NCBI GenBank assembly: GCA_035626335.1
Contig: DASPNW010000023.1
Coordinates: 14,738-78,737, forward strand
From: Pseudolabrys sp.
GTDB lineage: Bacteria > Pseudomonadota > Alphaproteobacteria > Rhizobiales > Xanthobacteraceae
Direction of reading: 5' to 3'
Length of the DNA: 64,000 nt
The notes beneath the pieces were generated by a model, which did no database searches, was not told where the DNA came from, and saw nothing but the letters and a program-made list of their open reading frames with translations. Position 1 is the first letter of the stretch, and every line of letters begins with the position of its first letter. The position numbers were made by a program, and so were the translations under genes. This document shows positions 1 through 64,000 of the stretch, one piece after another.

Positions 1-1
1 C

Positions 2-169
2 GAGACCGAGATTCTTCTTGCCTATGGCGGCGTATGCTTCGCCAGCAAGGTTGGCCAGCTCGCCGGCAATCATTTCCTGACGATCACATCGGATCTGGAC
101 AAGCTCGCCGCGGTCGGGCGCGCAGTACTGTGGGAAGGCGCCAAGACCATCCGTATCGAAAGCGCCTGA
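2..169 (+). CDS. DUF3830-like protein, 3' end only (runs off window start)
   Basis: Frame 2 reads ETEILLAYGGVCFASKVGQLAGNHFLTITSDLDKL...IRIESA*; TGA at 167-169. Confidence 0.7.
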   Translation, partial: ETEILLAYGGVCFASKVGQLAGNHFLTITSDLDKLAAVGRAVLWEGAKTIRIESA

Positions 170-236
170 CAGTTGAAAACAGCCGCGGCGATCTGTCATG
201 GTGACGATGTCCGGCCGCTAACCGGGGATTTCAACC

Positions 237-1433
237 GTGGATGTCGTCTTCACTGAATCGCTGAGTGCGATCTTGCGCTGGCTTCACGTCATTGCCGGCG
301 TCGCGTGGATAGGCTCCTCGTTCTACTTCATCCATCTCGACCTTAGTCTCAAAAAGCGCGCGGGCCTGCCAGAAGGCGTCAAGGGCGATGCCTGGCAGGT
401 ACACGGTGGCGGCTTCTACCAGATGATCAAGTTCTTGGTGGCGCCTGGAAAGCTGCCGGATGAGCTGACTTGGTTCAAATGGGAAGCCTACACAACCTGG
501 TTGTCCGGGTTTGCGCTGTTGGTGCTCGTCTATTACTTCAATGCCGATCTCTTCTTGATCGACAAATCCGTGCTTGCCATGAGTGCGCCGCAGGCCGCGG
601 CAATCGCGTTCTTCAGCCTGGCTGCGGCCTGGGGCGCTTACGAGGCGCTGTGCCGCTCGCCGTTAGGCAAGCACGAAGTTCCGCTGGCTCTGGTCGGCTA
701 TGTTTTCCTTGTCGCCCTCACGTACGCTTTCACTCACGTGTTCAGCGGACGCGGGGCTTTCACCCAGATCGGGGCGCTAATCGGCACCATTATGGTGGCG
801 AACGTCTTCGTCATCATAATCCCGTATCAGAAGAAGATCGTCGCCGCGATGATCGCCGGTCAAACTCCCGATCCGTTCTGGGGCACGATCGGGAAACAGC
901 GCTCGGTGCACAATAACTATCTCACCCTGCCCGTCATATTTCTGATGCTGAGCAACCACTATCCGCTTTTTTTTGGGACACGATTTAACTGGCTGATCGT
1001 CGCGATCGTGCTGCTTATCGGCCCCGTAATCCGCCATTTCTTTAATTCGCGTCACGAAGGAAGAGGGAACCCCTGGTGGACCTGGGTCGTGGCAGCTGCC
1101 GGCATGCTTGCGATTGCCTGGCTATCGGGAGCCGGTCCTTCCGGCGCAAAGAGCGGCGCGCTGCCCGCTACGCCTAAATTTGCCGATGTTCAGGACATCA
1201 TAATTTCCCGCTGCAGCATGTGTCACGCGAACGAGCCGGTTTGGGCAGGCATCGGCGCAGCGCCAGGCGGTGTGCGACTCGACGATGCTGAACAAATCAG
1301 ACTAAACGCAAGGTTGATCGAGATCTACGCTGTGCGCTCGCACGCCATGCCGCCTGGTAACGTCACAGAACTCGGTGACGAAGACCGGCGAATATTGGAG
1401 ACTTGGCTTCCCGCCAGCGCGTCGGGCAACTGA
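237..1433 (+). CDS. puuD: Urate hydroxylase PuuD (membrane domain plus C-terminal cytochrome c)
   Basis: RWLHVIAGVAWIGSSFYF, QVHGGGFY, WFKWEAYTTWLSGF, KQRSVHNNYLTLPV; heme motif CSMCH. Confidence 0.9.
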   Translation: MDVVFTESLSAILRWLHVIAGVAWIGSSFYFIHLDLSLKKRAGLPEGVKGDAWQVHGGGFYQMIKFLVAPGKLPDELTWFKWEAYTTWLSGFALLVLVYYFNADLFLIDKSVLAMSAPQAAAIAFFSLAAAWGAYEALCRSPLGKHEVPLALVGYVFLVALTYAFTHVFSGRGAFTQIGALIGTIMVANVFVIIIPYQKKIVAAMIAGQTPDPFWGTIGKQRSVHNNYLTLPVIFLMLSNHYPLFFGTRFNWLIVAIVLLIGPVIRHFFNSRHEGRGNPWWTWVVAAAGMLAIAWLSGAGPSGAKSGALPATPKFADVQDIIISRCSMCHANEPVWAGIGAAPGGVRLDDAEQIRLNARLIEIYAVRSHAMPPGNVTELGDEDRRILETWLPASASGN

Positions 1434-1565
1434 GACCCCTCTACTGCCGCGGTTATGTTCATTGGCCGTACAGTCGGAAGATCGCTAGCCTTTGCTGCTT
1501 TTAAAATCGGGCCGGAACGGGCATCGTTGCCACCTTGAAAATATAGCCGCTCTAGACACAACGCG

Positions 1566-2504
1566 ATGCCGACCTTTGAACCCACGCGCAATTTGCTGAT
1601 CATACAGACGGCACATCTTCAAGACCCTGCCGATTGGCTCGCCGTCAAACAACGAATAGACCGTGATGCGCCCGACATTGAGGTTCGTATAGCCGACAAT
1701 GGACATGCCAATTCGGTCACCGCTCGCTGGCAGGTCCGGCGTCCGTCTTTAGTATTCTCACCAATTCAATTGATTAACTTTGTCCCTCGCGGAGGCGCTA
1801 TTTTTTGCGGGCATATTCTAGGCAAGGATGAACAGCTACGTCGGCTATCTTCGATTGATATCTTGACGCCGAGGACAGCGATGCTTTCTTCGGTGCATTC
1901 CCTCGATCCTTCGGAATGGGGCGAATTCGTTGTCGTCAAGCCAAACAATTCAAATTCGAGCAAAGGGTTGAAGCTCGTTCGCTCCACCGATCTTGCCGCG
2001 CGTTACAACGAATTGACCGCACTTGCCGACGATCAAATCCTGGTTCAGCCCTACATCGACCATGCCGAAGATGGGTACCCGACTATCTATCGGGTTCTGA
2101 CCATGTTTGGCCGCGCCCTATATTGTGTCTGGAACCGGTGGGACAAGAAGCGCCCGCCACTTGCTCAAATCGCCGACGACCCGTCTGGGGTCATCGCCAC
2201 AAATGACAATTCGATGGGTCAGGTCCGTTCGCTCTGTAATGATCCCGGGATCGTTGCTCTCGGTGAACGTGCTCACGAAGCGTTCCCAGAATGCCCCGTA
2301 CTTGGAGTCGACATTATTCGCGACGTCCAAAGCGGACGACTCTATGTTCTGGAGGTCAACCCGCACGGTAACGTGTGGCATTTGTCGTCGCCATTCGCAA
2401 AAAAGGTTGATCCAGAATATGTGCGCGCTCGTTATGCCCAATTCAATGCGCTGGATCGCGCAGCCGACCTCTTGATCCAAAAAACTCGCAGCGAGGCCCG
2501 GTGA
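1566..2504 (+). CDS. Divergent ATP-grasp fold protein (RimK-like C-terminal half)
   Basis: VVVKPNNSNSSKG, LVQPYID, YRVLTMFG, GVDIIRD...YVLEVNP (E-x-N). Confidence 0.65.
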   Translation: MPTFEPTRNLLIIQTAHLQDPADWLAVKQRIDRDAPDIEVRIADNGHANSVTARWQVRRPSLVFSPIQLINFVPRGGAIFCGHILGKDEQLRRLSSIDILTPRTAMLSSVHSLDPSEWGEFVVVKPNNSNSSKGLKLVRSTDLAARYNELTALADDQILVQPYIDHAEDGYPTIYRVLTMFGRALYCVWNRWDKKRPPLAQIADDPSGVIATNDNSMGQVRSLCNDPGIVALGERAHEAFPECPVLGVDIIRDVQSGRLYVLEVNPHGNVWHLSSPFAKKVDPEYVRARYAQFNALDRAADLLIQKTRSEAR

Positions 2505-2624
2505 AGATCGATACCTGTCGCCGCCTCGTTGACGATTTCGATCTTCGAGGGCATGCTTTTACTATCTTGATGATGTTGCCAAGCTTTGTGGATTTCATAA
2601 CCGGATTAGCTAGCGGGCTTTGAA

Positions 2625-3134
2625 ATGTCCGAGGTCATGTTGCGCAAGTTGTCAGACAATGACCTGCCGCGGGTTATCGAAATCCTGTCGTACTGGAATA
2701 TGGCTCCGGTCGAGCCAACAGCGACAGTGCCTGTTGTCGAAACTACGGGGCTCGAGCCTGAGCGTACTACGATTGCAATCGTTCGGCATAAGATAGTGGG
2801 CGTCGCGAGTTACATCGTGTTGGACAACGGCTGGGCCGAAACGGTAAGCCTTGCTGTCGATCCGGCTTGGCGCGGCCACGGCATTGGTGAGAAATTACAA
2901 ATCGCCCGCCTCAAGGAAATGAAGAAGATCGGAATACAAAATGTGAAGACTGAATCTGATCGACCCGAGGTCATTGGTTGGTATATCCGAAAATTCGGCT
3001 ATCGGGTCGCAGGTACCTCACCAAAAAAACATGATTTTTGCAGACACGACGTGACGCACTGGACGGTGCTCAATCTCGATCTTCGAAAATGGCACCCGCG
3101 CGGGGCAGTTACTGCAAGTTCGGCAAATCCGTAG
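2625..3134 (+). CDS. GNAT family N-acetyltransferase
   Basis: SLAVDPAWRGHGIGEKL acetyl-CoA motif A; 169 aa. Confidence 0.85.
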   Translation: MSEVMLRKLSDNDLPRVIEILSYWNMAPVEPTATVPVVETTGLEPERTTIAIVRHKIVGVASYIVLDNGWAETVSLAVDPAWRGHGIGEKLQIARLKEMKKIGIQNVKTESDRPEVIGWYIRKFGYRVAGTSPKKHDFCRHDVTHWTVLNLDLRKWHPRGAVTASSANP

Positions 3135-3172
3135 CCATAGCCGTCGGAACAACCCTGTGCACGCACTGTTGC

Positions 3173-3200
3173 ATGTCCGCCTTGGGTCAAAAACGGACGT
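3173..3200. repeat. Palindromic intergenic repeat (GTCCG family)
   Basis: ATGTCCGCCTTGGGTCAAAAACGGACGT, 6 bp from the SBP stop codon. Confidence 0.85.
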
Positions 3201-3206
3201 GGCAAC

Positions 3207-4190
3207 CTATTCGATCACCTCGTCAGCGCGGGCGAGCAGCGACGGCGGCACGTTCAGGCCGAGTGCTTTCGCGGTCTTGAGATTGATGACCAATTCGTAT
3301 TTGTTCGGAGTTTGCACCGGCAAATCAGCGGGCTTTTCACCTTTAAGAATGCGGTCTACGTAGCCCGCCGCTTGCCGATACTGATCGACGCGATCCGGCC
3401 CATAGGACATCAGACCGCCAAGCGTCACAAAGATGCGGTCCACGTAAACGGTAGGCAGGCGATATTTTGCTGCAAGAGCAACAATCGACTTACGATGGAC
3501 GATCGCCCCGCCCCCTTGCCCAACGAGCATGGCGCTCGAGGGGCGCGCGAAGGCCGCCACCGCGCTTTCGAGGTCGGCGGGGCTGCGAAAGTTCATCACA
3601 GCCAACTCCAAGTGAAGCGAGGATGCAACGGTTTGGATGGCACTGACCTGACCGACACCGGCCGCTGTCGCGTTATCGCGAATTACCGCTACGCGCGTTA
3701 CACTTGGTGCGATCTCTTTGAGAAGTTCGAGCCACTTCCCGCCGATAGAATATTCAAAACTGGCAAATCCCGTGGCGTTGCCCCCCGGCCGCGACAAACT
3801 GTCGATATAACCAGCAGCGACCGGATCGGGGACAGTTGCAAATACGATTGGTATGCTGCTCGTCGCTTGAAGCAGAGGGCCCGTTGCCGAACTCCCCGGT
3901 GCCAGAATGACGTCGGGCGCAAGTGCTACCAATTCGGCGGCGAATTTGCGCGTCTGCTCGGTATTTCCCTTTCCCCAACGCTTCTCAATTTGGACATTTC
4001 GCCCTTCGACCCATCCCAGTTGGACGAGCCGCTCCGTAAACGCCTTCATGCGGGCTTCATACTCTGGATCATCAGCCCCGCTTGGCAACAGCACGCCGAC
4101 GCGCCGCACGCGCTCATTTTGCTGCGCACGCACCACAACCGGCCAAGTTGCAGCCCCGCCAAGTAGCGCGATGAATTGGCGCCGTCGCAT
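3207..4190 (-). CDS. ABC transporter substrate-binding protein (ABC_sub_bind type), orphan
   Basis: MRRRQFIALLGGAATWPVVVRAQQ leader; ends INLKTAKALGLNVPPSLLARADEVIE; start moved to MRRR. Confidence 0.9.
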   Translation of the reverse strand: MRRRQFIALLGGAATWPVVVRAQQNERVRRVGVLLPSGADDPEYEARMKAFTERLVQLGWVEGRNVQIEKRWGKGNTEQTRKFAAELVALAPDVILAPGSSATGPLLQATSSIPIVFATVPDPVAAGYIDSLSRPGGNATGFASFEYSIGGKWLELLKEIAPSVTRVAVIRDNATAAGVGQVSAIQTVASSLHLELAVMNFRSPADLESAVAAFARPSSAMLVGQGGGAIVHRKSIVALAAKYRLPTVYVDRIFVTLGGLMSYGPDRVDQYRQAAGYVDRILKGEKPADLPVQTPNKYELVINLKTAKALGLNVPPSLLARADEVIE

Positions 4191-4238
4191 GTAGCCCCCC
4201 TCATGCAAGGCTTAAAGGCTAGCACTTTGCGGCCCCTC

Positions 4239-4267
4239 ATGTCCGCTATGGGTATAACGCGGCTCAT
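4239..4267. repeat. Degenerate palindromic repeat (GTCCG family)
   Basis: ATGTCCGCTATGGGTATAACGCGGCTCAT. Confidence 0.65.
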
Positions 4268-4287
4268 GCGACGCGGCAAAACGACCA

Positions 4288-4428
4288 TTATTCGATCAGG
4301 GTGTCGGCGCGCAGCAAGAACTTTTCAGGAATCGTGAGGCCGATAGCTTTTGCGGTCCTTAGATTGATCGCTAGCTCAAACTTCGTAGGCTGCTCAATTG
4401 GAATATCTTTTGGCTTTTGGCCTTGCAA
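4288..4428 (-). pseudogene. C-terminal 46-codon fragment of an ABC_sub_bind SBP
   Basis: [46 protein letters not shown]; no upstream coding sequence, 5' break abuts a repeat. Confidence 0.85.
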
Positions 4429-4429
4429 A

Positions 4430-4454
4430 GTCCGCTTTGCCCAATAGCGGACAT
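4430..4454. repeat. Palindromic intergenic repeat (GTCCG family)
   Basis: GTCCGCT-TTGCCCAAT-AGCGGAC-AT, perfect 7-bp arms. Confidence 0.9.
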
Positions 4455-4461
4455 CACTGAC

Positions 4462-5877
4462 CTACTGTGCCGCGACCTTTTCGGCGTCCGGCAACTTCCA
4501 CACCTTGTCGAAGAATTCCTTCTTCGGCCCGTAGAAACGCGCCATCAGTTCGAACTTGCGAGCGGGATCGGTGGGGACCCAATTCGATTCCTTTCCCGCC
4601 GGAGCCTTTGGTCCGAAATAGACGTCGATTGAGCCATCGGCGTTCTTCTGAATCTCGGGAATTTGCGATGAGCGGCTCGCGCGCGGCATATTCTTAATTA
4701 ATGCGTGTGTCTCCCGGTCGTAGGCGGTCACCGACCAGTATTGGTCGACCGGCACGTTTGAGGGCACGTTGAGCCGATAGGTCTTGGCTCCGTCGAAGGA
4801 GTCGCCGTCCTTGTCCCGGATTGAGATCGAATAGAACTGTCCCGCTCCAAGCCGTTTGAGGCCTATAAAGGCATAACTGTAAGCCATCCCACGTTCGTCG
4901 ACGGGATACACATTTATGTCGGCATAGCCATCCTGCATCACTTTGATCAAGTCCGGAGGGGCCGGTGCCGTCCAGCGACTTGCAGCCGAGAAAAAGGGCG
5001 GGAGGCCCGCGTCATATTTGGCCTCGAGAAACGCGTGTGCTTCTCGCGCCGCGGAAGTAAGCAACGTCTTAGTCGCGTCACTGGGCGTAAAGGGCTTTCC
5101 CTTTTCAATTCCGAGGGTCTTGAGCTGGTCGATCATCGCGCGGTCGCGTTGCAGCCATGGCTCGTTCTGCACCATGCGGTCGAGATTGTTGAAGAAGCTC
5201 GCGTCGTAGCGAATCGTGGAGTCGAAGTCGATGTCCTTGACGTCCGTGAACACCGTTGGTGGCGGATTGGCGGCCTGCGCCAGTGGATAAATTTTCATCC
5301 TTTTGCCGTATGCGATTGCTGCATCGACATCGGCCGGGCTGTGGCTCTTGAGGTTCGCCCGGAACAGCATATAGCCGCCGAATGTATCGGACTGCCGTGC
5401 CGCGTAGCCTTTTGGCGGAGTCCGCTTGTAGCCCGGCGGCAAGATCAGAAGCTTGACGCCCTTTCCCTTGTCGATGCCGAACCGGCCGGCATCCTCAAGC
5501 GGCATCTGCCACACCGTGACGATATTGGCGTTGAACGAGCCGCCGGCGTCTGCGGGCGGCAAGTCGAGTACGATGGGGCCGTCCTTCGTGTTGTAGAAGG
5601 CCATGAAGTAGAGCGCGTCCGGGTTCGGCGTCAGCGTTTGGTTTTTAGAATCGAGTGGCCTGCCCCAATAGATGACCTGATTCACCTTGCCGTTCGTCTT
5701 GCTGAGCATTTCCTGAACCATCAAATCATAGTTCACGACCGGCATGCCCCAGACGACAGCTTCAAACGCGCGCCGCTCTAAAATTCGGCGGTTCAGTTCA
5801 TCAGGAGATGGGGTCTGCGCGTGTGATGACACCGCTGCGAAGATCAAGATTAAAGCAGAAATCAACGCGTTTCTCAT
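4462..5877 (-). CDS. DUF1254/DUF1214 domain exported protein
   Basis: Signal peptide MRNALIS...; LTPNPDALY; QYWSVTAYD; NWVPTDP...FELMARFYGP; RBS GGAGGGG. Confidence 0.85.
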   Translation of the reverse strand: MRNALISALILIFAAVSSHAQTPSPDELNRRILERRAFEAVVWGMPVVNYDLMVQEMLSKTNGKVNQVIYWGRPLDSKNQTLTPNPDALYFMAFYNTKDGPIVLDLPPADAGGSFNANIVTVWQMPLEDAGRFGIDKGKGVKLLILPPGYKRTPPKGYAARQSDTFGGYMLFRANLKSHSPADVDAAIAYGKRMKIYPLAQAANPPPTVFTDVKDIDFDSTIRYDASFFNNLDRMVQNEPWLQRDRAMIDQLKTLGIEKGKPFTPSDATKTLLTSAAREAHAFLEAKYDAGLPPFFSAASRWTAPAPPDLIKVMQDGYADINVYPVDERGMAYSYAFIGLKRLGAGQFYSISIRDKDGDSFDGAKTYRLNVPSNVPVDQYWSVTAYDRETHALIKNMPRASRSSQIPEIQKNADGSIDVYFGPKAPAGKESNWVPTDPARKFELMARFYGPKKEFFDKVWKLPDAEKVAAQ

Positions 5878-5966
5878 GGGGCACCCCCCTCCTGTGCGCA
5901 GGAAAGGTAAAGCGTCTAATCTTCTAAGATGCGCGAGCGGCGGTCGAGTTGGACCCAAGTCCAATA

Positions 5967-6040
5967 ATGATCCGCTTTACCCCCAAGAGCGGACATGTAG
6001 GTGCAATCCGTGGTGCCTGCTAAGGGCCAATAGCGGACAT
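5967..6040. repeat. Compound (two-unit) palindromic repeat
   Basis: TCCGCTTTACCCCCAAGAGCGGACAT-gtag-GTGCAATCCGTGGTGCCTGCTAAGGGCCAATAGCGGACAT. Confidence 0.85.
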
Positions 6041-6094
6041 TTCCAAAGGGTGAACTACCTCACTCAAAAGCGACGCGCGCACCGTTCACGGAAA

Positions 6095-6622
6095 TTAAAC
6101 CTCGTCCTGTCGCGAACGAATGGGTGCCGGTACCCGGCGAACCGGACGTTTGCCACTTTTCATATCAGCGAGTGATCCGTTAGACGGGAATCTGTTTGAT
6201 CCAAATCTCAGAACCAGAACGGCAAAAGACAACAAAAGAATTGCTCCCGAAACAATGAGGATATCCATCCCTGTTCTATGCTCTGCGCTAACGAGTTCTA
6301 TGAGAACTCGAGCCAAAGCGGTGATGGCAATATAAATCAGGTAACGGACTGGCAGCCTTGTCGTTTTGAAGTAAATTCCAACCATTGCGCCGATTTCTAG
6401 ATAGATAAACAGGAGCAGGAGATCTCCGAGATCGGCTCGCCCTCGATGCACCATGCCCAGGAAAGCCCCGACAGCGGACCACACGGTGGTCGCACCAAGC
6501 GCGAACAGCGCCAGATAATGAAAAGTATCGACCAACAGCGTTCCGAATGCATCAGAGAAAGTCCTCAGGTCCGCGTGAAGACTGGAGGCGAGCCGGTTAA
6601 ATCGGTGTGTGTATTCGGACAT
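6095..6622 (-). CDS. Phosphate-starvation-inducible PsiE family membrane protein
   Basis: DLLLLFIYLEIGAMVGIYFKTTRLPVRYLIYIAITALAR; RBS GGAGAA. Confidence 0.85.
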   Translation of the reverse strand: MSEYTHRFNRLASSLHADLRTFSDAFGTLLVDTFHYLALFALGATTVWSAVGAFLGMVHRGRADLGDLLLLFIYLEIGAMVGIYFKTTRLPVRYLIYIAITALARVLIELVSAEHRTGMDILIVSGAILLLSFAVLVLRFGSNRFPSNGSLADMKSGKRPVRRVPAPIRSRQDEV

Positions 6623-6664
6623 AAGCATTTCTCCCATCGGAGCCTGCATCGTTTAAATGACGCT

Positions 6665-6709
6665 GTGCGGTGCAATCCGAGATCTCTGCCAAGGGCCAAA
6701 AGCGGACAT
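6665..6709. repeat. Repeat unit, 34/40 identical to 6001-6040
   Basis: GTGCAATCCGAGATCTCTGCCAAGGGCCAAAAGCGGACAT at 6670-6709, 2 bp from the SBP stop. Confidence 0.85.
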
Positions 6710-6711
6710 GC

Positions 6712-7707
6712 CTAGTCGATCACCTGGTCTGCGCTCACCAGGATTGAAGACGGCACCTCAAGGCCAAGCGCCTTGGCGGTTTTGAGATTGACCGCAATCT
6801 CAAATTTGGTTGGCACCTGCACAGGTAGATTGGCCGGTTTCTCTCCGCGCAAGACGCGATCAACATAAGGCGCTGCGCGTCGGACGATATCCGCGAGATC
6901 GGGACCGTACGAAAGCAAACCACCCGCAACGACAACGTCGCGCCAGGGATAAACCGCCGGTACGTGGTTGCGGGCTGCCAGTGATATCGCCGTTTCTCGA
7001 TTGATGAATAAGAAAAAGTCCGCCATTGCGACAAAGCCACTTCCAGGCTCGCGCCCCAGATCGGTTATTACCGCTTCAAGCTCGGCAACACTGTGTATAG
7101 GCGCCGCAATCGGCCGCACATTGAGGGACCGCGCGGACGCTTCAAAATCAGGCATGTAATACTTGCCGTGTCCGGGCGCCGTGTCCGGATCGAAGATCAT
7201 GGCTGCCCGTGTCACTGAGGGTGCGATCTGCTTGAGCAATTCCATCCACTTGCCGCCAATCGAAGACTCGGAATTATGAAACCCCGTGATGTTTCCGCCG
7301 GGATGGGACAGGCTCGCGACAAAGCCTTCACCGACCGGATCGGAGACAATAGCGAAGACAATTGGAATTGTACGCGTTTCGCGTTGAAGGGCGGCGGTGA
7401 CGGGTGTTCCGAATGAGAGAATGACATCCGGCTGAAAGGCTACCAACTCCTTTGCAAACGTTCGCATGCGATCAACGTTGTCACCGGCCCAGCGAACGTC
7501 CGTGTGTGGCTTGCGACCTCCGCTCCAGCCCAACTTCGCGAGCTCATCGTCGAACAAAGAAAGCCAACTTCTCGCCCTGGCGTCAGTCTCATTGAACGCC
7601 ATAAGGACGCCGATACGTCGTGCACGGTCCGTCTGTTGTGCATGGGCGACAACAGGCCAGACGGGGGCGGCACTGCCGAGGAGTTTGATGAAATCGCGCC
7701 GTCTCAT
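6712..7707 (-). CDS. ABC transporter substrate-binding protein (ABC_sub_bind type), orphan
   Basis: MRRRDFIKLLGSAAPVWPVVAHAQQ; ends VNLKTAKALGLEVPSSILVSADQVID. Confidence 0.9.
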   Translation of the reverse strand: MRRRDFIKLLGSAAPVWPVVAHAQQTDRARRIGVLMAFNETDARARSWLSLFDDELAKLGWSGGRKPHTDVRWAGDNVDRMRTFAKELVAFQPDVILSFGTPVTAALQRETRTIPIVFAIVSDPVGEGFVASLSHPGGNITGFHNSESSIGGKWMELLKQIAPSVTRAAMIFDPDTAPGHGKYYMPDFEASARSLNVRPIAAPIHSVAELEAVITDLGREPGSGFVAMADFFLFINRETAISLAARNHVPAVYPWRDVVVAGGLLSYGPDLADIVRRAAPYVDRVLRGEKPANLPVQVPTKFEIAVNLKTAKALGLEVPSSILVSADQVID

Positions 7708-7770
7708 TGCCGCCCCAGAAGTCATAAGGCGCGCATCGTATCGATTCAAACCGGTATACCGGAAGGGGGG
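7708..7770 (-). promoter_or_regulatory. Conserved promoter/leader module
   Basis: CCCTTCCGG-N18-TACGAT-N27-ATG; same layout before genes starting at 19121, 38777, 61383, 62933. Confidence 0.6.
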
Positions 7771-7791
7771 CTTTGGAAGAGGCCGATTTCC

Positions 7792-7818
7792 ATGTCCGCT
7801 TTGGGCCAAAAGCGGACT
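7792..7818. repeat. Palindromic intergenic repeat (near-consensus copy)
   Basis: ATGTCCGCTTTGGGCCAAAAGCGGACT. Confidence 0.9.
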
Positions 7819-7833
7819 TGGGCCCGTTTTCGG

Positions 7834-8091
7834 TTAGCGGCGGTTTCCGTAAAGCGTATAGTTCGGACAGACGGCCACATCAAAACCGGTGGGTGTTCCG
7901 CCCGGTGTGTAGCCCATTTCGGGATGGCAGCCGCGCGGAACCGGGTTGCAGCCGACGACGGTGCAGGCAATCTGCGGCTGTTCAGCAGCGGCAGCCTTCG
8001 TGTGACGCTTTTTGTGCGCAGGCGCCGCGCTGGCCGGCATCAACGCAAGAGCAAGCACAACGGCCGAAGTAAGGGGTACGATTGTTTTCAT
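7834..8091 (-). CDS. Small secreted Cys-containing hypothetical protein
   Basis: Signal peptide MKTIVPLTSAVVLALALMPASA; CTVVGCNPVPRGCHP; RBS AGAGGA. Confidence 0.7.
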   Translation of the reverse strand: MKTIVPLTSAVVLALALMPASAAPAHKKRHTKAAAAEQPQIACTVVGCNPVPRGCHPEMGYTPGGTPTGFDVAVCPNYTLYGNRR

Positions 8092-8202
8092 CGCGATCCT
8101 CTGAGCCTTTCTGCAAGGCAATGCCATCAAAATCGCCGCCTTTCATTCATAGGTAAATGGTTCGCAGTTCTCGGGCGTGTATTCATGACGCCTCGCAATG
8201 AC

Positions 8203-8571
8203 TCACCGCGCGGCCAAGTTGATGTTGCCCATCAACCAGATTGCCAAGGCCGCAACGAGCCCTGCGCTGGCGAACACTCCCGATACTACGGCAGCGCTAA
8301 ACAGAATCACCCCTAATGCATACGCGATCCTATCGAGTGCCCATCGTATCACTCCGATGAAGCGGCCGAACACCCAATAGAATGCATACAGGAGGAGGAG
8401 GAGCACCAGAACGAGAACTACAATCTTCAGGATCGGAGCGCCCCCGAATTGCGTACCAAGAAGCCGCGAGATCTGGCTGATGCCCCATAAGCATCCGAAT
8501 ACAATCACGTCGACGAGCCAGCCAAATCCCTGCTTAAGCCATGCACCAAACTCCCGAATCAGGTGCTCCAT
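8203..8571 (-). CDS. Hypothetical membrane protein
   Basis: Several hydrophobic stretches; start uncertain. Confidence 0.5.
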   Translation of the reverse strand: MEHLIREFGAWLKQGFGWLVDVIVFGCLWGISQISRLLGTQFGGAPILKIVVLVLVLLLLLYAFYWVFGRFIGVIRWALDRIAYALGVILFSAAVVSGVFASAGLVAALAIWLMGNINLAAR

Positions 8572-8800
8572 ACGCAAGTCCCTTGTTTGGACTGCCCAGC
8601 CACCAACGCTACGGCAACGAATTTGTTTCAAGCGATGTTCCCGCAGTTTGCAGCCATTCACGGCGACTTGATTGCGGGTACAAAAACCTAATTAGCGACA
8701 CCCCGAGACATTTTTGCGGATGCGCGCGAGATTTCCCAAGACACGGCGGCATAGCCTGCCGTAGCTGGCGTGCCAATGCCAGCGGCGGGCCGGTCAACGA

Positions 8801-10024
8801 TCACCCAATGAGAGCCGCCAGCGCACTCGCCACATCAATCGACATGACGGCGATCTGAGCCATGACAAATGCCTGCCCCTGTGTCGTCGTCAGGCTGTCT
8901 ATTTCCTCGGTCGTGAGGCCGGCGATGGCATCCGTGCTTAGACCGGGGATGCCACTCGTACTCGACAATGCGCTGAAGTTGGTCGTCGTCATTCCGGCGA
9001 TCTGCGCACTCGTGAAGCCGCCGGCCTGGGTTGACGTGAAAGCGGCGATTTCGGTCGTCGAAAGGCTATTGACCCCGGCCGTTGTCAAGGCGCCGATGTC
9101 CGCCGCGGTCAGAGCACCAACCTGGGTCTCAGTCAGGTTAGTGATCGTGGTGGTGTTTAGCCCGACAACCTGCACCGGCAACAACAGTGCGAGCGCCAAA
9201 GCGTCAAGATTGTCTATCGACAGACCATTGAGCTGGGCCCAATAGAGGCCTTGCACCTGCGCCGCGGTCAGCGCCGCTACCTGCGCGGTGGTGAGATTGT
9301 TGAGCACCGTCATGTTCAGCGAGCCGATCTGGCCCGCGGTCAGTGCACCGGCCTGCGTGGTAGACAGGCTCTGCAGCTCGGTCGTGGTCAGCTGAGCGAT
9401 CTGGCTGGCATTTAGCGCCGCCACCTGCGTGGCCGCCAGTGCCGCCACCTGCGTGGTGGTCAGATCGCCAATCACTGTCGTGCTCAGGCCGGCGGTCTGC
9501 CCGGCGCCGAGCTTGGTGACGTCAAGCGCGCCCAGGTTGTCGATCGACAGCGCATTGAGCTGGGTCGTGGTCAGGCCCTGCACCTGCACCGTGCTCAGCG
9601 CCGCCACCTGCGTGGTGGTGAGATTGTTGAGGACTGTCGTGCTCAGCGAGCCGATCTGGGCCGCGGTCAGCGCGCTGGCCTGCGTGGTCGACAGGTTCTG
9701 CAGTTCCTCCGGCGACAATGCGCCGATCTCGCCGGCGGTAAGCGCGCTCACCTGCGTCGACGTCAGCTCGGTGATCTGGGTGGTGGTGAAAGCCTGTATC
9801 TGCGCCTCGATCAGACCGCCCATGGTCGTCGAGGAGATCGCCTGAAGCTGCGCCGTCGCCAGGTATTGCAGGGCGGTCGATGTGAGCGCATTGACCTGAT
9901 CCGCATTCAGGACCGCCAGCTGGGTCGTGGAAAAAGCCGCGATGCTGGTGGTTTTCAGCGAGCTGAAGGTTGTCGTCGAAAGACCGGCAATTTTTGCGGC
10001 GCTGATGAAGGGAATAACAGACAT
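8801..10024 (-). CDS. Thr/Ala/Leu-rich octapeptide-repeat protein
   Basis: About 45 units of L-[ST]-x-x-Q-[IVL]-x-[AG]; internal duplication at 327-nt spacing. Confidence 0.85.
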   Translation of the reverse strand: MSVIPFISAAKIAGLSTTTFSSLKTTSIAAFSTTQLAVLNADQVNALTSTALQYLATAQLQAISSTTMGGLIEAQIQAFTTTQITELTSTQVSALTAGEIGALSPEELQNLSTTQASALTAAQIGSLSTTVLNNLTTTQVAALSTVQVQGLTTTQLNALSIDNLGALDVTKLGAGQTAGLSTTVIGDLTTTQVAALAATQVAALNASQIAQLTTTELQSLSTTQAGALTAGQIGSLNMTVLNNLTTAQVAALTAAQVQGLYWAQLNGLSIDNLDALALALLLPVQVVGLNTTTITNLTETQVGALTAADIGALTTAGVNSLSTTEIAAFTSTQAGGFTSAQIAGMTTTNFSALSSTSGIPGLSTDAIAGLTTEEIDSLTTTQGQAFVMAQIAVMSIDVASALAALIG

Positions 10025-10217
10025 TCAGGCAACCCATTCCGACTGGCTGACGCGGTCCCGCCGCGGGACGAATGTAAGAATGCCGGGATGGGTGGAGTTT
10101 CACATTGATGCATTTATTGATTCTGACGATTTTTGGCTTTGGATATTGGTAGTTAAAGCGTTCAAAAAAATTCCGTCAAATTCAATCGCCCCGATTAGGA
10201 ATTCGTTCATGCCTAAC

Positions 10218-10239
10218 GTCGTTTTGGGCCAAAAGCGAC
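10218..10239. repeat. Variant palindromic repeat
   Basis: GTCGTTTTGGGCCAAAAGCGAC shares the TTTGGGCCAAAAGCG core. Confidence 0.6.
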
Positions 10240-10264
10240 CTTCTCTTCTCTTCTCTTCTCTTCT
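10240..10264. repeat. Simple sequence repeat (CTTCT)5
   Basis: Five perfect pentamer copies directly after the palindrome. Confidence 0.9.
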
Positions 10265-10301
10265 GGCATCAATAAAAAAGCGAATAACAATGCGTCAACG
10301 G

Positions 10302-11237
10302 CTAGCGGTATGCGATCAGCGATTGCAACTTGGCTTTCAACCTTGGCCGCCACTCGGCAAATTGTAGCGGCAGTGGCGCCGCGGGGATTTCGGTGGAGCT
10401 GTCATAGGGCAGCAAACGCACGCCCGGTTCAGGTGCATATTGATTAAGGGCGTCGCCCTGTCCTGCCTCCAGGCGGTCGATCGCTCGCATGAGCACGGCT
10501 TCGGTAACCTTCTCTTGCCGCGCAAGGCAGAGATTCCCCGCGCAGGAGTGATAAAGGTAGGTCTGGCCATAAAATCTCAAAACCTTTTCATCGTGCTCCG
10601 CCAAAGCACGAAGCAAGACCGGCGAAAATACAGCGACATGCGAGAACGTTGGAAACATCAGTGAATATTGCAAGCCACGAAGCAAGCGCACCCCAACCTG
10701 ATAGTTACTTACGATGTGCCGCTTAGAATCGATGTGACGGATAAGCGCGATCAGCATATCCAGATCAACAGCGTTCTGAGTAAAGAATGTCGCCGCATTA
10801 TGGGGAGCGGGCGAAATGGCGTGGGTCACACCAGCCCGACGGAGCAGGATAACTTCGCGACCAAAAGCATAGCCGGTGGTCAGGCTTTCGGCTGGAAAAT
10901 CGAATACAAGCCTGGCGGGGTCGAACACGAACACATCCGCGTCGAGCCAAATCACCCGTTGATAGCCGGCATCCAATCGCTCGCGCGTCGCGACTAGACG
11001 GGCGAGGTTGGTGATGGCTTGGGGATTCTTGCTGCCACGCGACAGATATTCCGGACCGCACAAATTGTAGAATTCGTCGCCCGCCAGCGAGTACTCGTAG
11101 TCACGCAACGCCGCCCATTTCTGCACGCTGTGCAGGCAACGCTGTATCCAGGCAGGGATGTTTTGGTTACGGAATGTCTGGATAACGATCGTATCCGATC
11201 GTCTTGACGGGCTCGACAAAAAACAACTCCTTTTCAA
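10302..11237 (-). CDS. Hypothetical protein, possible GT-A-like nucleotide-sugar transferase
   Basis: RVIWLDADVFVFD (DxD); start uncertain. Confidence 0.5.
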   Translation of the reverse strand: MKRSCFLSSPSRRSDTIVIQTFRNQNIPAWIQRCLHSVQKWAALRDYEYSLAGDEFYNLCGPEYLSRGSKNPQAITNLARLVATRERLDAGYQRVIWLDADVFVFDPARLVFDFPAESLTTGYAFGREVILLRRAGVTHAISPAPHNAATFFTQNAVDLDMLIALIRHIDSKRHIVSNYQVGVRLLRGLQYSLMFPTFSHVAVFSPVLLRALAEHDEKVLRFYGQTYLYHSCAGNLCLARQEKVTEAVLMRAIDRLEAGQGDALNQYAPEPGVRLLPYDSSTEIPAAPLPLQFAEWRPRLKAKLQSLIAYR

Positions 11238-11314
11238 GACCTGGCGAGTGGATCAATAAGCCGCGCGTTTGGCTCCGAACCGGTCAATCAAATCTCACAC
11301 CGTAATTCAATGCA

Positions 11315-11341
11315 ATGCCCGCTTTGCGCCGTTAGCGGAGT
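11315..11341. repeat. Degenerate palindromic repeat
   Basis: ATGCCCGCTTTGCGCCGTTAGCGGAGT. Confidence 0.6.
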
Positions 11342-11471
11342 GCATCACCTGTCAATCCGGTCGCATTTTTTTCGTTTGGTGCGCGAAAGCCATATAGCAG
11401 CGCCCACCAGTACGAAAACTATCACGAGCTTCAGGCCCATTTTTTTGCTTGTCGTACCTGGCACGCCAACA

Positions 11472-11645
11472 TCATGGCTGATTTTTTTTAGCCGTGTCTC
11501 TCTCAAATTCCAGTCTAAACCTAGTTTGCTCTTCTTCCAGAAGTCTCAAGATCTCCCTTCTTTTGGCGGCGCTTGTTCTTCTGTTTGCAAGAGCGCGGTA
11601 GAACGCAACATTGCTTCGGCTGAAGAATCTTTCCAGGCCGGTCAT
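11472..11645 (-). CDS. Small hypothetical protein
   Basis: MTGLERFFSRSNVAFYRALAN...ILRLLEEE resembles small rhizobial helical proteins. Confidence 0.4.
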   Translation of the reverse strand: MTGLERFFSRSNVAFYRALANRRTSAAKRREILRLLEEEQTRFRLEFERDTAKKNQP

Positions 11646-11863
11646 GCCGAGCCGAGAGCACAGCACGTTCTGCTGATTGATTTTTGTACTTTTCCCGCCC
11701 TTTCGGGCAGCTCGTTCTTTTGTGGGCGCGCCCATTCGTGTTCCCCAGGATGCGCCCGCCAACGATCTCAAAACGTTACTGCTCCAGGGAACCTGCGTTA
11801 ACGGAGGGTAATTTTTTAAATTACGCCAGCGTGCGATATGTCCGCGTGGCTAAAATGAGCGGC

Positions 11864-12223
11864 TCAAGAGAGCACATTATGCGCCAGTCGAGTGATAACG
11901 CCCGGACTGACATCGTGGGTTTGTGTGTGCTGACGTGAGAGGCGTTCGGGTCCAAAGGCGTCATTAAGACCGTTGAGCAGCCATACCCCGCTCGTCACAA
12001 GAAAGATCAAAAACAGAAATACCACCGCATTTGCTCTCATGCGGTCCCGGTAACTCGCGTCGGACCAAAACTCTTCTCCTCGGTCTCGCGACTGTCGCAA
12101 ATTGTGCATTGGCTGGAACGTCAACGAACGAGACGACCGGAGCTTTTTCTCCCGTCGATAAAACCCCAGATTTACAACGTTGGAACAATCTGCGAAGGGC
12201 GACGCCGGTCGACGGGCACGCAT
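11864..12223 (-). CDS. Small membrane hypothetical protein
   Basis: YRDRMRANAVVFLFLIFLVTSGVWL single TM segment; start uncertain. Confidence 0.5.
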   Translation of the reverse strand: MRARRPASPFADCSNVVNLGFYRREKKLRSSRSLTFQPMHNLRQSRDRGEEFWSDASYRDRMRANAVVFLFLIFLVTSGVWLLNGLNDAFGPERLSRQHTQTHDVSPGVITRLAHNVLS

Positions 12224-12421
12224 TTTATCCTCACTGGCATTTTATCCAGCGACCGCGCCCCGCGAAATAACGCCATCGTCCGGTATTTGTTTCGGACGTA
12301 GACACCCCTACCCCCGCTCGGGGTCAGGTTGAAAATAAATCCTGCATAAATTTTAGGCGAGGAACTGTCTGACTTATTTGTAACTTGATGGAACACAGGT
12401 TTTGGCCTGGCGGAACGTTGG

Positions 12422-13681
12422 ATGGATATCGATATCACGAACGGACCGCCTGCCGGCCGGCCCAGGAGAGATTTTTTGCTTTGGATCCACGCGTCACGGC
12501 TGCGCAGCGCGAAGGGTATCCTCGGCCTGACAGCGATGCTGCTTATCGCCGGATATGTCGGCTGGCGCTACGCCTCCGCGAGTCAAACCGATGCCGGCAA
12601 CCGCCAGGCAAAGGCGCCGGCCGCAATTCCCGTCACGACCCAGTCTGTCCAGAACGCCGACTTCCCTGTGTATCTCAACGGTCTCGGCACGGTGCAACCG
12701 TACAATACGGTCACCGTGCGGAGCCGGGTCGATGGCCAGGTGATCAAGGTCGGCTTTCGTCAGGGACAGATGGTGAATGAAGGCGATCTGCTGGTGCAGA
12801 TCGACCCTCGTCCATTTCAGGCAGCCCTCGAACAGGCGCAGGCCAAAAAGGCGCAGGACGAAGCCAATCTGAAGAATGCACAACTCGATCTCCAGCGCTA
12901 CAGCACCCTTGCCGTTCAGGATTATGCCTCAAAACAACAGCTCGATACGCAACAGGCGAAGGTCGACCAGCTCGTCGCCCAGATAAAAGGTGACCAAGCC
13001 GCGATTGATAACGCCGGAACGCAACTCAGCTACGCGAGCATCCGCTCTCCGTTATCCGGCAAAACCGGCTTTCGTCTCATCGATCCCGGCAACATCGTCC
13101 ACGCGAACGACCAGACGGGTATCGTAACGATTGTGAAGCTTCAGCCGATTTCCGTGGTCTTCACAGCGCCGGAGGCGAACATCGGACAGATCAACAGCGC
13201 GTTGGCTTCCGGAACCGTACCCGTTATCGCGTTGTCGTCGGATGGCACAAAAACTCTTGCCAATGGACATCTCGCGCTGGTCGACAACCAGGTCGATCAG
13301 GCCAGCGGTACAATTCGCATGAAGGCCACGTTTCAGAACACCGACAATGCGTTGTGGCCCGGACTCTCCGTTGCAACACGGCTCCTGGTCGACACAAGAA
13401 AAAACGTTCTCGTGATTCCCAACGATGCAATCCAGCATGGGCCGAACGGGCTCTTCGCCTTCGTTGTAGGCAAAGACAATAAAGTGACGACACACGATAT
13501 CAAAGTGGCCGACGAAGGTGCCACCCAGGCCGTTGTCCTCGATGGCCTGACCAATGGCGACCGTGTTGTGACCTCTGGCCAATATCGCTTGACGGAGGGC
13601 GCGATCGTTGACCCGCATACTGCAAACACACCGGCTTCGGCCGACAAGCAAGCCGCCAACACCTCGCAAAAAGCTCACTGA
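12422..13681 (+). CDS. RND efflux periplasmic adaptor (MdtA family)
   Basis: GLGTVQPYNTVTVRSRVDGQ, IRSPLSGKTG, NQVDQASGTIRMKA, LWPG. Confidence 0.92.
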   Translation: MDIDITNGPPAGRPRRDFLLWIHASRLRSAKGILGLTAMLLIAGYVGWRYASASQTDAGNRQAKAPAAIPVTTQSVQNADFPVYLNGLGTVQPYNTVTVRSRVDGQVIKVGFRQGQMVNEGDLLVQIDPRPFQAALEQAQAKKAQDEANLKNAQLDLQRYSTLAVQDYASKQQLDTQQAKVDQLVAQIKGDQAAIDNAGTQLSYASIRSPLSGKTGFRLIDPGNIVHANDQTGIVTIVKLQPISVVFTAPEANIGQINSALASGTVPVIALSSDGTKTLANGHLALVDNQVDQASGTIRMKATFQNTDNALWPGLSVATRLLVDTRKNVLVIPNDAIQHGPNGLFAFVVGKDNKVTTHDIKVADEGATQAVVLDGLTNGDRVVTSGQYRLTEGAIVDPHTANTPASADKQAANTSQKAH

Positions 13682-13683
13682 CC

Positions 13684-16600
13684 ATGGAAGGCGGAATCTC
13701 CGGGCCGTTTATACGCCTGCCGATCGCGACATCGTTGCTGATGGTGGGCGTCCTGTTCGTCGGCCTCGTTGCCTATCCGCACTTGCCGGTGGCCCCGCTA
13801 CCACAGGTGGACTTTCCGACCATTCAAGTCTCGGCGAACCTGCCGGGAGCTAGCCCCGACACAATGGCGTCGGCGGTTGCACAGCCGCTGGAAACACAGT
13901 TCGCGCAAATCCCTGGCGTTTCGCAGATGACGTCGACCAGCGTCGGCGGCTCAAGCGCCATCACCATCCAGTTCAACCTTGAACGCAACATTGACGCAGC
14001 CGCCAATGACGTGCAGGCGGCGATCAACGCCGCCGCCGGACAATTACCCAAGAATCTTCCCAGCCCGCCCACCTACCGCAAGGTCAACCCTGCGGACTCA
14101 CCAATCCTTTTGCTCGGCGCCACATCCGATACATTACCGTTGACGGAGGTCGACGATAATGTGGAGACCAAACTCGCCCAGCAAATCAGCCAGATTTCCG
14201 GCGTCGCACAAGTATTGATCGGCGGCCAGCAAAAGCCCGCGATCCGGGTTCAGCTTGACCCGGCCAAACTCGTTGCCAAGGGGCTTTCACTTGAGGACGT
14301 CCGAACACCGTTATCAATCGCAACGGTCGATAACCCGAAGGGCACCATTCGCGGCCAAACGCGTTCCTACACGATTTACACCAACGACCAGCTGACGCAT
14401 TCGAAGGATTGGAACGACGTCATTGTCGCTTACCGCAATGGCGCACCACTCCGTGTGCGCGACATCGGTCAGGCCGTCACAGGCCCGCAGGACACGACAC
14501 AAGCGGCCGTGGCGGATGGAAAACCAGGCATCGTTCTGGTGATCTTCAAACAGCCCGGCGCAAACGTCATCGAGACCGTCGACAAGATCAAGGACATGAT
14601 ACCGAGGCTGCGTGCCACGATGCCGCCGGCAATCGATATATTCACGCTGAGCGACCGAACGCAGACCATTCGGGCCGCTGTGGAGGACGTTCAATTCACG
14701 CTGCTCATCACGATCATACTCGTAGTGCTTGTGATTTTCGCCTTCCTCCGCAGCCTTTGGGCGACCATCATCCCAAGCATCACAGTTCCCCTTGCCTTGT
14801 TGGGCGCATGCGCGCTGATGTGGATGTTCGGCTACAGCCTCGACAACCTTTCGCTGATGGCGCTGACAATCGCGGTTGGTTTCGTTGTCGATGACGCCAT
14901 TGTCATGCTGGAAAACATAACCCGTTACGTCGAAGAGGGAGAAGCGCCGCTCAAAGCCGCGCTTCACGGATCCCGCGAGATCGCGTTCACGATCGTTTCG
15001 ATCAGCATTTCGCTTGTTGCCGTGCTTATCCCGCTGCTGCTGATGGGCGGCATCATCGGGCGTCTATTTCGTGAATTTGCTGTCACCCTTTCCATGACAA
15101 TCTTCATGTCGGCTTTAGTGTCGCTGACGTTGACGCCCATGATGGCGTCGCGCTTCCTCAAGCCACCGAAGGAAATACATCACGGAAAACTTTACGCGTG
15201 GAGCGAGCGTGCCTTCGACGCGCTGCTGCACGCTTATGAGCGCGGGCTCGACGTTGTCTTCCGGCACCAGTTCACGACACTTATCGTCTTTTTTTGCACC
15301 CTTGCACTTTCGGTTGCTCTGTTTGTTGTGATTCCAAAGGGCTTTTTCCCGCAACAGGATATCGGGCTGCTGACGGGAATCTCGGAGGCAGCGCAGGACA
15401 CCTCCCCAGAGCAAATGATGCGACACCAACTCGCGCTTGGAGAAATCGTCCGCAAAGATCCCGCCGTTGACCACGTCGCCATGTTCATGGGCGGAAATGG
15501 CAATCCGCCCAATACCGGACGCATGTTCATCACCTTGAAGCCCCGCAGCGAGCGCACGGCGAACGCCGATCAGATTATCGCGCGACTGCGTGGCCAGCTC
15601 GACAAGGTCGAGGGCGCCCGCCTCTTTCTTCAGGCCGCGCAGGATGTCCGCGTCGGCGGCCGCGCGTCGCGGACACAATTTCAGTACACTCTTCAGGGCG
15701 CAGACATCGAACAGCTCAATGAGTGGGCTCCAAAGATTCTTGCCAAAATTAAGGGGCTTCCGGAGTTGCGCGACGTTGCAACCGACCAACAGACAGAAGG
15801 CCTGACGTTGACCCTAAAAGTCGACCGCGACCAGGCCTCGCGCTACGGATTCACTGCGCAGATGATCGACGACACGCTTTATGATGCTTTCGGCCAGCGT
15901 CAGATAGCCCAGTATTTCACCCAGCTGTCGAGCTACTACGTGATTATGGAGGTACTGCCGTCCCTTCAGGGAGACCCCGCGACACTCGATAAGATTTTCC
16001 TGCGCTCGCCTATAACCAACGGCGAAGTCCCGTTGTCGGCGTTCGCCAAGTGGACCACGCATCCCATCGAACCGCTCTCGATAAGCCACCAGGGGCAGTT
16101 TCCGGCGATCACTATCAGTTTCAACCTTGCCCAGGGAGTTGCGCTTGGCCAGGCGACGGACGCAATCGAGAAGGCCAAAGCCCAATTAAATGTGCCGGCG
16201 ACGATCAATACCGCTTTTCAAGGTAATGCCCAGGCATTTCAGGATTCTCTTTCAACAGTTCCACTCCTGATTCTCGCTGCGCTGATTGTTGTCTATCTTA
16301 TTCTCGGTATTCTCTATGAGAGCTATATTCATCCTATCACAATTCTCTCCACGCTTCCCTCGGCAGGCGTCGGGGCCTTGTTGATGCTGATGCTATTTCA
16401 TTTCGATTTCAGTCTCGTCGCACTTATCGGGATCATCCTGCTGATCGGCATCGTCAAGAAAAACGGAATCATGATGGTCGATTTCGCGATCGTTGCTACA
16501 CGAGATGATGGCCTGTCACCCGCTGACGCTATCCGGCGCGCCGCTCTTTTGCGTTTCCGCCCAATCATGATGACAACGATGGCCGCAATGTTGGGTGGCG

Positions 16601-16821
16601 TACCGCTGATGCTAGGCCAGGGCACTGGCGCCGAGATTCGACAGCCGCTTGGCTACGCGATGGTAGGCGGCTTGCTGGTCAGTCAGGCATTAACGCTCTT
16701 CACAACACCCGTGATTTATCTCTATTTGGATCGAGTCTCGGCGTGGATTACGAACTGGGGCCGCTCCGCGCAACGCGAAAAAGCCGGTCGAGATCAGCTG
16801 ACCCAGCAAGCCGCCGAGTAA
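13684..16821 (+). CDS. RND efflux permease (MdtB/MdtC family)
   Basis: 1045 aa; GFVVDDAIVMLENI, GIVKKNGIMMVDFA, RFRPIMMTT; no outer-membrane factor gene nearby. Confidence 0.95.
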   Translation: MEGGISGPFIRLPIATSLLMVGVLFVGLVAYPHLPVAPLPQVDFPTIQVSANLPGASPDTMASAVAQPLETQFAQIPGVSQMTSTSVGGSSAITIQFNLERNIDAAANDVQAAINAAAGQLPKNLPSPPTYRKVNPADSPILLLGATSDTLPLTEVDDNVETKLAQQISQISGVAQVLIGGQQKPAIRVQLDPAKLVAKGLSLEDVRTPLSIATVDNPKGTIRGQTRSYTIYTNDQLTHSKDWNDVIVAYRNGAPLRVRDIGQAVTGPQDTTQAAVADGKPGIVLVIFKQPGANVIETVDKIKDMIPRLRATMPPAIDIFTLSDRTQTIRAAVEDVQFTLLITIILVVLVIFAFLRSLWATIIPSITVPLALLGACALMWMFGYSLDNLSLMALTIAVGFVVDDAIVMLENITRYVEEGEAPLKAALHGSREIAFTIVSISISLVAVLIPLLLMGGIIGRLFREFAVTLSMTIFMSALVSLTLTPMMASRFLKPPKEIHHGKLYAWSERAFDALLHAYERGLDVVFRHQFTTLIVFFCTLALSVALFVVIPKGFFPQQDIGLLTGISEAAQDTSPEQMMRHQLALGEIVRKDPAVDHVAMFMGGNGNPPNTGRMFITLKPRSERTANADQIIARLRGQLDKVEGARLFLQAAQDVRVGGRASRTQFQYTLQGADIEQLNEWAPKILAKIKGLPELRDVATDQQTEGLTLTLKVDRDQASRYGFTAQMIDDTLYDAFGQRQIAQYFTQLSSYYVIMEVLPSLQGDPATLDKIFLRSPITNGEVPLSAFAKWTTHPIEPLSISHQGQFPAITISFNLAQGVALGQATDAIEKAKAQLNVPATINTAFQGNAQAFQDSLSTVPLLILAALIVVYLILGILYESYIHPITILSTLPSAGVGALLMLMLFHFDFSLVALIGIILLIGIVKKNGIMMVDFAIVATRDDGLSPADAIRRAALLRFRPIMMTTMAAMLGGVPLMLGQGTGAEIRQPLGYAMVGGLLVSQALTLFTTPVIYLYLDRVSAWITNWGRSAQREKAGRDQLTQQAAE

Positions 16822-16856
16822 TAGCGTCGCAGCACTACAGTGGCTGTCCGAGCCGC

Positions 16857-16882
16857 GTGCGCCGAGGGCCATTAGCGGACAT
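16857..16882. repeat. Repeat unit (right-arm type)
   Basis: GTGCGCCGAGGGCCATTAGCGGACAT. Confidence 0.7.
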
Positions 16883-16914
16883 TCAAACGGATTAGGAGCG
16901 TTCTGCCGTGGATT

Positions 16915-17100
16915 TCAGACATACGCGGCAGAGCGCAGCAGAATAATCCTGATTTCGGTGAACTCGCCCACCTGTGTGTCGATCTCGATCGAGCCGGCAT
17001 GTTGCTTGACGAGGATGTCGTGGCTGATCGAGAGGCCGAGGCCGGTGCCCTCTCCCGTCGGTTTGGTCGTGAAGAACGGGTTGAACATCTTCTCTTTCAC
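16915..17100 (-). pseudogene. C-terminal HATPase_c fragment of a histidine kinase
   Basis: [31 protein letters not shown] nearly matches the kinase at 56593-59679; no HisKA domain or N box upstream. Confidence 0.85.
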
Positions 17101-17174
17101 CAGCGTGTGGTTGTCTATGTTTATAACATTTTTGATTTTCGCTGGAAATTATTAGAGTTCGAAGCCTCCGGGCG

Positions 17175-17202
17175 ATATCCGCATTGCGTCAAAGGCGGGC
17201 AT
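17175..17202. repeat. Degenerate palindromic repeat
   Basis: ATATCCGCATTGCGTCAAAGGCGGGCAT, 23/28 to ATGTCCGCTTTGGGTCAAAAGCGGACAT. Confidence 0.7.
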
Positions 17203-17920
17203 GCATGCTAATAGTTCTTCGGTGAACGATTTCGCTACAGCCTTCTTTACCGCGTTTGATTTGATCGGCGGATTCGACCCCGATCTGCGGGAAATTATAT
17301 TTCTGTCCGTCGAAGTAAGTCTGACTGCAAGTGCTTGCGCGTTTGCAATAGGCGCTCCACTGGGCGCGGCGTTGGCGGTGTATCAATTTCCCGGCAGAGG
17401 CGCGTTTATTGTTGTCGTCAACGCGCTTCTGGGCTTACCGCCTGTCGTGGTGGGGCTTGCAATTTACCTGCTGGTTTCGCGCTCCGGGCCGTTGGGGTCA
17501 CTCGGTATTCTGTTCACACCAGCGGCAATGATTGTTGCGCAATGCGTGCTTGCGACTCCGATTGTCATGGCACTGGTTCATCGCACGACTGCCGCATTAT
17601 GGAGCACTTACGGAGACGTTCTTTTGAGCGACGGCGCTACTCGATTTCGTAGCATTTGGTCGCTGATGAATATTGGCCGGGATGGGTTGCTTACGGCTTT
17701 TCTTGCCGCTTTTGGACGCGCCATCGCAGAAGTCGGCGCCATCATAGTCGTCGGCGGCAACATTCAAGGCTATACGCGGACTATGACAACGGCGATCGCG
17801 CTGGAAACGAGCAAGGGGGACTTAAGTTTGGCGCTCGCACTTGGGATCGTTCTCGTTGTTCTTTCCACGACGGTAAGTGCCATCAGCCTCTTTTTGGGAC
17901 GCGGCCTGAGCAATCGTTAG
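17201..17920 (+). CDS. tupB: Tungstate ABC transporter permease (TupB-like), orphan
   Basis: NALLGLPPVVVGL, RSGPLG, FGRAIAEVGA, GGNI.GYTRTMTTAIALETSKG; may start at GTG 17222. Confidence 0.8.
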   Translation: MHANSSSVNDFATAFFTAFDLIGGFDPDLREIIFLSVEVSLTASACAFAIGAPLGAALAVYQFPGRGAFIVVVNALLGLPPVVVGLAIYLLVSRSGPLGSLGILFTPAAMIVAQCVLATPIVMALVHRTTAALWSTYGDVLLSDGATRFRSIWSLMNIGRDGLLTAFLAAFGRAIAEVGAIIVVGGNIQGYTRTMTTAIALETSKGDLSLALALGIVLVVLSTTVSAISLFLGRGLSNR

Positions 17921-17941
17921 CGGTTGCGTTTATTCGAACCA

Positions 17942-17965
17942 GCCTGCCTTGGGTCAGAAGCGGCG
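17942..17965. repeat. Degenerate repeat
   Basis: GCCTGCCTTGGGTCAGAAGCGGCG, 21 bp after the tupB stop. Confidence 0.55.
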
Positions 17966-18053
17966 CGGCGACAATCCACTCGCGGGATTGTTGACAAACG
18001 GGCACGCTGACCTTCTCAGACATTATGGTGCTTTTCGCCATTCAGCCAATAGA

Positions 18054-18119
18054 GCGGCTTTTATCGCCGAAAGTGGCATTCGTGACTGGAGTTTCCGCTC
18101 AAGGGCCAGAAGCGGACAT
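18054..18119. repeat. Compound palindromic repeat
   Basis: GCGGCTTTTATCGCCGAAAGTGGCAT...TCCGCTCAAGGGCCAGAAGCGGACAT, 9 bp from the SBP stop. Confidence 0.75.
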
Positions 18120-18128
18120 CGCAGGACG

Positions 18129-19121
18129 CTATTCGATCACCTCATCAGCAAGCTGCAAAAATGAGCTGGGGACAGAAAGGCCAAGCGCCTTGGCTGTCCT
18201 AAGATTGAAGACGAGTTCGAATTTGTTCGGCGATTGCACCGGCAAATTGCCTGGCGGTTCACCTTTGAGAATGCGGTCGACATAGGAACTCGAACGTCGG
18301 AAGATGTCGGCGGTGTCAGGCCCGTAAGACATCAGACTTCCTTCAACGACGAATTGCCGATAGGGGGAAATGACCAGCACCCGGTGTTCTCCTGCCGACT
18401 TAACGATCGTTTTGCGGACGCCGACGATAAAGATATCCGACCCGGCGATCAGACCGCTGTCCGGATTACGGCCCAACTCTGCAATCGCGGATTCGACCTC
18501 GGCAACACTGCGAACGTGCGCGGCCCGCACCTCGACCGAGGTTTGCTGCTGCAACATTTTGAACGATCGCAGGAAGTCGTCAAAATAGGCCGAGGTATCA
18601 GGATTGAATATCAATGCGACCTGCGACAGGCTTGGCTTGACGTCGCCAAGCATGTTGATCCATTTGCCGACCATTTCGAAATCGATGAAATAGAACCCGG
18701 TAATGTTGGCCTCGGGGCGTGCGAGACTCGAAACGAATCCCTGACCGACCGGATCATTCACCATCGCGAATACGATTGGAGTCGTTCTCTTTGTTGAGCG
18801 CAGTGCGGCTACGATCGGGGTGCTGTTTGCAACAATGACGTCCGGTGCAAGTCGAGTTACTTCCGCGACATGCCTATTGATTGACTCAAGATCGCTCCCG
18901 GTAAATCGAATATCGACCTGAATGTTGCGTCCTTCGATCCACCCCAGATCGCGCATACCTAGCCGGAATGCCTTGACGCGCCTTTGTGCTTCGGCATCCG
19001 TTTCATCGAGGCCAACGAGAACGCTGACCCGACGCATCCGCTCGGATCGCTGTGCCCGTGCAGCAATAGGCCAGGTCGCCGCCGCGCCACCGACAAGCGT
19101 GACAAACTCGCGCCGTCTCAT
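18129..19121 (-). CDS. ABC transporter substrate-binding protein (ABC_sub_bind type), orphan
   Basis: MRRREFVTLVGGAAATWPIAARAQ; ends FNLRTAKALGLSVPSSFLQLADEVIE. Confidence 0.9.
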   Translation of the reverse strand: MRRREFVTLVGGAAATWPIAARAQRSERMRRVSVLVGLDETDAEAQRRVKAFRLGMRDLGWIEGRNIQVDIRFTGSDLESINRHVAEVTRLAPDVIVANSTPIVAALRSTKRTTPIVFAMVNDPVGQGFVSSLARPEANITGFYFIDFEMVGKWINMLGDVKPSLSQVALIFNPDTSAYFDDFLRSFKMLQQQTSVEVRAAHVRSVAEVESAIAELGRNPDSGLIAGSDIFIVGVRKTIVKSAGEHRVLVISPYRQFVVEGSLMSYGPDTADIFRRSSSYVDRILKGEPPGNLPVQSPNKFELVFNLRTAKALGLSVPSSFLQLADEVIE

Positions 19122-19185
19122 CGCCTCCCCCGAGGCCCATGACAAGGCATGGTACGGACTCAAACTAGCACACTAAAAGGAGGCG
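19122..19185 (-). promoter_or_regulatory. Conserved promoter/leader module
   Basis: CCTT...GTTTGAG..TACCAT-N27-ATG with RBS GGGGGAGG. Confidence 0.6.
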
Positions 19186-19223
19186 AACATGCCTTCAGCT
19201 GCGTTTGCCTGTCGCTACCGAGC

Positions 19224-20045
19224 TTAGGCCTTGATGAACGCCAGCAGGTCTTCGTTGACCTTATCCTTCAGCGTCGTGCACATGCCGTGCGGCGCGCCCT
19301 TATAGACCAACAGTTTCGCATTCTTGACGATTTTCGACGACAACATGGCGGCAGAAACGATCGGAACGATCTGATCGTCGTCGCCGTGCAAGATTAGAGT
19401 CGGGACATCGAATTTCTTTAGATCCTCGGTCGTGTCGGATTCGGAAAAAGCCTTGATGCAAAAATATGAGCCCGGGAAGCCGCACATCATCCCTTGCAGC
19501 CAGAACGAACGGCGCACGCCATCTGATATCTTGGCACCCGGCCTGTTGTACCCGTAAAATGGAAGGCTGAGGTCTTCCCAGAATTTCGAGCGGTCAGCCT
19601 GAACGCCGGCGCGCAGCCCGTCGAAGACCTCGATCGGTAAGCCCACAGGATTGGCCGTGGTTTTGAGCATCAGCGGCGGAATGGCGCTGACGAGCACGGC
19701 CTTGGCCACGCGCTTGGTGCCGTGGCGGCCGATATAGCGGGCGACCTCGCCACCGCCGGTGGAATGGCCGACATGAATTGCGTCGCTGATGTCGAGCTTC
19801 TGCATGAGTTCGGCGAGATCATCGGCATAGGTATCGAGGTCGTTGCCTTGCCAAGGTTGACTCGATCGCCCATGCCCGCGGCGATCATGAGCGATGCAAC
19901 GGTAGCCGCGCGAGGCTAGAAAATACATCTGGTCTTCGAAGGCATCGGCGCTGAGTGGCCAGCCGTGACTAAAAACAATCGGCTGCCCTTTGCCCCAGTC
20001 ATTGTAATAAATTTCAGTACCGTCTTTTGTGGTGATTCTGCTCAT
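19224..20045 (-). CDS. cpo: Non-heme chloroperoxidase-type alpha/beta hydrolase
   Basis: [26 protein letters not shown] nucleophile, [14 protein letters not shown]. Confidence 0.9.
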
Positions 20046-20142
20046 TGTAAGAACTCCACTGGTCGCAACACCCGGCAAATCAATACTATTACGGTACATA
20101 TGAAAATTAGATCACGCTCGTGTTACCTCGAGCGTACGTTGC

Positions 20143-20583
20143 TCAAGCGGCCAAGATCATTGCCCGGGAGATTGTGTATTCGTCGATGCGTCTTTGTTTA
20201 ATCAGAAGGCTGGCCAGCCGCTCCACCTCGGGCGCATTGCGCTTCACGATTTCGATGGCGCGGCGATAACCGGCGTTTCTCATTTCAAGCCAGTGATCCT
20301 CGGTCAGGCCTTCCATAAGTTTGCTGATCTCCTGGCGCTCGTCTGAAACAGCGAGCGCGCGACTGCGGCAATTGAAAACCGTTCGAGACGCCTGACCCGC
20401 GCAGTAAATCGCTACCCGATCGATGAGTGGCAAGACGTCGGTAGTGCCGGCGGTCTCGGTCTTGCCGCTCGCATCTTCACGAATCTCGATCTCTACAACC
20501 GTTAGCCCAAAGTATCGTGCCACGACGGCGTACCCGGCCTCGTGAAAGGCGGCACCGCAAATTGCATTGCTCGCATAACCCAT
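20143..20583 (-). CDS. Peptidase M41-like small protein with HEAGY in place of HExxH
   Basis: AAFHEAGYAVVARYFG...AGQAS...VERLASLL; may be degenerate. Confidence 0.5.
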   Translation of the reverse strand: MGYASNAICGAAFHEAGYAVVARYFGLTVVEIEIREDASGKTETAGTTDVLPLIDRVAIYCAGQASRTVFNCRSRALAVSDERQEISKLMEGLTEDHWLEMRNAGYRRAIEIVKRNAPEVERLASLLIKQRRIDEYTISRAMILAA

Positions 20584-20803
20584 TGGGACGCTCAGGGGTC
20601 GTCCCCAGCCATCTCCTTTGAATAAAAAAACTGCGTCTAAAGTGCGACCGCAGTGAGACACCTCCGCCAGCTGATCATCGAACGCCGAGACGGTACGTTA
20701 TTAGTCTCGCGCCAAATAAAATCATGTCCTCTTTACCGGAGCACCGTCATTCGTTTTGTGAAGAGAGATAATCTCAGCACCGGAGTATCGGGAGGTAATC
20801 GGA

Positions 20804-21190
20804 ATGGCGCGTGTTCTGAAATGCAGCGACTGCGACAGGACTCCCAAAGTTACAGAACTTGCGCCGATCTTGCGCGATGCGGTGTGGCGCAAGCTTGCCG
20901 CGTCGCACGAAATGCTCTGTGTGCAATGCATGTTCACGCGCGCGGCCGCGCAGGATATTTGTCTCTCGCTTGCAAGCTTGCAGCCGTGCGATTTCAACTT
21001 GATGTGTTCACCTGTTAGTTGGTTCGAATTATTCGCCTCCGTTGAAATAAGGGCCCCGGCAAATCTGGATGCATGGCGAGCAGCTGCGGCAGGGGTTCCA
21101 AACGCACCTGCCGCGCTAACAGGAGAAAAACTATCGCTGTGGCCAAATTCGCCGCGCGGCGAACATCGATTTGTTCGCGCGTCAGCATAA
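20804..21190 (+). CDS. Hypothetical protein with two CxxC motifs
   Basis: CSDC...LRDAVWRKL...LCVQC; RBS GGAGGT. Confidence 0.6.
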   Translation: MARVLKCSDCDRTPKVTELAPILRDAVWRKLAASHEMLCVQCMFTRAAAQDICLSLASLQPCDFNLMCSPVSWFELFASVEIRAPANLDAWRAAAAGVPNAPAALTGEKLSLWPNSPRGEHRFVRASA

Positions 21191-21251
21191 AGTGCGAAAC
21201 TCGCACGTGTCCTGAGGTCAACGCAGCGCTGAAAATCAGATCATCCCGCGC

Positions 21252-21695
21252 CTATTTGTCGGCGGTTTGCGAGAGCCGCCGTTGCTGGCGCGGGCTATGC
21301 GCGACACGCGCGGGCTCTTCTTGCCGGGTGAAATCGCAATAGGCAAAGCTCAGCCCCGAGATTGAGCCGCGAAAACTCTCGGCATTGGTGCGCTCGAGGT
21401 AAAAACACGGCTGGATGATCGAGTTCGGCAGATACGCGCAGATCCGCTCGCCGTCGACATACAGGGTCGTGGCGGGCATCATGCCATATCGCGTTGGGCC
21501 GGCCCCTCGAACCTGCATGGAGCCTTCTACTGAGCCATCGGGATGGACACGGGCCAACCCGCGAGTGCCATCATAACAGTTGTAGCTGAACAGTTTCCCG
21601 GTGACGAAATGGCGTGCCTCGCTCGCTGTCAGCTCTGCCCCCATCGCCGGTAAAGCGGATACCAACCCGACTAAAACCGCAATCTCACGAACCAT
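21252..21695 (-). CDS. Secreted hypothetical protein (rhizobial type)
   Basis: Signal peptide; FSYNCYDGTRG, PCFYL, FRGSISGLSFAYCDF. Confidence 0.7.
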   Translation of the reverse strand: MVREIAVLVGLVSALPAMGAELTASEARHFVTGKLFSYNCYDGTRGLARVHPDGSVEGSMQVRGAGPTRYGMMPATTLYVDGERICAYLPNSIIQPCFYLERTNAESFRGSISGLSFAYCDFTRQEEPARVAHSPRQQRRLSQTADK

Positions 21696-21841
21696 CTCTG
21701 CTGCTCCCGCTGACACCGCCAGCGAACCCTTAACCTATGGTCAAAACGTGGCAGGCACAGGAGCGAATCTCACAAAAGACGAAGAAAAATGGCGCGAGAA
21801 CTCGGCGGCAATTGAATACCGCCGCCGCGAACGTCAACCAC

Positions 21842-21990
21842 TTATCGATCACCTCACCGGAACGCGCAACGAGTGCCAGGGGAATTTCCAGCTCAGCTGA
21901 GACACCCAACAATCTCTTCATCTGTTGGAAAGCGACCGGTCGACTTCTTCGAGAACGCGAGCCGACCGTCAACTCTAACCTCGAAGACGC
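21842..21990 (-). pseudogene. Decayed 3' remnant of an ABC_sub_bind SBP
   Basis: ELEIPLALVARSGEVID resembles GLEIPxxLLARADEVIE; SRLELTV resembles TKFELVI; shares TCGATCACCTC with intact SBP ends. Confidence 0.45.
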
Positions 21991-22192
21991 CGCCACTGGA
22001 CCGACGCAGACTTATCTGCGCCGAAGGTTTCAGTTTCAGGATCAGTTCCCGCGCCGCACGGGCACGCGGTTCATAGCCTCATTGGCCACAGTATTCGATT
22101 TCGATTTTCATGAAACTGACCTCGCGAATTGGATCGATCTAAGTCACCGTACCAACGAACGGACCGAAGGGATAGCCCGCGCATCAGGGTGA

Positions 22193-22222
22193 TTGTCCGC
22201 TTTAGTTCCAAATAGCGGACAT
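22193..22222. repeat. Palindromic intergenic repeat
   Basis: GTCCGCT-TTAGTTCCAAAT-AGCGGAC-AT. Confidence 0.85.
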
Positions 22223-22265
22223 CCACGATGTTCACGGCCGCCGATAATGGCGCAAGTTGATTGAA

Positions 22266-23507
22266 TCAACCGATCTTGCAGGTGCCGTCTTTCGGCGGGG
22301 CGATAATTTCCATATCCACGTTGGGGTCGGGAACAGTACCAAGCGCATCGTAGATGTCCCATTGATCTTTCATCTTGGAAGGATCCTTCGCTCTCACCGC
22401 GTACATCTCCATGACCATCTGATTGTCGTATGGTCGGAAATACGCCTCGCGTACCTTCATCACGTCGAACTTCGGACCTTTGCGAAGGTACTCGGCGAGC
22501 TTCTGTGGATCAGCTGACTTGTTGTCATTCATTGACTGGGCGACGATCTTTAGCGAGTTGTAATCACCCCATGACTGGTTATCGGGCGGCTTGCCGTATT
22601 TCTTTTGGAACGCGTCGACGTATTTTTTCGAACTTGGTGTATCGACGAGGTGATGCCACACGAGCGGCCAGATGCCGGAAAAATTACCCTTGCCCGCACC
22701 CCAGGCGACGACCGTGTCGAAACCAAAACCGGCTACGGGAAATTTCAGCCCGAATTCAGAATATTGCTTGAGAAAAGTTGTGATCTGATTCCCGGCAAGG
22801 TTGGAAATAACGAGGTCGGGCTGTGCCTGCCTGATTTTCAGGAGATAGGGACTAAAGTCTGTGACATCGGTGGGCACGAGCTCATCAGCAGCAAATTGAC
22901 CGCCGTTCGCTTCCATAAACTTCTTGGCGACACGCAGAAGATCGTGACCGAAGGCGTAATCCGCGGTCAAGGAGAACCATTTCTTGCCCTTTACCATGTT
23001 CTCGCGGAGCAGATATTGGCCTACCGCCGTCACATACATCGAGTTGGCGCCCTCGATGTGAAACATGTACGGATTGCAGCTCGCGCCGCGCAGCGCATCT
23101 GAATTGCAACCTGTGTTGATGAACACCGTCTTCATTCGATTGGCCACCTGACCTATAGCAAGGCCGGAGGCCGACGAAATTTCGCCAATAATCATCACAA
23201 CCTTGTCGCGCTCGATCAGGCGTTCGGCCTTGGCGGAGGCTGTTTGCGGATTGACCGAATCCTCCATCACCAACTCGATTTTCCGCCCCAGTACGCCGCC
23301 GGCTGCGTTGATCTCGTCCGCCGCAAGCTTGATTCCCATGACTGCGTATTCGCCCAGTGATCCGAGGAATCCGGTGAGCGGCGTAAGGTGACCGATGCGG
23401 ATCGCGTCGGCCTGCGCTTTGACGATCGCCGGGGCGCCGATTCCAGCCAGGAGCGCCGAACCCGCTGCAGTCTTTAAAAGGCTTCGGCGAGATAGTTTGG
23501 AATTCAT
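22266..23507 (-). CDS. Branched-chain amino acid-type (HAAT/LivJ-like) SBP, orphan, Tat-like leader
   Basis: SRRSLLK leader; IRIGHLTPLTGFLG; GVLGRKIELVMEDS. Confidence 0.85.
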   Translation of the reverse strand: MNSKLSRRSLLKTAAGSALLAGIGAPAIVKAQADAIRIGHLTPLTGFLGSLGEYAVMGIKLAADEINAAGGVLGRKIELVMEDSVNPQTASAKAERLIERDKVVMIIGEISSASGLAIGQVANRMKTVFINTGCNSDALRGASCNPYMFHIEGANSMYVTAVGQYLLRENMVKGKKWFSLTADYAFGHDLLRVAKKFMEANGGQFAADELVPTDVTDFSPYLLKIRQAQPDLVISNLAGNQITTFLKQYSEFGLKFPVAGFGFDTVVAWGAGKGNFSGIWPLVWHHLVDTPSSKKYVDAFQKKYGKPPDNQSWGDYNSLKIVAQSMNDNKSADPQKLAEYLRKGPKFDVMKVREAYFRPYDNQMVMEMYAVRAKDPSKMKDQWDIYDALGTVPDPNVDMEIIAPPKDGTCKIG

Positions 23508-23701
23508 GTTGCCGCCTCCCTCTCCTTAAGTTTGTGAGCCGCTAGGTCGCGCTGACGCCAAATAGCGCCCGATACAGCGCGGCTTGCTGTATCGATAGCA
23601 TACCGCTCGGCGCCCGTTTCGCACATGCGTAAAAAGCCGCCTCGCCCTCGTTTAAAGTGCCTATTAAGGGCCGTCGCAGGCATTCGGAGTTAATCCGCGC
23701 G

Positions 23702-23716
23702 TTAATGGCTCATTAG
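23702..23716 (+). promoter_or_regulatory. Possible CtrA-like site
   Basis: TTAA-TGGCTCA-TTAG, one mismatch to TTAA-N7-TTAA, 85 bp before the DUF2336 start. Confidence 0.3.
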
Positions 23717-23800
23717 GCTTTCGCGTTACGGTAGAATTTACACCTCGTTTATAGGATCGACCGGTCCGCTTCCGCTGTTCGCGCAAATCCGAGTGCTCCT

Positions 23801-24883
23801 GTGCTGTCGCACAATCTTATTTCCGATCTAGAAAACGCAGTGGCTACTCGGTCAGTCGAAACCGGAACCATATTGCGTCGCGTAACTGACCTCTTCCTGG
23901 TAAATGCAGGGCACTATTCCGCTGATCAGCTCGAGCTATACGATGGCATTTTGAAAGTGCTTGTCGCTGCTGTCGAAGTCAGTGCTCGCACGGAGCTTGC
24001 CCAACGACTAGCACCGGTTGACGGCGCACCCCCGAATACAATCCGAACACTCGCGCTTGACGATGCCATTGAGGTGGCAGAGCCGGTTCTATCTCAATCC
24101 AATGCGCTGGACGACGAAACTCTCACCCATTGCATCACAATCAAGGGGCAGGAGCATCTGCTTGCCATTGCCACTCGCAACAAACTCAGCGAAACAGTCA
24201 GTGATCAGCTGGTAACGAAAGGCAACATTGAAGTCCTACGTACTCTGGCCAGCAATCCAGGCGCGGCAATCTCCGATCTGGGCTTTGGCATTCTCGTCAA
24301 AAAAAGCACCGACGATGACTGGTTATCAGAACGTGTCGCCAGGAGAATTGACATTCCTGAGCACCACCTTCGCGACCTCATTTCGAAAGCATCGGATATC
24401 GTTCGGCAAAGACTGATGACGGATATCCCGGAACTCGGCGAAACCATCAAAGACATTTTGCCCTATAGTGCACCAGCCGCCGAACGCCGGACCCCCGGAT
24501 TACCCAAGGACTACAGGACCGCGGAACTCGTTGTTAAATCACGACCGCTTACCGAAGCGGCTGTGAACGAATTTGCAAAAGCAAAAAAGCTTGAAGAAGT
24601 TATTGTCTCAGTTTCAAAGCTCTCGGGCCTTTCGGCGATCGAGATCGAACGATTGTTTATGGGTACTTGGTCGAGCCCGGTTGCCGTCATTCTCAAGGCG
24701 ATCGGTTTCCACTTGTCGACTGTGGAAGCGATTTATCGATCGCGGCTGTCGGCTGGCGAGGTAGTTCGGGACGATTTAATTCAGGCAAAAGCCGAATTTA
24801 TCGCGCTCCGTCGTCCCACCGCGGAGCGCATTATGCGTTTTTACTGTGCGAGAAAAGCAGCCAAACTCTCCGATCTCTCATAA
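23801..24883 (+). CDS. DUF2336 domain-containing protein
   Basis: LRRVTDLFL, LAQRLAP..APPNTIRTLALDDAIEVAEPVLSQS, HLLAIATR; GTG start. Confidence 0.85.
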   Translation: MLSHNLISDLENAVATRSVETGTILRRVTDLFLVNAGHYSADQLELYDGILKVLVAAVEVSARTELAQRLAPVDGAPPNTIRTLALDDAIEVAEPVLSQSNALDDETLTHCITIKGQEHLLAIATRNKLSETVSDQLVTKGNIEVLRTLASNPGAAISDLGFGILVKKSTDDDWLSERVARRIDIPEHHLRDLISKASDIVRQRLMTDIPELGETIKDILPYSAPAAERRTPGLPKDYRTAELVVKSRPLTEAAVNEFAKAKKLEEVIVSVSKLSGLSAIEIERLFMGTWSSPVAVILKAIGFHLSTVEAIYRSRLSAGEVVRDDLIQAKAEFIALRRPTAERIMRFYCARKAAKLSDLS

Positions 24884-24956
24884 GCCATGAGATGCGGGAC
24901 GTGCCTTACTAACGGTTGCCTCTCACCGTCGCGCATGCGTTTGGGCAAGACCGAGA

Positions 24957-25421
24957 TTATTTCTGCGCGTCCGAACCTACGAATTTACGTCCACTCGGAC
25001 CGGTGCCGCTGACTTGGATCACCGTGGGCTCACGAATTTCTACGTAATGAGCGATGTTTGCAGGCTCGGTATAGAAACTCCCGGCTAGCAACTCCTTGAG
25101 CCCAGAAGGCTCAGCTTTTTCGCCGTACCCGGTGTACCAGGTGCCGGAAAGGACTGTGACTTCACGTGAATCCGGGTGTGTATGTGGCGCCACCTTAAAA
25201 CCTGCAGGAAATTTAAGACGGATCGTATAAGGCCCTGGCTTGCTTGGATCGCCAATCAGGACGGTCTGCTCCAAACCGGGCAGCGCCAAACCGCCCTGCG
25301 CGCTCCATTTCATTTCCGATGGCGCAAGCGCCATCACGTCGGGTTCGGCGGAATATGCCGCCGCAGCAAAAGATAGAGAGGCCGCACAAATACTGACGGC
25401 AATAATCGCTTTAACCTGCAT
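24957..25421 (-). CDS. Exported cupin domain protein
   Basis: GDPSKPGPYTIRLKFPAGFKVAPHTHPDSREVTVLSG; HY motif. Confidence 0.85.
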   Translation of the reverse strand: MQVKAIIAVSICAASLSFAAAAYSAEPDVMALAPSEMKWSAQGGLALPGLEQTVLIGDPSKPGPYTIRLKFPAGFKVAPHTHPDSREVTVLSGTWYTGYGEKAEPSGLKELLAGSFYTEPANIAHYVEIREPTVIQVSGTGPSGRKFVGSDAQK

Positions 25422-25508
25422 GACATCCCTTTTTAACAAAATGTGGCTTTTAGAGGCGAGCAAGTATCGCATCGCTGACGTAATGAACATCCTCCATCTG
25501 TATGAATC

Positions 25509-25796
25509 TCATGGCGGACTGCTTGAGCTTTTCCAGATCCACAGCACGACGAGCACGATTAGCGATCCGATGACCGCGGCGACGATGTCGCGCAGTGAAA
25601 TAGCAATCTTGTCAAGCCCTGGAAACAGGCCGAAAACGCGGAACACAAAACCGCCGACGAGCGCGCCAGCAAGCCCAAGACCCAGATTGCGGATCATGCC
25701 GAAACCCCGGCGGTCCCAGGTGATCAGCAGCCCAGCAAGCCCGCCACCGATCAGGCCGACGACAATCCAGACGATCAGTTGGTCGACAGAAGGCAT
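25509..25796 (-). CDS. GlsB/YeaQ/YmgE family membrane protein
   Basis: WIVVGLIGGGLAG, NLGLGLAGALVGG, AAVIGSLIVL. Confidence 0.85.
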   Translation of the reverse strand: MPSVDQLIVWIVVGLIGGGLAGLLITWDRRGFGMIRNLGLGLAGALVGGFVFRVFGLFPGLDKIAISLRDIVAAVIGSLIVLVVLWIWKSSSSPP

Positions 25797-25857
25797 GACA
25801 ATCTCCCGGGGTTGTAAAAGTGTAACCGGTCACAACGAGTTGTTCGAAGGGAGAACG

Positions 25858-26217
25858 TTACGGGCACGGATGTCGGAAACCGTCATACCCGAGATAGGTT
25901 TGTGTCGTGGGATCGTAGGATCGAAAGCGCTGCATACAGTAAGCAATCGGATCGCCAGCGACCGCGGGCGCGGGCTCGTAATACCCGGCCGGACCATATC
26001 TGCGCCTTTGGCTCTCCGCGCCAATAATGGCACCGGTGGCGGCGCCGACTCCGGCGCCAATAGCCGCACCGCGACCGCCGCCTGCCACGCCACCGATAAT
26101 GGCGCCGGCGGCGCCTCCAAGTATCGCCCCGCCCAGCGGATCCTGAGCTGCCGCCTCATGAGCCGGCATGGCCGCAACCAGCGTCAATAAGGCCACCATT
26201 CCCGTTATGCGAAACAT
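25858..26217 (-). CDS. BA14K family / glycine-zipper exported protein
   Basis: GAILGGAAGAIIGG zipper; AYCMQRFRSYDP..QTYLGYDG.RHPCP; RBS AAGGAG. Confidence 0.85.
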   Translation of the reverse strand: MFRITGMVALLTLVAAMPAHEAAAQDPLGGAILGGAAGAIIGGVAGGGRGAAIGAGVGAATGAIIGAESQRRRYGPAGYYEPAPAVAGDPIAYCMQRFRSYDPTTQTYLGYDGFRHPCP

Positions 26218-26307
26218 GTACGTTCTCCTTCTGTGGTCTCTTAGAGTAGCGCGACTCAATCGCCGGCAAAACGCAGAAAATTGGACAGGCAACGTCATTA
26301 GCCCAGC

Positions 26308-26850
26308 CTATTTGGCATCCGTCCCTGCCACGGCTCCGAGCGAGCGCATAAACATCTGCATGCCGTAGTGGAAAGCTATAAAAGCTCCCAACTCCATGAT
26401 TTGAGATTCCGAATAATGCTTTTTGAGCTCGTTGTAAAAAGCTGAATCGATCTGCGTCGCATCGAGAAACATCAAGTCGGCATAACGTAGCGCCCACCTC
26501 TCGGCCTCGGTAAATGAGGCATCACTTTCATAGTCGTGACAGCCAGCATCGATGCGGGCCTCGGTGAGATCCATGTCGCGAGCTTTGCGCGAGCGCAGCG
26601 CCGCAAAATACTTGTCATTGGCGAAGCGCGCCAACAATACCCGAATGATTTCTTTCAGACGATGATCGACATTGCCTTCCGTGTGACTCATTAACAACGC
26701 GCGCATCAGTGGCTTCGCCTGCTCTGGCGCGCGTGCAACAATCCGTGGAAAAACATCGTCAGGCACGCCCAGTGCTTCACACTGTGCAATCAGCTCTACC
26801 ATTTCCGGATCGGCAATTGCGTCCCGGGGCAGCGGCGCGATGTAGCTCAT
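26308..26850 (-). CDS. AhpD/CMD-family protein lacking the CxxC motif
   Basis: HRLKEIIRVLLARFANDKYFAALRS, with DKYF at the CxxC position; ATGA overlap with the upstream gene. Confidence 0.8.
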   Translation of the reverse strand: MSYIAPLPRDAIADPEMVELIAQCEALGVPDDVFPRIVARAPEQAKPLMRALLMSHTEGNVDHRLKEIIRVLLARFANDKYFAALRSRKARDMDLTEARIDAGCHDYESDASFTEAERWALRYADLMFLDATQIDSAFYNELKKHYSESQIMELGAFIAFHYGMQMFMRSLGAVAGTDAK

Positions 26851-27470
26851 TTCGCAGCCTCTTCCGATTTCAATGACACCGGCGCCGCACCGTAAAGCTT
26901 TTCCGATTCTGCTTGCGTCAGTAGCCGACCATCAGGCGAGAAAAGCGGATAGAACTTCAGCGAGCCGAAAAATGTGTGATACCCAAGATTGAACCCGATG
27001 AAGGCGCCAAGCTCGACAATCTCGTCATCGCTGTAATATTTACGCAATTCATCAAAAAACGCGGAATCGACCTTGTCTGGGTCGGTCGCCATCAATTCGC
27101 TGTAACGCAGGGCCAATTTATCGGCTTCAGAAAACCGGGCACTCGCGGCATAGTTGTCGATGCCTTCATCCAGCATCGCCTCGGAAAGTCCCTGTCGCTT
27201 CGCCGAAGCAGACCGAACATTCCCTCAATAACTGCACGCTGCCATGCGTGATAGCTGGACGCGGATTACTTCCTTTATCGTGTGCGGAATACGGCCCTTG
27301 TTGAAGCAGGCGTCCCACGCAACAAACATCGCTTCGCAAAGGTCGATATTGTGCCCCATGATCGCATGGAAGCCCGGATCCGGCGCGCGGTGTTCAAGGC
27401 ACTTGTCGATGTATGGCCGAAGCTTCGTTTTCCGAAGCTCCTCTATGTCCAGCATCGTGATGTTTGGCAT
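26847..27470 (-). CDS. AhpD/CMD-family selenoprotein candidate, 207 aa, Sec at residue 82 (TGA 27227-27225)
   Basis: The 81-aa and 109-aa ORFs are in frame across one TGA (RMAACSY-U-GNVRS); colinear with the downstream paralog; SECIS-like hairpin follows. Confidence 0.85.
27183..27224 (-). promoter_or_regulatory. Bacterial SECIS-like element
   Basis: 11 nt after UGA: GUC-(U bulge)-GCUUC-[GGC]-GAAGC-GAC; lower stem GGAA.GUUC/GGAC.UUCC. Confidence 0.8.
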
Positions 27471-27669
27471 GGCTTGTCCTCAGGAAGACCGGAGACCCTC
27501 GAGAAATACTAGGTCACGACCCGGCAAATGAGGCAAGCGAGAATCGCGCCTCCGAGAACAAGTGGGTAACTGCAATCAAGAGTTCGTAGTAGTGATATCT
27601 GCGCGCCCGTACCAATGCAGGTCAGTCGTGCTGTCCTAAGTGCGACGCGACCTTTAGGCCGAGACAGAT

Positions 27670-27706
27670 CAAAAGCGAACATCATCGGACGCTTGCGTGT
27701 TGTCCG
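27670..27706. repeat. Degenerate repeat remnant
   Basis: CAAAAGCGAACAT followed by CGGAC-N11-GTCCG. Confidence 0.4.
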
Positions 27707-27748
27707 CCTAGACGTCACGATCACGGTTGGCGTCCTGCGGGAGAGGCC

Positions 27749-28591
27749 ATGATTACCGTTCCCGAATTGGCGGCTGAGGCATTGGGGTCTCATCTTGCCG
27801 AGCACATGGGCCGCCGGTTTGGCTCGACAAATCCGGATTTAATTGAACTCGTCCAGTCTGCCGCCAGACTCGCCATCGACTGTATTGGCAACAGTGACGC
27901 GCTCTATCACAACGTCGAGCACACGATGCTAGTAACTCTCGTTGGCTACGATATTTTGCGCGGAAAAAGGCTCTTAATTGAGACGAATGCCAGCGATTTC
28001 GCGCACCTCATCGTCGCTTGCCTGTTTCACGACATTGGTTACGTGCGCGGCATCGTTAACGGCGACGGCGATGACGGCTACGTCGTTGACGTTAAAGGCA
28101 ACAAGATCACGCTGCCGCGCGGATCGTCCGACGCCGCACTGATGCCGTTTCACGTCGATCGGTCAAAGCTGTTCGTAATGGATCGTATGGCCAAGATGAA
28201 ATTACTCGATGCGACACGCGTCGCCACTGCCATCGAGTTCACACGTTTTCCATCATCTCACGAGATTGACGATGCTGACAGCGAAGAGGGCTCGCTGGTA
28301 CGCGCCGCCAATCTTATCGGCCAACTTGGCGACCCTCATTATCTCCGCAAGGCCAATGCCCTCTATCGCGAGTTCGAAGAAGTCGGGATGAACGGACAAC
28401 TCGGCTATACCTCGCCGATTGATATTACCGATCTCTATCCGCGGTTCTATTGGGACAGTGTATCGGCGCAGATCCAGAGCGCGATCCGATATCTCAACGT
28501 CACATCAAGCGGACGGCGGTGGATTGCAAATCTTTACAGCAATGTTTTTCGCGCCGAGCGTGAGCTAAATCTGAGAGGTCCACAACGCTAA
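27749..28591 (+). CDS. HD-domain metal-dependent phosphohydrolase (Npun_R2479-like)
   Basis: YHNVEHT, LFHDIGYVRG, RAANLIGQLGDP.YLRK.NALY.EF.E. Confidence 0.8.
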   Translation: MITVPELAAEALGSHLAEHMGRRFGSTNPDLIELVQSAARLAIDCIGNSDALYHNVEHTMLVTLVGYDILRGKRLLIETNASDFAHLIVACLFHDIGYVRGIVNGDGDDGYVVDVKGNKITLPRGSSDAALMPFHVDRSKLFVMDRMAKMKLLDATRVATAIEFTRFPSSHEIDDADSEEGSLVRAANLIGQLGDPHYLRKANALYREFEEVGMNGQLGYTSPIDITDLYPRFYWDSVSAQIQSAIRYLNVTSSGRRWIANLYSNVFRAERELNLRGPQR

Positions 28592-28650
28592 GCCTGCGAT
28601 TCACTGGACCTCGACAACGTTGCGCCGGCTGATTCGGTGTGAACCCGGCA

Positions 28651-29145
28651 TCACATCGGCAAAGGCCGCAGCCTGAGCGACGACAATCCGGCCACCACGT
28701 TCAGTGCGATCGAACCCTGAAGCGAAAGTGGCTGAAGCGCGATGGTGCGGTTGGAACCGCCAAGGAGGACGTTCGCGCCAGCGCCAAGCCCAACGCCGAC
28801 ATCAGCGGAAGCGCCGACATATTCCCCGGCGAGCGCGCCAGCGGGCAGTCCGGTGGTCGGCGCGAACACGGCCCAGCCCAATACACCACCAGCGCTGATA
28901 CCGATGTTCAGACCCACAGTGTTTATGGCGCCCGCGTAGGCTTCGGTTGGCAACGCTGTGTTCGGTGTGAAGAGGCACCGCATCGACTGGTAACCGACTA
29001 TGATAAAGCCAACATTCGGGTCGACTTGGCAAGAAAGCCCACCCACCTGCGTCCACGATTGCGGGGCCTGAGCCGCGGCCGGCATTGCGAGCGTCGCAGC
29101 CAAGACGAGCGTCGCGAGCAATGTTCGAGGGTAATGCATGATCAT
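28651..29145 (-). CDS. DUF992 domain exported protein
   Basis: GGLSCQV...MRCLFTP, GALAGEYVGASA, GANVLLGGSNRTIALQPLS. Confidence 0.85.
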   Translation of the reverse strand: MIMHYPRTLLATLVLAATLAMPAAAQAPQSWTQVGGLSCQVDPNVGFIIVGYQSMRCLFTPNTALPTEAYAGAINTVGLNIGISAGGVLGWAVFAPTTGLPAGALAGEYVGASADVGVGLGAGANVLLGGSNRTIALQPLSLQGSIALNVVAGLSSLRLRPLPM

Positions 29146-29206
29146 CCGATCCTTCTGTGCACGCTAATCATATGCTTCCGCATACGCGTCCTAAAAAACC
29201 ATCTCT

Positions 29207-29551
29207 CTATTTGGCGATTGATGGCAGAGGCCCAAACGGGTCTGTCGGAGCCTTTTCCTCAATTTTTGCCGCCTGCAGGCATGTAAGCAATTCAACATAA
29301 CCTGGAGCACCCCCCGTGGTCGTTATCTGAACGCAACGCGAAGCATCCGATTCCTTGAATTGCGCCCACAGTTTTGCAAGTTGATCACGCGCTGCCTGTT
29401 CGTCCTGCATGCATTTCGCCGGTGTTTCCACCGCACCTGATGCCCGGCAGGTGGTTGTGATGTCGAATTTTGGCATCGCTCTTTCAGCGGCTACGGCTAT
29501 TTGCGAACCGAGAACGCTGACACATATTGAAAGCGGGATTTTAGATTTCAT
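29207..29551 (-). CDS. Small secreted Cys-rich hypothetical protein
   Basis: Signal peptide; CMQDEQAARDQLAKLW...RC...YVELLTCL. Confidence 0.7.
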   Translation of the reverse strand: MKSKIPLSICVSVLGSQIAVAAERAMPKFDITTTCRASGAVETPAKCMQDEQAARDQLAKLWAQFKESDASRCVQITTTGGAPGYVELLTCLQAAKIEEKAPTDPFGPLPSIAK

Positions 29552-29671
29552 GTGACGCTCGCTCTACGCCCCTTAACCAGCCGGATCTGTCTTCGCTACC
29601 TTAGAGTGCGGAAAGTAGTGAAATGTACGAACTATTTCGCCCGTACCGCAAGTAATATTGGTCAACATTGA

Positions 29672-30502
29672 TTATTGCGCGAATTTAAACAGGCGATTGG
29701 GGGTGTCCCAGAAAAGCTTGCGCCGATCGCTGGAATTCGGAAACAACTGACCGGCTAATTCAACCAGAGGCCCATAATCCTGCCGTTCCGGGGCGCGCAG
29801 ATAAGGCCAGTCCGACGCCCACATACAGTGATCAAGCGTGAACGCGTCGACAAGCGTTCGGACAAACGGCCAGCAATCCTGGAATGGATAAGATCCCTTG
29901 GTAAATTTCAAATAGCCGGAAATCTTTACGTTCACGCGTCCGGTCTTGGCCAATCGCAGCATGGCCTGAAATGCCGGCTGGTGAAATCCGGCTGGCGGCG
30001 TCGGCCGGCCGACATGGTCGATCAGGACTTTTACCGGAATCCTTTCGATCCACGGTGCGAACATTAACAGTTGATCATTCTCCACTTGGAGATTGAAGAA
30101 CATGTCGAGATCGGCAAGCCGTTTCATCAAGCTGTCGGCTTGCTCGTAATATTCGTTGCCATGAAAGGTCGGATTGATCGCTGCTCCGACGATTCCTTGA
30201 GTCTGGAATTCCTTTAGCGTCGCGACGTTGGCCTGAAGATCAATGATGGCGATACCCTTGAAGCGGCCCTTACCTTTCGCGATCGCATCGAGCATGCAGG
30301 AATTGTCGCTGCCATATCCGGAGTTCGGCTGCACCAGAAGCGCATGCTTGACCCCATAGGTTTTCATGACCTGAGTTAATTGCGCCGTCGTACCAATTTC
30401 CTGCCCGGCGGGCTTGTAGGCGATGTCTCTGCCATACGGAAAATTCGCCGGATCCAGCACATGCGCGTGGCAGTCGATCTTGGGTTCGTCGAAAATATGC
30501 AT
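29672..30502 (-). CDS. Amidohydrolase_2 family (LigI-like lactonase)
   Basis: IDCHAHV, LVQPNSGYG.DNS, IDHVGRP, VKISG, WASDWP. Confidence 0.85.
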   Translation of the reverse strand: MHIFDEPKIDCHAHVLDPANFPYGRDIAYKPAGQEIGTTAQLTQVMKTYGVKHALLVQPNSGYGSDNSCMLDAIAKGKGRFKGIAIIDLQANVATLKEFQTQGIVGAAINPTFHGNEYYEQADSLMKRLADLDMFFNLQVENDQLLMFAPWIERIPVKVLIDHVGRPTPPAGFHQPAFQAMLRLAKTGRVNVKISGYLKFTKGSYPFQDCWPFVRTLVDAFTLDHCMWASDWPYLRAPERQDYGPLVELAGQLFPNSSDRRKLFWDTPNRLFKFAQ

Positions 30503-30635
30503 CGCGTTGATGCGACCCGCCTTGAAAGACCGGATACGTTCAGGCGTGAGGATGCCCAGCACGGTCTGTTTCGGCAAGACAAAAGCCACGATTAGGCGTT
30601 CGATGCGCTAGGCGAGCAATTCGGACCGGACAAAC

Positions 30636-31523
30636 TCAACCGAGAGAGTGCGTGCATCCGTCGAATAGCTCATCGACAGAAAACTTTCGCGGGATCAGCT
30701 TCTGGCGAAAGCTGTAATCGATGATCATCTTAAGCGAGCCGCGATTGGCCTCGACCCCGAAACGCCACGGATCGAAGAGACTTCCGTCTGGCGGCGGCGG
30801 CGCCGCGCGCCGGCACTCGTGCAGCATTCGGTAAATCTCTCTTACGAGATCGGGCCGCGATTTTGAGATGGTATCTCGAATTACCATCATATGGTTGATG
30901 GGAATCCCTTCGTGCGTTTCTGCCCACCGGTGCGCCACTGCGTCGGCGTCGGGAATAAGGTGCGCCAGCCGCGGATCAGGCAATTTGTCTCCGACAATCG
31001 CGGCATCGAGATCGCCGTCAAGAAGCATCTGTACCAATGTTTTACCCTCAGGTGCGCGTGTAACGAAATCGGGGTCCTTGAACTCGGCGAGGTGCGGATC
31101 CTCAAATGTGACCCAGCGGACAGTCGCGGGATCGACGCCGTAGTCATCATTGAGAAAACCGCGCACCCAGGCGCCCGTCGTCTGCGTATAGGCGCGAACA
31201 CCGACCCGCTTGCCCTTAAGATCGGACGCACTTAGCGGGCCGCGCTGTGGATTGTAAGCGATCGTGTGGTGCTGACCGCGGCCGAGCACTGTTGCTGGAA
31301 TAAGCACATAAGGCTTGCCGTAGGCCTTCGCCTGCAAATAGGTAACGATCGCCAATTCACCGACATCAAACTTGGCGTCGCGCACAAGCGGCTTGAAGGC
31401 CGTGTTCGAAACCTTCACGTCGGCAAAGTCAAAGTCGACAAGACTGGACGACACTTTTCCTTTTTTGAGTGCCATCGTGTTCGGATAATCTCCAAGCAAA
31501 GTGTACAACTTGGCTTTTTCCAC
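30636..31523 (-). CDS. 4,5-dihydroxyphthalate decarboxylase-like protein (PBP fold)
   Basis: LGDYPNTMALKKG, FDVGELAIVTYLQAKAYGKP, RVGVRAYTQTTGAWVRG, PINHMMVI. Confidence 0.75.
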   Translation of the reverse strand: MEKAKLYTLLGDYPNTMALKKGKVSSSLVDFDFADVKVSNTAFKPLVRDAKFDVGELAIVTYLQAKAYGKPYVLIPATVLGRGQHHTIAYNPQRGPLSASDLKGKRVGVRAYTQTTGAWVRGFLNDDYGVDPATVRWVTFEDPHLAEFKDPDFVTRAPEGKTLVQMLLDGDLDAAIVGDKLPDPRLAHLIPDADAVAHRWAETHEGIPINHMMVIRDTISKSRPDLVREIYRMLHECRRAAPPPPDGSLFDPWRFGVEANRGSLKMIIDYSFRQKLIPRKFSVDELFDGCTHSLG

Positions 31524-31538
31524 GGTCGTCGCTTCTCC

Positions 31539-32393
31539 TCAATTCGCGAGCATCGGGTAGAGTGTCAGCGCAGTCTTGGCAAAGATGCAATCCTGATCGG
31601 CATTCGATAGGCTGGTCAGCGATTGTCGTGCCGTGGCCAAGAGCTGCGGCAGGCTACCTTCGCTGGAAGGGTAGTTCGATCCCCACGCCAGCCGCGACGC
31701 GCCGAACTCGGAAACGAGGCGCGGAAAAAACGTTTCCGGCGTGGCCTTGCCGCGCCGGGATTCGGCGAAAATGCGCGGCGTAAGCTTGAGGTAGATATTG
31801 GGGTAGCTCGCCAGGGCGAACAGGCCGGCGGCAGCACGGTAAGGCGGCCCGTCGGCCAGGTCGGGCCGGGCGCAATGATCGAGAATAATGTACACCTTTG
31901 GAAACCGTTCGGCCATGCGTGTCGCCTGCGAAATGGCCTTCGCTGACATTTGCAGGCAGATTGAAAGTCCAAGTTCACTTGCACACGACCAGGCGGGATA
32001 AGACTTCGGATCATCGAGCCAGTTGGCTTGCTCGGACATGGTGCTGCCGAAAGTGAAAAGGCGCATGCCAGTTAAGCCCTTGGCGCGCCAGTGGCGCATA
32101 AGTCGCGGCGCATCGTCCGCGAGCACGTCGACGGAGAACACGCCGGTGAACCGCTTTGGATAGGCGGAAACCGCGTCCGCGACATAGGAGTTGTCGTGCC
32201 CGTAACAGGTCGAGGCTTGCACGATCGCAGCCTTCTGCACGCCGGCCGTGTCCATCGCGGCAATCAATTGTTCCAGCGTGACGGGCCGCGTACGCGACCA
32301 GTCGGATTGGTGGCCGCCGAGCGGCGCCAAAGGGTAACGGGCGGCGTCGCCGGAGATGATGTGCGGATGGATATCGATGGCGGTCATTGACAT
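31539..32393 (-). CDS. Amidohydrolase_2 family protein
   Basis: IDIHPHI, VQASTCYGHDNSY, LDHCARP, WGSNYP. Confidence 0.85.
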   Translation of the reverse strand: MSMTAIDIHPHIISGDAARYPLAPLGGHQSDWSRTRPVTLEQLIAAMDTAGVQKAAIVQASTCYGHDNSYVADAVSAYPKRFTGVFSVDVLADDAPRLMRHWRAKGLTGMRLFTFGSTMSEQANWLDDPKSYPAWSCASELGLSICLQMSAKAISQATRMAERFPKVYIILDHCARPDLADGPPYRAAAGLFALASYPNIYLKLTPRIFAESRRGKATPETFFPRLVSEFGASRLAWGSNYPSSEGSLPQLLATARQSLTSLSNADQDCIFAKTALTLYPMLAN

Positions 32394-32555
32394 GGTGGCT
32401 GTCTTCCGTAGAGCAGTGGGTCGCCATCGTAAAGCTGCATCATTGACAGCCGGCAGGGAAATACGGGCGCGGATACTCGGATCCGGCTTCGACTCAACGC
32501 GTTAAAAGGATAGTGTTACGCAGCCTTCCTAATCGCCAAGCCAGCGCGTCTCGCC

Positions 32556-33581
32556 GTGAACGAAAAAATGCCCCCCTTTGTCATCCTCACCGCGAAGTAT
32601 TTCATGCAGTGTACAACATCGGCTCTTTGGGCAATGTCACTCGCCCTCGCTGTCGCGACGACTTTCGCGCCGGTACGGGCCGACACTTATCCGTCGAAGC
32701 CGGTGCGCATCATTGTGCCCTACGGCCCCGGTGGCATCGCCGACGTGACCATGCGACTTGTGGCGCAAGATCTCAGTAAACGTTTCGGCCAACAATTCTT
32801 TATTGAAAACCGGCCGGGCGCCGGTGGCGTTGTCGGCATGCAGTCGGCTCGGGACGCCCCGGCCGACGGATACACTCTTGTCATGGTCGGCGGCGGCCTC
32901 ACGATAGCAAAAGCGTTATTCAAGTCCTTGCCTTACAACATTGAAACTGATTTCACTCCGATCTCGACGACAGCATCATACGGGCTTGTTATCACGACGA
33001 AAGCCGGATCACCGTACCAAACGATCAAGGACGTGATCGCTGACGCCAAAGCCCACCCCGGCACGCTGAACTTTGGCACCATCAATGCCGGTAGTGCGCA
33101 AAACCTTTCCGCCGAGCTCTTTCGGACCATAGCCAATCTCGATGTCACGATCGTTCCATACAAGACGACGCCGGATCTGGCGAACGCCGTATTACGTGGC
33201 GACGTTGACGTCGCTTTCGAATATTTTGTCGGATTCCAATCGCCTATCGCCAGCAGCCAGATGGTCGTCCTCGCCACCACCGCGCGCGGGCGCGCGAGTA
33301 ACCTGCCAAATGTTCCGACTGTGATCGAAAGCGGTTTACCTGGTTATGAGGTGACGAGCTGGAATGGGCTCGCTGTACCCAAGGGAACGCCGTCTGACAT
33401 TGTCACCGAGCTCAACCGCGCCGTGGGTGAAGCACTTGAGTCTCCCGAGATACAAAAGTTTTCAAACGCTGCCGGGATGGATGCGCGCGGAATGTCGTCC
33501 GATGACTTGCATCAGCGCATCAAAAGTGACGTCGCCAAATGGTCGCAGGTGATCGAGGCAGCGGGCATTAAGAAGCGATAG
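32556..33581 (+). CDS. Tripartite tricarboxylate transporter SBP (Bug/TctC)
   Basis: YPSKPVRIIVPYGPGG, IENRPGAGG, PADGYTL, SWNGLAVPKGTP. Confidence 0.9.
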   Translation: MNEKMPPFVILTAKYFMQCTTSALWAMSLALAVATTFAPVRADTYPSKPVRIIVPYGPGGIADVTMRLVAQDLSKRFGQQFFIENRPGAGGVVGMQSARDAPADGYTLVMVGGGLTIAKALFKSLPYNIETDFTPISTTASYGLVITTKAGSPYQTIKDVIADAKAHPGTLNFGTINAGSAQNLSAELFRTIANLDVTIVPYKTTPDLANAVLRGDVDVAFEYFVGFQSPIASSQMVVLATTARGRASNLPNVPTVIESGLPGYEVTSWNGLAVPKGTPSDIVTELNRAVGEALESPEIQKFSNAAGMDARGMSSDDLHQRIKSDVAKWSQVIEAAGIKKR

Positions 33582-33624
33582 TGGAATGTCCGCTTCATAA
33601 TCCTGTTTGATTTTGAGTCTACCG

Positions 33625-34374
33625 CTAGCCCGGCTCCATGCCACGTTTTTTGAAAGCTGCGCCTGCTTCGGGGCTAGTCAGAAATTGGACCAGCGCCGCG
33701 GCCGCCTCAGCCTCCTTGCCGCCAACGATGATGCCGCTCGAGAACACGGTAGTCTGTTGCACCTCGGCCGGCAGCGGGCCGACATAGTCGACGCCGGGAA
33801 ATTCCGCAAGTTCGCTGACCTGCTGGAATCCGATCTCGACGTCGCGGTTGGCAATGATGGTGCCGACGAATACACCGGTCGGGGTCTGCTTGAGCTTGTC
33901 TTTGACCTGGTCAGCCACACCAAGCTTCTCGAACAGGCTGATGAGGTAAACGCCGCTCGGGCCGGTCGAATATCCGATGGACTTGGCGGCCAGCAAAGTT
34001 TTCTTGAGCGCCTCGACGCTGCCGATATCGGGCTTGGGAGCCCCCTTCGGGACACCAACTGCTACGCCAGATTTGGCGATATCGACACGACTGCCAGCCA
34101 CAACCTTGCCGGCTTTGATCTGCGCATCGATCGCCGGCCCGGCCATAATGATCATGTCGTAACTTTCGCCAGCCGCAAGCCGCTTCTGCACATCCAGCGT
34201 GCCGCTAAAAATGGTCGTGACTTTGTGACCGGTGGCCATTTCGAATTGCGGAGCCAGTTCGCGGTAGGTCCCCTCGGTTGCCTGAGTGGATAAAACCTTG
34301 ATTTCGGCGGCATTGGTAATGTCAGGCTGCATGAGCGTCACCGTCGTGCCAACAACAAGCAAAAGACCTTTCAT
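33625..34374 (-). CDS. ModA-like substrate-binding protein, orphan
   Basis: FEMATGHKV, SGVAVGV, YSTGPSG, EIGFQQVSEL, VGPLPAEVQ. Confidence 0.8.
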   Translation of the reverse strand: MKGLLLVVGTTVTLMQPDITNAAEIKVLSTQATEGTYRELAPQFEMATGHKVTTIFSGTLDVQKRLAAGESYDMIIMAGPAIDAQIKAGKVVAGSRVDIAKSGVAVGVPKGAPKPDIGSVEALKKTLLAAKSIGYSTGPSGVYLISLFEKLGVADQVKDKLKQTPTGVFVGTIIANRDVEIGFQQVSELAEFPGVDYVGPLPAEVQQTTVFSSGIIVGGKEAEAAAALVQFLTSPEAGAAFKKRGMEPG

Positions 34375-34491
34375 GTATTCCCCCTATGCACCTAAACAGA
34401 CAATCCCACATGAGTTTGGTTGCCGCGCGTAAAGCTGCTCCTATTCAGCGATGACGACAAGTAGTGGCCGCAACCACACCACCGGAACGCG

Positions 34492-34507
34492 TTAAAATGT
34501 GCTTACC
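34492..34507 (+). promoter_or_regulatory. CtrA-like motif, identical copy at 56111-56126
   Basis: TTAAAATGTGCTTACC = TTAA-N7-TTAC. Confidence 0.4.
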
Positions 34508-34602
34508 AAAATCTCCTGGACTGTGGCCGGCTGATTAGTCGGCAACGAAGGGCTTACCGCTATAGCTGCGTCGCCTCGACCCGGATCTTGGAGATTGATC
34601 CG

Positions 34603-34728
34603 ATGCGCGGATTTCTTTGGCTTCTCGTATTGTCTGGCTTAGCGCTTTGGCTGGACGATACTTATTGTAGCGGTCAATACACGCAGACTGCCATTCAAAT
34701 CGTCAACGAAATGACCCTCCATATGTAG
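34603..34728 (+). CDS. 41-aa membrane or secreted small protein (not in ORF track)
   Basis: RBS GGAGA; MRGFLWLLVLSGLALWLDDTYCSGQYTQ... Confidence 0.5.
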   Translation: MRGFLWLLVLSGLALWLDDTYCSGQYTQTAIQIVNEMTLHM

Positions 34729-34947
34729 CCGTCCGCCAACGGTCATATTGTCGGCGGGCGTCGACTAACTTCACTCGATCATCATCTCCGTGGTGCGTCC
34801 GCGCGGATCTCGAAAACGCGGCAACATTTTGCGGCACGTGGTCTGATTATACCGTCTTGATTGTGAGGATAACTGCAATTCTGACAAAATCCGGACAAGA
34901 ATTTTCTCGGTAATTCGCTCGGGCTAATTGGGACTGGGGGAAGTCAA

Positions 34948-35196
34948 GTGAACAGCGTATATCAGCTGCCACGGCGATTGCCTGTGGGGACGAAGTATAT
35001 TGTCGAAAGCTGCGGGGAATTCGTAAGGCGGTTTGTGGAGCTACCCAACGGCGCCAGAATTCCGCTGCGACAACGAAAAGCTCCGAGGGTGCATTTGCAC
35101 CGAAGTGGTCAGCGTCTTACCAGATCCACATTATCCCCAGTAGCGGGGCCTCGCGGCGCGCGGGGTAGCCAAAAGACCAAACGCGCGACCGACTGA
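34948..35196 (+). CDS. Small hypothetical protein
   Basis: LPRRLPVGTKYIVES...RFVELPNG; GGGGGAAG before the GTG start. Confidence 0.5.
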   Translation: MNSVYQLPRRLPVGTKYIVESCGEFVRRFVELPNGARIPLRQRKAPRVHLHRSGQRLTRSTLSPVAGPRGARGSQKTKRATD

Positions 35197-35227
35197 TAAC
35201 GCCCGACTTGTATTTGCGATCGTCAGC

Positions 35228-35241
35228 TTGATCTGAATCAA
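35228..35241. promoter_or_regulatory. FNR/FixK box
   Basis: Perfect TTGAT-CTGA-ATCAA; -10-like TATGCT at 35263-35268. Confidence 0.7.
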
Positions 35242-35274
35242 TCGCTCGCAGGTCAGCGTAGCTATGCTGAATAA

Positions 35275-35544
35275 ATGAGCGGGCGTATTGGCCTCCCAAA
35301 GTCTGGCCTCGTCGGCGGCATCTTATTAGGTGGCTGTCATTTGTGCTGGGCGGCACTGGTCGCATCGGGATGGGCCCAACCGGTCATCGATTTCATTCTC
35401 TGGATACATTTCATCAAGCCAGTTTACGTTATCGAGCCATTCTCGGTCGCAATAGCGGTCATTCTGGTCACCGTGACCGCCGCTATTGGCTTTATGATCG
35501 GGTCGATATTTGCGTTGGCCTGGAATGCGCTCCATAAGGCATGA
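35275..35544 (+). CDS. Small two-TM membrane protein, probably leaderless
   Basis: HLCWAALVASGWAQPVIDFILWIHFIKPVYVIEPF; no SD before ATG. Confidence 0.75.
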   Translation: MSGRIGLPKSGLVGGILLGGCHLCWAALVASGWAQPVIDFILWIHFIKPVYVIEPFSVAIAVILVTVTAAIGFMIGSIFALAWNALHKA

Positions 35545-35571
35545 GCGCGGCTGCCAGACGTCCTCATTTTA

Positions 35572-36219
35572 ATGCCGAAAAGGAGGTGGCTTTATTTTGC
35601 GCGACACAATGCGTATTCTGGACGACGCGATTTCCGAAGGCCGCCGATGACACGACCCTTGCTTGGATTTACGAAACTACGAGAAATACCAACGTCATTC
35701 GCTATCGTCTTTATTCTTTCTGCAAACGGGGCGTTCGCAAAAGACCGAATTGATGCTTCCTTTTCGTGGACTCAAGATCAACTTTTGCAGCTGCAGTTTT
35801 CGCCAAAATCCTATCAACAAAATCGGGTCGGCCTCGTTTTTACCGATCCGAGAGGAACCGGCGAAATTGAAAAAATTCTATTTGACGCAGTTTTCAAACC
35901 CAAGAAGAGGCCGTTGGAGGCAGATTTCATTGCCGAGACAATTATAAAGTCCACAAAAACGAAAAGGGACATCAGCGAAAGTGCTTCATGTGACTGGAAT
36001 GACAACAAATCTGCCGCAGAATGCTGGGTTGCAGATGACGGCGGCGCATTCAAGATAACCGCCTCATGGCGAGCCAAGGATTCCAAATCAGCTGTTCTTA
36101 ATTTTGTTATTCAACCAAATTCCGAATACAAAATATTCAGAATTGCCGCGGAAAAGGCAACTAAAGTTGAAGTGAGTACATCCGGTCCCGTCGTTGAGTC
36201 GCCTATCGCGTTCCGTTAG
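35572..36219 (+). CDS. Hypothetical protein, A/T-richer than flanks
   Basis: 215-aa ORF with a possible internal signal peptide (AIVFILSANGAFA); start uncertain. Confidence 0.5.
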   Translation: MPKRRWLYFARHNAYSGRRDFRRPPMTRPLLGFTKLREIPTSFAIVFILSANGAFAKDRIDASFSWTQDQLLQLQFSPKSYQQNRVGLVFTDPRGTGEIEKILFDAVFKPKKRPLEADFIAETIIKSTKTKRDISESASCDWNDNKSAAECWVADDGGAFKITASWRAKDSKSAVLNFVIQPNSEYKIFRIAAEKATKVEVSTSGPVVESPIAFR

Positions 36220-36257
36220 TACCCAGGCGGGCACATTCGCAATTCGGTCGCAAAATT

Positions 36258-36383
36258 CTATAGCCAGTCGATTCCGCCGCCCATTGTGGAAGCCAAAATT
36301 ATCGCGACAGAGGCCGAAACCACGATAACCCAAAGGAAGACAATTGCGGCGCTAAAAATCCGCTGTGAATATTCTTTGATCAT
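36258..36383 (-). CDS. Possible 41-aa single-TM protein (not in ORF track)
   Basis: MIKEYSQRIFSAAIVFLWVIVVSASVAIILASTMGGGIDWL*. Confidence 0.35.
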   Translation of the reverse strand: MIKEYSQRIFSAAIVFLWVIVVSASVAIILASTMGGGIDWL

Positions 36384-36607
36384 GATTTGCCGCATCCCAT
36401 TACCGATGGCGAGAATGCCGTCGACCGGATGCGGACCGCAACCAAACTCACTCGTTAAGATAAAACGTCAACCTTAAATTCAGGCACCCACAATTCGCCG
36501 CGCGCCACTTAGCGACGATTTTCATTTCGATCAGGGCAATGAGATCAGCGTCCGCGCCGCCACGAGCGATTTCATATTCGGTGGCCCAAATGGGCCGCGG
36601 TACGTGC

Positions 36608-37015
36608 TTAGGGTGCGTTGCTGCCTTCGATGGAGAAGTCGCGGCCTGCCCCTTCGCCACCACGACCGCCGCCGCCAATCTCCATCACCCAGTAACGACG
36701 CCCGCTGGCGGATCGCGCAGAGGCAATGGCTTGACATCCACCGAGCATCATGTTCGCACGATGATGCTGCGATTGCATCCACACACGCCTCGCACATTCC
36801 TCGGTCTCGCATCCGACCGCGACATTCTCGGCGACGGCGCCCGCTGGCCCGCGATGCCGCATGAAACCCGCATGATCGAGGCTATTGCGGCGAGCCATAT
36901 CGTTGGCGTGCTGCTGAGCGAGCGCGTAGAGCGCGGCACAATCGGCTTGACACAAGCTGGCCCCGACGACTGTGAATAACAACGCAAGCCCAAGGCAGAG
37001 AGCACGAAATTTCAT
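36608..37015 (-). CDS. Minimal CAP (SCP) domain exported protein
   Basis: AQQHANDMARRNSLDH, AENVA, WMQSQHHRANM, YWVMEIG. Confidence 0.8.
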   Translation of the reverse strand: MKFRALCLGLALLFTVVGASLCQADCAALYALAQQHANDMARRNSLDHAGFMRHRGPAGAVAENVAVGCETEECARRVWMQSQHHRANMMLGGCQAIASARSASGRRYWVMEIGGGGRGGEGAGRDFSIEGSNAP

Positions 37016-37131
37016 GATACGAACCTCGCATTTCAGCGAGCCTCTGCGGCACCTTCCTGCTATCACCGCAATGTATTTGGAGCGCGAATTCGCGTCAGCA
37101 AATAGCAACAGCTATTAGAACAACGCAATAG

Positions 37132-37338
37132 CTAACGCGACTTTGACTTGGAAGGCGGCGGCAGCGGGGGTAGCTGGCCGAATAAACGCCTGAACTCCGG
37201 CTCCCCGATAAGCTGCGCCTTGGTATACGCTTCGTTGCGATCGACTTCTTTCCACGCGCCCTTGACGAACGCCCATGCGCGGGTTTCGCCGACGATCGTC
37301 GGCACGCCGGCATAGTTACAGTAAAATGGTTTCTTCAT
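37132..37338 (-). CDS. Small hypothetical protein
   Basis: 68-aa protein-like ORF filling an intergenic gap. Confidence 0.45.
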   Translation of the reverse strand: MKKPFYCNYAGVPTIVGETRAWAFVKGAWKEVDRNEAYTKAQLIGEPEFRRLFGQLPPLPPPSKSKSR

Positions 37339-37378
37339 TTCTATGGCAAATTAGGACGCTTACGCCGACGATGCAGTG

Positions 37379-37681
37379 TCAGTTGGCGGGGCGTTGAATG
37401 AATCGCGAAACCGCCAGGCCGCTCTGACATCTAGGCGTCTCGGCGTCGAGTGATTTTCTTTGACTGCTGGACGTTCGGAAATAGCTAAATAAAAACACTC
37501 GAATTGCGGACGACAGATTATCGCTGATGCACTGCTGAGCAATCTTTCTTACCAGCGCCGACCTCGTCATGTTTTCGCTGTCCGCAATCTCGCGCAATCC
37601 ATCCCAAAATGGTTCCTCAAGCGAGACGCTTGTCTTGCGTCCGCCAAGTACAACTGAGCGCTTTATAACGGGCGTTTTCAC
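37379..37681 (-). CDS. Ribbon-helix-helix (RHH_4-type) DNA-binding protein
   Basis: KRSVVLGGRKTSVSLEEPFWDGLREIA...NLSSAIRVF; GTG start. Confidence 0.85.
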   Translation of the reverse strand: MKTPVIKRSVVLGGRKTSVSLEEPFWDGLREIADSENMTRSALVRKIAQQCISDNLSSAIRVFLFSYFRTSSSQRKSLDAETPRCQSGLAVSRFIQRPAN

Positions 37682-37742
37682 TTTGCTTGCCCCTCGCCAT
37701 GTAATTGCTTGCGACCACCTAGAAGAAAGCACCCCCGGTAGA

Positions 37743-37758
37743 TGTGATCCCCATCACA
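37743..37758. promoter_or_regulatory. CRP-family consensus box
   Basis: Perfect TGTGA-TCCCCA-TCACA in a divergent intergenic region. Confidence 0.5.
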
Positions 37759-37900
37759 AAAAATCTGATTTGCAGGTATGCGTGCACACAATTGAACGCA
37801 TCGCAAAATGATGCGTGCAGGGCAAAAAAAATCAATCTTTAGTCGAGTTATCTGCGATCTGATAGCGACATTTCAATCACGTGGGCGCTAACGTGGCCAA

Positions 37901-38227
37901 ATGAGCAAGCGTCTCGCGGACGTAATTTTGGAAGTGTTGGATGAGCTGGGTGCAGACGAAACGCACCCGCTACACAACTCAGTATTTAATCCGCTCATCG
38001 AAAGGCGTTGGAGAAGCTTGGTAAATAACTTCGATTCAACAAAAGATTTTCGTCAAACGATAAATGCAGAGCTACGGCGTTTTGGTCCAAGATCGACCGA
38101 GTGGAGCCCCAAGTTGTTTAGGATGCATGGTGGCGGTTATTGGTCCGTCCGCAATGACGCTCAGCGCGGCATCGAACAACAATGGCACAAGGAAGTCGCG
38201 GAGCTTTGGATTTTGGCTCACACCTAA
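37901..38227 (+). CDS. Hypothetical protein
   Basis: 108-aa ORF ending LFRMHGGGYWSVR, possibly winged-helix-like. Confidence 0.45.
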   Translation: MSKRLADVILEVLDELGADETHPLHNSVFNPLIERRWRSLVNNFDSTKDFRQTINAELRRFGPRSTEWSPKLFRMHGGGYWSVRNDAQRGIEQQWHKEVAELWILAHT

Positions 38228-38237
38228 TTATCGGTCG

Positions 38238-38266
38238 GTGTCCGGCTTGGGCCCACTAGCGGACAT
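38238..38266. repeat. Palindromic intergenic repeat
   Basis: GTGTCCGGCTTGGGCCCACTAGCGGACAT. Confidence 0.75.
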
Positions 38267-38315
38267 CACGGTAAATTTGCAACGCCCCGTCTACCGTCAA
38301 AAGCGCGCCGTCGCT

Positions 38316-38777
38316 TCACACTGGCTCTTTGAAGTACACACACCATTTTGGCCTGAATCGTTTCGCTACGTTCGGAGAACAGTTGATCTTGCAGGACGTC
38401 GTCACGCAATCCATCAATGATCTTCCGTTCCCCCCGCTCGAATCTGTTTTAGGTGCTGCGAATTTTGCTGCTGGAGACAAGTTTTGCGGAATAACCTGCT
38501 TAGGTTCGCAGAACCCGCCCCTTCCGCTGATGGTGGCGCGGCACTGTTCGATGGTGACGAAGCCGCAATTTGTGCCACCGCCGGTGCTATCAACTGAACA
38601 CCATCTATAAGGATCGGCAGAGCTCGCGCCGACCGCAAAGAACATTGATGCGCCCGCCACGACACCCAGCATCGATACGCCGGTGCGGCTGGGCCCCTTG
38701 ATTTGTTGCGCTTTTGCGGCGTTCGGCGACGCGGCGGCCACGCCGCCAAAAAAGGTACTGAACTCGCGTCGTCTCAT
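38316..38777 (-). CDS. Chimera: SBP-type MRRREF leader fused to a DUF3551-like Cys-rich protein
   Basis: MRRREFSTFFGGVAAASPNAAKAQQ, second hydrophobic signal, then YRWC...NCGFVTIEQCRATISGRGGFC. Confidence 0.75.
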   Translation of the reverse strand: MRRREFSTFFGGVAAASPNAAKAQQIKGPSRTGVSMLGVVAGASMFFAVGASSADPYRWCSVDSTGGGTNCGFVTIEQCRATISGRGGFCEPKQVIPQNLSPAAKFAAPKTDSSGGNGRSLMDCVTTSCKINCSPNVAKRFRPKWCVYFKEPV

Positions 38778-38840
38778 TGCCCCTCCATGGCTAGGGATAG
38801 GTGCATCGTACCAGCTCAAAGTAGTTTCCTTGAAGGGCGG
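38778..38840 (-). promoter_or_regulatory. Conserved promoter/leader module
   Basis: CCCTT-N22-TACGAT-N27-ATG; RBS GGAGGGG. Confidence 0.6.
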
Positions 38841-38965
38841 AAATGCCTTTTGCGGTACGCGAAGCGATATATTTTTGGCACCAGCCATTTAAACCTCTAG
38901 AGTCAAAGCACTATTCGACCGGACTGTCGCCATCATCGTGGCAAGGCGGGCTGAAGGACAACGTC

Positions 38966-40366
38966 ATGACCCCATCAACCCGCAGTTTAATTGTCGTCGG
39001 CCAGGGAGCGGCAGGGCTGGCCGCCGCGCTGACGGCCGCCGAAATGGCGCACGCCCGCAACTGGCCAGTCAAGGTCACGCTTGTCGACAAGGCCGACGAA
39101 AGCGAAGCCGGCGGCAACACTCGCTGGTCGCCGTCGTACATGCGGATGGCTTCGCCGACCCGTGTAGAGCCGGGCTTTGTGCACGACTTGCTGAAGGCGA
39201 CCAAATTCCATGGCGACGAGATCTATTTCGCGCTGCTTGCGGCCGAGGCTCCGGCGACCATCAAATGGATCGCTTCGCATGGCATCGAATTCATTCAACC
39301 GACATACTATTTGGCGAAGGGACCGCCGCGCATTCAGCCTTCCGGGGGCGGTCCAACCCTTGTGAAGGACTTGACCCGTGCAGCTCGACAGGCCGGTGTT
39401 GCACTCCGCTACGGCTGTGCTGCGCGTGAAATCGTCAACGATAACGGCAGTATCACTGGGCTCCTTATCGAGCGTGGCGAAGCGCGCGAGAGTTTGCCGG
39501 CAGACGCCATCGTGCTGGCTTGCGGCGGTTTCCAGGGCAACCGCGAGATGATGCGCGCGCAGTTCGGCGACGGCGCCGAGACCATGCGACTGATCTCGCC
39601 CGGCACACGTTTCAACACCGGTGACGGTATTCGCATGGCCATGCAGCTCGGCGCCGATCGCTCGGGCGACTGGAACGGCATGCATGCCGAGCCGGTCGAC
39701 GCGCGCAGCAAAAATTCCGCGCCAGTCGTGCTCGTCTATCCTTACGGCATTGTCGTGGATCGGAACGGTCATCGTTTTTTTGATGAAGGCGGCGGTCTCG
39801 TGCATGAGACCTGGGAATGGCTTGCGCGCGACATACACTTCAAGGCCCCGGATGCAATTGCCTACGCGATCCTCGACAGCCGCATGCTGGACATTGCCGA
39901 CTATCAGCGCGCCATCCGCTCCGAGATGCCGCCGATACGCGCAGAGACACTTGCCGGACTGGCGAAACTCATCGGCGTAGATGCGGACAATCTGGCAAGC
40001 ACGGTGGCAGCCTTTAACGCTGCCTGCACCGGCGATCCGAAACGTTTCGACCCTACACGCTGTGATGGCCTTTCTGCCGATCGCACGCTCAATCCGCCGA
40101 AATCGAATTGGGCGCGCGCGATTATTGTGCCGCCGTACCTCGCCTATCCGCTGGTCGGCGCCATCGCCTACACTTTCGGCGGACTTGCTACCGACGCATG
40201 CAGCCGCGTATTGCGCGATGGCGCCCCTATCCCCGGCCTATTCGCGGCTGGAGAAATTACCGGCCATTTTTATGCGACGGCACCGAACGCTGTTTCCGTC
40301 CTGCGCGCTTTCGTATTCGGCAGGATCGCAGGGCGCGAAGCGGTCGCAAGTTTGGCGCCGAGATAG
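38966..40366 (+). CDS. FAD-dependent oxidoreductase, TcuA/fumarate reductase flavoprotein family
   Basis: VVGQGAAGLAAA, GGNTRWS, LACGGFQGN, NTGDGIRMA, YTFGGL, GLFAAGE; RBS GAAGGA. Confidence 0.85.
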   Translation: MTPSTRSLIVVGQGAAGLAAALTAAEMAHARNWPVKVTLVDKADESEAGGNTRWSPSYMRMASPTRVEPGFVHDLLKATKFHGDEIYFALLAAEAPATIKWIASHGIEFIQPTYYLAKGPPRIQPSGGGPTLVKDLTRAARQAGVALRYGCAAREIVNDNGSITGLLIERGEARESLPADAIVLACGGFQGNREMMRAQFGDGAETMRLISPGTRFNTGDGIRMAMQLGADRSGDWNGMHAEPVDARSKNSAPVVLVYPYGIVVDRNGHRFFDEGGGLVHETWEWLARDIHFKAPDAIAYAILDSRMLDIADYQRAIRSEMPPIRAETLAGLAKLIGVDADNLASTVAAFNAACTGDPKRFDPTRCDGLSADRTLNPPKSNWARAIIVPPYLAYPLVGAIAYTFGGLATDACSRVLRDGAPIPGLFAAGEITGHFYATAPNAVSVLRAFVFGRIAGREAVASLAPR

Positions 40367-40419
40367 TCTGCGAACGCTGCGTTACATGGGGACGAACTTC
40401 GTCTCTCTGCTCACTTCAC

Positions 40420-41211
40420 TTAAGGCTCGGGAGCATATGAACGACGCTGAAGCCGCACCATCCCATCAATCCAGCGATCTCGATCTTCCATTTTTCTCCG
40501 AATGTAGCCCTCCACTTCGGCATGAGGCAGGATCAGGAATGTTTCATTCCTAAGACCTTCAATCGCGGCCTGCGCCACTTGCTCCGCCGACAAAATACCG
40601 TCTCCGGATTGTGGCCCCAAAGGAAGACTGTGGAGTAGTGGCGTATCAACGGCCTGAGGACAAAGAACCGATACCCTGATTCCATCATCTTTGTGAGCGA
40701 TCGCAATATTCTCTGCGAACCCAACTGCGGCGTGTTTCGTCGTTGAGTAAATCGCGCTGCCAATTTGAGTAAGCAGACCTGCCGCCGACACGGTGTTGAG
40801 TAGATAACCACCGCCGCGCACCTTCATGCGCGGTATAAGGTTACGTGCGGCGTAGACGTGCCCCATAACATTGACAGACCAGGCTCGCTGCCAAAGTTCG
40901 TCGGGACCTGCGGCCGCATTTTCTCCACGCGGATTGAAGCCGACCGCCACGCCCGCATTGGAGCAAAAAAGGTCAATCGGCCCGAACCGGGACTCAGTCT
41001 TTTCGATTAGCGATTTGATGTCCGCCTCCTGTGCCACATCACAAAGCAACGCAGCACCGCCGATCTCGACCGCAACCGCCTCGGCGGCCCGTCGATCGAT
41101 ATCGGAGACGATTATCGTCTTCGCGCCAGCTCTGTGAAACGCCTCGCAGAGCGCGCGTCCGATCCCGCTGCCTCCTCCGGTTACGACGACGACTTTGCCG
41201 GGCAGCTCCAT
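40420..41211 (-). CDS. SDR family oxidoreductase
   Basis: [20 protein letters not shown] (YxxxK). Confidence 0.92.
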
Positions 41212-41324
41212 TTTCGCTTCCTTGTGCCAGAAATGGACATGAATCACTAAATGAGCCGTCTAAAGCACGATACGGTTCGGACGATTCTCTGGAGTTTGAG
41301 ACGAATGAGACAAGCGTTAGGTGG

Positions 41325-42416
41325 TCACACACCAAAAATCTTTGAATAGCGCGCCTTGATCTCCTCGCTCTGCGCTTCTACTGCCACGGGGTCGCTCTTC
41401 ATGGTCTTGATCGCGGAAAGCGGCGGTCGGCCTGGCCTGTCTTTCACCTGTGCATGGAAAGAACGATGGGCAAAATCGACGAAGATTTGCTGACCCTCAA
41501 CGCTAAACAAAAAGTGCTGAAATAGCCGCGCGGCATTCGGATGCTGTGAGCTGCGGAATATACCAGTCTCGACAATGATCTGCGGCGTACCTTCACTCGC
41601 GTATACAGCTTCGACCGACCGCCCTGCATCTTTGTACAAAGCAAGGCTGTAATCGTTGCCGTCGGCCTGCACCGCACGTTCGCCAGCCGCGATCTTGCGT
41701 GGCGGTTCTGCCGCCGATTGCAACTGCAATACCTGCTGTTGCGCAAGTTTTTCGAAATATGACCAGCCGAGATCGCGAGAAATCTGGTAGGTCGCCGTCA
41801 GTATCGCCCCGCTATACCCCGGGTGACCCTTAGCGATTTTCCCTTTCCATTTCGGGTCTAGCAAATCCGCATAACTTTTCGGCGCGTCCTCAGCCTTGAC
41901 CAGTTCGGTGTTGTAGCCGATCACCGAGAACCAGGCGCACACTGTCGCGCTGGTGCCATCGGGATTTACCTGCTCGCGCGGCAGGTGCTTGGCCATATCC
42001 TCGGTCACGTAGGGCGCGACCCAGTCCTTGCGTTTCCAGAAGATGAAATGCGCGGGGTCGGTGCTGCAGACGAGATCGACCGCGTTGATGCGGCTCTCCT
42101 GCTCCTGTCCGATTCGCTGAAAGATTCGCTCTGCCCCGGAGCGCTCGACGCGCGCGGCAATGCCAGGATATCTCGCCTCGAATGTTCTCGCCAGTTTCTC
42201 GGATATATTCAGTTCGAGCGCACTGTAGAACGCAATCTTGCCCTCCTTGCGCGCGGCTTCTATCAACGCCGGGCTAACCACGACAGCTTCCGGTAGCGCG
42301 GCCCTGAGCGGCTGCGCAAAAACCACGCTTCCAACTCCGGCAACCGAGGCCTTTACCACTTCACGTCTGGACCACGTCCTCGGCATGGTGGTCGCCCTCG
42401 TGTTTGCCATCGTCAT
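41325..42416 (-). CDS. Fe3+/polyamine-type extracellular solute-binding protein, orphan, Tat-like leader
   Basis: SRREVVK; AARKEGKIAFYS; PKSYADLLDPKWKG; HPNAARLF. Confidence 0.85.
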   Translation of the reverse strand: MTMANTRATTMPRTWSRREVVKASVAGVGSVVFAQPLRAALPEAVVVSPALIEAARKEGKIAFYSALELNISEKLARTFEARYPGIAARVERSGAERIFQRIGQEQESRINAVDLVCSTDPAHFIFWKRKDWVAPYVTEDMAKHLPREQVNPDGTSATVCAWFSVIGYNTELVKAEDAPKSYADLLDPKWKGKIAKGHPGYSGAILTATYQISRDLGWSYFEKLAQQQVLQLQSAAEPPRKIAAGERAVQADGNDYSLALYKDAGRSVEAVYASEGTPQIIVETGIFRSSQHPNAARLFQHFLFSVEGQQIFVDFAHRSFHAQVKDRPGRPPLSAIKTMKSDPVAVEAQSEEIKARYSKIFGV

Positions 42417-42500
42417 CCGAACACGATGGCTTTAAAACTTTACCACAGCCAATAATTATTGCGACCATATTCGATCAAGCAGCAAACGGGAGGTTGGCAA

Positions 42501-43313
42501 ATGACTGTGCGAGTGGAAAAGGACGGACCGGTGTGGACCATCATTCACGACCGTCCGGAAGCACGTAATGCCATGGACCCCAAAAGTGCGGATGCGCTGA
42601 CAGCCGCATTTCTTGAATTCGATTCCCATAAGGATGCCTGCGTTGCAGTATTCTATGGCGCAGGCGGCGCCTTTTGCGCGGGCTGGGACCTCAAATACGT
42701 CAGCACGCTTAACGCGGATCATCCGCTCGGTGAGCTCGATATCCCTGTTGCCGGGCCGCGCGCTAACGGCGGAGAAATTCCTCGCGGCCCGCTGGGCCCT
42801 TCTCGACTTGAGTTGGATAAACCGGTTATTGCGGCAATAGAGGGCCCCGCGGTCGCCGGAGGCATGGAGTTGGGCCTCTGGTGCGATTTCCGAGTCATGG
42901 CGAAAGATTCGTACTTCGGCGTCTATTGTCGGCGTTGGGGAGTGCCGCTGATTGACGGAGGAACCGTGCGGTTACCTCGTATTGTTGGCCAAGGTCGCGC
43001 GCTGGAGATTATTCTCACGGGACGCAAAGTACCGGCGGAAGAGTGCTTGAGCATTGGCTTATGCGAATACATCACCCCCAAGGGAGGCGCCCGCGAGAAA
43101 GCGGAGGCGGTCGCGCGGGAGATCGCGCGCTTTCCTCAAGTGTGCGTGCGTGCCGATCGACGGTCTGCCATCAAGAGCCATGGGCTTAGCGTACGCGAAG
43201 CGCTAATTCAGGAATGGTACAATGGGCGACGTGCGCTGATTGAGGACGGCGTGACCGGAGCAAGTCGTTTCAAGGACGGCCTCGGCCGGCATGGCGATTT
43301 CGGGAAAATCTAG
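42501..43313 (+). CDS. Enoyl-CoA hydratase/isomerase family protein
   Basis: RPEARNAMD, FCAGWDLK, KPVIAAIEGPAVAGGMELGLWCD, GVPLIDGGTVRLPR. Confidence 0.92.
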   Translation: MTVRVEKDGPVWTIIHDRPEARNAMDPKSADALTAAFLEFDSHKDACVAVFYGAGGAFCAGWDLKYVSTLNADHPLGELDIPVAGPRANGGEIPRGPLGPSRLELDKPVIAAIEGPAVAGGMELGLWCDFRVMAKDSYFGVYCRRWGVPLIDGGTVRLPRIVGQGRALEIILTGRKVPAEECLSIGLCEYITPKGGAREKAEAVAREIARFPQVCVRADRRSAIKSHGLSVREALIQEWYNGRRALIEDGVTGASRFKDGLGRHGDFGKI

Positions 43314-43428
43314 TGCTCCTTAACGGGTTGGGCCACAGTCCAATAGTGTCCAAGTCAGCTATGAACTAAGACAACATTTAATGGGCCGATTGGGGCGCAG
43401 TTGCCGGAGATTGAAATTGGGTCATCAT

Positions 43429-43749
43429 GTGAAGCTCGTTGCCGCCGTCGCTCTCGTGATGCTTGGTTTTGCGTTGCCAATAAGAGCCGCTTCCGCCGCA
43501 TCACAATCACATTTTTGCCGAGCTTACGCCCGTGATTACTCCATGCGTTATTCGGCCGGCGGCGCCATGGGCGGCGTTGTGCGCGGCGCACTCGGTGGGG
43601 CCGCAATTGGCGGAATCGTGGATGGCGGTCGAGGGGCCCGGCGGGGCGCCGGCACTGGTGCGATTGTCGGCGGCGCGGCGCGTGGCGTTCAAAGGTCTAC
43701 GCTGTACAACAGGGCCTATGCACGTTGCATGAGCAGCCGATGGCCGTGA
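43429..43749 (+). CDS. Exported glycine-zipper protein
   Basis: Signal peptide; C..YA; GALGGAAIGG..GAGTGAIVG; C-terminal ARCM. Confidence 0.7.
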   Translation: MKLVAAVALVMLGFALPIRAASAASQSHFCRAYARDYSMRYSAGGAMGGVVRGALGGAAIGGIVDGGRGARRGAGTGAIVGGAARGVQRSTLYNRAYARCMSSRWP

Positions 43750-43908
43750 ATTTCTGACAGTCGGCACCCGCTAGATCGGACCAAGCTATAAAAGTCCCCA
43801 TTTCCACGCCAAGATGGGAATGACAATAATTATTCCGATCACGATCCCGATAAGTTTTAGTTTTAAAACACCAGCCTTATCTACTTGCGGTGAGTTCATT
43901 TTTTCCAC

Positions 43909-44067
43909 TCAGGGCCCCGGACAAAGGTCTAAAGCGGTGCAGAAATAAAGCGTGTAGCGCGCGACTCCCTCATTGCCCGCGCCCGCCGCAGTCTCCAGCG
44001 CTGCGTCAGGAACCTCGCGTGTGAGGATCTCATCAGCACGCTCCGGCTCGATGATGGTGACGGCCAT
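43909..44067 (-). CDS. 52-aa RiPP-precursor-like peptide
   Basis: Acidic leader EVPDAALETAAG plus core NEGVARYTLYFCTALDLCPGP; purine-rich RBS. Confidence 0.65.
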   Translation of the reverse strand: MAVTIIEPERADEILTREVPDAALETAAGAGNEGVARYTLYFCTALDLCPGP

Positions 44068-44313
44068 GGCATTGCCCCTTTCTTTTCCCAGCAACCTCGG
44101 CTGATCTTGGTGGATCAGGACGCTATCTCGACGTTCACTTTTCTCCGGCTGCAACGCATTCGTTCACTAAAACGCGCCCCAGCGGCTGCCGGACAAGGCA
44201 CTTGCAGGTGCAAACTAGCACAATAACAGGGTGTGAATATGCCATTTCGGCTGGCGGGCAGATTGCCGCCGCTGCTACAAAATTCCGCGCAATAATAGTG
44301 TATGGGGTCGGCA

Positions 44314-45168
44314 ATGCCTGCTGCGGTCCTTCATGACGTCTGCATCAACTACGAGGTCATTGGCAACAACGGCCCGTGGATCGCCCTCACGCCCGGTAGC
44401 CGCCGCTCCTACGGCGAATTGATCGACCTGTCGGCAGCCATTGCAGTATCCGGCTATCGCGTTTTGCTGCATGACCGGCGTAATTGCGGCGCCTCGGATG
44501 TTGCGTTCGATGGTTCTGCGTCCGAACACGAGGTTTGGGCCGACGACCTCTATGCGCTCGGCAAAGGGCTCGGTGCGCTACCGATGTATGTCGGTGGCTC
44601 CTCAGCGGGCGCGCGCCTGGCGATCCTTTATGCCATGCGGCATGCTGATGGTTTGCGCGGCCTGCTGCTCTGGCGAGTCACCGGCGGCCAGGAGGCCGTC
44701 GACCGACTGGCCGAAAATTACTACGGACAATTCATAAAAATAGCACGCGCCGGTGGCATGGAGGCGGTGTGCGAAAGCGAGCATTTCAGTGAATGCATCA
44801 AGGCGCGGCCGTCGAATCGCGACCGTCTATTGAAACTCGATGTCGCACAGTTCATCAACGTCATGACCTATTGGCGCGAGTGTTTTATTCAATCGGCAAA
44901 TTTGCCGATTGTCGGCGCCACCGAAGCCGATTTGCATGCAATCAAAGTGCCGGCGTGTCTGATCGCCGGCAATGACGTAATCCACACGCCAGCCACCGCG
45001 CGCAAGGCCGCGAGTCTCATTCCCCACGGCGAACTGCACGACGACGTCGTCGAGAAGCGATCGGATGACGGTTTGCTGAAGGAGTGGGACCGCAAGGAAT
45101 GGCGCGATGCTGAGCCACGCATCGCAGCCATATTCGTCGAATTCCTGAAGCGAACCGCAACCAGATAA
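44314..45168 (+). CDS. Alpha/beta hydrolase
   Basis: HDRRNCGAS, GGSSAG nucleophile elbow, AGNDVIH. Confidence 0.85.
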   Translation: MPAAVLHDVCINYEVIGNNGPWIALTPGSRRSYGELIDLSAAIAVSGYRVLLHDRRNCGASDVAFDGSASEHEVWADDLYALGKGLGALPMYVGGSSAGARLAILYAMRHADGLRGLLLWRVTGGQEAVDRLAENYYGQFIKIARAGGMEAVCESEHFSECIKARPSNRDRLLKLDVAQFINVMTYWRECFIQSANLPIVGATEADLHAIKVPACLIAGNDVIHTPATARKAASLIPHGELHDDVVEKRSDDGLLKEWDRKEWRDAEPRIAAIFVEFLKRTATR

Positions 45169-45203
45169 GCCACTCGCATTTTCGATCGAGAAGGAAAGTC
45201 TGC

Positions 45204-45683
45204 ATGAGTCTTCAGATCCGCCGTGTTGTGACCGGGCACAGCGCAGACGGCCGCGCCAAAGTTGAAGTCGACGAGATCGCAAAAAATGTCATCTCCAACA
45301 GGCCAGGCGCGTCATCCTGCGTGGTCTGGTCGACCAAGGGCTTTCCAGTCGACAACGACGGATTTCAAGACACTACCTCCGGGTCGTTCAAGACCACAAT
45401 CGAGGGCGGTACCGTGTTCCGCGTCGTGCGCTATCGGCCGGGCGTGACGCCGCGCAACCACCGCACCGATTCGATCGACTACGCCGCTGTCCTATCCGGA
45501 GCGATCGACATGGAACTCGACGACGGTGTAGTGGTGAAGTTGAAAGCCGGCGATGTGTTGGTGCAGCGCGGCACTATCCACAATTGGGTCAACCGCGGCA
45601 CCGAAGACTGCATTATCGCCTTCGTACTAATCAGCGCCAAACCGGTGACGGCAGGAGGCAAACCGCTACAAGCCGTCGGGTAA
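45204..45683 (+). CDS. Cupin domain protein
   Basis: RRVVTGH..DG; HRTDSIDYAAVLSG; GDVLVQRGTIHNW. Confidence 0.88.
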   Translation: MSLQIRRVVTGHSADGRAKVEVDEIAKNVISNRPGASSCVVWSTKGFPVDNDGFQDTTSGSFKTTIEGGTVFRVVRYRPGVTPRNHRTDSIDYAAVLSGAIDMELDDGVVVKLKAGDVLVQRGTIHNWVNRGTEDCIIAFVLISAKPVTAGGKPLQAVG

Positions 45684-45689
45684 TCTACA

Positions 45690-46649
45690 TCAATTCGGTT
45701 CAATGCCCGCGGCCTTCACTGCTTCGCCCATCAGCTTGACTTCCTGACGGAAGTAGGCGGCCGTTTCGCTAGCGTCCCGATTGTCCGGAATGTAGCCGTC
45801 GCGCTGCATAGCGGACGCGACTGCCGGGGCCTGCAAGGCCGCGCGCACCGCCGCATTGAGCTTTTCGACGATTTCGGGCGGTGTCTTCGCCGGCGCGAAA
45901 AACATGCCCCAGGAACCGATAGGCTCAAAGCCAGGCAAAATATCCTTCATAAGAGGTACGTTCGGGAACGCCGGAAACGGCTTGCTACCCGTGAAAGCGA
46001 GCGCGCGCACGCGTCCATCCTTGAGCAATCCTAAGACCGATGGTGGCGTTACAAACATCACTTCAATGCTGCCGCTGAGCATTCCGGTCATGACTTCCGA
46101 TGCCCCTTTGTAGGGAATGTGCTGCATCGTGATTCCAGCTTTTTTGCTGAAGATCTCGGCGGCGAGATGCAGGCCGTTGCCCACGCCCGGAGAACCGAAC
46201 ACCGCGCGATCCTTTTTCGCGTGATCGATAAATTCTTGGAGTGTTTTATAGGGCGATTTTTCGTCGACCAGCATAAACAGGCCGTCGAGAACCCCAATCG
46301 TTGCTATCGGCGTGAGATCAGTGAACACGTCGTAGCCAAGATTTTTATAGATAAACGGGGTCGGCGCAATTCCGTTTGAGGAGAACAGCAGCGTATAGCC
46401 ATCAGGCTTTGACTGGACGACCGCGCGCGCACCGATTGTTCCGTTCGCACCGACACGGTTCTCGACAAAGAATTGTTGCCCGAGATCAAGACTAAGCTGC
46501 GCGGCGAGCGTGCGCGCCTGAATATCCGGGCCGCCGCCTGCCGCGTAGCCAACGACGATCCTTACCGGATGGTCGGGATATTGCTGCGCCTGAGCCGTTA
46601 TCGACAACAGCGATAACGCCGCAGCCAAAAATGAAAAAAATCGAAGCAT
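45690..46649 (-). CDS. Tripartite tricarboxylate transporter SBP (Bug/TctC), orphan
   Basis: YPDHPVRIVVGYAAGG, ENRVGANG, KPDGYTLL, HIPYKG, FAPAKTP. Confidence 0.9.
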   Translation of the reverse strand: MLRFFSFLAAALSLLSITAQAQQYPDHPVRIVVGYAAGGGPDIQARTLAAQLSLDLGQQFFVENRVGANGTIGARAVVQSKPDGYTLLFSSNGIAPTPFIYKNLGYDVFTDLTPIATIGVLDGLFMLVDEKSPYKTLQEFIDHAKKDRAVFGSPGVGNGLHLAAEIFSKKAGITMQHIPYKGASEVMTGMLSGSIEVMFVTPPSVLGLLKDGRVRALAFTGSKPFPAFPNVPLMKDILPGFEPIGSWGMFFAPAKTPPEIVEKLNAAVRAALQAPAVASAMQRDGYIPDNRDASETAAYFRQEVKLMGEAVKAAGIEPN

Positions 46650-46845
46650 CGGCCAAACCGTATATTTCGAAGCGATGAAGAAAGGTAAATCTTTGCCAAC
46701 CCAGACGCTAGGCCTGGCAACATTTTCGATGAGGACTCGTAGGATAACGTACAAGTTTTTGCCGGCGGCACCACGCATTGCCAGTGCCGCAATCGGGAGT
46801 CTATCCTAACGGCGTGGTCTTGGCGCCTGCGTGAGGTATGATTTC

Positions 46846-47904
46846 ATGTCAAGGTTCTTCGCGGCTGCTGCATTCGCATGGTTGCTAATTTCGGTTGCGT
46901 CCAATGCAGTCCTGGCGCAGCAGCCGTCGCAAGCACAGCGCGAGGCCATCCGCGAATCGTGCCGTTCCGACTTTATAAGCAATTGTTCGGGTACTGAGCC
47001 CGGCGGCAAGGATGCGCTGGAGTGTCTCATGCGCAACGACGCCAAATTGTCTGTCTCTTGCAAGGCAGCCGTGGAAGCCCTTGCACCAGCGTCGACCGCT
47101 CACGATACTCCCGCCGGCGCGGTTGCCCCGACGCCAGCTAAGCCGACGCCGCAACCTGCAGCGGCGCAATCGCAAGAAGATCAACTCAAACTCGTCCGAC
47201 AAACCTGCACACTCAATGATTTCGCCGCGCACTGCTCTTGGATTGCGCCGAGCAGTCCCGAGTTGCTGCTCTGTCTGAAGGCAAACGCAGCCGAATTATC
47301 GCCAGCCTGTCGAAGGATGATGGAAACTCTTCCCGCCGCAGAAAAACCAACTACCACCGCCGAGCCTTCACCGGAAATTTCGCGACCGGCTTCGCCGTCG
47401 ACAAAAACAGAAAGTGCACCGAAGCCGACACAAACAAGCGCACCTTCGTCGCCCGCACCAGCGCAGGCGGCGACCGGAGCAAAAAAGCCAACCGCGCGGC
47501 AACTCAGTGCCATCCGAGCTGCCTGTCGATCCGATTTTATGGCCCACTGCACGGGCGTGCAGCCCGGAGGGGCCGCAGCGTTGCAGTGTCTGCAGAAAAA
47601 TTCCACTTTGCTGTCGGCCGGATGTCATAGCGCTGTAGCGGCAATTGACCGAAGCGCTCCCACATCACCTTCTGCGGCGCCGGGCGCGACCCCAGCGGCC
47701 CCGGCGGTAGCTTCGCTTGGCCCAATCCCGCCGATGCGCCCGCGCGTGGCGCTCGCTATATTGCGAATCTGCGATGCCGATCAGCGCTCGCTTTGCCCTG
47801 GCGTTGAGCCTGGCGCCGGCCGTTTGCTTTCCTGTTTATCGGACAATGCCGCGTCTCTCTCGCCGCGCTGTTATGCGGCACTGAGCGGGGCCGTCCGCCG
47901 ATAG
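46846..47904 (+). CDS. Exported protein with four 4-Cys repeats and Pro/Ala/Thr linkers
   Basis: Four units of C..D....C....P......CL..N...LS..C. Confidence 0.85.
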   Translation: MSRFFAAAAFAWLLISVASNAVLAQQPSQAQREAIRESCRSDFISNCSGTEPGGKDALECLMRNDAKLSVSCKAAVEALAPASTAHDTPAGAVAPTPAKPTPQPAAAQSQEDQLKLVRQTCTLNDFAAHCSWIAPSSPELLLCLKANAAELSPACRRMMETLPAAEKPTTTAEPSPEISRPASPSTKTESAPKPTQTSAPSSPAPAQAATGAKKPTARQLSAIRAACRSDFMAHCTGVQPGGAAALQCLQKNSTLLSAGCHSAVAAIDRSAPTSPSAAPGATPAAPAVASLGPIPPMRPRVALAILRICDADQRSLCPGVEPGAGRLLSCLSDNAASLSPRCYAALSGAVRR

Positions 47905-48278
47905 ATGGCAGGCGATTCAGCCTGGTACCTTAACGCCCCCGACTTGTTCTTGCCGATGGACCATCGGCTTGGCCGCCTTCTTGATCTTGTCCATCCCGGT
48001 TCTGGTGGGGCAATGCCGTGTCCACTACGTCTTGGTGTTGACGGGTTCAAGGGCTCGGCCACCCGCTGTCAATGAGCTCTATTTCGCAGAAACCGCAACC
48101 CGATATGCAAAGGGTCGCACACTGGATGATGACCCATTTGCGCGTGTTAGCGGTGAAGGGCACCGCGCAGGCTGCAATCATTGCGGTTATGGCGCGCTTC
48201 GCCGCGGGCTTCCCAAATCGACGCAATTGTTGTTTTGCTGACAAAAATAGATCAAATTCTGCTGGGGGAGCTGGATTG

Positions 48279-48629
48279 ATGGTCGATATTCGGACGATTC
48301 CGATCTTGCGCGGTATGACTCTGATCGCCGCGCTGATAGTAACCGGCGAAATTGCCTTTGCTCAAAACGATGCGACTTCTGCAAACTTCATTATACCCGG
48401 CTGCCGGGCATTCCTGGGACCCGCTCTGCAACAGGACCGTTGCGTCGGAATCGTCGAAGGAATCATCTTTGCGAGCAAGGGCGTTGTCTGTCCTCCCAAA
48501 ACATCGACGACGGTGCAATCTGTCCAGATCGTCGTCAATTACATCGACACCCGACCTACGAGGCAGAACGACAATTTTTTTGCATTGGCCCTTGACGCTC
48601 TAAAGACGACTTGGCCCTGTAAGAAATAG
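48279..48629 (+). CDS. Rap1a/Tai-like immunity protein, orphan
   Basis: Signal peptide; SANFIIPGC, CVGIVEG, CPP, VVNYIDTRP, ALDALKTTWPC; RBS GGGGGAG. Confidence 0.75.
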   Translation: MVDIRTIPILRGMTLIAALIVTGEIAFAQNDATSANFIIPGCRAFLGPALQQDRCVGIVEGIIFASKGVVCPPKTSTTVQSVQIVVNYIDTRPTRQNDNFFALALDALKTTWPCKK

Positions 48630-48686
48630 TCGACGCAAATTGCAGCTCGTTATCGGACCGAGCGCCAGATCGGCGGCACCAAAATG

Positions 48687-49073
48687 CTATGGCCGCAGCG
48701 GGGTATCTTTCCATTGCCGCAGGCTTTCGGCGATCACCTTCATCGCAGTTGTCGCAGCATGACTCAAGTTGGCAAAGCTGACGATTTCGCGGCTCACTCG
48801 CTCACCTTCAATGCGCAGCATTTCGCGCACGCTTTCCAGTTCGCGAATGACCCGGTCAATTTCCTCTATTGACGCGCCCGCGACCCGCCGGACGAGCTCA
48901 TTCGGCCTTTCCATGATCGGATCGTCGACAAGCTCTGCCTCGTTGCGCTGCCGGCGCAGAAACGCGACGTGACCGGCATCGCTTGGTTTTTCGGATACAC
49001 GCCGATTCTGCGGAGCGAAAACCTCCGGACCTGACTTGTTCGAATCAAGCCAGTCGGGTCTCACGATCGTCAT
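48687..49073 (-). CDS. Coiled-coil hypothetical protein (rhizobial type)
   Basis: VAGASIEEIDRVIRELESVREMLRIEGERVSREI..FANLS. Confidence 0.7.
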   Translation of the reverse strand: MTIVRPDWLDSNKSGPEVFAPQNRRVSEKPSDAGHVAFLRRQRNEAELVDDPIMERPNELVRRVAGASIEEIDRVIRELESVREMLRIEGERVSREIVSFANLSHAATTAMKVIAESLRQWKDTPLRP

Positions 49074-49380
49074 TATAATACCCCCCTACAACGCTACAGC
49101 TACGTTGATACTTCCCGCGGGATCAATTGCCTCACGCGACTGAGGCGGTATTGGGGCGCATTACGACAGGAATCCGATATCCACCGAATTAAAGTGTAGC
49201 ACCGGGAGACCCGATCAGCGCGTCTCCCTTTGGGCCAGAAGTGATTGCTGCGAATTCCGCTAAATTGATCGCCCCTTCAGACGCGCGATGGAGCCACGCC
49301 TTTGGTCAAAGCCCCGAACGGAGAGCCGGAAGGCAGCATCCGAGGGACGTGGATTCAGGCAAGGAATTGAACGGCTGGCG

Positions 49381-49435
49381 ATGTCTGCTTGGGTCGCAGA
49401 CGCGCCATGTCCAATTTGATCGTGAAAGCTGACAT
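49381..49435. repeat. Degenerate compound palindromic repeat
   Basis: ATGTCTGC-TTGGGTC-GCAGAC then ATGTCCAATTTGATCGTGAAAGCTGACAT. Confidence 0.55.
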
Positions 49436-49548
49436 TCCCGATCAATAGCGGATAAGTTTAGCCGCACGTTGCCGGAATTAATTTCATAGAATAGGACGCC
49501 TGGCCTTTGTGGTGCGCACCGGTCGGCGTGGCTCGACAGGAGGTTCAA

Positions 49549-50088
49549 GTGCAAAGCGTGACTCGTTTTGTCGAAGCGATCGTCTTTAACAGCCGGTGGC
49601 TGATAGCTCCGTTTTTGTTGGGATTGGTCGTCGGTCTCGCGGCGCTCGCGCTCAAATTTCTCACCAAACTGTTCGACTTTGTCATGCAGATCCCCACGAC
49701 TCCACCCGCGGATGTGATTGTCGGCATCCTCACCCTCGTGGACCTTACGCTCATCGCCAACCTCATCGTCATTGTTATTTGCTCGAGCTATGAAAATTTC
49801 CTCACTCAAATTGATCCCGCGAAGCACCCCGATTGGCCGGAGGGACTGATAAAAATTGGTTTTTCGGGGCTCAAACAGAAGTTGCTTGGCTCGATAGCCG
49901 CTATTGCTGCGGTCAATGTCCTGGAATGGTTCATGGATATCGAGCGACATGCTGACAACACAAAGTTGGCCTGGGTTGTCGGCATTCTGCTGACTTTCGC
50001 AGTCTCGATGCTCATTCTTGCAATCGCGGACCGATTAAGCCACCTGAACGAAACCAGCGCGCCAACAAAAGCGACTCGTCAACGTTAG
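49549..50088 (+). CDS. YqhA/UPF0114 family membrane protein
   Basis: FNSRWLIAPF, LTLVDLTLIANL, SYENF, LKQKLLGSIAAI; RBS AGGAGG, GTG start. Confidence 0.85.
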   Translation: MQSVTRFVEAIVFNSRWLIAPFLLGLVVGLAALALKFLTKLFDFVMQIPTTPPADVIVGILTLVDLTLIANLIVIVICSSYENFLTQIDPAKHPDWPEGLIKIGFSGLKQKLLGSIAAIAAVNVLEWFMDIERHADNTKLAWVVGILLTFAVSMLILAIADRLSHLNETSAPTKATRQR

Positions 50089-50148
50089 AAACAGGTTCAC
50101 GAAAACGTCTTGGCCTCATCTTCAACGCTCGCCTTAGTGGGGAAGAAC

Positions 50149-50382
50149 ATGGAGAAACTGGTCGATATCTTTTGTCACGCCATCCGCATCACAGATCCAC
50201 TTTCGATCAAGATTGCCGTCGGAGTTATTGGCGGCGGCTTGCCGCTGCTCTTCCTGCTCGCGCTTTTTGTCATGCTCGGTGAGCTTGCGGCCGCGCTGCG
50301 AGAAAACACGATGCCCGTCTCTCATCGGCCAATCCGACGCAAAGAACGCGCCGGACGACGCTCTGCCGCCACCCGTAAGTAG
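50149..50382 (+). CDS. Small single-TM hypothetical protein
   Basis: Hydrophobic core and basic tail. Confidence 0.4.
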   Translation: MEKLVDIFCHAIRITDPLSIKIAVGVIGGGLPLLFLLALFVMLGELAAALRENTMPVSHRPIRRKERAGRRSAATRK

Positions 50383-50418
50383 CCGAGACGCTCGAACGGC
50401 CACGCACGCAACGCCCAT

Positions 50419-51096
50419 CTAAATATTGCCGGTTAATCGGAGGACAATCCCGATAACGGCATCCGTACAGGTCGAGATAAGGCGTGACACAAAATCAAGC
50501 TCCAAACCCAATTGCGAACCCAGCAACGGCAGGAGAATGAGCAACCCGATAAGAATCATCATCCCGTAAGGCTCAAGACGGGCAAGTCGTGTCGCCAAAG
50601 CATTCGGAAGCAGGCCAACAGCGATGCGCCCCCCGTCCAGAGGCGGGAGCGGAAACAGATTGAAGACCGCGAGAACGACATTGAGGATTAGCGCATTCTT
50701 TAAATTCAACGCGGTCCACCGAGCTATTGTGGCCGGCAGGTAGGCGATCAAATGGAAACTCAGGGCGGCAACAACGGCCAGCCCGATATTCATTGCAGGT
50801 CCCGCCGCCGCGACAAGCACCATGCCCATGCGGGGATTGCGGAGTGCCTGAAAATTAACCGGTACCGGCCGCGCGTAGCCAAACAAGAACGGTGACCGCG
50901 CGAGCAGCAAGAGCCCAGGCAGAATAACTGTTCCAAAAGGGTCTATGTGCCGAAATGGGTTGAGGCTGACACGCCCGAGCCGTGAGGCCGTTTCGTCACC
51001 GAGGAAGCGCGCAACATATCCGTGAGCCGCCTCGTGGAACGTGATCGCGACAAGAACCGGCAATAGCCAGATTGAAACGGTATAAATCAGGTCCAT
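50419..51096 (-). CDS. Site-2 protease family (M50) protein
   Basis: HEAAHG, VAAAGPAMN, FNLFPLPPLDGG. Confidence 0.92.
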   Translation of the reverse strand: MDLIYTVSIWLLPVLVAITFHEAAHGYVARFLGDETASRLGRVSLNPFRHIDPFGTVILPGLLLLARSPFLFGYARPVPVNFQALRNPRMGMVLVAAAGPAMNIGLAVVAALSFHLIAYLPATIARWTALNLKNALILNVVLAVFNLFPLPPLDGGRIAVGLLPNALATRLARLEPYGMMILIGLLILLPLLGSQLGLELDFVSRLISTCTDAVIGIVLRLTGNI

Positions 51097-51180
51097 GTCA
51101 TCGTGTGTAGCCAGAAAACACGGCGCACGCTATGTCCCCGCCATCTATTTCCATGGCCGCGAGTGAACTAAAGTACGTGC

Positions 51181-51603
51181 ATGAGGAAATGGATCACTTA
51201 CTGGTTCACCGTGATTGTGCTGGCGGCGCTCTGCGTTGTTGCCCTCTATTTCAATTTTTCCCAGTCAACGCCTGAGGACGGCGGCACTTCCCTGTCTTTG
51301 CGATTTTCATGGGCCGGCATTCCGGCCTGCGCGTCGATCTCACCGGCTTTTGCACTGGCGAACGTTCCTGCCGGTACCAAAAGTTTGAACTTCATGATGA
51401 CCGACCTCAATATGCCGACTTTCCACCATGGTGGCTCAACCATCCCATATCAGGGGAATTTAGTGAGCCAGGGCGCCATCAGCTATACCGGCCCATGCCC
51501 GCCTCACGGCGAGCGCCACAACTACCGGTGGACGGTTCAGGCGCAGGATGCCGCGGGAAAAGTTTTGGACAAAGCCACCGCAGAGGCAACGTTTCCGCCT
51601 TAG
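51181..51603 (+). CDS. YbhB/YbcL (PEBP) family protein
   Basis: VPAGTKSLNFMMTDL, HGG, YTGPCPP, HNYRWTVQA. Confidence 0.8.
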   Translation: MRKWITYWFTVIVLAALCVVALYFNFSQSTPEDGGTSLSLRFSWAGIPACASISPAFALANVPAGTKSLNFMMTDLNMPTFHHGGSTIPYQGNLVSQGAISYTGPCPPHGERHNYRWTVQAQDAAGKVLDKATAEATFPP

Positions 51604-51634
51604 CGGCGTTTTGTCGTGCGAATTTACTTTTATC

Positions 51635-51874
51635 CTACGAATGACAATACCAATAATGACGCTGCCCTACCCGGCCCGTTGTCACGAATGAACTGAACCG
51701 CGTATGCAGCACTTTTTGTTTGTCAGCGCTTGCGTATTCTTGTTTGGAAACGGCGACGCACTTGTTCCTGGGAGGCTGATCCGCGTTCATTGACTGAGAA
51801 GGTGCCGCAATTAGCAGCAACCCGACCAAGCAAGTCGCGGCTGCAAGAAGTGCGATAAAGCTTCTCCGTTTCAT
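51635..51874 (-). CDS. Small secreted hypothetical protein
   Basis: MKRRSFIALLAAA leader; C..VSKQEY; YWYC. Confidence 0.6.
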   Translation of the reverse strand: MKRRSFIALLAAATCLVGLLLIAAPSQSMNADQPPRNKCVAVSKQEYASADKQKVLHTRFSSFVTTGRVGQRHYWYCHS

Positions 51875-51965
51875 CTGACGCTCTCACACTTCTTGCGCGC
51901 TGCTTACTTTTCTGAATACTCGCGCCTTTCGTGCGGAAAGCTTGTGAGCTAATTCACACAGCGCC

Positions 51966-51979
51966 TTGAATTGATTCAA
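51966..51979. promoter_or_regulatory. FixK2-like palindrome
   Basis: TTGAA-TTGA-TTCAA = TTGA-N6-TCAA. Confidence 0.35.
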
Positions 51980-52011
51980 CAGGCATCGCAGTGCGGCATG
52001 GCACGATGAGG

Positions 52012-52047
52012 AAAGGAAAAGGGGGCGAGTCTTCAAGGCTCGCCCCC
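52012..52047 (-). terminator. Rho-independent terminator
   Basis: GGGGGCGAG/CTCGCCCCC stem followed by TTTTCCTTT on the minus strand, after the 52066 stop. Confidence 0.8.
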
Positions 52048-52065
52048 TGCTTCTGTTCCTCGCCT

Positions 52066-52335
52066 TTAGTAGTTACGGAGCATTTCGTTGTAGCCGGGGC
52101 TGCCACCGCCCGTGCCTGCCCGGCCGTCTGAATTCAAGCCCCGCTCGGGTCTGGGCGCCATGGCGAAAGAATCCAAGCCAGTCTGACGGGCAGCAATTTT
52201 ACCGCTCTGAATAGCAGCTGACTTGTTTGCGAACACGAGCACGTTGCCGGTGCCGTCACAGGCGCAGAACGACTGCGCAAAGGCCGGCGCCGTGAAGACA
52301 GTGAATGCAGTTAAGATGGTCAGTAACCGTCTCAT
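52066..52335 (-). CDS. Small secreted hypothetical protein (rhizobial type)
   Basis: Signal peptide; GTGNVL, GLDSFAMAP, TGGGSPGYNE; RBS CAGGAG. Confidence 0.75.
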   Translation of the reverse strand: MRRLLTILTAFTVFTAPAFAQSFCACDGTGNVLVFANKSAAIQSGKIAARQTGLDSFAMAPRPERGLNSDGRAGTGGGSPGYNEMLRNY

Positions 52336-52341
52336 GGTAAT

Positions 52342-52369
52342 TCTCCTGTGATTGTTACTGCACAGGAGA
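52342..52369 (-). promoter_or_regulatory. Hairpin sequestering the Shine-Dalgarno
   Basis: TCTCCTGTG-N10-CACAGGAGA perfect 9-bp stem containing AGGAG. Confidence 0.6.
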
Positions 52370-52380
52370 TTGGAAAAGGC

Positions 52381-52491
52381 CGTCGCTTATTCCTGCCAGC
52401 GAAGGGCAAAACACCCCACCTGAGATAACGTTTTGCTGAACATAGATTGAAAGGCGTGCGGGAATAAATCGGGCAATTACCTTAAGCGACG
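52381..52491. ncRNA. Candidate structured RNA or 5' UTR
   Basis: Three nested stems: CGTCGCTTA/TAAGCGACG, TTCCTGC/GCGGGAA, GCAAAAC/GTTTTGC. Confidence 0.3.
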
Positions 52492-52903
52492 ACCTAGACG
52501 AGGATGCCGATTTTTTCGCCCCCAGCAGCAACCGGTCATTGCCGGCATAAAATACTTGAAGCACCGATTTCACACCTCTCGGGAGCGCGGTACCTCCGCT
52601 CTTCAATAGGCATCGCCGGTGCAGTGTTACTGCACTCTCACGACACGACTCATAGATAACGAAAGGCACCGGTTGGCGGGGCAGAGACACGCTGCATTTG
52701 ACAGGAGATGTTGATGGGCGCTCGAATTTATGCGGCATCTGCTAAAAAACTGGAATCGGGCACAGCGGAAGAAATCTGCAATTCGTTAGAGCAATCAGTT
52801 CTGAAATATTTTCCCCAAGGTGAAAACGATCGGCCGAAGCCTTGTTCCGTCCCCTTGGTCCCTCACCGACAGAAGGAACCACCAGCCTGAGAGTCCGGCG
52901 CAG

Positions 52904-53722
52904 TTACTGCGTATTGGGCGTGCTTGTCGCGGCGAGATTGATCTCCGCTATCGCGTGCCCGCCGTAACTCCTGAAGCGGGTCGAAACGACTTTCATGTTC
53001 AAGTTTTGAAACTCTTTCGGAAGTGCCGACTTGAGCTTCGCCGGGCTGATCGCGCTTTGGAGCGCATTGAACGCTTTCTTGTTTATATCCATTTTCGCAA
53101 CGTTCAGATTGGCATTTGTCAAAAGGGCGTTTTGCCCCTCCATCTTTATCTCGGGCTCGGCCAACTTAAACGTAACATTTTCGCCGTCTTTTTTTACCAA
53201 CTGGACCGGCAGATTTCCACGGAACGACTGACTGCCTTCCATCTTCTTCGTCACGGCCCTTACCGTACGCATGACCGGGACGTTTATTTTTAGGAATCCA
53301 ATTTTTTTCTTCTTCCATTCAATTTCGGACTTTGGCGATTTGGCGATACATGACCAAACGTCAACACGGCCATTAATAGACATCATAAGTTGATCGTCGA
53401 CCGGCCACAGCGCAGTGCTTTTGAGAGAGACAACCGGACTCTGTCGATCGGCGCCTCGGTTGGCGCAATTGTCCGCCGGGGGTCGGAAGGTGTCCATGAG
53501 GTTCGGGAATTTTCGCTGCAGATCTATCAGGTCGACAAAAATTCGGGCGTCCACTGTGCGCTCATTTTCAATGGCGCTGACAGTGACCGTCGAACTCGCG
53601 CTCACCGTAATTGGTATGCCATTTACGGTATTCGTTATTGCGATTGGTCCGACAGCCAATTGAGCCCCGGCTGTGGTTGCAGGACCAGCCACGAGCAACG
53701 CAGCCCAGAAAAGTGCTCTCAT
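52904..53722 (-). CDS. Exported hypothetical protein
   Basis: Signal peptide MRALFWAALLVAGPATTAGA; beta-rich; two Cys. Confidence 0.65.
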   Translation of the reverse strand: MRALFWAALLVAGPATTAGAQLAVGPIAITNTVNGIPITVSASSTVTVSAIENERTVDARIFVDLIDLQRKFPNLMDTFRPPADNCANRGADRQSPVVSLKSTALWPVDDQLMMSINGRVDVWSCIAKSPKSEIEWKKKKIGFLKINVPVMRTVRAVTKKMEGSQSFRGNLPVQLVKKDGENVTFKLAEPEIKMEGQNALLTNANLNVAKMDINKKAFNALQSAISPAKLKSALPKEFQNLNMKVVSTRFRSYGGHAIAEINLAATSTPNTQ

Positions 53723-53906
53723 GCCCCGCCCCGCTAAATGGTCGCCCCCCCAAAGAGTACCGCAAATTAGGGCGGGGATACCTCCATTGTGTCGGCTATC
53801 CCCCACAAAAAACGGGTATTCCCGAGCGCCCAGCGCGCCTGGTTCATGCAGCAATTAATATTGGATTTTCGAGATATCGAGAGGATCAAACGCCGGCGTG
53901 CGACCC

Positions 53907-54215
53907 CTAGGCCGGGCGATGTGCCGGCAACGCCGAGCGTTTTCGCCGGCTCGCATTTGGCGCCGGCCGAACGGCATTCGGAATTTCGATATCGACCTCG
54001 AGGATCGACACCTTGGCACCGCGGTTCATTTGCACGGTGACCCGGTCGGGGTCGATTTCGACGTGCCGACCCACGGCTGTGAGGATTTCTTCGCGCAATA
54101 TGACGAGAAGATCGGGTGAACCGCCCGCCGTGCGCTCATACGCGAGGAGAATCTGCAAGCGGTCGCGTGCCACCGGGGCGGACCCACGACGCTTGAACAG
54201 GCTGAACAGGCTCAT
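53907..54215 (-). CDS. minE: Cell division topological specificity factor MinE
   Basis: SAPVARDRLQILLAYER, LREEIL.AV.RHV, LEVDIEIP. Confidence 0.92.
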   Translation of the reverse strand: MSLFSLFKRRGSAPVARDRLQILLAYERTAGGSPDLLVILREEILTAVGRHVEIDPDRVTVQMNRGAKVSILEVDIEIPNAVRPAPNASRRKRSALPAHRPA

Positions 54216-55036
54216 GCCGCTCTCCGCCCGAACAGCTTGCCAAGAAAGCCCTGTTTGTCGGCGGGAATGGTCATTTCAATATCTTCGCCCATGAGCCGGC
54301 GCGCTGCATCACTATAGGCACGGGCGGCCCCGCTGTCTGGATTGTTGAGTGTCACTGGCGAGCCAAGATTCGAAGCACGCAATACCTCTTCACTCTCGGG
54401 GATGATGCCGAGGAGCGGGGTGGACAGGATCTCAAGAACATCGTCGATACTCAACATCTCGCCCCGCGCGGCGCGCGGCTGATCGTAGCGGGTAATGAGC
54501 AGGTGCTTGCCCACGCGTTCGCCGCGCTCGGCCCTGACGGTCTTGGCATCAAGGAGGCCAATAATGCGGTCTGAATCGCGCACCGACGACACCTCCGGGT
54601 TTGTAACAATGATAGCCTCATCCGCAAAACGCATCGCGAGCGTAGCGCCGCGCTCGATGCCCGCGGGGCTATCGCAGATGACCCAGTCGAACATTTTGCG
54701 GAGCGCGGTTATCACGCTCAAAACCCCCTCTTCGGTGAGGGCGTCCTTGTCGCGGGTCTGCGAAGCGGGAAGCAGCGCAAGCCGATCGAGCCGCTTGTCG
54801 CGGATCAGAGCTTGCGGAAGCTTGGCAACGCCCTGCGTCACGTTGATGAAATCGTAGACCACCCGACGCTCGGCGCCCATCACCAGGTCCAGGTTTCGCA
54901 GGCCGACGTCGAAGTCAACGATGACGACATTCTGTCCGATTTGCGCCAGCGCCGCTCCCAGGGCCGCAGTCGATGTGGTCTTGCCGACACCGCCCTTCCC
55001 GGAAGTAACAACTACGACCTTGGCCATTGTGTGCAT
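54212..55036 (-). CDS. minD: Septum site-determining ATPase MinD
   Basis: SGKGGVGKTT, DFDVGLRNLDLVMG, PASQTRDK, NPEVSSVRDSDR. Confidence 0.96.
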   Translation of the reverse strand: MHTMAKVVVVTSGKGGVGKTTSTAALGAALAQIGQNVVIVDFDVGLRNLDLVMGAERRVVYDFINVTQGVAKLPQALIRDKRLDRLALLPASQTRDKDALTEEGVLSVITALRKMFDWVICDSPAGIERGATLAMRFADEAIIVTNPEVSSVRDSDRIIGLLDAKTVRAERGERVGKHLLITRYDQPRAARGEMLSIDDVLEILSTPLLGIIPESEEVLRASNLGSPVTLNNPDSGAARAYSDAARRLMGEDIEMTIPADKQGFLGKLFGRRAA

Positions 55037-55053
55037 CTCCTGAGTGATCGCAT

Positions 55054-55830
55054 TCAGTCCAACGCGGTGATCTTGAGCTCATTGCCTTCAAGCCATGCCT
55101 GGACCGCCCTGTCGCGCAGGCCTTGGTCCATCGATTCCGCAGTCAGGTAGTAACCATCGATTGCCAGGAGTTCTGCTTCGATCCTGCTGCAGAAGATGCG
55201 GGCCCGCGTATTGCCATTCGAGCCCGCCATCGCGCGCCCGCGCAGCGCGCCATAAATGTGTATCGATCCACCGGCGATGAGTTCCGCGCCCGACCCTACC
55301 GATCCAAGAACCGTCACGTCGCCATCCGGAAAAAAGACCGATTGCCCGGAGCGTACCGGTTTATCGAGCAGGAGCGTCGCAGGTTTACGGGGCGAATCCG
55401 GCGCCGGCGCCGACGTTGGCGGTTCGGCGATATCGATACTTGTGCTCGCTCCCTTGCTGGAGCGCACCAAAGGCGGCAAACCATTGCCGGTGGCGGCGGC
55501 ATCAACATTCTCGAGCCCCATTGTCCGCACGCCGCGCTGTTCCAATTCAGCCAGCAGGTGTGCGATCGCCGACTTGCTGAGCTTTACAGCGGACAGGTCG
55601 AGAACGACTGGCGGCCCAATAAAGAAACATCCCGCGCCCTTGATCTTTTGGTCGATCTCGGCGATCCACTCGATAATTGGCGGCTTGGGCGCAAGAACCA
55701 CAGCCATGTACGAACGGCAAACAAATCGCGTTGCCTGTCCCGGCTGAACGTCGGACGTCACGGCCGCTCCTGGCTTTTCATGAGCGTGGGCGCGCAACGC
55801 CGTCGCTTTTCTCGTGGCAACGTCATTCAT
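55054..55830 (-). CDS. minC: Septum site-determining protein MinC
   Basis: PVRSGQSV, GDVTVLGSVGSGAELIAGGSIHIYGALRGRAMAG, EAELLAIDG. Confidence 0.93.
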   Translation of the reverse strand: MNDVATRKATALRAHAHEKPGAAVTSDVQPGQATRFVCRSYMAVVLAPKPPIIEWIAEIDQKIKGAGCFFIGPPVVLDLSAVKLSKSAIAHLLAELEQRGVRTMGLENVDAAATGNGLPPLVRSSKGASTSIDIAEPPTSAPAPDSPRKPATLLLDKPVRSGQSVFFPDGDVTVLGSVGSGAELIAGGSIHIYGALRGRAMAGSNGNTRARIFCSRIEAELLAIDGYYLTAESMDQGLRDRAVQAWLEGNELKITALD

Positions 55831-56110
55831 TTCCTCTGGAACACGTGAGGCCCGCAGTTCGCCCGTCGCGATTTAAGCGTGAGTCGCGCGATTGTTCTGA
55901 AGTGCGATGCTACCGGCAGCGGAAATGTTTTTGGCATCGGCCGCCGGCAAAGAAGACTTTCATGCTGCCGGATTGGATGGACTCTGGAACGCAATGGTCG
56001 CGTCATTAATCGCAGCCGGCGCGCGAGCACGAAAACGTGATCCTGCGCCGCTACCGCTTTACCTTTGCAGCGCCCTCAGCTGCCCGGATCGGAAAAATTC
56101 GAGGAGTCTA

Positions 56111-56126
56111 GGTAAGCACATTTTAA
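56111..56126 (-). promoter_or_regulatory. CtrA-like motif upstream of minC
   Basis: Reverse complement of TTAAAATGTGCTTACC, identical to 34492-34507. Confidence 0.4.
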
Positions 56127-56313
56127 GTCGCGGAAACTCATGATCACGAAATGCTGCGCTTGTTATTGGCAACGCTGGTCTTTGCGGTCAGCTTCGACGT
56201 TCTTCTGTTCGACGGCAAATATACAGATGCCGTCCACCAAATAGCTGTGGTCGCTGTTCAACACTTCTGAGCTTACGTCACGGCGACAAGTGTGCAAACG
56301 CGAAGGAGCGCCC

Positions 56314-56565
56314 ATGCAATTTCGTACCATGAGAAACGTCTCGGAATGTGCGCCCTTGCCCCAGGTCGCGAAATGCCCCCAGTGTGACGAAGAGATGATA
56401 GCGCCGGAGTGGCTGGAGTACTTTGGAGACAAGAGCCGCGTGCGTCACATCTGGAAGTGCGAGTCTTGCGGTCACGCCTTCGAGACCACCATGTCCTTTG
56501 CAGCGGACCGGGGACGGCGTCGATCCGACCAGCAGCGACCTTTAGCCAAAACGTGGTGGTGGTAG
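56314..56565 (+). CDS. Small Zn-ribbon protein
   Basis: CPQC...APEWLEY...RHIWKCESCGHAFET; RBS GAAGGAG. Confidence 0.75.
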   Translation: MQFRTMRNVSECAPLPQVAKCPQCDEEMIAPEWLEYFGDKSRVRHIWKCESCGHAFETTMSFAADRGRRRSDQQRPLAKTWWW

Positions 56566-56592
56566 GCAGGCTGAATCACGCAGCGCAGACAA

Positions 56593-59500
56593 TCACGCTT
56601 GTCCTGGTGACTTCGCAATGGTCGCGGCTGTACGCGGCAGGACGATCCTAAATTCGGTAAACTCGCCCGGCCGAGTGTCGACATCCACAGATCCGCCGTG
56701 TTGCTTGACGATGATGTCGTGGCTGATTGAAAGGCCAAGCCCGGTGCCTTCCCCGGCCGGTTTGGTCGTGAAGAACGGATTGAACATTTTGTCCCTCACC
56801 TCGGCCGGAATACCGGTTCCGTTATCGCGGATGCTGATTTCGACTCGGTCGCCGAGATCCTTTGTTGCAGCCGTGAGCGTAGGTTCGCAGTCGCCGCCGT
56901 TCGTTTCCGTTTTGCGCTTTATCGCTGCGTAGAAGCCGTTTGAGATCAGGTTGAGCAGCGCTCGTGTAATCTCCTGCGGAAAGAGATCGGCCTCGCCGGC
57001 GGCGGGGTCAAACGATCTCTCCAATGTGATATTGAAGTTCTGCTTCTCCGCCCGAGCCCCATGATACGCGAGGTTGAGGCTTTCCTCGACAAGGGTATTG
57101 ATCTCGACCGGCCGACGCTCGCCCGTGCCCTCGCGCGAATGCAACAACATATTCTTGACGATCGCGTCGGCTCGCCTGCCGTGCTGTACAACCTTGTCGA
57201 GATTGCCACGCAGGATCTTGGTCAGCCCGTCAATCTCCTCGCGCGCCTTGTCGTCGATCGATAGGCCGCTCAAGACATCTTGTAATTCATCGATCAATTC
57301 GCCGGAGATCCCCGAAAAGTTATTTACGAAATTGAGCGGGTTTTTGATCTCGTGCGCGATGCCGGCGGTCAATTGACCAAGTGAGGCAAGCTTTTCCGTC
57401 TGAACCAGGCGATCTTGCGCAGCGTGCAAATCCTCCAGCGACTTCGCCAGCTCACGCGTGCGGGTTTGCACGCTTTCGAACAATCGCACGTTCTCGATCG
57501 CGATTGCTGCCTGGTCGGCGAAAGTCGTCGCCAGCTCAATCTGCTTGTCAGTGAACGGACGAACGTCAGTGCGCGTCAAGCTCAGCACCCCGATCGCAAC
57601 GCCCTCGCGCAGCATTGGGACGGAGAGAACCGTGCGATAATCGCCTAATTTCTGCACCTCAGCCAAAGTGTACTCCGGATCGGCCTTCACGTCGGGGATA
57701 TGAACCGCGCGGCCCTCAAGCAAGGCGCGCCCGAACGCAGAGCCTCGCTCGGCCTTGATTGGAATGTCTTTGACGTAGTCCATGAAAGCCCGAGGGAAGC
57801 CGTGAGCCTCCGCGCGATAGAAGGCTCCACCTTTTTCGCGGGTAATGACGGTTTTTTCCGCATCGCAGAGCCGCGCAGCTGATTCAACGAGGGTTTGCAG
57901 CACCGCCCGTAAATCAAAGGTCGAGCGGCTGATAACCTTGAGCACATCGGCTGTGGCAGTCTGCTGCTGGAGGGACTCACGCAGTTCTTTTAGGAGCCGC
58001 GTATTTTCAATTGCGATCACCGCCTGCGCAGCGAAATTCTGTACCAGCTCAATCTCTTTGTCGCTGAACGGCCGTACCTCTTTGCGATAGATGGCGAATG
58101 CGCCGACAAAATCACCCTCCCGCAGCATCGGCACGACAAGCAATGCGCGCATGCCGGCAACATCAGCCGAGCCGACCGCCAACGGATGGCCGGCCAGGTA
58201 GGCGGAATCCTTTCTGACATCCGCTACTTGAATCGGTTTGCGTGTTACTGCGGTGCGAGTCGCGGGAACGTCCTGACTGAGCGGTATGACGGCCGTTTTC
58301 CATTGCTGCGTGAAAGCCTCCGGCATATCGCCCTGAAACGCAGCGTTGCGGAGCCCGCCTCCTTCGTTCAGCCACATTGCGCCATAATTTGCATCGCAGA
58401 TCTGTGTTGCCTTCTCCAGCATCGCGTTGAATACGGGCTCCAATTCCCCGGGCGAGCTGCTGATGACCTTCAGGACTTCGGATGTCGCAGTCTGCTGCTC
58501 CAACGATTCCCGCAGCTCATTGAGCAATCGGACATTCTCGATTGCAATCACGGCCTGGTCGGCGAAGGTTGTCACAAGTTCTATTTGCTTTTGGGTAAAT
58601 GGATTCACCTCATCGCGGGTGAGCACAAAAACGCCGATCGTCGTCCCCTCACGCAACAGCGGCACGCCTAGGCCAGTTCTGTGGCCGAAGGCCTTCTGGT
58701 AACCCGTCGCCTGGTACTCGGAATCGGCCACCACGTCCGGAACATGGATCGTCTTACCTTCCAGTGCCGCTCGGCCCGTGATGCTGCTTCGATCCAGTTG
58801 TAACGGGTGTGTGGACGCGTACTGCTCGGCCTCGCGCGAGAAGCCGTAGTTCGCGGCAAGCCAGTACAACTCTTCCTCGCGTTGAAAAATGACACCCTTG
58901 TCGGCCGCGCAAAGTTGGGCAGCCGACTTGGTCAGCGTATCAAGCACGGTTTGCAGGTCGAAGGTCGACCGGCTGATAACCTTTAGAACGTCGGCAGCGG
59001 CGGTCTGTTGCTGGAGGGATTCGCGAAGCTCGCTGAGCAGGCGTGTATTCTCGATCGCGATCACGGCTTGCGACGCAAAATTCTTGACCAATTCAATTTG
59101 TCTGACGGTGAACTGCCGTACCTCCTGGCGATAGATGCCAAAAATGCCTACAAGTTCATGATCCTTGAGCAATGGCACAAGCAGAAGCGTACGTGCGCCC
59201 GCATGTTTCGCGAGTGGATCGTCGGGATCTTCCGTTTGCAAGTCTGCAATATGGACAACTTTCTTTGTCGTCGAGAGCTGCTTTAGAGCGAGTGAAACAC
59301 TCGGTGTAACCGCTGGCATCCGTTCAGTGAACTTGAGAAATCCGAGTGGTGCATTGTGAACGGCGACGCGCCGAAATTGATCGCCTTGGCGAAGCAACAT
59401 GGAGCCAAAACTTGCCTCGCAGATTCGCGTCGCGTTCTCGAGCATGGTCTCGAAAACCGTCTTTAACTCGCCAGGTGACGAGTTGATGACCTTGAGAATT

Positions 59501-59679
59501 TCTGAGGCGGCCGCCAACTGTTGCAGCGCCTCGTCGCGCTCGCTGGTGAGTCGCGCGACACTCGTTTCCTTGCCGATAGCGAGAGAACCGCGGCGGCGCG
59601 CGACCCTCGGCCGGCGCGACAATGTCTTGCGGCGACGCCCTTTGGCCGTCTTCCTGCCTGCTTTGTCGCGCCGTCTCAT
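56593..59679 (-). CDS. Soluble sensor histidine kinase with four GAF domains
   Basis: Four units ending AVIAIEN.RL; AGIAHEIKNPLN; NLISNG; DNGTG; GEGTGLGL; start MRRRDKAG. Confidence 0.93.
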   Translation of the reverse strand: MRRRDKAGRKTAKGRRRKTLSRRPRVARRRGSLAIGKETSVARLTSERDEALQQLAAASEILKVINSSPGELKTVFETMLENATRICEASFGSMLLRQGDQFRRVAVHNAPLGFLKFTERMPAVTPSVSLALKQLSTTKKVVHIADLQTEDPDDPLAKHAGARTLLLVPLLKDHELVGIFGIYRQEVRQFTVRQIELVKNFASQAVIAIENTRLLSELRESLQQQTAAADVLKVISRSTFDLQTVLDTLTKSAAQLCAADKGVIFQREEELYWLAANYGFSREAEQYASTHPLQLDRSSITGRAALEGKTIHVPDVVADSEYQATGYQKAFGHRTGLGVPLLREGTTIGVFVLTRDEVNPFTQKQIELVTTFADQAVIAIENVRLLNELRESLEQQTATSEVLKVISSSPGELEPVFNAMLEKATQICDANYGAMWLNEGGGLRNAAFQGDMPEAFTQQWKTAVIPLSQDVPATRTAVTRKPIQVADVRKDSAYLAGHPLAVGSADVAGMRALLVVPMLREGDFVGAFAIYRKEVRPFSDKEIELVQNFAAQAVIAIENTRLLKELRESLQQQTATADVLKVISRSTFDLRAVLQTLVESAARLCDAEKTVITREKGGAFYRAEAHGFPRAFMDYVKDIPIKAERGSAFGRALLEGRAVHIPDVKADPEYTLAEVQKLGDYRTVLSVPMLREGVAIGVLSLTRTDVRPFTDKQIELATTFADQAAIAIENVRLFESVQTRTRELAKSLEDLHAAQDRLVQTEKLASLGQLTAGIAHEIKNPLNFVNNFSGISGELIDELQDVLSGLSIDDKAREEIDGLTKILRGNLDKVVQHGRRADAIVKNMLLHSREGTGERRPVEINTLVEESLNLAYHGARAEKQNFNITLERSFDPAAGEADLFPQEITRALLNLISNGFYAAIKRKTETNGGDCEPTLTAATKDLGDRVEISIRDNGTGIPAEVRDKMFNPFFTTKPAGEGTGLGLSISHDIIVKQHGGSVDVDTRPGEFTEFRIVLPRTAATIAKSPGQA

Positions 59680-59761
59680 CGCCTCCCCCGAGGCTGGAAC
59701 ACGGCACAAAGTAGCACACTGGAGGGAGTGGGATATGAGGTCGGCCAAAAGCCGTTTGGCC

Positions 59762-59789
59762 GTATCCGGCACCGGCCAAAAACGGACAC
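59762..59789. repeat. Degenerate repeat
   Basis: GTATCCGGCACCGGCCAAAAACGGACAC. Confidence 0.5.
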
Positions 59790-59837
59790 TAAGACTTGTC
59801 GCCTCGCCGGCGCGGCAACCGGGCCCGATCGGCGCGC

Positions 59838-60116
59838 TCAGAAATTGGTGTTCTGAATAGCTTTCGGACGTTCGTGGTCAACGCTTGCGCCGCGGGGACG
59901 ATTGAAAACGACCGTACAGGCGGGGCTGAGCTGGCGTTTGTTCTGGGCCAGGCAGTGGGTTACGCGAGTTGCATCCGGGATAGCGCTCAGGCAAAGCCGC
60001 ATCACATCCGGCGTGCAGGCCTCTACATCGGCCTGGCTGTAGGCGATTGCGGGGAGCGGAGCCATGGCTGCGACTACGAATGTGCCGGTGATTGCGGCGC
60101 ACGCAAGCTTACGCAT
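59838..60116 (-). CDS. Small secreted single 4-Cys-repeat protein
   Basis: ACTPDVMRLC...VTHCLAQNKRQLSPAC; RBS GGAGG. Confidence 0.8.
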   Translation of the reverse strand: MRKLACAAITGTFVVAAMAPLPAIAYSQADVEACTPDVMRLCLSAIPDATRVTHCLAQNKRQLSPACTVVFNRPRGASVDHERPKAIQNTNF

Positions 60117-60340
60117 GACAAACCTCCAAGACGAGCACAGAACTGCCTTCCGTTCCGTGGTGAATCCCGCGGCATATTTTCGAAATGGCGCGGCCGCGTA
60201 AGGCTCAATATTTGTAAGCACTCGCCTGCGTTGCGACGATCTGATCCGCCAATTAACCTGACCAGGTAACGTTAAGGTTGAGAGCGTTCGTGCTGCCAAT
60301 GCATACAGAATCACCGGGCGAAACTTGTCGCCTTGGCGGC

Positions 60341-60361
60341 TCCGAACGCATTAGCGGACAA
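60341..60361. repeat. Degenerate repeat
   Basis: TCCGAACGCATTAGCGGACAA. Confidence 0.45.
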
Positions 60362-60408
60362 TGAAGACGTTAAGTGCGCGTTGAGTCAGAGGCGGGAAAC
60401 GGCCCACC

Positions 60409-61383
60409 TCACTCAATTACCTCATCCGCCCGTAGCAGAAACGGTCCTGGGATCGTCAGGCCGAGCGCCTTGGCGGTCGTTAGATTGATGACAAGCTCGA
60501 ACTTCGTTGGCTGCTCGACAGGGATATCGCCAGGTTTCGTCCCCCGCAAAATCTTGTCCACGTAGTCTGCCGAATGTCGGAACAGATCGGAATAGTTTGG
60601 TCCGTAGGACATGAGGCCCCCGGCTTGAACAAAATCGCGGGTACTGAAGACCGTCGGCAGCTGCGCCCCAAGCGCAAGCGTGAGGACGCGCGTGCGGTTG
60701 GCAACAACGAGTTGATCGACCACGACGTAAAGAGCGTCCGCTTTGGACTTAAGCACCTCGAATCCAGGAGCGATATCCTCCGGCCGCCGGATTACGAGTG
60801 GTGCAACTTCGAGGCCCAACCTGCGAGCTGCGGCCTGGGTCTCGCCCATCTCCAGCACGGGCTGGGCGTTGTCAACATTGTACATAATTGCCAACCGGCG
60901 TAACCGCGGGACAACCTCACGCAAGAGTTCGATTCGTTTGCCGGCAAGTTCGCCCGCCTGGATCGATAGCCCGGTAACGTTGCCGCCCGGTTTGGCGAGA
61001 CTTGCGACCAAACCATTTCCGACCGGGTCGATCCCCACCGCAAAAACAATCGGGATGACCGTCGTCGCCTGCTTTACGATGGGGACGGCGGTTCCGACCG
61101 TGACAATAACGTCGACCTTAAGGCGAACAAACTCTGCCGCAATCTCGGCGTAGCGCTCGGAGCGGCCCTCCGACCAGCGATACTCTATCGCGACGGTGCG
61201 GCCCTCGATCCAGCCGAGTTCGCGCAGACGCGCCACAAAAGCAGCCGTCCATGGGCCAAAGGCCGAAGCATCCGCACCGAGGAACCCGATGGTCGGCAAC
61301 TTGCCCGATTGCTGCGCGCGCGCGGCGAGCGGCCATGCAGCCGCCGCCCCGCCGACAAGCGATATGAAATCGCGCCGCCTCAT
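60409..61383 (-). CDS. ABC transporter substrate-binding protein (ABC_sub_bind type), orphan
   Basis: MRRRDFISLVGGAAAAWPLAARAQQ; ends INLTTAKALGLTIPGPFLLRADEVIE. Confidence 0.92.
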   Translation of the reverse strand: MRRRDFISLVGGAAAAWPLAARAQQSGKLPTIGFLGADASAFGPWTAAFVARLRELGWIEGRTVAIEYRWSEGRSERYAEIAAEFVRLKVDVIVTVGTAVPIVKQATTVIPIVFAVGIDPVGNGLVASLAKPGGNVTGLSIQAGELAGKRIELLREVVPRLRRLAIMYNVDNAQPVLEMGETQAAARRLGLEVAPLVIRRPEDIAPGFEVLKSKADALYVVVDQLVVANRTRVLTLALGAQLPTVFSTRDFVQAGGLMSYGPNYSDLFRHSADYVDKILRGTKPGDIPVEQPTKFELVINLTTAKALGLTIPGPFLLRADEVIE

Positions 61384-61443
61384 CACCAACCCGAAGCTCA
61401 AAGGCGCATCGTAGCGGTTCAAACCGGCCAACCGGAAGGGGCC
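61384..61443 (-). promoter_or_regulatory. Conserved promoter/leader module
   Basis: CCCTTCCGG-N18-TACGAT-N24-ATG; very similar to 7708-7770. Confidence 0.6.
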
Positions 61444-61502
61444 TTGGCGCGCTTTTAGGCGAAGGTCTAGGTCGGTGCGGTCAGTCTTGCGAGACCGCGG
61501 CG

Positions 61503-62429
61503 CTAGCGTATCGGTTCATTTTTCTTCTGTTCGAATGGATTGAATTTCCGCAGTTTCTCGAGCAGACCGCCGCGTTGCGGGGCCTTCGGGTTGCCCTTTT
61601 GTTGACCGCGATTCTGCTGCTGCGGAGCGCCGGGCTGCCGGAGATTCTTCGGCCGCTGGTTGTTCGGCTGCGGGCGGTTCGGTCCGCGCAATTGGCGACG
61701 CTGGATCGTCATCTGCCGGCCAATATTGTGCGTAGCAAACAGCCGCTGCACCATGCCGCGGTCACGCGCCGCTTCCTGTGGCGAGATTCGAAACGGCAGG
61801 GCAGCGAACTGCCCGCCCAGGCCGCGCCGGATGGCAAATGCGCTCGACCCTTGTGTCAGCGCGCCGAGCCGCGCGCCCTGCGGATTGAAAACCTCTATCC
61901 GGCCCACACGCCCATCGGCATCCGGATAGAGTTTGATTTTGGCCTCACCTGCTGCGGCGTTGTCCGGAACATCGACGACCCCGGTTGTGCCGCGAATACC
62001 GAGATTGGCAGTCGGAGTCGAAATCGTCATATCGCCGGTCTTTGCAACCATGCTGGCGACAAACGCGACCGTGCCGCGGGCGATGTTGAGCACCGCTTTG
62101 TTGCCTTTGGCGCCCTCCTCGTAGACGAATTCGTTGACGACGACACGCGCATTTGCAGTGAGGCTGAGGGTCGTCTCGTCGTCGAAGGTAACGCCAAGCG
62201 ATGAGTTGGCGCCGGTCTGCAAGACGTCTTTTTTGTAGACAGCGTCGCTCACATTCAGCGTGGTGGGCGGCATGCTGCCGCGCGTCACCGTCGTAATGCC
62301 TTGCAGTGTCGCGATTTGTCCTATGGGGTCGTTGGCATCCTGACTCGCGTCCGTTTGATTTTGCGCGCGTGCCACGAATGGCCACGCAATCGCGCCGGTG
62401 GCAAGTGCGATAAACTTGCGGCGCCTCAT
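61503..62429 (-). CDS. FecR-domain exported protein with low-complexity Gln/Pro/Arg tail
   Basis: MRRRKF leader; VLQTGANSSLGVTFDDETTLSL.ANARV, G.VAFV, TPTANLGIRGT. Confidence 0.8.
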   Translation of the reverse strand: MRRRKFIALATGAIAWPFVARAQNQTDASQDANDPIGQIATLQGITTVTRGSMPPTTLNVSDAVYKKDVLQTGANSSLGVTFDDETTLSLTANARVVVNEFVYEEGAKGNKAVLNIARGTVAFVASMVAKTGDMTISTPTANLGIRGTTGVVDVPDNAAAGEAKIKLYPDADGRVGRIEVFNPQGARLGALTQGSSAFAIRRGLGGQFAALPFRISPQEAARDRGMVQRLFATHNIGRQMTIQRRQLRGPNRPQPNNQRPKNLRQPGAPQQQNRGQQKGNPKAPQRGGLLEKLRKFNPFEQKKNEPIR

Positions 62430-62453
62430 TCCCATTTCCATTCCCATTCCCAT
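62427..62453 (-). repeat. Hexamer repeat (ATGGGA)n giving five in-frame ATGs
   Basis: ATGGGA ATGGGA ATGGAA ATGGGA ATG. Confidence 0.85.
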
Positions 62454-62551
62454 TCTCGAACTTCAGGACGCATCTTAGCGACTCGAGCAGAGATATTGAA
62501 AGCGTTTGGCGATGTCAGGCTTGGGATGAGACTTTGCAACAGGACATTGGC

Positions 62552-62579
62552 ATGCCCGCTTCCTCCGAAAAGGGGACAT
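62552..62579. repeat. Degenerate palindromic repeat
   Basis: ATGCCCGCTTCCTCCGAAAAGGGGACAT. Confidence 0.6.
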
Positions 62580-62666
62580 TCGTCTGTGCGTTCGGCATGC
62601 TTGCTAACGGCGAGAAACGCTTGTCAACAGATGTGGCGCGCTAGGCAACGCTGTGTCGCGTTTTCA

Positions 62667-62933
62667 CTATTGCCCCTGCTTGGACGATGGCGTCTTGGCT
62701 GAACGAATGTTTCCCCACGGATCGGTCGATTTTTTCTGGTCGGGAAGTTTCTCCATCGTCGACCGATATGCGTCGTCCACGGCTTTACGCTTTTCTTTCT
62801 CCTCGGGGCTCAGCGGACGCTTGTCGGCATCGAGATTTATCCCGGGCATGAACTGCTGCGCGGAAACGCTTCCGGTCAACGCCATGATGATCGCAATAGA
62901 ACCGAATAACCCGAAGCATACCCGACGTCTCAT
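62667..62933 (-). CDS. Small secreted hypothetical protein (rhizobial type)
   Basis: MRRRVCFG signal; PGINL, EEKEKRKAVDDAYRS, DPWGNIR. Confidence 0.75.
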   Translation of the reverse strand: MRRRVCFGLFGSIAIIMALTGSVSAQQFMPGINLDADKRPLSPEEKEKRKAVDDAYRSTMEKLPDQKKSTDPWGNIRSAKTPSSKQGQ

Positions 62934-62996
62934 CGCCCTCCTCCCAAGCGCAGAAGAGGCATGGTAGCGCCGCGACCGAGCGCCCGGAAGGGGTCG
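62934..62996 (-). promoter_or_regulatory. Conserved promoter/leader module
   Basis: CCCTTCCGG-N17-TACCAT-N27-ATG; RBS GGAGGAGG. Confidence 0.55.
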
Positions 62997-63105
62997 AACA
63001 CAAATAGCAGCCAATGTCAGTTTTTTGCCATCAGCCTCCAGCCTTGCCGAAGGACATAAATTTCTGTCAGCTTCGCCACACCAAAATGGCTCTGGTGGGC
63101 AGATT

Positions 63106-63921
63106 GTGAGATCGCTGAAACGCTTATTGCGCCGTTTGCTGGTCCTGGGGCTGGGCATACTCACAGTCTGGCTGATCGTTTTTGTCTTTCGAGTAACGGA
63201 CCAGAGGCTCCCATGGGTGCTGGCTGTGGCCCTCACCTACGGCCTCGCGGCGTACATCATCCTGCCGCGTGCAGTTCGTATGGGTCTCAAAATCCTCCAG
63301 CGCAAAAGCGTCCCTCGTTACACAATTACCGGCGACGGCCTGCCTGGTGACCCCGTCAACCTGGTGCTTACGGGCACGCTGCAACAGCTTGAAGCCGCTT
63401 TTTCAGCTGCGGGGTGGTCAGGAGCTGACCGGCTTGGTTTGGCGAGCTCATGGGGCATGATCCGGGCATTCGTATTGAATACTCCCTACCCGACCGCCCC
63501 GTTTAGCACCCTCTATCTTTTTGGACGCGGCCAAGACATTGGTTTTCAGAAGGCGATCGATAACAGTCCACGAAAACGCCATCACATTCGATTTTGGGCT
63601 TTGAGTCTCGCGCGCGATGAGTCCGCACTTGGAAACGCGAGCTTCTGGCTCAACACCGACCGTCCCCCTGACGGCGCGCGCGTTCACTGGGTCGGAGCTG
63701 GCACGAAAGACACCGGTTTCTCCTTGACCCAGCTCACATTCCAGATCACCCATGCAACGGATTCGGACACGAATGCCGAACGGGACTACATCATTGCAGA
63801 GCTGAGAAAGCACCAGGTCATCGGCGAGATCACTTCGTATCAGGCCGGCCAACATCTGGGCGCTGATCCCGTCAATCACTACGTTACCGATGGCGAAGTG
63901 ACGGCCGCAAAACTGCTCTGA
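63106..63921 (+). CDS. LssY C-terminal domain-containing protein
   Basis: DGLPGDPVNL, YPTAPFSTLYLFGRGQDIGFQK, RHHIRFW, THATDSDTNAERD. Confidence 0.85.
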   Translation: MRSLKRLLRRLLVLGLGILTVWLIVFVFRVTDQRLPWVLAVALTYGLAAYIILPRAVRMGLKILQRKSVPRYTITGDGLPGDPVNLVLTGTLQQLEAAFSAAGWSGADRLGLASSWGMIRAFVLNTPYPTAPFSTLYLFGRGQDIGFQKAIDNSPRKRHHIRFWALSLARDESALGNASFWLNTDRPPDGARVHWVGAGTKDTGFSLTQLTFQITHATDSDTNAERDYIIAELRKHQVIGEITSYQAGQHLGADPVNHYVTDGEVTAAKLL

Positions 63922-64000
63922 CTGCCGGAATCTTCACGCGCATTTCCCGACCGCCGATGTCACGGTTGCATCACAGCCGCAAGTACGGCCGACCGGCCGT

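Follow-up and report, generated by a model that had tools for sequence, protein, structure and literature searches.

Is an array in which short palindromes alternate with functionally unrelated genes a gene-capture system, or is it a crowded patch of a dispersed repeat? This question is raised by positions 3173-8091 of the window (the whole 64,000-nt stretch analyzed here, from Pseudolabrys sp. assembly GCA_035626335.1, contig DASPNW010000023.1, positions 14,738-78,737 of the forward strand), whose host is a Pseudolabrys-type soil alphaproteobacterium of the Xanthobacteraceae. Seven copies of a palindrome of about 28 bp (consensus ATGTCCGCTTTTGGCCCAAAGCGGACAT) were found to alternate with six minus-strand genes or gene fragments, in agreement with the positions and genes reported in the initial annotation, which had read the layout as an integron-analogous system of gene capture and shuffling. 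The distances from stop codon to repeat, recomputed from the sequence, were 6, 20, 7, 54, 2, and 14 nt; the first five are as previously given, while the last had been listed as 15. A palindrome is present in all six consecutive intergenic spaces of the array compared with roughly 5 of about 55 elsewhere in the window. The arm ATGTCCGC was counted 16 times versus 3.25 expected, with no shuffle as high as 16, and the paired arrangement GTCCGCT-N8-16-AGCGGAC was observed three times versus 0 expected.

The minus-strand units of the array were identified as: (i) SBP1 (3207-4190), an orphan ABC-type substrate-binding protein (PF04392, Pfam E 9e-44) that is the one member of its 90% identity cluster; (ii) a 50-codon C-terminal fragment of PF04392 (4288-4440, Pfam E 1.9e-7, profile positions 245-291 of 293), which is truncated at its 5' end at a palindrome and whose homology, when aligned with four paralogues, begins at the palindrome edge; (iii) a DUF1254/DUF1214 protein (4462-5877, assigned by Pfam) with a signal-peptide-like N-terminus; (iv) a PsiE-family membrane protein (6095-6622, Pfam E 9e-21); (v) SBP2, a second PF04392 binding protein (6712-7707, Pfam E 3e-40); and (vi) an 85-aa cysteine-containing protein (7834-8091) with a signal-peptide-like N-terminus and no Pfam match, whose 90% cluster has 53 members, several of them named Pseudolabrys sp. 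Relatives of most of these genes were found in other surroundings, including a DUF1254 orthologue of 89% identity that is followed by three palindromic units (locus L001), PsiE homologues of 80-88% identity in three other contexts, SBP2 orthologues of 85-87.5% nucleotide identity in two (L133 and L150), and the 85-aa gene in L143-L148, with a tandem duplicate in L145. These other contexts of genes that are 85-93% identical may in part reflect paralogy rather than movement. The binding-protein genes carry a conserved leader of their own, lying between their start codon and the palindrome upstream; for SBP2 it is found at 7720-7765 on the minus strand (CCCCTTCCGGTnnnCCGGTTTGAAyCGmTACGATGCG), and the motif also precedes the paralogue at 60409-61431, as well as binding-protein genes in L001, L133, L150, and L051. 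This leader is possibly a promoter or operator.

The palindromic units themselves were found to be unevenly preserved. All lie on the minus strand, and within 3-38 kb of the window 11 units scored at least 10 bits in an HMM scan. Strong hairpin folding (z -2.6 to -4.8) was retained only by three units of the array and one outside it: the unit at 3173-3200, whose forward sequence on the minus strand is ACGTCCGTTTTTGACCCAAGGCGGACAT and which separates the convergent genes GNAT and SBP1 (-17.2 kcal/mol, z -3.5); that at 4428-4454, 7 nt past the DUF1254 stop and abutting the truncated binding-protein fragment (HMM score 21.1, -14.1 kcal/mol, z -2.6); the best-preserved unit of the window, at 7792-7819, 14 nt past the stop of the 85-aa gene (HMM score 31.6, -18 kcal/mol, z -2.6); and a copy at 22195-22222, 44 nt past the stop of a minus-strand binding-protein gene (z -4.8). 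Half of the window copies have lost the hairpin and fold no better than shuffles, namely the degenerate unit at 4239-4267 (HMM score 8.4, z -0.95), an A-variant with a divergent right arm at 6670-6709 (2 nt past the SBP2 stop, z 0.05), a copy 3' of and antisense to a plus-strand RND pump gene (16857-16882), a copy about 10 nt past the stop of the PF04392 paralogue at 18129-19163 (18093-18119), and a partly decayed copy at 38240-38266 (z -0.16). The remaining pair is a head-to-tail doublet (5967-5996 and 6003-6040, z -1.4), in which the minus strand reads the A-variant (6040-6003), a linker, and a B-type unit (5996-5967), the same order as in the arrays of relatives; the unit at 6670-6709 is 85% identical to 6000-6040 over 41 nt.

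Comparison with other loci indicates that these palindromes very likely constitute a lineage-specific, genome-wide REP-like family of this Pseudolabrys-type alphaproteobacterium. The basic unit is a hairpin-forming palindrome of 28-29 bp, ATGTCCGC-loop-GCGGACAT; its stem spans 11 bp and its loop 6-7 nt, and in most cases a conserved 17-nt linker (..TAGTTGCACCGCAC) comes after it. In Pseudolabrys-like relatives, one to five such units are arrayed head-to-tail with a 45-bp period and the same conserved 17-nt linker, and these arrays are found in the intergenic spaces of tandem, convergent, and divergent gene pairs. Strong units were detected in 27 Pseudolabrys-like loci, and 121 other loci (1.44 Mb in total) contained none. 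Units typically lie a few nucleotides past stop codons, a placement that is most consistent for the PF04392 binding-protein genes with their many paralogues. Among about 40 arrays, 22 were located behind a gene of the same orientation, 4 ran antisense to both adjacent genes, 7 lay between convergent genes, and 7 between divergent ones. Each locus was found to keep its units on one strand regardless of gene direction (11 of 11 in the window, 26 of 26 in L051, 17 of 18 in L144, and 20 of 21 in L150). The stem displays no covariation, and its right arm is better conserved than its left; the lack of covariation indicates that the copies share their sequence by descent. The stretch at 3173-8091 is a locally dense patch of the family, situated where the genome is rich in binding-protein genes and poor in synteny, and is not a cassette array.

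The initial annotation had suggested that relatives be compared for reordering at the repeat boundaries, and such reordering is supported. Synteny ended 0-4 nt from a palindrome end in six comparisons, which are all the breaks that could be examined between relatives; as the relatives are metagenome contigs, some of these breaks could be assembly chimeras at repeats, which is unlikely where the shared repeat is a lone unit of 28 bp. Breaks of this kind separate L144 from L147 (99.5% identity), L144 from L145 (93%), and L039 from L041 (97%), and the window from L152 at 3200, from L144 at 7792, and from L150 at 7823. For the window, homology with L152 (87% at the nucleotide level) stops exactly at 3200, the left boundary of the array; the 3173 palindrome has its orthologue in the first unit 3' of GNAT in L152, which does not have SBP1, and thus is not SBP1's own site. 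Blocks of gene plus palindrome recur in different contexts for both the 85-aa gene and SBP2. The homology of the former with L144 and L145 runs from 8102 to 7792, ending at the palindrome end, and its palindrome is conserved in L144. That of SBP2 with L150 extends from palindrome to palindrome (7823 to 6693, the latter in the loop of the 6670-6709 unit), while with L133 it begins at the ribosome-binding site and ends at 6695 in the same loop. Breaks were found at either end of the unit, which fits recombination inside shared repeat homology and not one fixed cut site. Unit number was also found to differ where the genes are the same, with two units in L144 versus one in L143 and L146, and two in L152 versus one in the window; the first difference is a 45-nt indel of linker plus unit without target-site duplication. 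Such gain and loss independent of the genes had been named in the initial annotation as ordinary REP behavior that speaks against gene capture. The array itself displayed no rearrangement among same-strain assemblies, as L035-L038 and L149 are all collinear.

The synteny breaks at palindromes, together with the binding-protein fragment cut at one, make the repeats look like substrates of recombination by which blocks of gene size are shuffled. Together with the 3' ends of the binding-protein genes, which are conserved, the repeats would provide dispersed homology or fragile hairpins, at which ectopic or unequal recombination and replication slippage could occur; gene-sized blocks would be duplicated, deleted, and reordered as a result, with gene fragments left over. 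Shuffling of this type is expected of dispersed repeats that serve as recombination substrates, and a site-specific system is not required. Transcription of the units as part of 3' untranslated regions is probable, and their one-strand polarity suggests that new copies arise through single-strand DNA and an enzyme of the RAYT/HUH type.

Alternatively, the palindromes could be functional 3' RNA hairpins which mainly end or stabilize the upstream mRNA and are repeated through selection for that role. Most copies do lie 2-54 nt past stop codons, the intact ones fold at -14 to -18 kcal/mol, and such a role has been proposed for REPs elsewhere (PMC3733652). However, the units have no T-tract, none of nine terminator-like sites in 2500-8700 coincides with a palindrome, and orientation tracks the DNA strand and not the gene, with 7 of the about 40 arrays in divergent promoter regions and 4 antisense to both neighbors. 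Compensatory covariation is absent, many copies are decayed, and the occurrence at many loci of 28-mers that are nearly identical and have conserved linkers requires copying, not convergence; we consider this explanation quite unlikely.

The integron-analogous reading, in which each ORF with its palindrome is a cassette and a site-specific recombinase encoded elsewhere acts on the folded palindrome, we regard as very improbable. It accounts for the strict alternation with co-oriented, unrelated genes, for the synteny breaks at palindrome ends, for blocks found again elsewhere (from ribosome-binding site to palindrome end for the 85-aa gene, from palindrome to palindrome for SBP2 and L150), and for the tandem duplication of gene plus palindromes in L145. 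Against it, the sites are genome-wide, occurring in divergent spaces and antisense to neighboring genes; unit number varies while genes are constant; the 3173 palindrome flanks GNAT in a relative without SBP1; homology of SBP2 with L133 begins at the ribosome-binding site and not at the upstream palindrome; breaks fall at either unit end; half of the window copies no longer fold; and binding-protein genes carry a leader of their own. Pfam matched no integrase or transposase family among the 30 window ORFs scanned, and none appears in the Pfam table of L035 (window positions 1-15878 and about 5.5 kb to the left), and metagenome contigs contained no excision joints. Integron cassette arrays and CALINs (attC clusters that lack an integrase) likewise combine unrelated ORFs of one orientation, each with an imperfect palindrome behind it. 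Unlike these, the Pseudolabrys array has no IntI gene among the ORFs scanned and no extrahelical bases, its site is 28 bp compared with roughly 57-141 bp for attC, and its sites are dispersed over the genome in all intergenic contexts, with tandem unit arrays and some genes with leaders of their own. No RYYYAAC...GTTRRRY core pair was found in any of the seven intergenic spaces, which bears out the earlier report that attC GTT/AAC cores are lacking, and Alphaproteobacteria are reported in integron surveys to lack integrons. Of the proposed capture and shuffling, the reordering at repeats stands, while a dedicated integron-like system is rejected, and nothing indicates one.

That the palindrome arms are terminal inverted repeats of a MITE, with units or arrays mobilized as non-autonomous elements by a DDE transposase, is extremely improbable: the repeat is dispersed, abundant, and lineage-specific, and every unit or array starts with ATGTCCGC and finishes with GCGGACAT, but the units are just 28 bp, the arrays are head-to-tail with a fixed linker, the 45-nt presence/absence difference has no target-site duplication, and no transposase was found in loci whose gene tables were inspected. 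Operator sites of a dimeric regulator controlling the binding-protein genes and their neighbors would fit the near-perfect 28-bp dyad, its better conserved right arm, and the tight association with PF04392 genes, but are hardly credible given sites 3' of genes and not at promoters, up to five copies per array, a copy density far exceeding any regulon, and copies that decay.

Among known repeats, MIRU-VNTR loci consist of head-to-tail units of 40-100 bp at many intergenic sites with strain-variable unit number, and the Pseudolabrys arrays are similar in their tandem intergenic layout and variable number; MIRUs are, however, non-palindromic and operon-oriented, whereas the Pseudolabrys units are hairpins whose orientation tracks the DNA strand. 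The palindromes are best classified as a new family of REP/BIME-like type. Like REP, BIME, and REPIN elements, the family consists of short (20-40 bp) extragenic palindromes of high copy number that are lineage-specific, mostly near the 3' ends of upstream ORFs, and often clustered, and published REPs lie mostly at most 20 bp from such ends, again often clustered and lineage-specific (Di Nocera et al. 2013, PMC3733652). CGTC-tagged REPs are common in Alphaproteobacteria and have no known transposase, a trait shared here, and an 8-bp outer stem starting with AT is described for them (PMC3733652) and is found in the Pseudolabrys units as well; a few Pseudolabrys copies (window 3173, L001, and L039) have ACGTCC as their head, while most have TGTC inside the stem, and the unpaired CGTC or GTAG head of the published super-families is not consistently present here. 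Differences also include the loop of 6-7 nt and total stem of 11 bp, the placement of nearly all units of a region on one strand, and clusters that are head-to-tail as a rule and share a conserved 17-nt linker; REPs typically cluster as inverted, head-to-head pairs, with negligible head-to-tail dimers (PMC3733652).

The nearest analogue is the NIME arrays of Neisseria, in which 20-bp dRS3 inverted repeats alternate with RS spacers; a role in the exchange of neighboring genes has been suggested for these arrays, either by homology or with the help of a recombinase, and none were observed outside Neisseria (Bentley et al. 2007, PMC1797815). Both systems are intergenic arrays of a short inverted repeat and spacers, with strain-variable unit number at syntenic sites and recombination end points clustered in or beside the arrays. 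The sequence and host class are unrelated, the Pseudolabrys spacer is a single conserved 17-nt linker in contrast to RS families of 50-150 bp, and the Pseudolabrys palindrome has no known targeting phage or recombinase. The dispersal of the repeats also shows in public data: read depth spikes 5- to 60-fold at them in peat and wetland metagenomes, and 716 public 'hypothetical proteins' are translated palindrome arrays.

A palindrome with the core GTCCGC...GCGGAC, often present as ATGTCCGC...GCGGACAT, was found by reading positions 2800-8500 and by scanning the whole window. Within the 3173-8091 stretch it was detected at 3173-3200, 4239-4267 (degenerate), 4428-4454, 5967-5996 together with 6003-6040 (a pair), 6670-6709 and 7792-7819. 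As described in the initial annotation, these palindromes alternate with single genes or gene fragments on the minus strand, a layout confirmed by sequence reading, window scans and Pfam, the last of which assigned (i) a PF04392 substrate-binding protein (SBP1, 3207-4190) and a 50-codon C-terminal fragment of this family (4288-4440); (ii) a DUF1254/DUF1214 protein (4462-5877); (iii) PsiE (6095-6622); and (iv) a second PF04392 protein (SBP2, 6712-7707). The remaining gene encodes an 85-aa protein with a signal-peptide-like N-terminus (7834-8091, minus strand). Distances from stop codon to repeat were 6, 20, 7, 54, 2 and 14 nt, matching those first reported except for the last (15). The motif was far above chance in the window, where ATGTCCGC occurred 16 times versus 3.25 expected and the full dyad 3 times versus 0 expected, and further copies were located outside the stretch at 16857, 18093, 22195 and 38240. 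About half of the window copies no longer have a hairpin, with fold z-scores of -2.6 to -4.8 for those at 3173, 4428, 7792 and 22195 and of approximately 0 for those at 4239, 6670, 16857, 18093 and 38240. No Rfam 15 family was detected at gathering score in the entire window.

Related loci were reached through homologues of PsiE, SBP2, the 85-aa protein, DUF1254 and the GNAT gene that is convergent with SBP1 across palindrome 3173-3200, and the repeat was found to be much better preserved in these relatives than in the window. There, the unit is a 28-29-bp palindrome, ATGTCCGCTTTTGGCCCAAAGCGGACAT, with the loop variants TGGCCC, TGACCC, TGGCAC and TGGGGGT; it is usually followed by a conserved 17-nt linker (CCCTAGTTGCACCGCAC and variants), and 1-5 such units are joined head-to-tail into arrays with a 45-bp period. 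The units are near-perfect 28-bp dyads devoid of extrahelical bases. In an alignment of 48 units the right arm, AAAGCGGACAT, was clearly more conserved than the left, with G24, G27 and C29 invariant, a bias to which the way the units were collected may have contributed. Stem covariation revealed no compensatory signal beyond that of shuffles; thus, the copies are alike by descent.

An HMM of the palindrome built from 27 units detected strong copies in 27 Pseudolabrys-like loci (Xanthobacteraceae, Hyphomicrobiales), at 1-24 strong units per 10 kb of these loci, and in none of 121 other loci (1.44 Mb) from Bradyrhizobium, Hyphomicrobium, other Alphaproteobacteria and other phyla. A prior description of similar sequences in Bradyrhizobium was considered and dismissed, as five loci of that genus hold only chance 8-mer matches and no strong unit falls outside the Pseudolabrys-like set. 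NCBI assigns the name Pseudolabrys sp. to cluster members of small proteins encoded in the window. When translated, the array matched 716 distinct public 'hypothetical proteins' of 57-125 aa (MSAFGPKRT...MSAFGGKAD...MSAFDPKRT), which are almost certainly spurious ORF calls on palindrome arrays; hundreds of database entries would thereby be translations of this repeat, and the arrays are likely to cause breaks or wrong joins in short-read assemblies of these organisms. Together, the HMM and translated matches indicate a repeat that is abundant, dispersed and specific to one lineage. A search of the plasmid collection did not recover the array. A genome scan with the DUF1254 protein returned 34 loci, none syntenic, with the repeat in only one of them (L001), and a metagenome scan with the urate-oxidase neighbor returned 80 loci, mostly ≤78% identical, none with a second window gene and hence uninformative on synteny. 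One further relative (L047-L049) has seven PF04392 genes within 15 kb but is almost without repeats, a single short related hairpin, ATGTCCGCTGGTGACGGACAT, being located after one of the stop codons; related genomes therefore vary greatly in repeat load.

The placement of approximately 40 arrays from non-redundant loci was tallied from the gene tables of the loci and our own gene calls for the window. The arrays were found 3′ of a co-oriented gene (22), in tandem spaces antisense to both neighbors (4), between convergent genes (7) and between divergent genes (7), such that 33 of the ~40 lie in tandem or convergent spaces, usually 2-90 nt from the stop codon. Since the loop is asymmetric, every unit has an orientation, and nearly all units of a locus were found to occupy one DNA strand regardless of gene direction (11 of 11 in the window, all minus; 26 of 26, 17 of 18 and 20 of 21 in the related loci L051, L144 and L150, respectively). 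Orientation flips were seen beside rearranged blocks, in L039 and the IMG/VR viral contig L157, and in L152, a relative that lacks SBP1. This one-strand polarity hints at a strand-specific process and is not a property of ORF-plus-site cassettes. GC skew was negative in all eight 8-kb bins of the window (-0.006 to -0.042), whose plus strand is probably the lagging strand throughout; skew and unit orientation agreed in the window, L001 and L039-L041 but disagreed in L144-L147, and the loci as a whole are too short for a leading-strand test.

Comparison of close relatives revealed that unit number changes without gene change. Two units follow a binding-protein gene in L144, whereas only one is present in L143 and L146 (99% identical), and the extra sequence is exactly linker plus unit (45 nt) after GCGGACAT; likewise, two units follow GNAT in L152 and one in the window. 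This is ordinary REP (repetitive extragenic palindrome) or tandem-repeat behavior, and repeats varying independently of genes is the pattern that the initial annotation had itself set against a cassette system. Synteny was also found to break at the palindromes. Homology between L144 and L147 (99.5% identical) ends at a unit's last base, that between L144 and L145 (93%) ends one base past a unit, and L039 and L041 (97%) are shared only from a unit's right end onward. The window and L152 are 87% identical over 1747 nt up to 3200, the outer end of palindrome 3173-3200, beyond which L152 has a second unit and HU genes in place of SBP1. Gene-sized blocks were delimited similarly: the 85-aa gene is shared with L144/L145 (88%) from the ribosome-binding site to the palindrome end (8102 to 7792), and SBP2 is shared with L150 (85%) from palindrome to palindrome (7823 to 6693) and with L133 (87.5%) from the ribosome-binding site into the loop of the downstream palindrome (7719 to 6695). 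The SBP fragment at 4288-4440 starts where palindrome 4428-4454 ends, and comparable binding-protein fragments were found next to palindromes in L145, L150 and L151. In L145, from one Pseudolabrys MAG, the 85-aa gene is tandemly duplicated (5093-5350 and 5568-5837), both copies being ~93% identical in nucleotides to the single gene of L144 and each followed by two palindromes, with a 7-codon binding-protein C-terminal remnant immediately before the second pair. These comparisons support the suggestion that rearrangements happen at the repeats. As for the anticipated reordering at repeat boundaries, breaks do coincide with palindrome ends; however, both ends of the unit are represented among them, and the upstream limit of the SBP2 block shared with L133 is a ribosome-binding site rather than the palindrome. 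Breaks at either end are expected if the repeat itself is the shared homology of ectopic or unequal exchange, and they indicate no single fixed cleavage position. The same-strain versions of the locus, in five other assemblies (L035-L038 and L149), are uninformative on rearrangement because they are 99.96-100% identical and collinear; the locus was also found in peat and wetland metagenomes, and a sister strain with one unit of the window array more or fewer was not encountered. In a separate case, a GAF/PAS histidine-kinase gene was inverted between two contigs of one population (L039 8121-10663 versus L040 1396-3931), with a palindrome 10 nt from one end of the gene and reversed-orientation palindromes ~140 nt past the other.

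In general kind, the repeat is a REP/BIME-like element with an unusual array grammar and polarity, and it apparently represents a REP-like family, not described before, in Pseudolabrys, a genus of soil and peat. With REP, BIME and REPIN elements it shares (i) short imperfect extragenic palindromes in many dispersed copies, counted here in loci; and (ii) a preference for the 3′ side of genes (33 of ~40 arrays; cf. PMC3733652). Published REP super-families carry a GTAG or CGTC head at the hairpin foot, whereas the consensus left end of the unit alignment is nnnATGTCCGC, with ACGTCC in few copies only, and GTAG or CTAG is present in the linker, 11 nt from the following stem. Published clusters are also alternating or inverted dimers, in contrast to the head-to-tail units on one strand per locus described here. 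The Y1 transposase (PF01797) was absent from the gene tables inspected (L035 and the ~20-kb pieces of relatives), and CGTC-type REPs of Alphaproteobacteria likewise have no known transposase (PMC3733652). The nearest behavioral analogue is the NIME array of Neisseria, which is built of short inverted repeats with intervening spacers, differs in its number of units and harbors recombination end points; a role in promoting the exchange of neighboring genes has been proposed for these arrays, which are said not to have been seen outside Neisseria (PMC1797815). The likeness, which consists of repeat-plus-spacer arrays, variable unit number at syntenic sites and recombination end points at arrays, is in behavior only, as the sequences are unrelated to dRS3.

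The REP-like family is old enough that orthologous sites still carry it at ~87% nucleotide identity. Its arrays both lengthen and shorten, and relatives differ in gene order at the repeats. The palindromes and the highly conserved 3′ ends of many PF04392 paralogues, a conservation that accounts for the metagenome depth spikes at 3170-3403, would serve as scattered stretches of homology and as DNA prone to form hairpins. Recombination between such sites, unequal or ectopic, together with slippage during replication, could then give rise to block duplication (as in L145), block deletion (as in the SBP fragment) and reordering of gene-sized blocks, which would explain binding-protein-rich regions with an array after nearly every gene (window 3-8 kb, L051 and L150). 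New units may have originated through a single-strand HUH/RAYT-type enzyme, which is compatible with the one-strand polarity and with additions directly 3′ of GCGGACAT; slippage between identical right arms is equally compatible with both. A stronger version, which we consider improbable, is that a strand-specific ssDNA enzyme (RAYT/HUH-, IS200/IS605- or IS110-like) acts on the palindrome, cuts at the hairpin foot, seeds units directly 3′ of GCGGACAT and moves or exchanges DNA between hairpins, resulting in dedicated mobilization of palindrome-bounded gene modules. If so, a dedicated mechanism would shuffle gene-plus-palindrome modules, notably orphan PF04392 genes, and would be the functional counterpart in Alphaproteobacteria of NIME- or integron-type gene exchange. 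Its fixed-linker head-to-tail arrays, one-strand polarity and coincidence with synteny breaks make the family usable as a natural system in which to study the part of short palindromes in changing gene order and in enlarging a family of many binding-protein paralogues.

The initial annotation had instead read the 3173-8091 stretch as an integron-analogous capture system. An integron has the tyrosine recombinase IntI with attI and Pc beside its array, and a CALIN has at least two attC sites. These sites, R''(RYYYAAC)-L''...L'-R'(GTTRRRY), span ~57-141 bp with extrahelical bases and stand in one array, each after a co-oriented, usually promoterless ORF. The units described here are 28-bp dyads with neither attC cores nor extrahelical bases, and the RYYYAAC/GTTRRRY pair occurred in none of seven intergenic spaces, as the initial annotation had noted for the cores. 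Rather than forming one array, the sites are scattered over the window and 27 related loci, and they are also found in promoter regions, antisense to genes and in tandem arrays. No match to Phage_integrase or to another recombinase or transposase family was detected by Pfam among 30 window ORFs, the others being assessed by eye only, and the Pfam annotation precomputed for L035, which spans window 1-15878 and 5.5 kb to its left, contained no integrase or transposase. Palindrome 3173 is orthologous to the GNAT-side palindrome in L152, and contigs from four metagenomes support the window gene order. Apparent palindrome-palindrome 'joints' in metagenome contigs were discounted as excisions, as their 15-24 nt of linker-like sequence shows them to be other genomic arrays aligned on window copies. 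Furthermore, PF04392 paralogues share a leader, CCCCTTCCGGTnnnCCGGTTTGAAyCGmTACGATGCG, which follows the upstream palindrome, precedes the start codon by ~45-60 nt and contains a CCGGnnnnCCGG dyad; it was identified at 7720-7765 and 61414-61470 (both minus strand) and in L001, L133, L150 and L051. This leader may be a common promoter or operator, and genes with their own conserved leader are unlikely to be promoterless cassettes. With dispersed sites, no attC cores, no recombinase among the ORFs scanned, tandem arrays and genes with their own leaders, the integron-like mechanism was rejected. An apparent integron-like system in Alphaproteobacteria is thereby removed and a documented REP-like Pseudolabrys family put in its place, with the unusual traits of fixed-linker head-to-tail arrays, one-strand polarity over tens of kilobases and a near-perfect match with synteny breaks among close relatives. 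A MITE has terminal inverted repeats, a target-site duplication and a related autonomous element. This class was excluded, as the 45-nt presence/absence site lacks a target-site duplication and no transposase was seen in the loci inspected; a CRISPR array was excluded by spacers that are one conserved 17-mer and by the lack of cas genes, and intrinsic terminators by the lack of any hairpin with a T-tract and by the finding that none of nine terminator-like sites in 2500-8700 lies at a palindrome.

The palindrome was also found in seven viral contigs, in six of which it lies near a contig end. The sequence at these ends appears to be of host origin (the ends of binding-protein genes and a tRNA-like sequence), and the contigs resemble prophage-like regions flanked by host DNA; nothing seen in the seven pointed to a phage that targets the palindrome. 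One of them, L157 (7051 nt), carries a large serine recombinase, DUF2924, terminase large subunit, DUF5681 and ParB-methylase in one block flanked by palindrome arrays of opposite orientation (98-171, plus; 6722-6837, minus), and this block looks like a prophage-like element between host repeats. Other features were recorded in the window itself. The region at 34400-38800 has low coding density and small ORFs, including a CAP-domain protein (36608-37108), RHH_4 (37379-37732) and DUF3551 (38316-38888), with no integrase found. A cysteine-rich-repeat protein (PF00839, 46831-47904) is encoded near a Rap1a-like immunity-protein domain (PF18602, E 1e-9; 48072-48629), and a 407-aa protein (8801-10024) has nine or more ALTTAQ repeats (PF20080, E 5e-49) and a third-position GC of 0.80, the maximum of its region.

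Follow-up and report, generated by a model that had tools for sequence, protein, structure and literature searches.

The window analysed here, a 64-kb stretch of a Pseudolabrys-like (Xanthobacteraceae) contig from a peat metagenome, carries a minus-strand gene run (3.2-11.2 kb) punctuated by same-orientation palindromic sites, several of them of the TGGCCC class. These copies, the others in the window and two gene remnants that lie next to copies are collected in Table 1. As a sequence-only reading of this DNA had stated, all copies are intergenic, outside called genes (for the called starts at the 11315 and 17175 copies, see Table 1).

Table 1. Palindrome copies and gene remnants in the 64-kb window, with profile scores where they apply
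Feature	Position	Strand	Score or call	Context
Single palindrome, C class (minus-strand centre TGACCC)	3173..3200	-	20.1 bits	6 nt past stop of PF04392 solute-binding gene 3207-4190(-); convergent gap, GNAT gene 2625-3134(+) on other side
Marginal decayed copy, left arm intact, right arm degenerate	4239..4267	-	9.5 bits	~21 nt past stop of PF04392 gene remnant
PF04392 (ABC_sub_bind) 3' gene remnant, last ~46 codons	4288..4428	-	46-aa call, weak PF04392 match	translation aligns C-terminally with the four PF04392 paralogues in the window; truncated 5' edge directly adjoins palindrome 4428-4454
Single palindrome, centre TGGGCA (TGGCCC-class variant)	4428..4454	-	18.3 bits (profile position 4430)	7 nt past stop of DUF1254/DUF1214 gene 4462-5877(-)
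B-class unit (minus-strand centre GGGGGTA) of two-unit compound	5967..5996	-	20.6 bits (profile position 5971)	90 nt upstream of DUF1254 gene start
TGGCCC-class unit of 5967-6040 compound, distal arm decayed	6013..6040	-	21.3 bits (profile position 6015)	54 nt past stop of psiE 6095-6622(-)
Single TGGCCC-class palindrome, distal arm decayed	6682..6709	-	18.2 bits (profile position 6683)	2 nt past stop of PF04392 gene 6712-7707(-)
Best-preserved copy, ATGTCCGCTTTGGGCCAAAAGCGGACTT, TGGCCC class	7792..7819	-	31.8 bits	14 nt past stop of 85-aa gene 7834-8091(-); 85 nt upstream of PF04392 start
Decayed TGGCCC-class copy, arms shortened	10218..10240	-	11.0 bits (profile position 10221)	62 nt past stop of gene 10302-11219(-); adjoins (CTTCT)n microsatellite
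Decayed copy in divergent gap	11315..11345	-	17.1 bits	ATG at 11310, just upstream, taken as start by gene caller; palindrome supplies first ~13 codons of this ORF
Copy, distal arm decayed	16857..16882	-	12.9 bits (profile position 16866)	between RND pump gene (stop 16821) and histidine-kinase remnant (stop 16915)
Histidine-kinase C-terminal remnant, 57 aa	16915..17088	-	HATPase_c	between 16857 and 17175 copies
Decayed copy upstream of kinase remnant	17175..17202	-	12.8 bits (profile position 17176)	overlaps called start of 239-aa gene 17201-17920(+)
TGGCCC-class copy	18091..18119	-	17.4 bits (profile position 18094)	9 nt past stop of PF04392 gene 18129-19121(-)
Copy with atypical 12-nt middle, ATTTGGAACTAA on minus strand	22193..22222	-	12.0 bits (profile position 22194)	convergent gap, 21737-22192(+) and Peripla_BP_6 gene 22266-23507(-)
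Isolated copy, centre GGGCCC	38238..38266	-	12.9 bits (profile position 38245)	convergent gap, 37901-38227(+) and DUF3551 gene 38316-38888(-)

No copy in the window is perfect, and the exact pattern ATGTCCGCT-N5..20-AGCGGACAT had no match there. With at most one mismatch allowed, the 9-mer gave 37 matches compared to 16.4 ± 4.0 in shuffled sequence, a number reached by no shuffle. We derived a profile from 281 hairpins in relatives and scored the window with it, using the best score of 20 shuffles (9.3 bits) as the cut-off, and found 13 solid copies and one marginal copy (4239). The sequence-only reading had counted about 20 copies spread window-wide. The family is indeed far above chance, but only 13 to 14 copies exceed every shuffle, and the spread was overstated: the 14 copies all lie within 3.1-38.3 kb, 12 of them in 3.1-22.3 kb and one at 38.2 kb, with none credible further on. 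Scores in the chance range were obtained for the sites claimed at 17942 (6.3 bits), 27670 (3.5 bits), 60341 (5.3 bits; 48 nt past a PF04392 gene) and 62552 (5.4 bits) and for the lone exact half-site at 33586 (5.1 bits), while 59762 fell below threshold (7.2 bits with a first small profile) and 49381 had no profile match; some of the chance-range sites, such as 60341, may be decayed relics. The same pattern was found in more than 119 genome loci, the majority from Pseudolabrys and other Xanthobacteraceae, and the window palindromes belong to this family, which is large, occurs across the Proteobacteria and is apparently undescribed; the element has no match in Rfam.

The unit of the family consists of two inverted 11-bp arms (ATGTCCGCTTT and AAAGCGGACAT) around an asymmetric 6- or 7-bp centre. 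The full element, as seen in relatives, comprises three palindromes and measures ~119 bp overall, with 17-nt spacers (this length in 147 of 196 unit pairs) and a fixed order of centres, from TGGCAC or TGGCCC through GGGGGTA to TGACCC. Elements had one (n = 205), two (n = 118) or three (n = 39) units, but never more. Compound copies had already been recognized in the sequence-only reading, although their fixed-order, three-unit architecture was missed; the compound at 5967-6040 joins a GGGGGTA unit to a TGGCCC unit, the same as in relatives, with a spacer of 16 nt compared to the family's 17 nt. Likewise, the GGG and CCC loop types described there are real and are the three centre classes seen on the plus strand, on which TGGCCC and TGACCC of the minus strand read as GGGCCA and GGGTCA, and GGGGGTA reads as TACCCCC.

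Placement relative to genes is strongly biased, which had been overlooked: 11 of the 13 solid window copies lie 0-70 nt past a stop codon, and in relatives the elements occupy mainly gaps onto which gene 3' ends face and only rarely divergent gaps, while those with several units mostly point the same way as the gene upstream (38:5). Orientation is predicted as well by the G-rich (leading) strand as by genes (29:12 either way). The commonest neighbour of an element is a periplasmic binding-protein gene, and malE and hisJ are the classical REP cases. Moreover, soil metatranscriptome contigs connect gene 3' ends to the hairpins. The placement, the commonest neighbour and these contigs would suit REP/BIME-type extragenic palindromes that act chiefly as RNA, such that hairpins in 3' UTRs stop 3'-to-5' exonucleases, reduce read-through or, very near the stop, make terminating ribosomes stall, with any association with a recombinase incidental or relevant only to the spread of the element. 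Pointing in the same direction, single transitions that keep a G.U pair in the sense strand outnumber those that form C.A (167:116), the region has no excess of canonical intrinsic terminators (28 compared to 23 ± 5 in shuffled sequence), and in Bradyrhizobium, REP elements with three stem-loops are transcribed within 3' UTRs (PMC5082802).

Nevertheless, we consider a chiefly RNA-based role rather unlikely. The G.U excess is mostly one of C-to-T over G-to-A and could reflect mutational asymmetry, and complementary double changes in the arms are not above expectation (at position 6, 12 T-A pairs compared to ~12 expected), whereas the arm sequence is kept across bacterial classes, which a simple decay barrier would not need. 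The arms are thus conserved as sequence and not as pairing, which suggests recognition by a protein. In addition, no T-run follows the hairpins, the predicted fold mis-pairs the three identical stems, the centres in Klebsiella-type prophages are opposite in orientation to transcription, and gene-poor stretches hold dense clusters of elements. An RNA role also leaves unexplained the inverted bracket around a recombinase gene and the joints at centre borders (see below). When transcribed, copies probably fold into 3' RNA hairpins as well, and these may additionally affect the mRNA.

Among 73 site-flanked ORFs, only one had inverted flanks, and this ORF encodes a PF00589 tyrosine recombinase. The protein is Xer-like and has 210 aa, consisting of the catalytic domain only; it matches Xer-type enzymes in their C-terminal domain only, and by eye we read its catalytic residues as present (LRGCD, HSLRRT, LGHT and RYL). 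We collected homologues by protein identity alone and then inspected their flanks, and found the recombinase gene between inverted palindrome copies in every context examined. The bracket has the form C unit, 17 nt, B' unit, gene, B' unit, 17 nt, C unit, with the two sides inverted, and was seen in ~6 different neighbourhoods, with one identical protein in at least three contexts. A homologue from Pseudoxanthomonas (56% identical) has a C-type site 31 nt past its stop, and homologues on E. coli IncY and Pantoea plasmids (~51-54% identical) are also flanked by sites; the association of gene and site holds in both Alpha- and Gammaproteobacteria. No homologue was found in the 64-kb window, and the same metagenomes yielded only fragments.

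Exchange joints are found at the centre borders in enterobacterial plasmids and prophages. Specifically, a Klebsiella prophage and an E. coli IncY plasmid have 1026 bp in common at 98.5% identity. This stretch opens with GTGCCA, whose first base is base 12 of the palindrome; at its other end, the two agree through the left arm and TCGCTC and part with the first base of the right arm. Similarly, the IncY plasmid, an IncF plasmid and the K-12 Qin prophage are common from the centre onward (TCGCTC in the plasmids, TTGCTC in Qin), while their left arms differ, and in ~25 Klebsiella-type prophages the outer edge of one site forms a junction with at least eight unrelated sequences. Mosaic joints at the borders of a 6-bp centre establish the build of the palindrome as 11 + 6/7 + 11 bp, which is the classic tyrosine-recombinase core. 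The clean joints come from Enterobacterales, whose centres (GTGCCA, TCGCTC) overlap the window classes only in part; the alphaproteobacterial loci yielded no joint as clean as these.

From these sequence comparisons, we think it likely, with a probability of about 0.6, that the palindromes are dispersed tyrosine-recombinase core sites that bound gene modules, with most copies decayed. Where the sequence-only reading had offered a non-autonomous element or a recombination site, the latter is now the best-supported choice, given the 11 + 6/7 + 11 build, the inverted-flanked recombinase and the enterobacterial joints. The enzyme would be a dedicated, distantly Xer-like tyrosine recombinase of ~210 aa that consists of the catalytic domain alone. 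Its gene would lie at another place in the genome, in a unit with inverted copies of these sites on both sides. The enzyme would act as a dimer on the two arms and exchange strands at both centre borders, and the centre (TGGCAC/TGGCCC, GGGGGTA or TGACCC) would set the direction and compatibility class of the site. With exchange at these borders, sites with the same centre could swap adjacent DNA, and site-terminated genes would behave as modules that are excised, inserted or swapped. Such modules would account for sites just past stop codons in a fixed orientation, for same-direction gene runs separated by same-class sites, and for neighbourhoods that differ right outside the sites in close relatives, although post-stop placement and gene co-orientation suit an RNA 3'-hairpin role equally well. 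The same chemistry presumably acts, or once acted, on the window copies, and recombination would move whole genes. We can only infer a purpose for the three-unit array; the model gives its fixed three units and 17-nt spacers no worked-out role. It is also unusual for one enzyme to act on both 6- and 7-bp centres; XerCD acts on 6- and 8-bp centres.

The sites may mark plastic DNA: the truncated PF04392 gene adjoins a site, and the gene neighbourhoods of close relatives differ right outside the sites. In relatives with DUF1254 proteins 87-94% identical to that of the window, the gene and its site (the orthologous copy of that at 4428, in the same position) are kept while the DNA beyond is unrelated, and genes beside sites retain their own upstream regions. 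In P. taiwanensis, a homologous locus of 23 kb lacks these sites altogether. Between two Pseudolabrys species, one orthologous element pair has diverged about as fast as its flanks; together with the lack of a perfect window copy, this indicates that many copies may be dead relics. We found no target-site duplication, as flanking direct repeats were at chance level, and this is expected for conservative site-specific recombination. By the same result the classical MITE reading fails. That the palindromes are MITEs left by an insertion sequence with a DDE transposase is hardly credible, even though they are short, multi-copy and intergenic and metagenome assemblies break at them: they are 28-29 bp perfect palindromes and not terminal inverted repeats around a body, and no DDE transposase is enriched among their neighbours.

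REP/BIME elements with RAYTs, as in E. coli and Pseudomonas, are likewise dispersed extragenic palindromes past gene ends, form mosaic compounds with defined linkers and lack target-site duplications. Since their RAYT gene is also bracketed by copies of the repeat presumably acted on, as is the single bracketed gene here, and since the orientation of our elements follows the G-rich (leading) strand (73:36), we considered whether they are REP/REPIN elements that a RAYT, which is an IS200-like HUH tyrosine transposase, moves by acting on hairpins of single-stranded DNA at replication. This seems very unlikely. The elements carry no conserved GTAG/GGAG tag, as the sequence-only reading had noted, nor a CGTC tag; compound units are in direct and not inverted order; an E. 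coli RayT query had no match in 1.5 Mb (the window plus site-selected loci); and the bracketed gene encodes a true site-specific recombinase (PF00589), of another fold and chemistry. Moreover, group 1 RAYTs are reported to be rare in Alphaproteobacteria (PMC5581495). The CGTC REPs of Alphaproteobacteria (Di Nocera et al. 2013, PMC3733652) and Br-REP1 and Br-REP2 (Hahn et al. 2016, PMC5082802), for which no transposase is known, resemble our elements in host group and 3'-UTR placement, and Br-REP1 of Bradyrhizobium is also a three-palindrome element. However, CGTC REPs have stems of 8-9 bp that begin in AT, loops of 4-5 nt and a CCA tail (PMC3733652), the consensus sequences of the Br-REPs (CCGGAATCTCGAGATTCCGG among them) show no relation to ours (PMC5082802), and GTCCGC/GCGGAC is absent from the text and supplements of both papers. 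Finally, REPs are usually lineage-specific, unlike the arms described here.

Other parallels come from site-specific recombination. Like integron cassettes (attC, IntI), the proposed modules have an ORF followed by an imperfect palindrome in fixed orientation, with same-direction gene arrays, sites between the genes, a tyrosine recombinase and toxin-antitoxin cargo. In contrast to attC, the palindromes lack R''/L''-L'/R' boxes, the GTTRRRY core and extrahelical bases; they are scattered rather than in one array, there is no attI/Pc platform, with genes keeping their own upstream regions, and the recombinase scored 22 bits on the integron-integrase model (cut-off 265). FimB and FimE of the fim switch are also catalytic-domain-only tyrosine recombinases of ~200 aa that use short inverted repeats, but identity is only 21%, and they invert a single promoter segment and do not serve a genome-wide site family. 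In the pdif modules of Acinetobacter plasmids, XerC/XerD sites bound gene modules. The palindromes share with pdif, and with dif/cer/psi, the 28-bp site of 11-bp arm, 6-bp centre and 11-bp arm, and with pdif also the bounding of genes that include toxin-antitoxin pairs and occur in differing contexts, and Xer-type recombinases as the closest enzyme relatives. Their arm sequence is unrelated to dif, however, and their two arms are identical, which implies a homodimer rather than the XerC and XerD pair of pdif. Moreover, a dedicated 210-aa enzyme that has no N-terminal core-binding domain takes the place of the host XerCD, and the palindromes lie on chromosomes, in very many copies, and are arranged in ordered triplets.

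The exact palindrome ATGTCCGCT-N-AGCGGACAT had 0 matches in the window, and we therefore adopted profile searches. Half-sites with at most one mismatch occur 37 times in the window, compared to 16.4 ± 4.0 times in shuffles. Using a profile built from 281 hairpins of relatives, with the threshold set at the best score among 20 shuffled windows, we found that 13 sites exceed the best shuffle and that a 14th, at 4239, lies just above it. The palindrome family described in the sequence-only reading is thus partly confirmed: the family is real, with about 14 copies by profile rather than the roughly 20 claimed, and the profile scores of the claimed sites at 17942, 27670, 33586, 49381, 59762, 60341 and 62552 are inside the chance range. 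Since 12 of the 14 copies lie at 3.1-22.3 kb, the family is clustered and not, as had been proposed, window-wide.

Palindrome copies in the window, with their sense strand and the basis of the call
Position	Sense strand	Basis
3173	minus	profile score
4239	minus	profile score
4430	minus	profile score
5971	minus	profile score
6015	minus	profile score
6683	minus	profile score
7792	minus	profile score
10221	minus	profile score
11315	minus	profile score
16866	minus	profile score
17176	minus	profile score
18094	minus	profile score
22194	minus	profile score
38245	minus	profile score

All copies in the window are intergenic, as judged from gene calls and Pfam matches, and a stop codon lies 0-70 nt before 11 of the 13 solid copies. 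All three intact PF04392 (solute-binding protein) genes of the first 22 kb are followed by a palindrome, 2, 6 and 9 nt past the stop. The minus strand, on which every copy has its sense orientation, also holds a run of eight same-direction genes (3.2-11.2 kb). Two truncated genes lie beside copies: a PF04392 gene is reduced to its last ~46 codons, with its cut edge adjoining the palindrome at 4428, and a histidine-kinase remnant sits between the palindromes at 16857 and 17175. The window contains no tRNA, and we obtained no Rfam match at the gathering threshold in the window and none at E ≤ 1 in four site-rich loci.

A scan of species-representative genomes yielded at least 119 loci with the palindrome pattern; among the loci listed, most belong to Pseudolabrys, other Xanthobacteraceae or uncultured Alphaproteobacteria, and a few to Xanthomonadales and Enterobacterales. 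The middle part of the unit falls into three classes, TGGCAC or TGGCCC, GGGGGTA, and TGACCC, which invariably follow one another in this order where units are combined. Elements consist of single units (205), pairs (118) or threes (39), and never of more; of 196 spacers between units, 147 measure 17 nt, and a complete element spans 118-121 bp. As in BIME-like mosaics, several palindrome types are joined in a set order by defined linkers 3' of genes. Elements of the relatives prefer gaps that face gene 3' ends, and multi-unit elements are co-oriented with the upstream gene in 38 of 43 cases, an orientation that correlates equally well with the G-rich strand. At some loci there are 17-24 units per 8 kb, in part in gene-poor stretches.

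We considered several described repeat families. The absence of the GTAG/GGAG tetranucleotide of RAYT-associated REPs, which the sequence-only reading had pointed out, held in the flank consensus of 278 oriented hairpins; GTAG follows just one copy, at 5997, by chance, and a CGTC tag is likewise absent from the flanks. A tblastn search with E. coli RayT, which is a weak test because it covered 1.5 Mb of window and site-selected loci and not whole genomes, gave nothing below E = 0.2. An assignment to RAYT-associated REPs or REPINs was set aside, since the gene flanked by palindromes encodes a PF00589 tyrosine recombinase and not a Y1/HUH (IS200-like) transposase, and since compound units here are direct (A>B>C, with 17-nt spacers), as opposed to the inverted REP pairs forming a larger hairpin in a REPIN. 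CGTC-tagged REPs, as described in PMC3733652, have a CGTC/TGTC tag, a stem of 8-9 bp starting with AT, a loop of 4-5 nt and a CCA tail. Compared by these features, the family differs, with arms of 9-11 bp, a middle of 6-7 nt (10-11 nt between 9-bp arms) and no tail consensus. Br-REP1/2 of Bradyrhizobium (PMC5082802) have other sequences and another build. Literature searches, run on sequence strings and on topics, turned up no account of the family.

The sequence-only reading had offered two origins for these repeats, a non-autonomous element or a recombination site. The first would make them MITEs, derivatives of a DDE transposon; this was rejected, as flanking direct repeats occur at chance frequency only, giving no target-site duplication, and the neighbours show no enrichment of any transposase. 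As double-stranded DNA, a unit comprises two 11-bp arms (ATGTCCGCTTT / AAAGCGGACAT) on either side of a centre of 6 or 7 bp, with centres in three or more classes. This is the build of a tyrosine-recombinase core site, with inverted arms around an asymmetric crossover region of 6-8 bp.

Two well-known systems of such recombinases were weighed and rejected. Integrons combine IntI integrase with attC sites, which carry R''-L''/L'-R' boxes and a GTTRRRY core; the palindrome arms lack the GTT core, and the associated recombinase scores 22 bits against TIGR02249 (cut-off 265). The dif consensus arms, GGTGCGCATAA/TTATGTTAAAT, are unrelated to the arms of the family, and the enzyme scores 61 bits with XerC (cut-off 335), which sets aside XerCD dif/pdif sites.

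We also considered a role at the RNA level. In a covariation test, pairing-preserving double changes were no commoner than independent mutation predicts; it is the arm sequence, not the structure, that is conserved. Sense-strand transitions that keep a G.U pair outnumber those giving C.A (167 to 116), an excess that is mostly one of C-to-T over G-to-A and so may be mutational. In predicted folds the three units cross-pair, and these folds are ambiguous because the arms are identical. Searching RNA sequencing runs for a 5-kb stretch returned no run, and one soil metatranscriptome of related organisms lent weak support to transcription of the palindromes. The downstream consensus has no T-run, as an intrinsic terminator would have, and a terminator scan flagged no copy except that at 10218, beside a CT microsatellite. 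An RNA-level role of transcribed copies is possible and would be compatible with their being recombination sites. We note that the main variable position of the arm is a CpG (TCCGC, positions 6-7), by far the most mutable, with ~70 C-to-T changes per strand among 635 members, which suggests cytosine methylation and deamination at the motif.

An unbiased search for genes enriched next to palindromes at first returned only PF04392 binding proteins, the commonest neighbours, and common families, and the ORFs between closely spaced palindrome pairs are ordinary genes. Among 73 ORFs with a palindrome on each side, the two flanks have the same orientation wherever this is readable, with one exception: the sole ORF with inverted flanks (locus L107, 1350-1982) encodes a 210-aa tyrosine recombinase (PF00589). 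Two more site-selected loci carry homologues with a palindrome just past the stop, one of them (Pseudoxanthomonas) 56% identical. Further homologues were fetched by protein identity alone, independently of palindromes, and the same bracket surrounds them in about six different neighbourhoods. It consists, upstream, of a TGACCC-class unit, 17 nt and a GGGGGTA-class unit of a special form, its inner arm doubled; inside, of a 5' leader with a stem that sequesters the ribosome-binding site, the gene and a stem-loop; and, downstream, of the upstream units mirrored. An identical protein occurs in at least three contexts. Soil metagenomes contain homologues in great abundance, often on contigs of <2 kb; the 64-kb window holds none, and the fragments found in its metagenomes are not assignable to this genome. 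The catalytic Arg, His-x-x-Arg, His and Tyr can be read in the protein, which aligns to XerA, XerC and XerD over their catalytic domain only, at scores far under their cut-offs, and which resembles FimB in size and single-domain build (21% identity). The partnership of palindromes and recombinase is an association seen in gene neighbourhoods, in that inverted sites bracket the gene in both Alpha- and Gammaproteobacteria.

In bracketed recombinase loci (L296-L307), leader CTCCTCT can pair with AGAGGAG, hiding the ribosome-binding site of the mRNA, and past the stop codon lies a conserved stem-loop (GGGCAGAGCA-GAAA-TGCTCTGCCC); both look regulatory. The protein and downstream DNA of loci L300/L301 are identical to those of L297-L299, and the upstream DNA has been exchanged from the site nearest the gene outward: L300/L301 have a TGGCAC-class unit together with another integrase gene (273 aa), where L297-L299 have a TGACCC-class unit plus the gene of an ECF sigma factor.

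Homologues of the recombinase are present on 487 plasmids, including those of Sinorhizobium, Pantoea, Escherichia and Klebsiella. Sites flank the gene here too, on a Pantoea plasmid and on an IncY plasmid of E. coli: upstream stands an ATGTCyGC...CGCTCA... site, and downstream a stem-loop is followed by GTGCCA and a canonical right arm. The same palindrome occurs in enterobacterial plasmids, the E. coli K-12 Qin prophage and ~25 Klebsiella-type prophages. A block of 1026 bp (98.5% identity) is common to a prophage of Klebsiella and the IncY plasmid of E. coli; its start coincides precisely with base 1 of the centre GTGCCA, and at its other end the left arm and TCGCTC centre are common, with divergence at the first base of the right arm. 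IncY and IncF plasmids and Qin are common from the centre onward (TCGCTC; TTGCTC in Qin), with different left arms. These three joints, all in enterobacterial plasmids and prophages and not in window copies, fall exactly at palindrome base 11/12 or 17/18. Conservative exchange by tyrosine recombinases such as Xer, Cre and lambda Int leaves joints of this kind, at the two borders of a short centre. At one palindrome of the prophages, the outer edge, 82 nt past the upstream stop, is the point of attachment of at least eight unrelated sequences.

The palindromes of Qin (L208) lie at 2016-2043 and 3004-3031; one separates ydfW from flxA, and the other, which is decayed, stands in the ydfV-relB gap, upstream of relB. 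Homology of Qin to IncF and IncY plasmids begins or ends at these palindromes, so that the relBE module is bounded by one. In Klebsiella-type lambdoid prophages (L265, 4355-4382, and ~25 other viral contigs among L215-L292), the palindrome follows a gene for a P-like helicase loader and one for a PerC-like activator, and differing cargo, such as a GAF-EAL protein, is joined at its outer edge.

Given the core-site build, the bracketed recombinase and the enterobacterial joints, the best-supported reading takes the palindromes for core sites, dispersed and for the most part decayed, at which a small dedicated tyrosine recombinase would act and which would bound gene modules; of the two proposed origins, the recombination site is the better supported. 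The cleanest part of the comparative support for this putative exchange mechanism is from Enterobacterales, not from this genome.

The window itself is 99.97% identical to metagenome contigs from peat and wetland, which were of no use for comparing presence and absence of copies, and a plasmid database contained no close relative of it. Its RND pump shares 89-91% identity with proteins of Pseudolabrys sp. MAGs and 85% with that of P. taiwanensis; the neighbours of this operon differ in all relatives examined, and synteny is not kept. In relatives with an 87-94% identical DUF1254 protein, the gene and the following palindrome are kept and the DNA beyond is unrelated. A comparison of filled with empty orthologous sites gave one informative pair, both members of which are filled, and an element that two Pseudolabrys species inherited at an orthologous position has diverged at about the rate of its flanks. 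Metagenome contigs aligned to the window gave other repeat copies and paralogue ends only, and no variants of this genome. The 23 kb around the RND operon of P. taiwanensis (CP031417; L211; 63% GC) hold no copy, and a Pseudolabrys MAG (L210, 58.6% GC) carries six. Lineages seem to vary strongly in copy number.

We tentatively propose, with a probability of about 0.3, that these sites and their enzyme form an unrecognised system of gene-module exchange, widespread among Proteobacteria, in which a dedicated catalytic-domain-only tyrosine recombinase of 200-210 aa would act on genome-wide palindromic core sites of 28-29 bp with at least three or four centre classes. A gene and the site that follows it would form a cassette, able to leave its place and to insert anew wherever a site of its class is found, whether on a chromosome, a plasmid or a prophage, and ordered A-B-C triplets would serve as multi-class landing pads. 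Such a system would amount to a counterpart of the integron that is dispersed and has no platform, and a class of 'hypothetical proteins' (MSALGHKRT..., ...PKADI) would be translated sites. If the core-site reading holds, the hairpins common between genes in Xanthobacteraceae and in many more Proteobacteria would not be passive REPs but crossover sites at work now or until recently, which would provide a concrete mechanism by which the gene neighbourhoods of these soil bacteria turn over so quickly and account for module boundaries in enterobacterial plasmids and lambdoid prophages, for example the relBE region of K-12 Qin. It would also offer a compact recombinase with a short, modular site, and a third partnership of repeat and bracketed gene alongside REP/RAYT and attC/IntI.

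The family also has practical consequences. Metagenome contigs often end at or near palindromes and around the recombinase gene (contigs L004/L005 end at about window 4630, and many contigs are <2 kb); the family breaks short-read, and with them metagenome, assemblies. ORF calls at 11310-11801 (+) and 17201-17920 (+) begin at or beside a palindrome ATG, and translated palindromes give recurrent strings (MSALGQKRT, CPLL..SGH, ..KADI) that appear as 'hypothetical proteins'; thus, the family seeds spurious ORF calls and annotation. A (CTTCT)n microsatellite (10240-10270) directly adjoins the decayed palindrome at 10218, and an otherwise 99.97% identical metagenome contig (L001) differs by 5 nt somewhere within 10024-10302, which the gain or loss of one repeat unit would account for. 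Finally, the long gene at 56593-59772 (-) encodes a multi-GAF histidine kinase and not an RND transporter, and the sole RND pair of the window is that at 12422-16821.

Follow-up and report, generated by a model that had tools for sequence, protein, structure and literature searches.

A conserved upstream and start-codon block of PF04392 binding-protein genes that also precedes unrelated genes in Pseudolabrys and its relatives

Putative mobile promoters were described as very similar upstream DNA preceding non-homologous genes of one genome; they are not tied to a known insertion sequence and were proposed to rewire expression (Matus-Garcia, Nijveen and van Passel 2012; commentary PMC3575422). 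That survey scanned -150 to -50, discarded homology running into the coding region, and yielded families that were mostly pairs (commentary PMC3575422). The block described here resembles these sequences in that its best cross-family pairs reach their level of at least 80% identity over 50 nt. It differs from them in extending from about -62 to +14, with the ribosome-binding site and the first codons included and often more, and in having about a hundred or more copies per genome with a clear donor gene family. The donor, an orphan PF04392 substrate-binding-protein family, is scattered through each genome in, by rough estimate, some 100 or more copies.

Conserved 5′ ends that combine promoter and signal peptide are known from the upstream homology box of ospE, ospF and elp in Borrelia and from the variable lipoprotein genes of Mycoplasma. 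In both, promoter, ribosome-binding site and leader stand on unrelated or divergent mature parts and spread by recombination between paralogous loci; the systems are plasmid-borne or serve antigenic variation in host-associated bacteria, and the leader is a lipoprotein signal. A likely promoter, ribosome-binding site and leader are likewise conserved here on genes with unrelated mature parts, but in a free-living soil lineage whose carrier genes lie on the chromosome and encode binding proteins, cytoplasmic kinases and other products, and with a leader of twin-arginine type. Correia elements and ERIC are promoter-bearing miniature repeats adjoining unrelated genes; the repeated DNA found here would similarly place a promoter beside unrelated genes, but it has neither terminal inverted repeats nor fixed ends.

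The window, a 64,000-nt stretch of DNA from an uncultured peat bacterium, contained five clear and two degraded copies of a block of approximately 75 nt, all on the minus strand (consensus CCCCTTyC-N12-GTTTGAGCCGnTACGATGCC-TGTCCTGAGCCTCGGGGGAGGCA-ATGAGACGGCGCGA), in which a likely promoter is followed by a ribosome-binding site and by the codons for the first four residues, Met-Arg-Arg-Arg. The sequence-only reading had reported a CCCTT...TACSATGC motif with a hexamer 27 nt before the ATG of the genes at 7707, 19121, 38777 and 62933 and 24 nt before that at 61383, and these distances were confirmed. The pattern CCCTT-N20-23-TACSATGC had 4 exact matches, on the minus strand only (7733-7767, 38803-38837, 61406-61440 and 62959-62992), vs. 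0.01 expected from shuffles, and 4 matches were reached in none of 100 shuffles; TCCTT replaces CCCTT in the copy at 19121, which otherwise fits the pattern. The MRRR-coding sequence ATGAGRCGNCG occurred seven times, again on the minus strand only, exactly at the seven starts already named. A profile built from the copies of relatives and then run over the window returned the seven known places and nothing else.

Full cassettes preceded three binding-protein genes (PF04392, Pfam): 7694..7769 (gene 7707..6712; exact pattern; 55.7 bits; TACGAT at 7740-7735, ATG at 7707), 19108..19183 (gene 19121..18129; recognized by sequence; 62.4 bits; -10 variant TACCAT) and 61370..61443 (gene 61383..60409; exact pattern; 50.8 bits; leader 3 nt shorter than in the other copies). 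Another full cassette (38764..38839; exact pattern; 47.3 bits) headed a chimeric gene, 38777..38316, whose product has 25 binding-protein leader residues (MRRREFSTFFGGVAAASPNAAKAQQ) fused ahead of a complete DUF3551 protein with its own signal peptide (Pfam DUF3551, residues 38-106; the join was found by alignment with leaderless relatives). A diverged cassette (62922..62993; exact pattern; 21.3 bits), which keeps CCCCTT, TACCATGC, the ribosome-binding site and ATGAGACGTCGG and has lost TTTGA, preceded the gene of an 88-aa secreted protein (62933..62667) for which a Pfam search found no family. Upstream of a multi-GAF histidine kinase (59679..56593; Pfam) that has only MRRRD in common with the binding proteins, alignment revealed a cassette (59666..59728; 29.7 bits) with a 12-nt deletion of the -10 region, including TACGAT. 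The degraded cassette at 62427..62502 (16.7 bits; -10 sequence TAAGAT, in which T-12, A-11 and T-7 persist) belonged to a FecR-domain protein with its MRRR start at 62429, a hexamer repeat (ATGGGA) × 4.8 between ribosome-binding site and start (TRF), and a leader of binding-protein type, MRRRKFIALATGAIAWPFVARAQ. The kinase copy, the FecR variant (TAAGATGC, 62477-62470) and the downstream genes were as previously described. An eighth MRRR gene had been missed: a fourth binding protein (4190..3207, minus strand; MRRRQFIALLGG, start ATGCGACGGCGC), before which 4176..4255 was tentatively assigned by eye as a decayed cassette remnant (7.3 bits, 3′-half profile only). REP-like palindromes were present at 7794..7817 (GTCCGCTTTGGGCCAAAAGCGGAC), 25 nt upstream of the 7707 cassette and a member of a repeat family flanking most cassettes in relatives, and at 4430..4452, upstream of the 4190 gene region.

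The proposed reuse before unrelated genes extended well past the window (about 90 further copies) and involved homologous DNA. Among 185,579 public species genomes, 92 copies scored at least 25 bits, all within one lineage whose MAGs were labeled only Pseudolabrys, Undibacter or unclassified Alphaproteobacteria/Hyphomicrobiales; matches outside it were scattered chance matches. In the peat bacterium and its Pseudolabrys relatives the block headed many otherwise unrelated genes. The 92 copies were followed by 54 binding proteins, 18 multi-GAF kinases and 20 others, proportions that are biased because loci were picked by a pattern in the 5′ half of the block; 17 copies outside that pattern still kept the same conserved blocks. 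Carriers other than the majority family encoded multi-GAF histidine kinases, FecR-like and DUF3551 proteins, a small secreted protein, and single transporters and enzymes. Within the loci fetched, the block was present on 45 of 54 near-full binding-protein genes, and the cassette was complete in 17 of the 18 kinases.

The copies are related by common DNA ancestry, beyond mere resemblance. In 53 of 72 genes codon 2 was one of the rare Arg codons AGA and AGG, which make up 9.5% of the Arg codons in the remainder of these genes; codon 3 was CGG in 78%, vs. 22% elsewhere. Binding-protein and kinase copies had the variable block in common in 103 pairs, vs. 38 predicted from column composition at these unconstrained positions (shuffle maximum, 70), and their mean distance (0.31) was smaller than that within the binding-protein copies (0.36). 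Different gene families also had subtype-specific upstream linkers of approximately 40 nt in common, and the best cross-family pairs had 4-5 differences over 63 positions. The 5′ edge of conservation was sharp, at CCCCTT, and close relatives lacking the Arg-rich start lacked the block too. DUF3551 relatives carried 4, 13, 25 or 35 binding-protein codons (alignment); at the loci fetched, the 25-codon and 35-codon forms had the block and two leaderless forms did not, and the family of the 88-aa protein similarly included relatives with and without the cassette. On a rival view, each gene would have evolved by itself, with no copying, a site for a single dedicated sigma factor or regulator together with an optimal translation start. 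In its favor, the conserved positions fall at expected polymerase contacts, the block is under strong constraint in orthologs, and conservation at -22 to -14 exceeds RpoD needs. However, convergence fails to explain the cross-family variable-block subtypes, the 40-nt linkers, the same rare codons or the 13-35 binding-protein codons inside DUF3551 and FecR-like genes, and we consider it very improbable.

The 5′ part of the block would be an RpoD-type promoter composed of CCCTTyC at approximately -40 to -33, a freely varying 12-nt spacer block and GTTTGAGCCG-n-TACGAT, with G at -14, T at -12, A at -11 and T at -7. From these features we infer promoter activity, the sigma factor and a transcription start approximately 19-22 nt before the ATG; among RNA runs, none contained these genes at useful identity. 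Next comes a leader of approximately 20 nt whose ribosome-binding site (GGGGGAGG) is strong and lies 6-7 nt from the ATG, and then the fixed start ATG AGA CGG CGC GA (MRRR D/E). The sigma70-like assignment made earlier fits the -10 region (G-N-TACGAT, a good match) and fits the -35 region poorly: TTCCGG or TTCCAG matches TTGACA at 2 of 6 positions, with TTC instead of TTG, and a consensus promoter scan of 56000-64000 called no promoter. Mapped RpoD promoters of B. japonicum, a family-level relative, have TTG-N16-18-TATA with GC-extended or TGnTA -10 boxes (PMC4842269). The -22 to -14 stretch (GTTTGAGCC) was conserved as strongly as the -10 region, which is unusual for a plain RpoD promoter and could reflect an extra factor, another sigma factor or recent common descent. 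In two orthologs without MRRR, -38 to -1 was 100% identical, vs. 88% for the coding DNA and 50-62% for the DNA farther upstream. A few blocks began only 24-49 nt after the end of the upstream gene, an interval too short to hold a separate promoter.

A structured 5′ untranslated RNA, with the whole 62 nt transcribed from a promoter further upstream and acting as a riboswitch, thermometer, anti-ribosome-binding-site hairpin or small-RNA target, appears most doubtful. The consensus allows a small hairpin (GCCUC-GGGG-GAGGC) containing the ribosome-binding site, and three window copies have a CCGG-N4-CCGG or similar hairpin in the variable block. However, folding energy was at the level of shuffles (z -0.2 to +1.2 in 7 of 8 sequences), the first hairpin had no compensatory changes and its central pair was broken in half of the copies, the second was complete in just 6 of 88 copies, and partial copies retain the 5′ half without the ribosome-binding-site half. 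Neither folding against shuffles, covariation nor an Rfam search, which gave no match, supported RNA structure in the block.

We favor, at a probability of roughly 0.6, the reading that other genes have repeatedly captured the block from the PF04392 genes of Pseudolabrys-type Hyphomicrobiales, a hugely expanded family whose 5′ end it represents. The 3′ edge of homology varied from just past the -10 region to 35 binding-protein codons. The binding-protein 5′ end would thus have been fused to, or put before, other genes at differing breakpoints: after the promoter or ribosome-binding site for single MFS, DsbA, GST and P-type ATPase genes and for a gene of unknown function in three genomes, after codon 4 for the multi-GAF kinases and some DUF3551 proteins, after the signal peptide for FecR-like proteins and DUF3551, and after 35 codons for one DUF3551 lineage. 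Between two genes that both carry the block, recombination could then exchange the variable middle, perhaps anchored by homology in the REP hairpins to its left and in the conserved 3′ half to its right. We infer this mechanism from the variable 3′ edge, which fits repeated capture and copy-to-copy recombination and does not fit a discrete transposable unit. For kinase copies the nearest neighbor was another kinase copy in 94%, so much of their distribution may stem from a single capture and later growth of the family, in which case exchanges would be rarer than the shared subtypes imply.

Remnants were numerous, including solo blocks with broken start codons (L036, L104, L076 and L078), a fragment of a binding-protein C terminus at 4300-4420 and the kinase copy of the window, which has lost its -10 region. 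They would be expected if the block served binding-protein genes alone and all others were dying remnants without a role, yet such pure duplication and decay is hardly credible: FecR-like orthologs (73-93% identity) all kept the leader, with the block retained to varying degrees at five examined loci (13-49 bits), 17 of 18 kinases had the complete block, and the promoter half before an unrelated gene was identical across genomes with coding DNA diverged by 12%. Restriction to binding-protein paralogs and their deletion derivatives had been named as the outcome contradicting reuse. The limit to paralogs failed, since a whole cytoplasmic kinase family has the block and several genes have the promoter half alone with a different start codon; the non-family cases nevertheless come near the deletion-derivative scenario, because the variable 3′ edge and the lack of terminal inverted repeats make them look like captured or fused binding-protein 5′ ends.

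REP, BIME and REPIN sequences, including Br-REP1 and Br-REP2 of Bradyrhizobium, are short intergenic multi-copy palindromes at gene 3′ ends, and a link to a promoter cassette is not described in the Br-REP paper (PMC5082802). The hairpins flanking the cassettes are likewise short, intergenic, present in many copies and located at 3′ ends of genes, but their sequence (ATGTCCGCTTTTGACCCAAAGCGGACAT) differs from Br-REP1 (CCGGAATCTCGAGATTCCGG) and Br-REP2, and the cassette itself is not palindromic. The suggested connection with palindromes was borne out: of the 92 copies, 57 (62%) had a REP-like hairpin no more than 120 nt upstream, vs. 21 of 301 control genes (7%). This enrichment, REP-linker-cassette junctions identical between binding-protein and kinase genes of different genomes, and the unrelated neighborhoods of cassette-bearing FecR-like and DUF3551 genes would suit a non-autonomous element, in which hairpin, linker and cassette form a REPIN- or MITE-like unit that is mobilized by a REP-associated transposase or some other recombinase and places promoter and start codon in front of genes. 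That is unlikely, although less so than the other alternatives. Terminal inverted repeats were absent from the cassette (10/23 matches) and from the REP-plus-cassette unit (11/24), and the 3′ end of homology is not fixed, which also tells against the fixed plug-in unit first envisaged. Moreover, 38% of copies had no nearby REP, and because REPs also occur at the 3′ ends of binding-protein genes, tandem arrays would place one before the next cassette anyway.

The Tat signal peptide motif is S/T-R-R-x-F-L-K. In the binding proteins the fixed start continues into a twin-arginine-type signal peptide (MRRREFI..GGAAAAWPLAARAQQ); MRRR(D/E)F(I/L) fits the motif. A hydrophobic stretch and A-x-A (ARA|QQ) come after it in the binding proteins and also in the FecR-like protein and the DUF3551 chimera. 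In the kinases, all that remains is MRRR(D/S/G)K, and the long stretch behind it is basic and not hydrophobic, so that they are probably not exported. The expression and export role originally suggested fits, since for secreted proteins the block would also supply the predicted twin-arginine-type signal peptide, and co-regulation of the carriers is likely a consequence of copying.

The pattern CCCTT-N20-23-TACSATGC, which covers the core that the sequence-only reading had proposed for a reusable promoter and gene-start module, had four exact matches in the window, all on the minus strand, compared with 0.01 in shuffled sequence. The start motif ATGAGRCGNCG matched seven times, also exclusively on the minus strand, and these were exactly the seven Met-Arg-Arg-Arg (MRRR) starts that had been named. 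The distance between the -10 hexamer and the ATG was 27 nt (24 nt for gene 61383; genes are named by the position of their ATG), as stated; the TAAGATGC variant upstream of the FecR gene and the missing TACGAT segment upstream of the kinase gene 59679 were present as described. Pfam upheld the proposed identities of the downstream genes, all on the minus strand: PF04392 substrate-binding proteins (hereafter, binding proteins) at 7707, 19121 and 61383; a DUF3551 protein with an extra N-terminus at 38777; a FecR-domain protein with its MRRR start at 62429; and a 1028-aa histidine kinase with four GAF domains at 59679. The gene at 62933 encodes an 88-aa protein with a signal peptide and without a Pfam family. 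A fourth binding-protein gene, at 4190 on the minus strand, starts with MRRRQF in different codons; what remains of the block there is no more than a decayed trace.

Directly upstream of gene 4190 (approximately 4300-4420, minus strand) lies an orphan C-terminal PF04392 fragment (38 protein letters, omitted here), which is direct evidence that members of this family decay. All eight MRRR-start genes in the window lie on the minus strand, the plus-strand cumulative GC skew falls steadily, and these genes may all be co-directional with replication. For the plus-strand FAD-binding ORF given from 38843, the probable start is Met42 (38966; MTPSTRSLIVVGQGAAGLA), resulting in a divergent intergenic region of approximately 190 nt that contains the 38777 cassette.

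A scan of 185,579 species genomes for CCTT-N12-TTTGA-N5-TACSATGC, with no condition on the downstream gene, gave at least 116 matching loci. Approximately 70 of the loci listed were genuine; they belonged to metagenome-assembled genomes labelled Pseudolabrys, Undibacter, Hyphomicrobiales or uncultured Alphaproteobacteria, apart from a few on evidently mis-binned contigs. The remaining listed loci were isolated chance matches in unrelated phyla. The window comes from an organism of peat or wetland, whose proteins have their closest named relatives in Pseudolabrys. A profile derived from the scan matches found 92 copies at 25 bits or more in the matches listed plus the window and, within the window, exactly the seven places of the sequence-only reading and no others. 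The consensus of the cassette was gCCCCTTyCAGtGTGCtaGTTTGAGCCGnTACGATGCCtTGTCCTGAGCCTcGGGGGaGGCaATGAGACGGCGCGA, with an abrupt onset of conservation at CCCCTT when copies were pooled. The conserved blocks were the same in 17 copies outside the search pattern, so that the choice of pattern does not account for the conservation. In two related loci (L055, approximately 5750-5800, and L056), the first 27 nt or so of the cassette are tandemly duplicated (CAGCCCTTTTCAGGATGTCAATCTGTTT followed by CAGCCCTTTCAGAGTGTCAATTTGATCGG) before an unknown 326-aa gene.

Binding proteins were encoded downstream of 54 of these 92 copies, multi-GAF histidine kinases downstream of 18, and other genes or remnants downstream of 20. 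The last group comprised one gene each for MFS transporter, DsbA-like protein, P-type ATPase, glutathione transferase (GST), DUF3551, GYD and TctC proteins (the GYD and TctC genes after a broken MRRR start), a conserved protein of 326-330 aa of unknown function in three genomes, and several solo remnants of the cassette. The kinase products start with MRRR(D/S/G)K followed by a long basic stretch. The block was present at 45 of 54 near-full-length binding-protein genes in the related loci, and those without it were mostly the second genes of tight pairs.

The families of the three odd window genes (FecR-like, DUF3551 and 88-aa) carry the block in other genomes too. FecR-like orthologs (73-93% identity) all start with M(K/R)RR(E/K/R)F(I/L)...WP...(A/S)(R/H)AQ and, in the five loci examined, have the block at 13 to 49 bits. 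DUF3551 relatives have 0, 4, 13, 25 or 35 binding-protein codons ahead of their own signal peptide; among the DUF3551 loci examined, two leader-bearing forms had the block (44-60 bits) and two leaderless forms did not. In the 88-aa family, the block or its 3′ half accompanies the MRRR or MERRQFIKLLGG forms, and an MTYP form lacks both. The neighbourhoods of the FecR-like orthologs are unrelated, and those of FecR-like and DUF3551 orthologs all differ, which precludes a comparison of empty and filled sites. Between the ribosome-binding site (RBS) and the MRRR start of the window FecR-like gene there is a hexamer repeat, (ATGGGA) x 4.8 (62427-62455, minus strand), encoding an in-frame MGMGMEMG; orthologs vary in copy number (MGMEMG, MGMG, MG or none), and slippage may alter the translation start or its efficiency.

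The leaders of the binding proteins, the FecR-like protein and the DUF3551 chimera all have RR-x-F-(L/I), a hydrophobic core and A-x-A, and are predicted twin-arginine signal peptides; the kinase sequence does not combine motif, core and A-x-A. In one relative (L122, 19957-20927), tatA, tatB and tatC lie directly downstream of a cassette-bearing binding-protein gene, which is relevant to the twin-arginine leader but probably a coincidence.

The evidence points to homologous DNA rather than convergence among the cassette copies. Of 72 genes for binding proteins and kinases, 53 had AGA or AGG as codon 2, although these two made up only 9.5% of Arg codons elsewhere in the same genes; codon 3 was CGG in 78%, compared with 22% elsewhere. 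Variants of the 12-nt variable block recur in binding-protein, kinase and other genes across genomes: cross-family pairs with at most 3 mismatches in 17 positions numbered 103, compared with 38 expected from column composition (200 shuffles, maximum 70). For several variants, copies from different families also resembled one another further upstream, along a linker of approximately 40 nt and into a palindromic repeat. When the variable block was clustered by single linkage, almost all copies fell into one continuum, so that counts of discrete subtypes are by eye. The mean distance between binding-protein and kinase copies (0.31) was smaller than that among binding-protein copies themselves (0.36). 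The nearest neighbour of a kinase copy was another kinase copy in 94% of cases; thus, part of the kinase spread reflects ordinary family expansion after capture. Homogenisation within genomes by concerted evolution was rejected, since same-genome pairs were no closer (0.34) than pairs from different genomes (0.31-0.36), giving no sign of a wholesale process.

The 5′ edge of the homology, sharp in pooled copies, reaches further upstream within subtypes. The 3′ edge varies. It lies just after the -10 hexamer in the DsbA gene; past the RBS in the GST, MFS, ATPase and unknown-protein genes; past codon 4 in the kinases and some DUF3551 proteins; past 13 codons in other DUF3551 proteins; past the whole signal peptide in the FecR-like proteins and the window DUF3551 protein; and past 35 codons, into the mature binding protein as far as its first conserved motif (QQPKRMRRIGIL), in one DUF3551 lineage. 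Such a nested series is as expected if 5′ ends of binding-protein genes had been fused repeatedly to other genes at arbitrary breakpoints. Selection would then retain the useful fusions; secreted proteins have kept the signal peptide and cytoplasmic kinases only four codons. The idea of a plug-in module therefore stands with respect to reuse before unrelated genes and fails with respect to fixed ends, given the variable 3′ edge and the lack of terminal inverted repeats in either the cassette or the unit of cassette plus upstream palindrome (10 of 23 and 11 of 24 terminal matches). A miniature inverted-repeat transposable element (MITE) has both fixed ends and terminal inverted repeats; since the cassette has neither a fixed 3′ end nor such repeats, it was rejected as a MITE.

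The suspected link with palindromes proved right in fact. A REP-like family (ATGTCCGCTTTTGACCCAAAGCGGACAT, often doubled) was found within 120 nt upstream of 57 of the 92 copies in the matches listed plus the window, typically at 20-50 nt, compared with 21 of 301 other genes in the same loci. The same REPs occur directly after the stop codons of the window binding-protein genes that end at 6712 and 18129. The family has the core AAAGCGGACAT / ATGTCCGCTTT and loops TGACCC or CGGGGGT, and it differs from Br-REP1 and Br-REP2 published for Bradyrhizobium (PMC5082802). Related loci totalling 547 kb contained 370 core 8-mers, and the window contained 16; doublets alternated in orientation. In the window, palindromes lie at 4430-4452, 7794-7817 and 22195-22220, and half sites near 2330, 5420, 6700, 18110, 23764, 28507 and 33588. 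The flanking hairpins are thus short imperfect palindromes with many intergenic copies, often in inverted pairs, as in REP/REPIN elements; the cassette itself is not a REP. The association may mean no more than that REPs flank each binding-protein gene unit at either end; REPs may also supply homology for recombination. An unlikely reading is that hairpin, linker and cassette travel together as one unit, moved actively and time and again through REP-guided recombination or by a transposase associated with REPs. The unit would then provide any gene behind it with a terminator, promoter, RBS and start/export signal ready for use, and hundreds of unrelated genes would come under common expression control over evolutionary time.

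Promoter activity is the most likely function of the block, whose arrangement is consistent with a promoter and a short leader behind it. TACGAT or TACCAT, both of the form TAnnnT, is found 27 nt before the ATG (24 nt in one copy) and is among the most conserved positions, including in copies outside the search pattern. TACGAT has the three weightiest -10 positions (T, A and final T), all of which the degraded FecR copy (TAAGAT) retains. At -14, two bases before the hexamer, a conserved G occupies the position that it has in extended -10 promoters. Conservation begins near -40, and the variable block sits in the part of the spacer that the polymerase does not read. In Bradyrhizobium japonicum, a relative at the family level, mapped RpoD promoters have TTG-N16-18-TATA with GC-extended or TGnTA -10 boxes (PMC4842269). 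Three points speak against a promoter: the weak -35 (TTC, not TTG), a consensus scan of 56000-64000 that called none, and the conservation of GTTTGAGCC at -22 to -14 beyond the needs of a plain RpoD promoter. TTCCAG, at 18-nt spacing from the -10, shares only TT with TTGnnn, and the adjacent upstream CCCTT is conserved. In a few cases the upstream gene ended just 24-49 nt before the block, leaving no room for a separate promoter; the distance measure covered 14 cases. By sequence comparison the block is under constraint. Two orthologs of the 326-330-aa protein, both without MRRR, were identical over the 38 nt before the ATG, compared with 88% identity in coding DNA and 50-62% in more distant upstream DNA. 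One metatranscriptome was matched by three binding-protein genes, only through 90-95% relatives and the REP region.

The window kinase cassette (59666-59728, minus strand) has lost 12 nt including the -10, whereas every one of the 17 kinase copies in other genomes keeps the -10; the window kinase gene 59679 may be silent or driven from elsewhere.

Other sigma factors and regulators were compared by eye, and none fitted in both sequence and spacing: RpoN (GG-N10-GC), EcfG (GGAAC-N16-CGTT), RpoH (CTTGAA-N16-CCCAT), and the FixK/FNR, Irr and RirA boxes. For FliA, GCCGATAA resembles GCCGATAC, yet the -35 is unfit. A riboswitch, thermometer or leader RNA was rejected, with neither a conserved, covarying structure nor a match to a described family: folding energies of the consensus and six window copies equaled those of shuffles (z near 0), and Rfam gave no match for the block at gathering or permissive thresholds. 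Pair counts showed no compensatory changes in an RBS hairpin; a hairpin in the variable block, visible in three window copies, was complete in only 6 of 88 copies; and anti-RBS pairing of CCCCTTCC with GGGGGAGG, spotted by eye in gene 19121, did not generalise.

Contigs from four independent metagenomes cover 59300-63300, and both break points induced by repeats are bridged among them; misassembly therefore does not explain the order in which the four genes with cassettes lie there. Read depth rose 4- to 8-fold over leader and cassette and 30- to 40-fold over the last 130 nt or so of the binding-protein gene, which shows how repeated these parts are in the community. At 60372-60505, the 3′ end of gene 61383..60409, depth in the source communities was 30-40 times baseline, far above the gene body. 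Genes of the binding-protein family are conserved at both ends and variable in between, and it is at this 3′ end of approximately 130 nt that contigs break. Joints in the contig-to-window alignment were rejected as deletions; most simply, they are other paralogs matching two conserved pieces.

In kind, the cassette is comparable to the upstream homology box of lipoprotein genes in Borrelia and to the conserved 5′ ends of variable lipoprotein genes in Mycoplasma. The closest described concept is the putative mobile promoter, defined by upstream stretches of 50 nt or more with 80% or higher identity before non-homologous coding sequences (PMC3575422). The kinase copy L103 and the binding-protein copy L067 differed by 6.3% over 63 nt, and several other cross-family pairs by 8-11%; the products (PF04392, multi-GAF HisKA/HATPase, FecR, DUF3551, MFS, GST, DsbA and P-type ATPase) are non-homologous. 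The survey behind that concept kept to non-coding DNA from -150 to -50, deliberately left out blocks entering coding sequence, and found families that were mostly pairs (PMC3575422); the cassette, in contrast, spans approximately -62 to +14, and reaches +105 in some fusions. The cassettes constitute a real family of reused promoter and gene-start blocks that extends across the lineage and had not been described before; the donor, the PF04392 family, is clear. We infer their promoter activity and their mechanism of spread. They are a good natural example of promoter and signal-peptide capture, not a new principle.

In practice, cassette repeats break metagenome assemblies at cassette sites and make start codons ambiguous, with gene callers missing or extending MRRR starts. 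The capture series is unusually clear, with one donor, several breakpoints and intermediates preserved in related genomes, and records the ways in which new genes come by signals for expression and export. Should the block be an active promoter, a single type of sequence would drive much of the transport-related, sensory and secreted protein repertoire of these abundant but uncultured peat and soil bacteria, and it would provide a simple handle for predicting co-expression.
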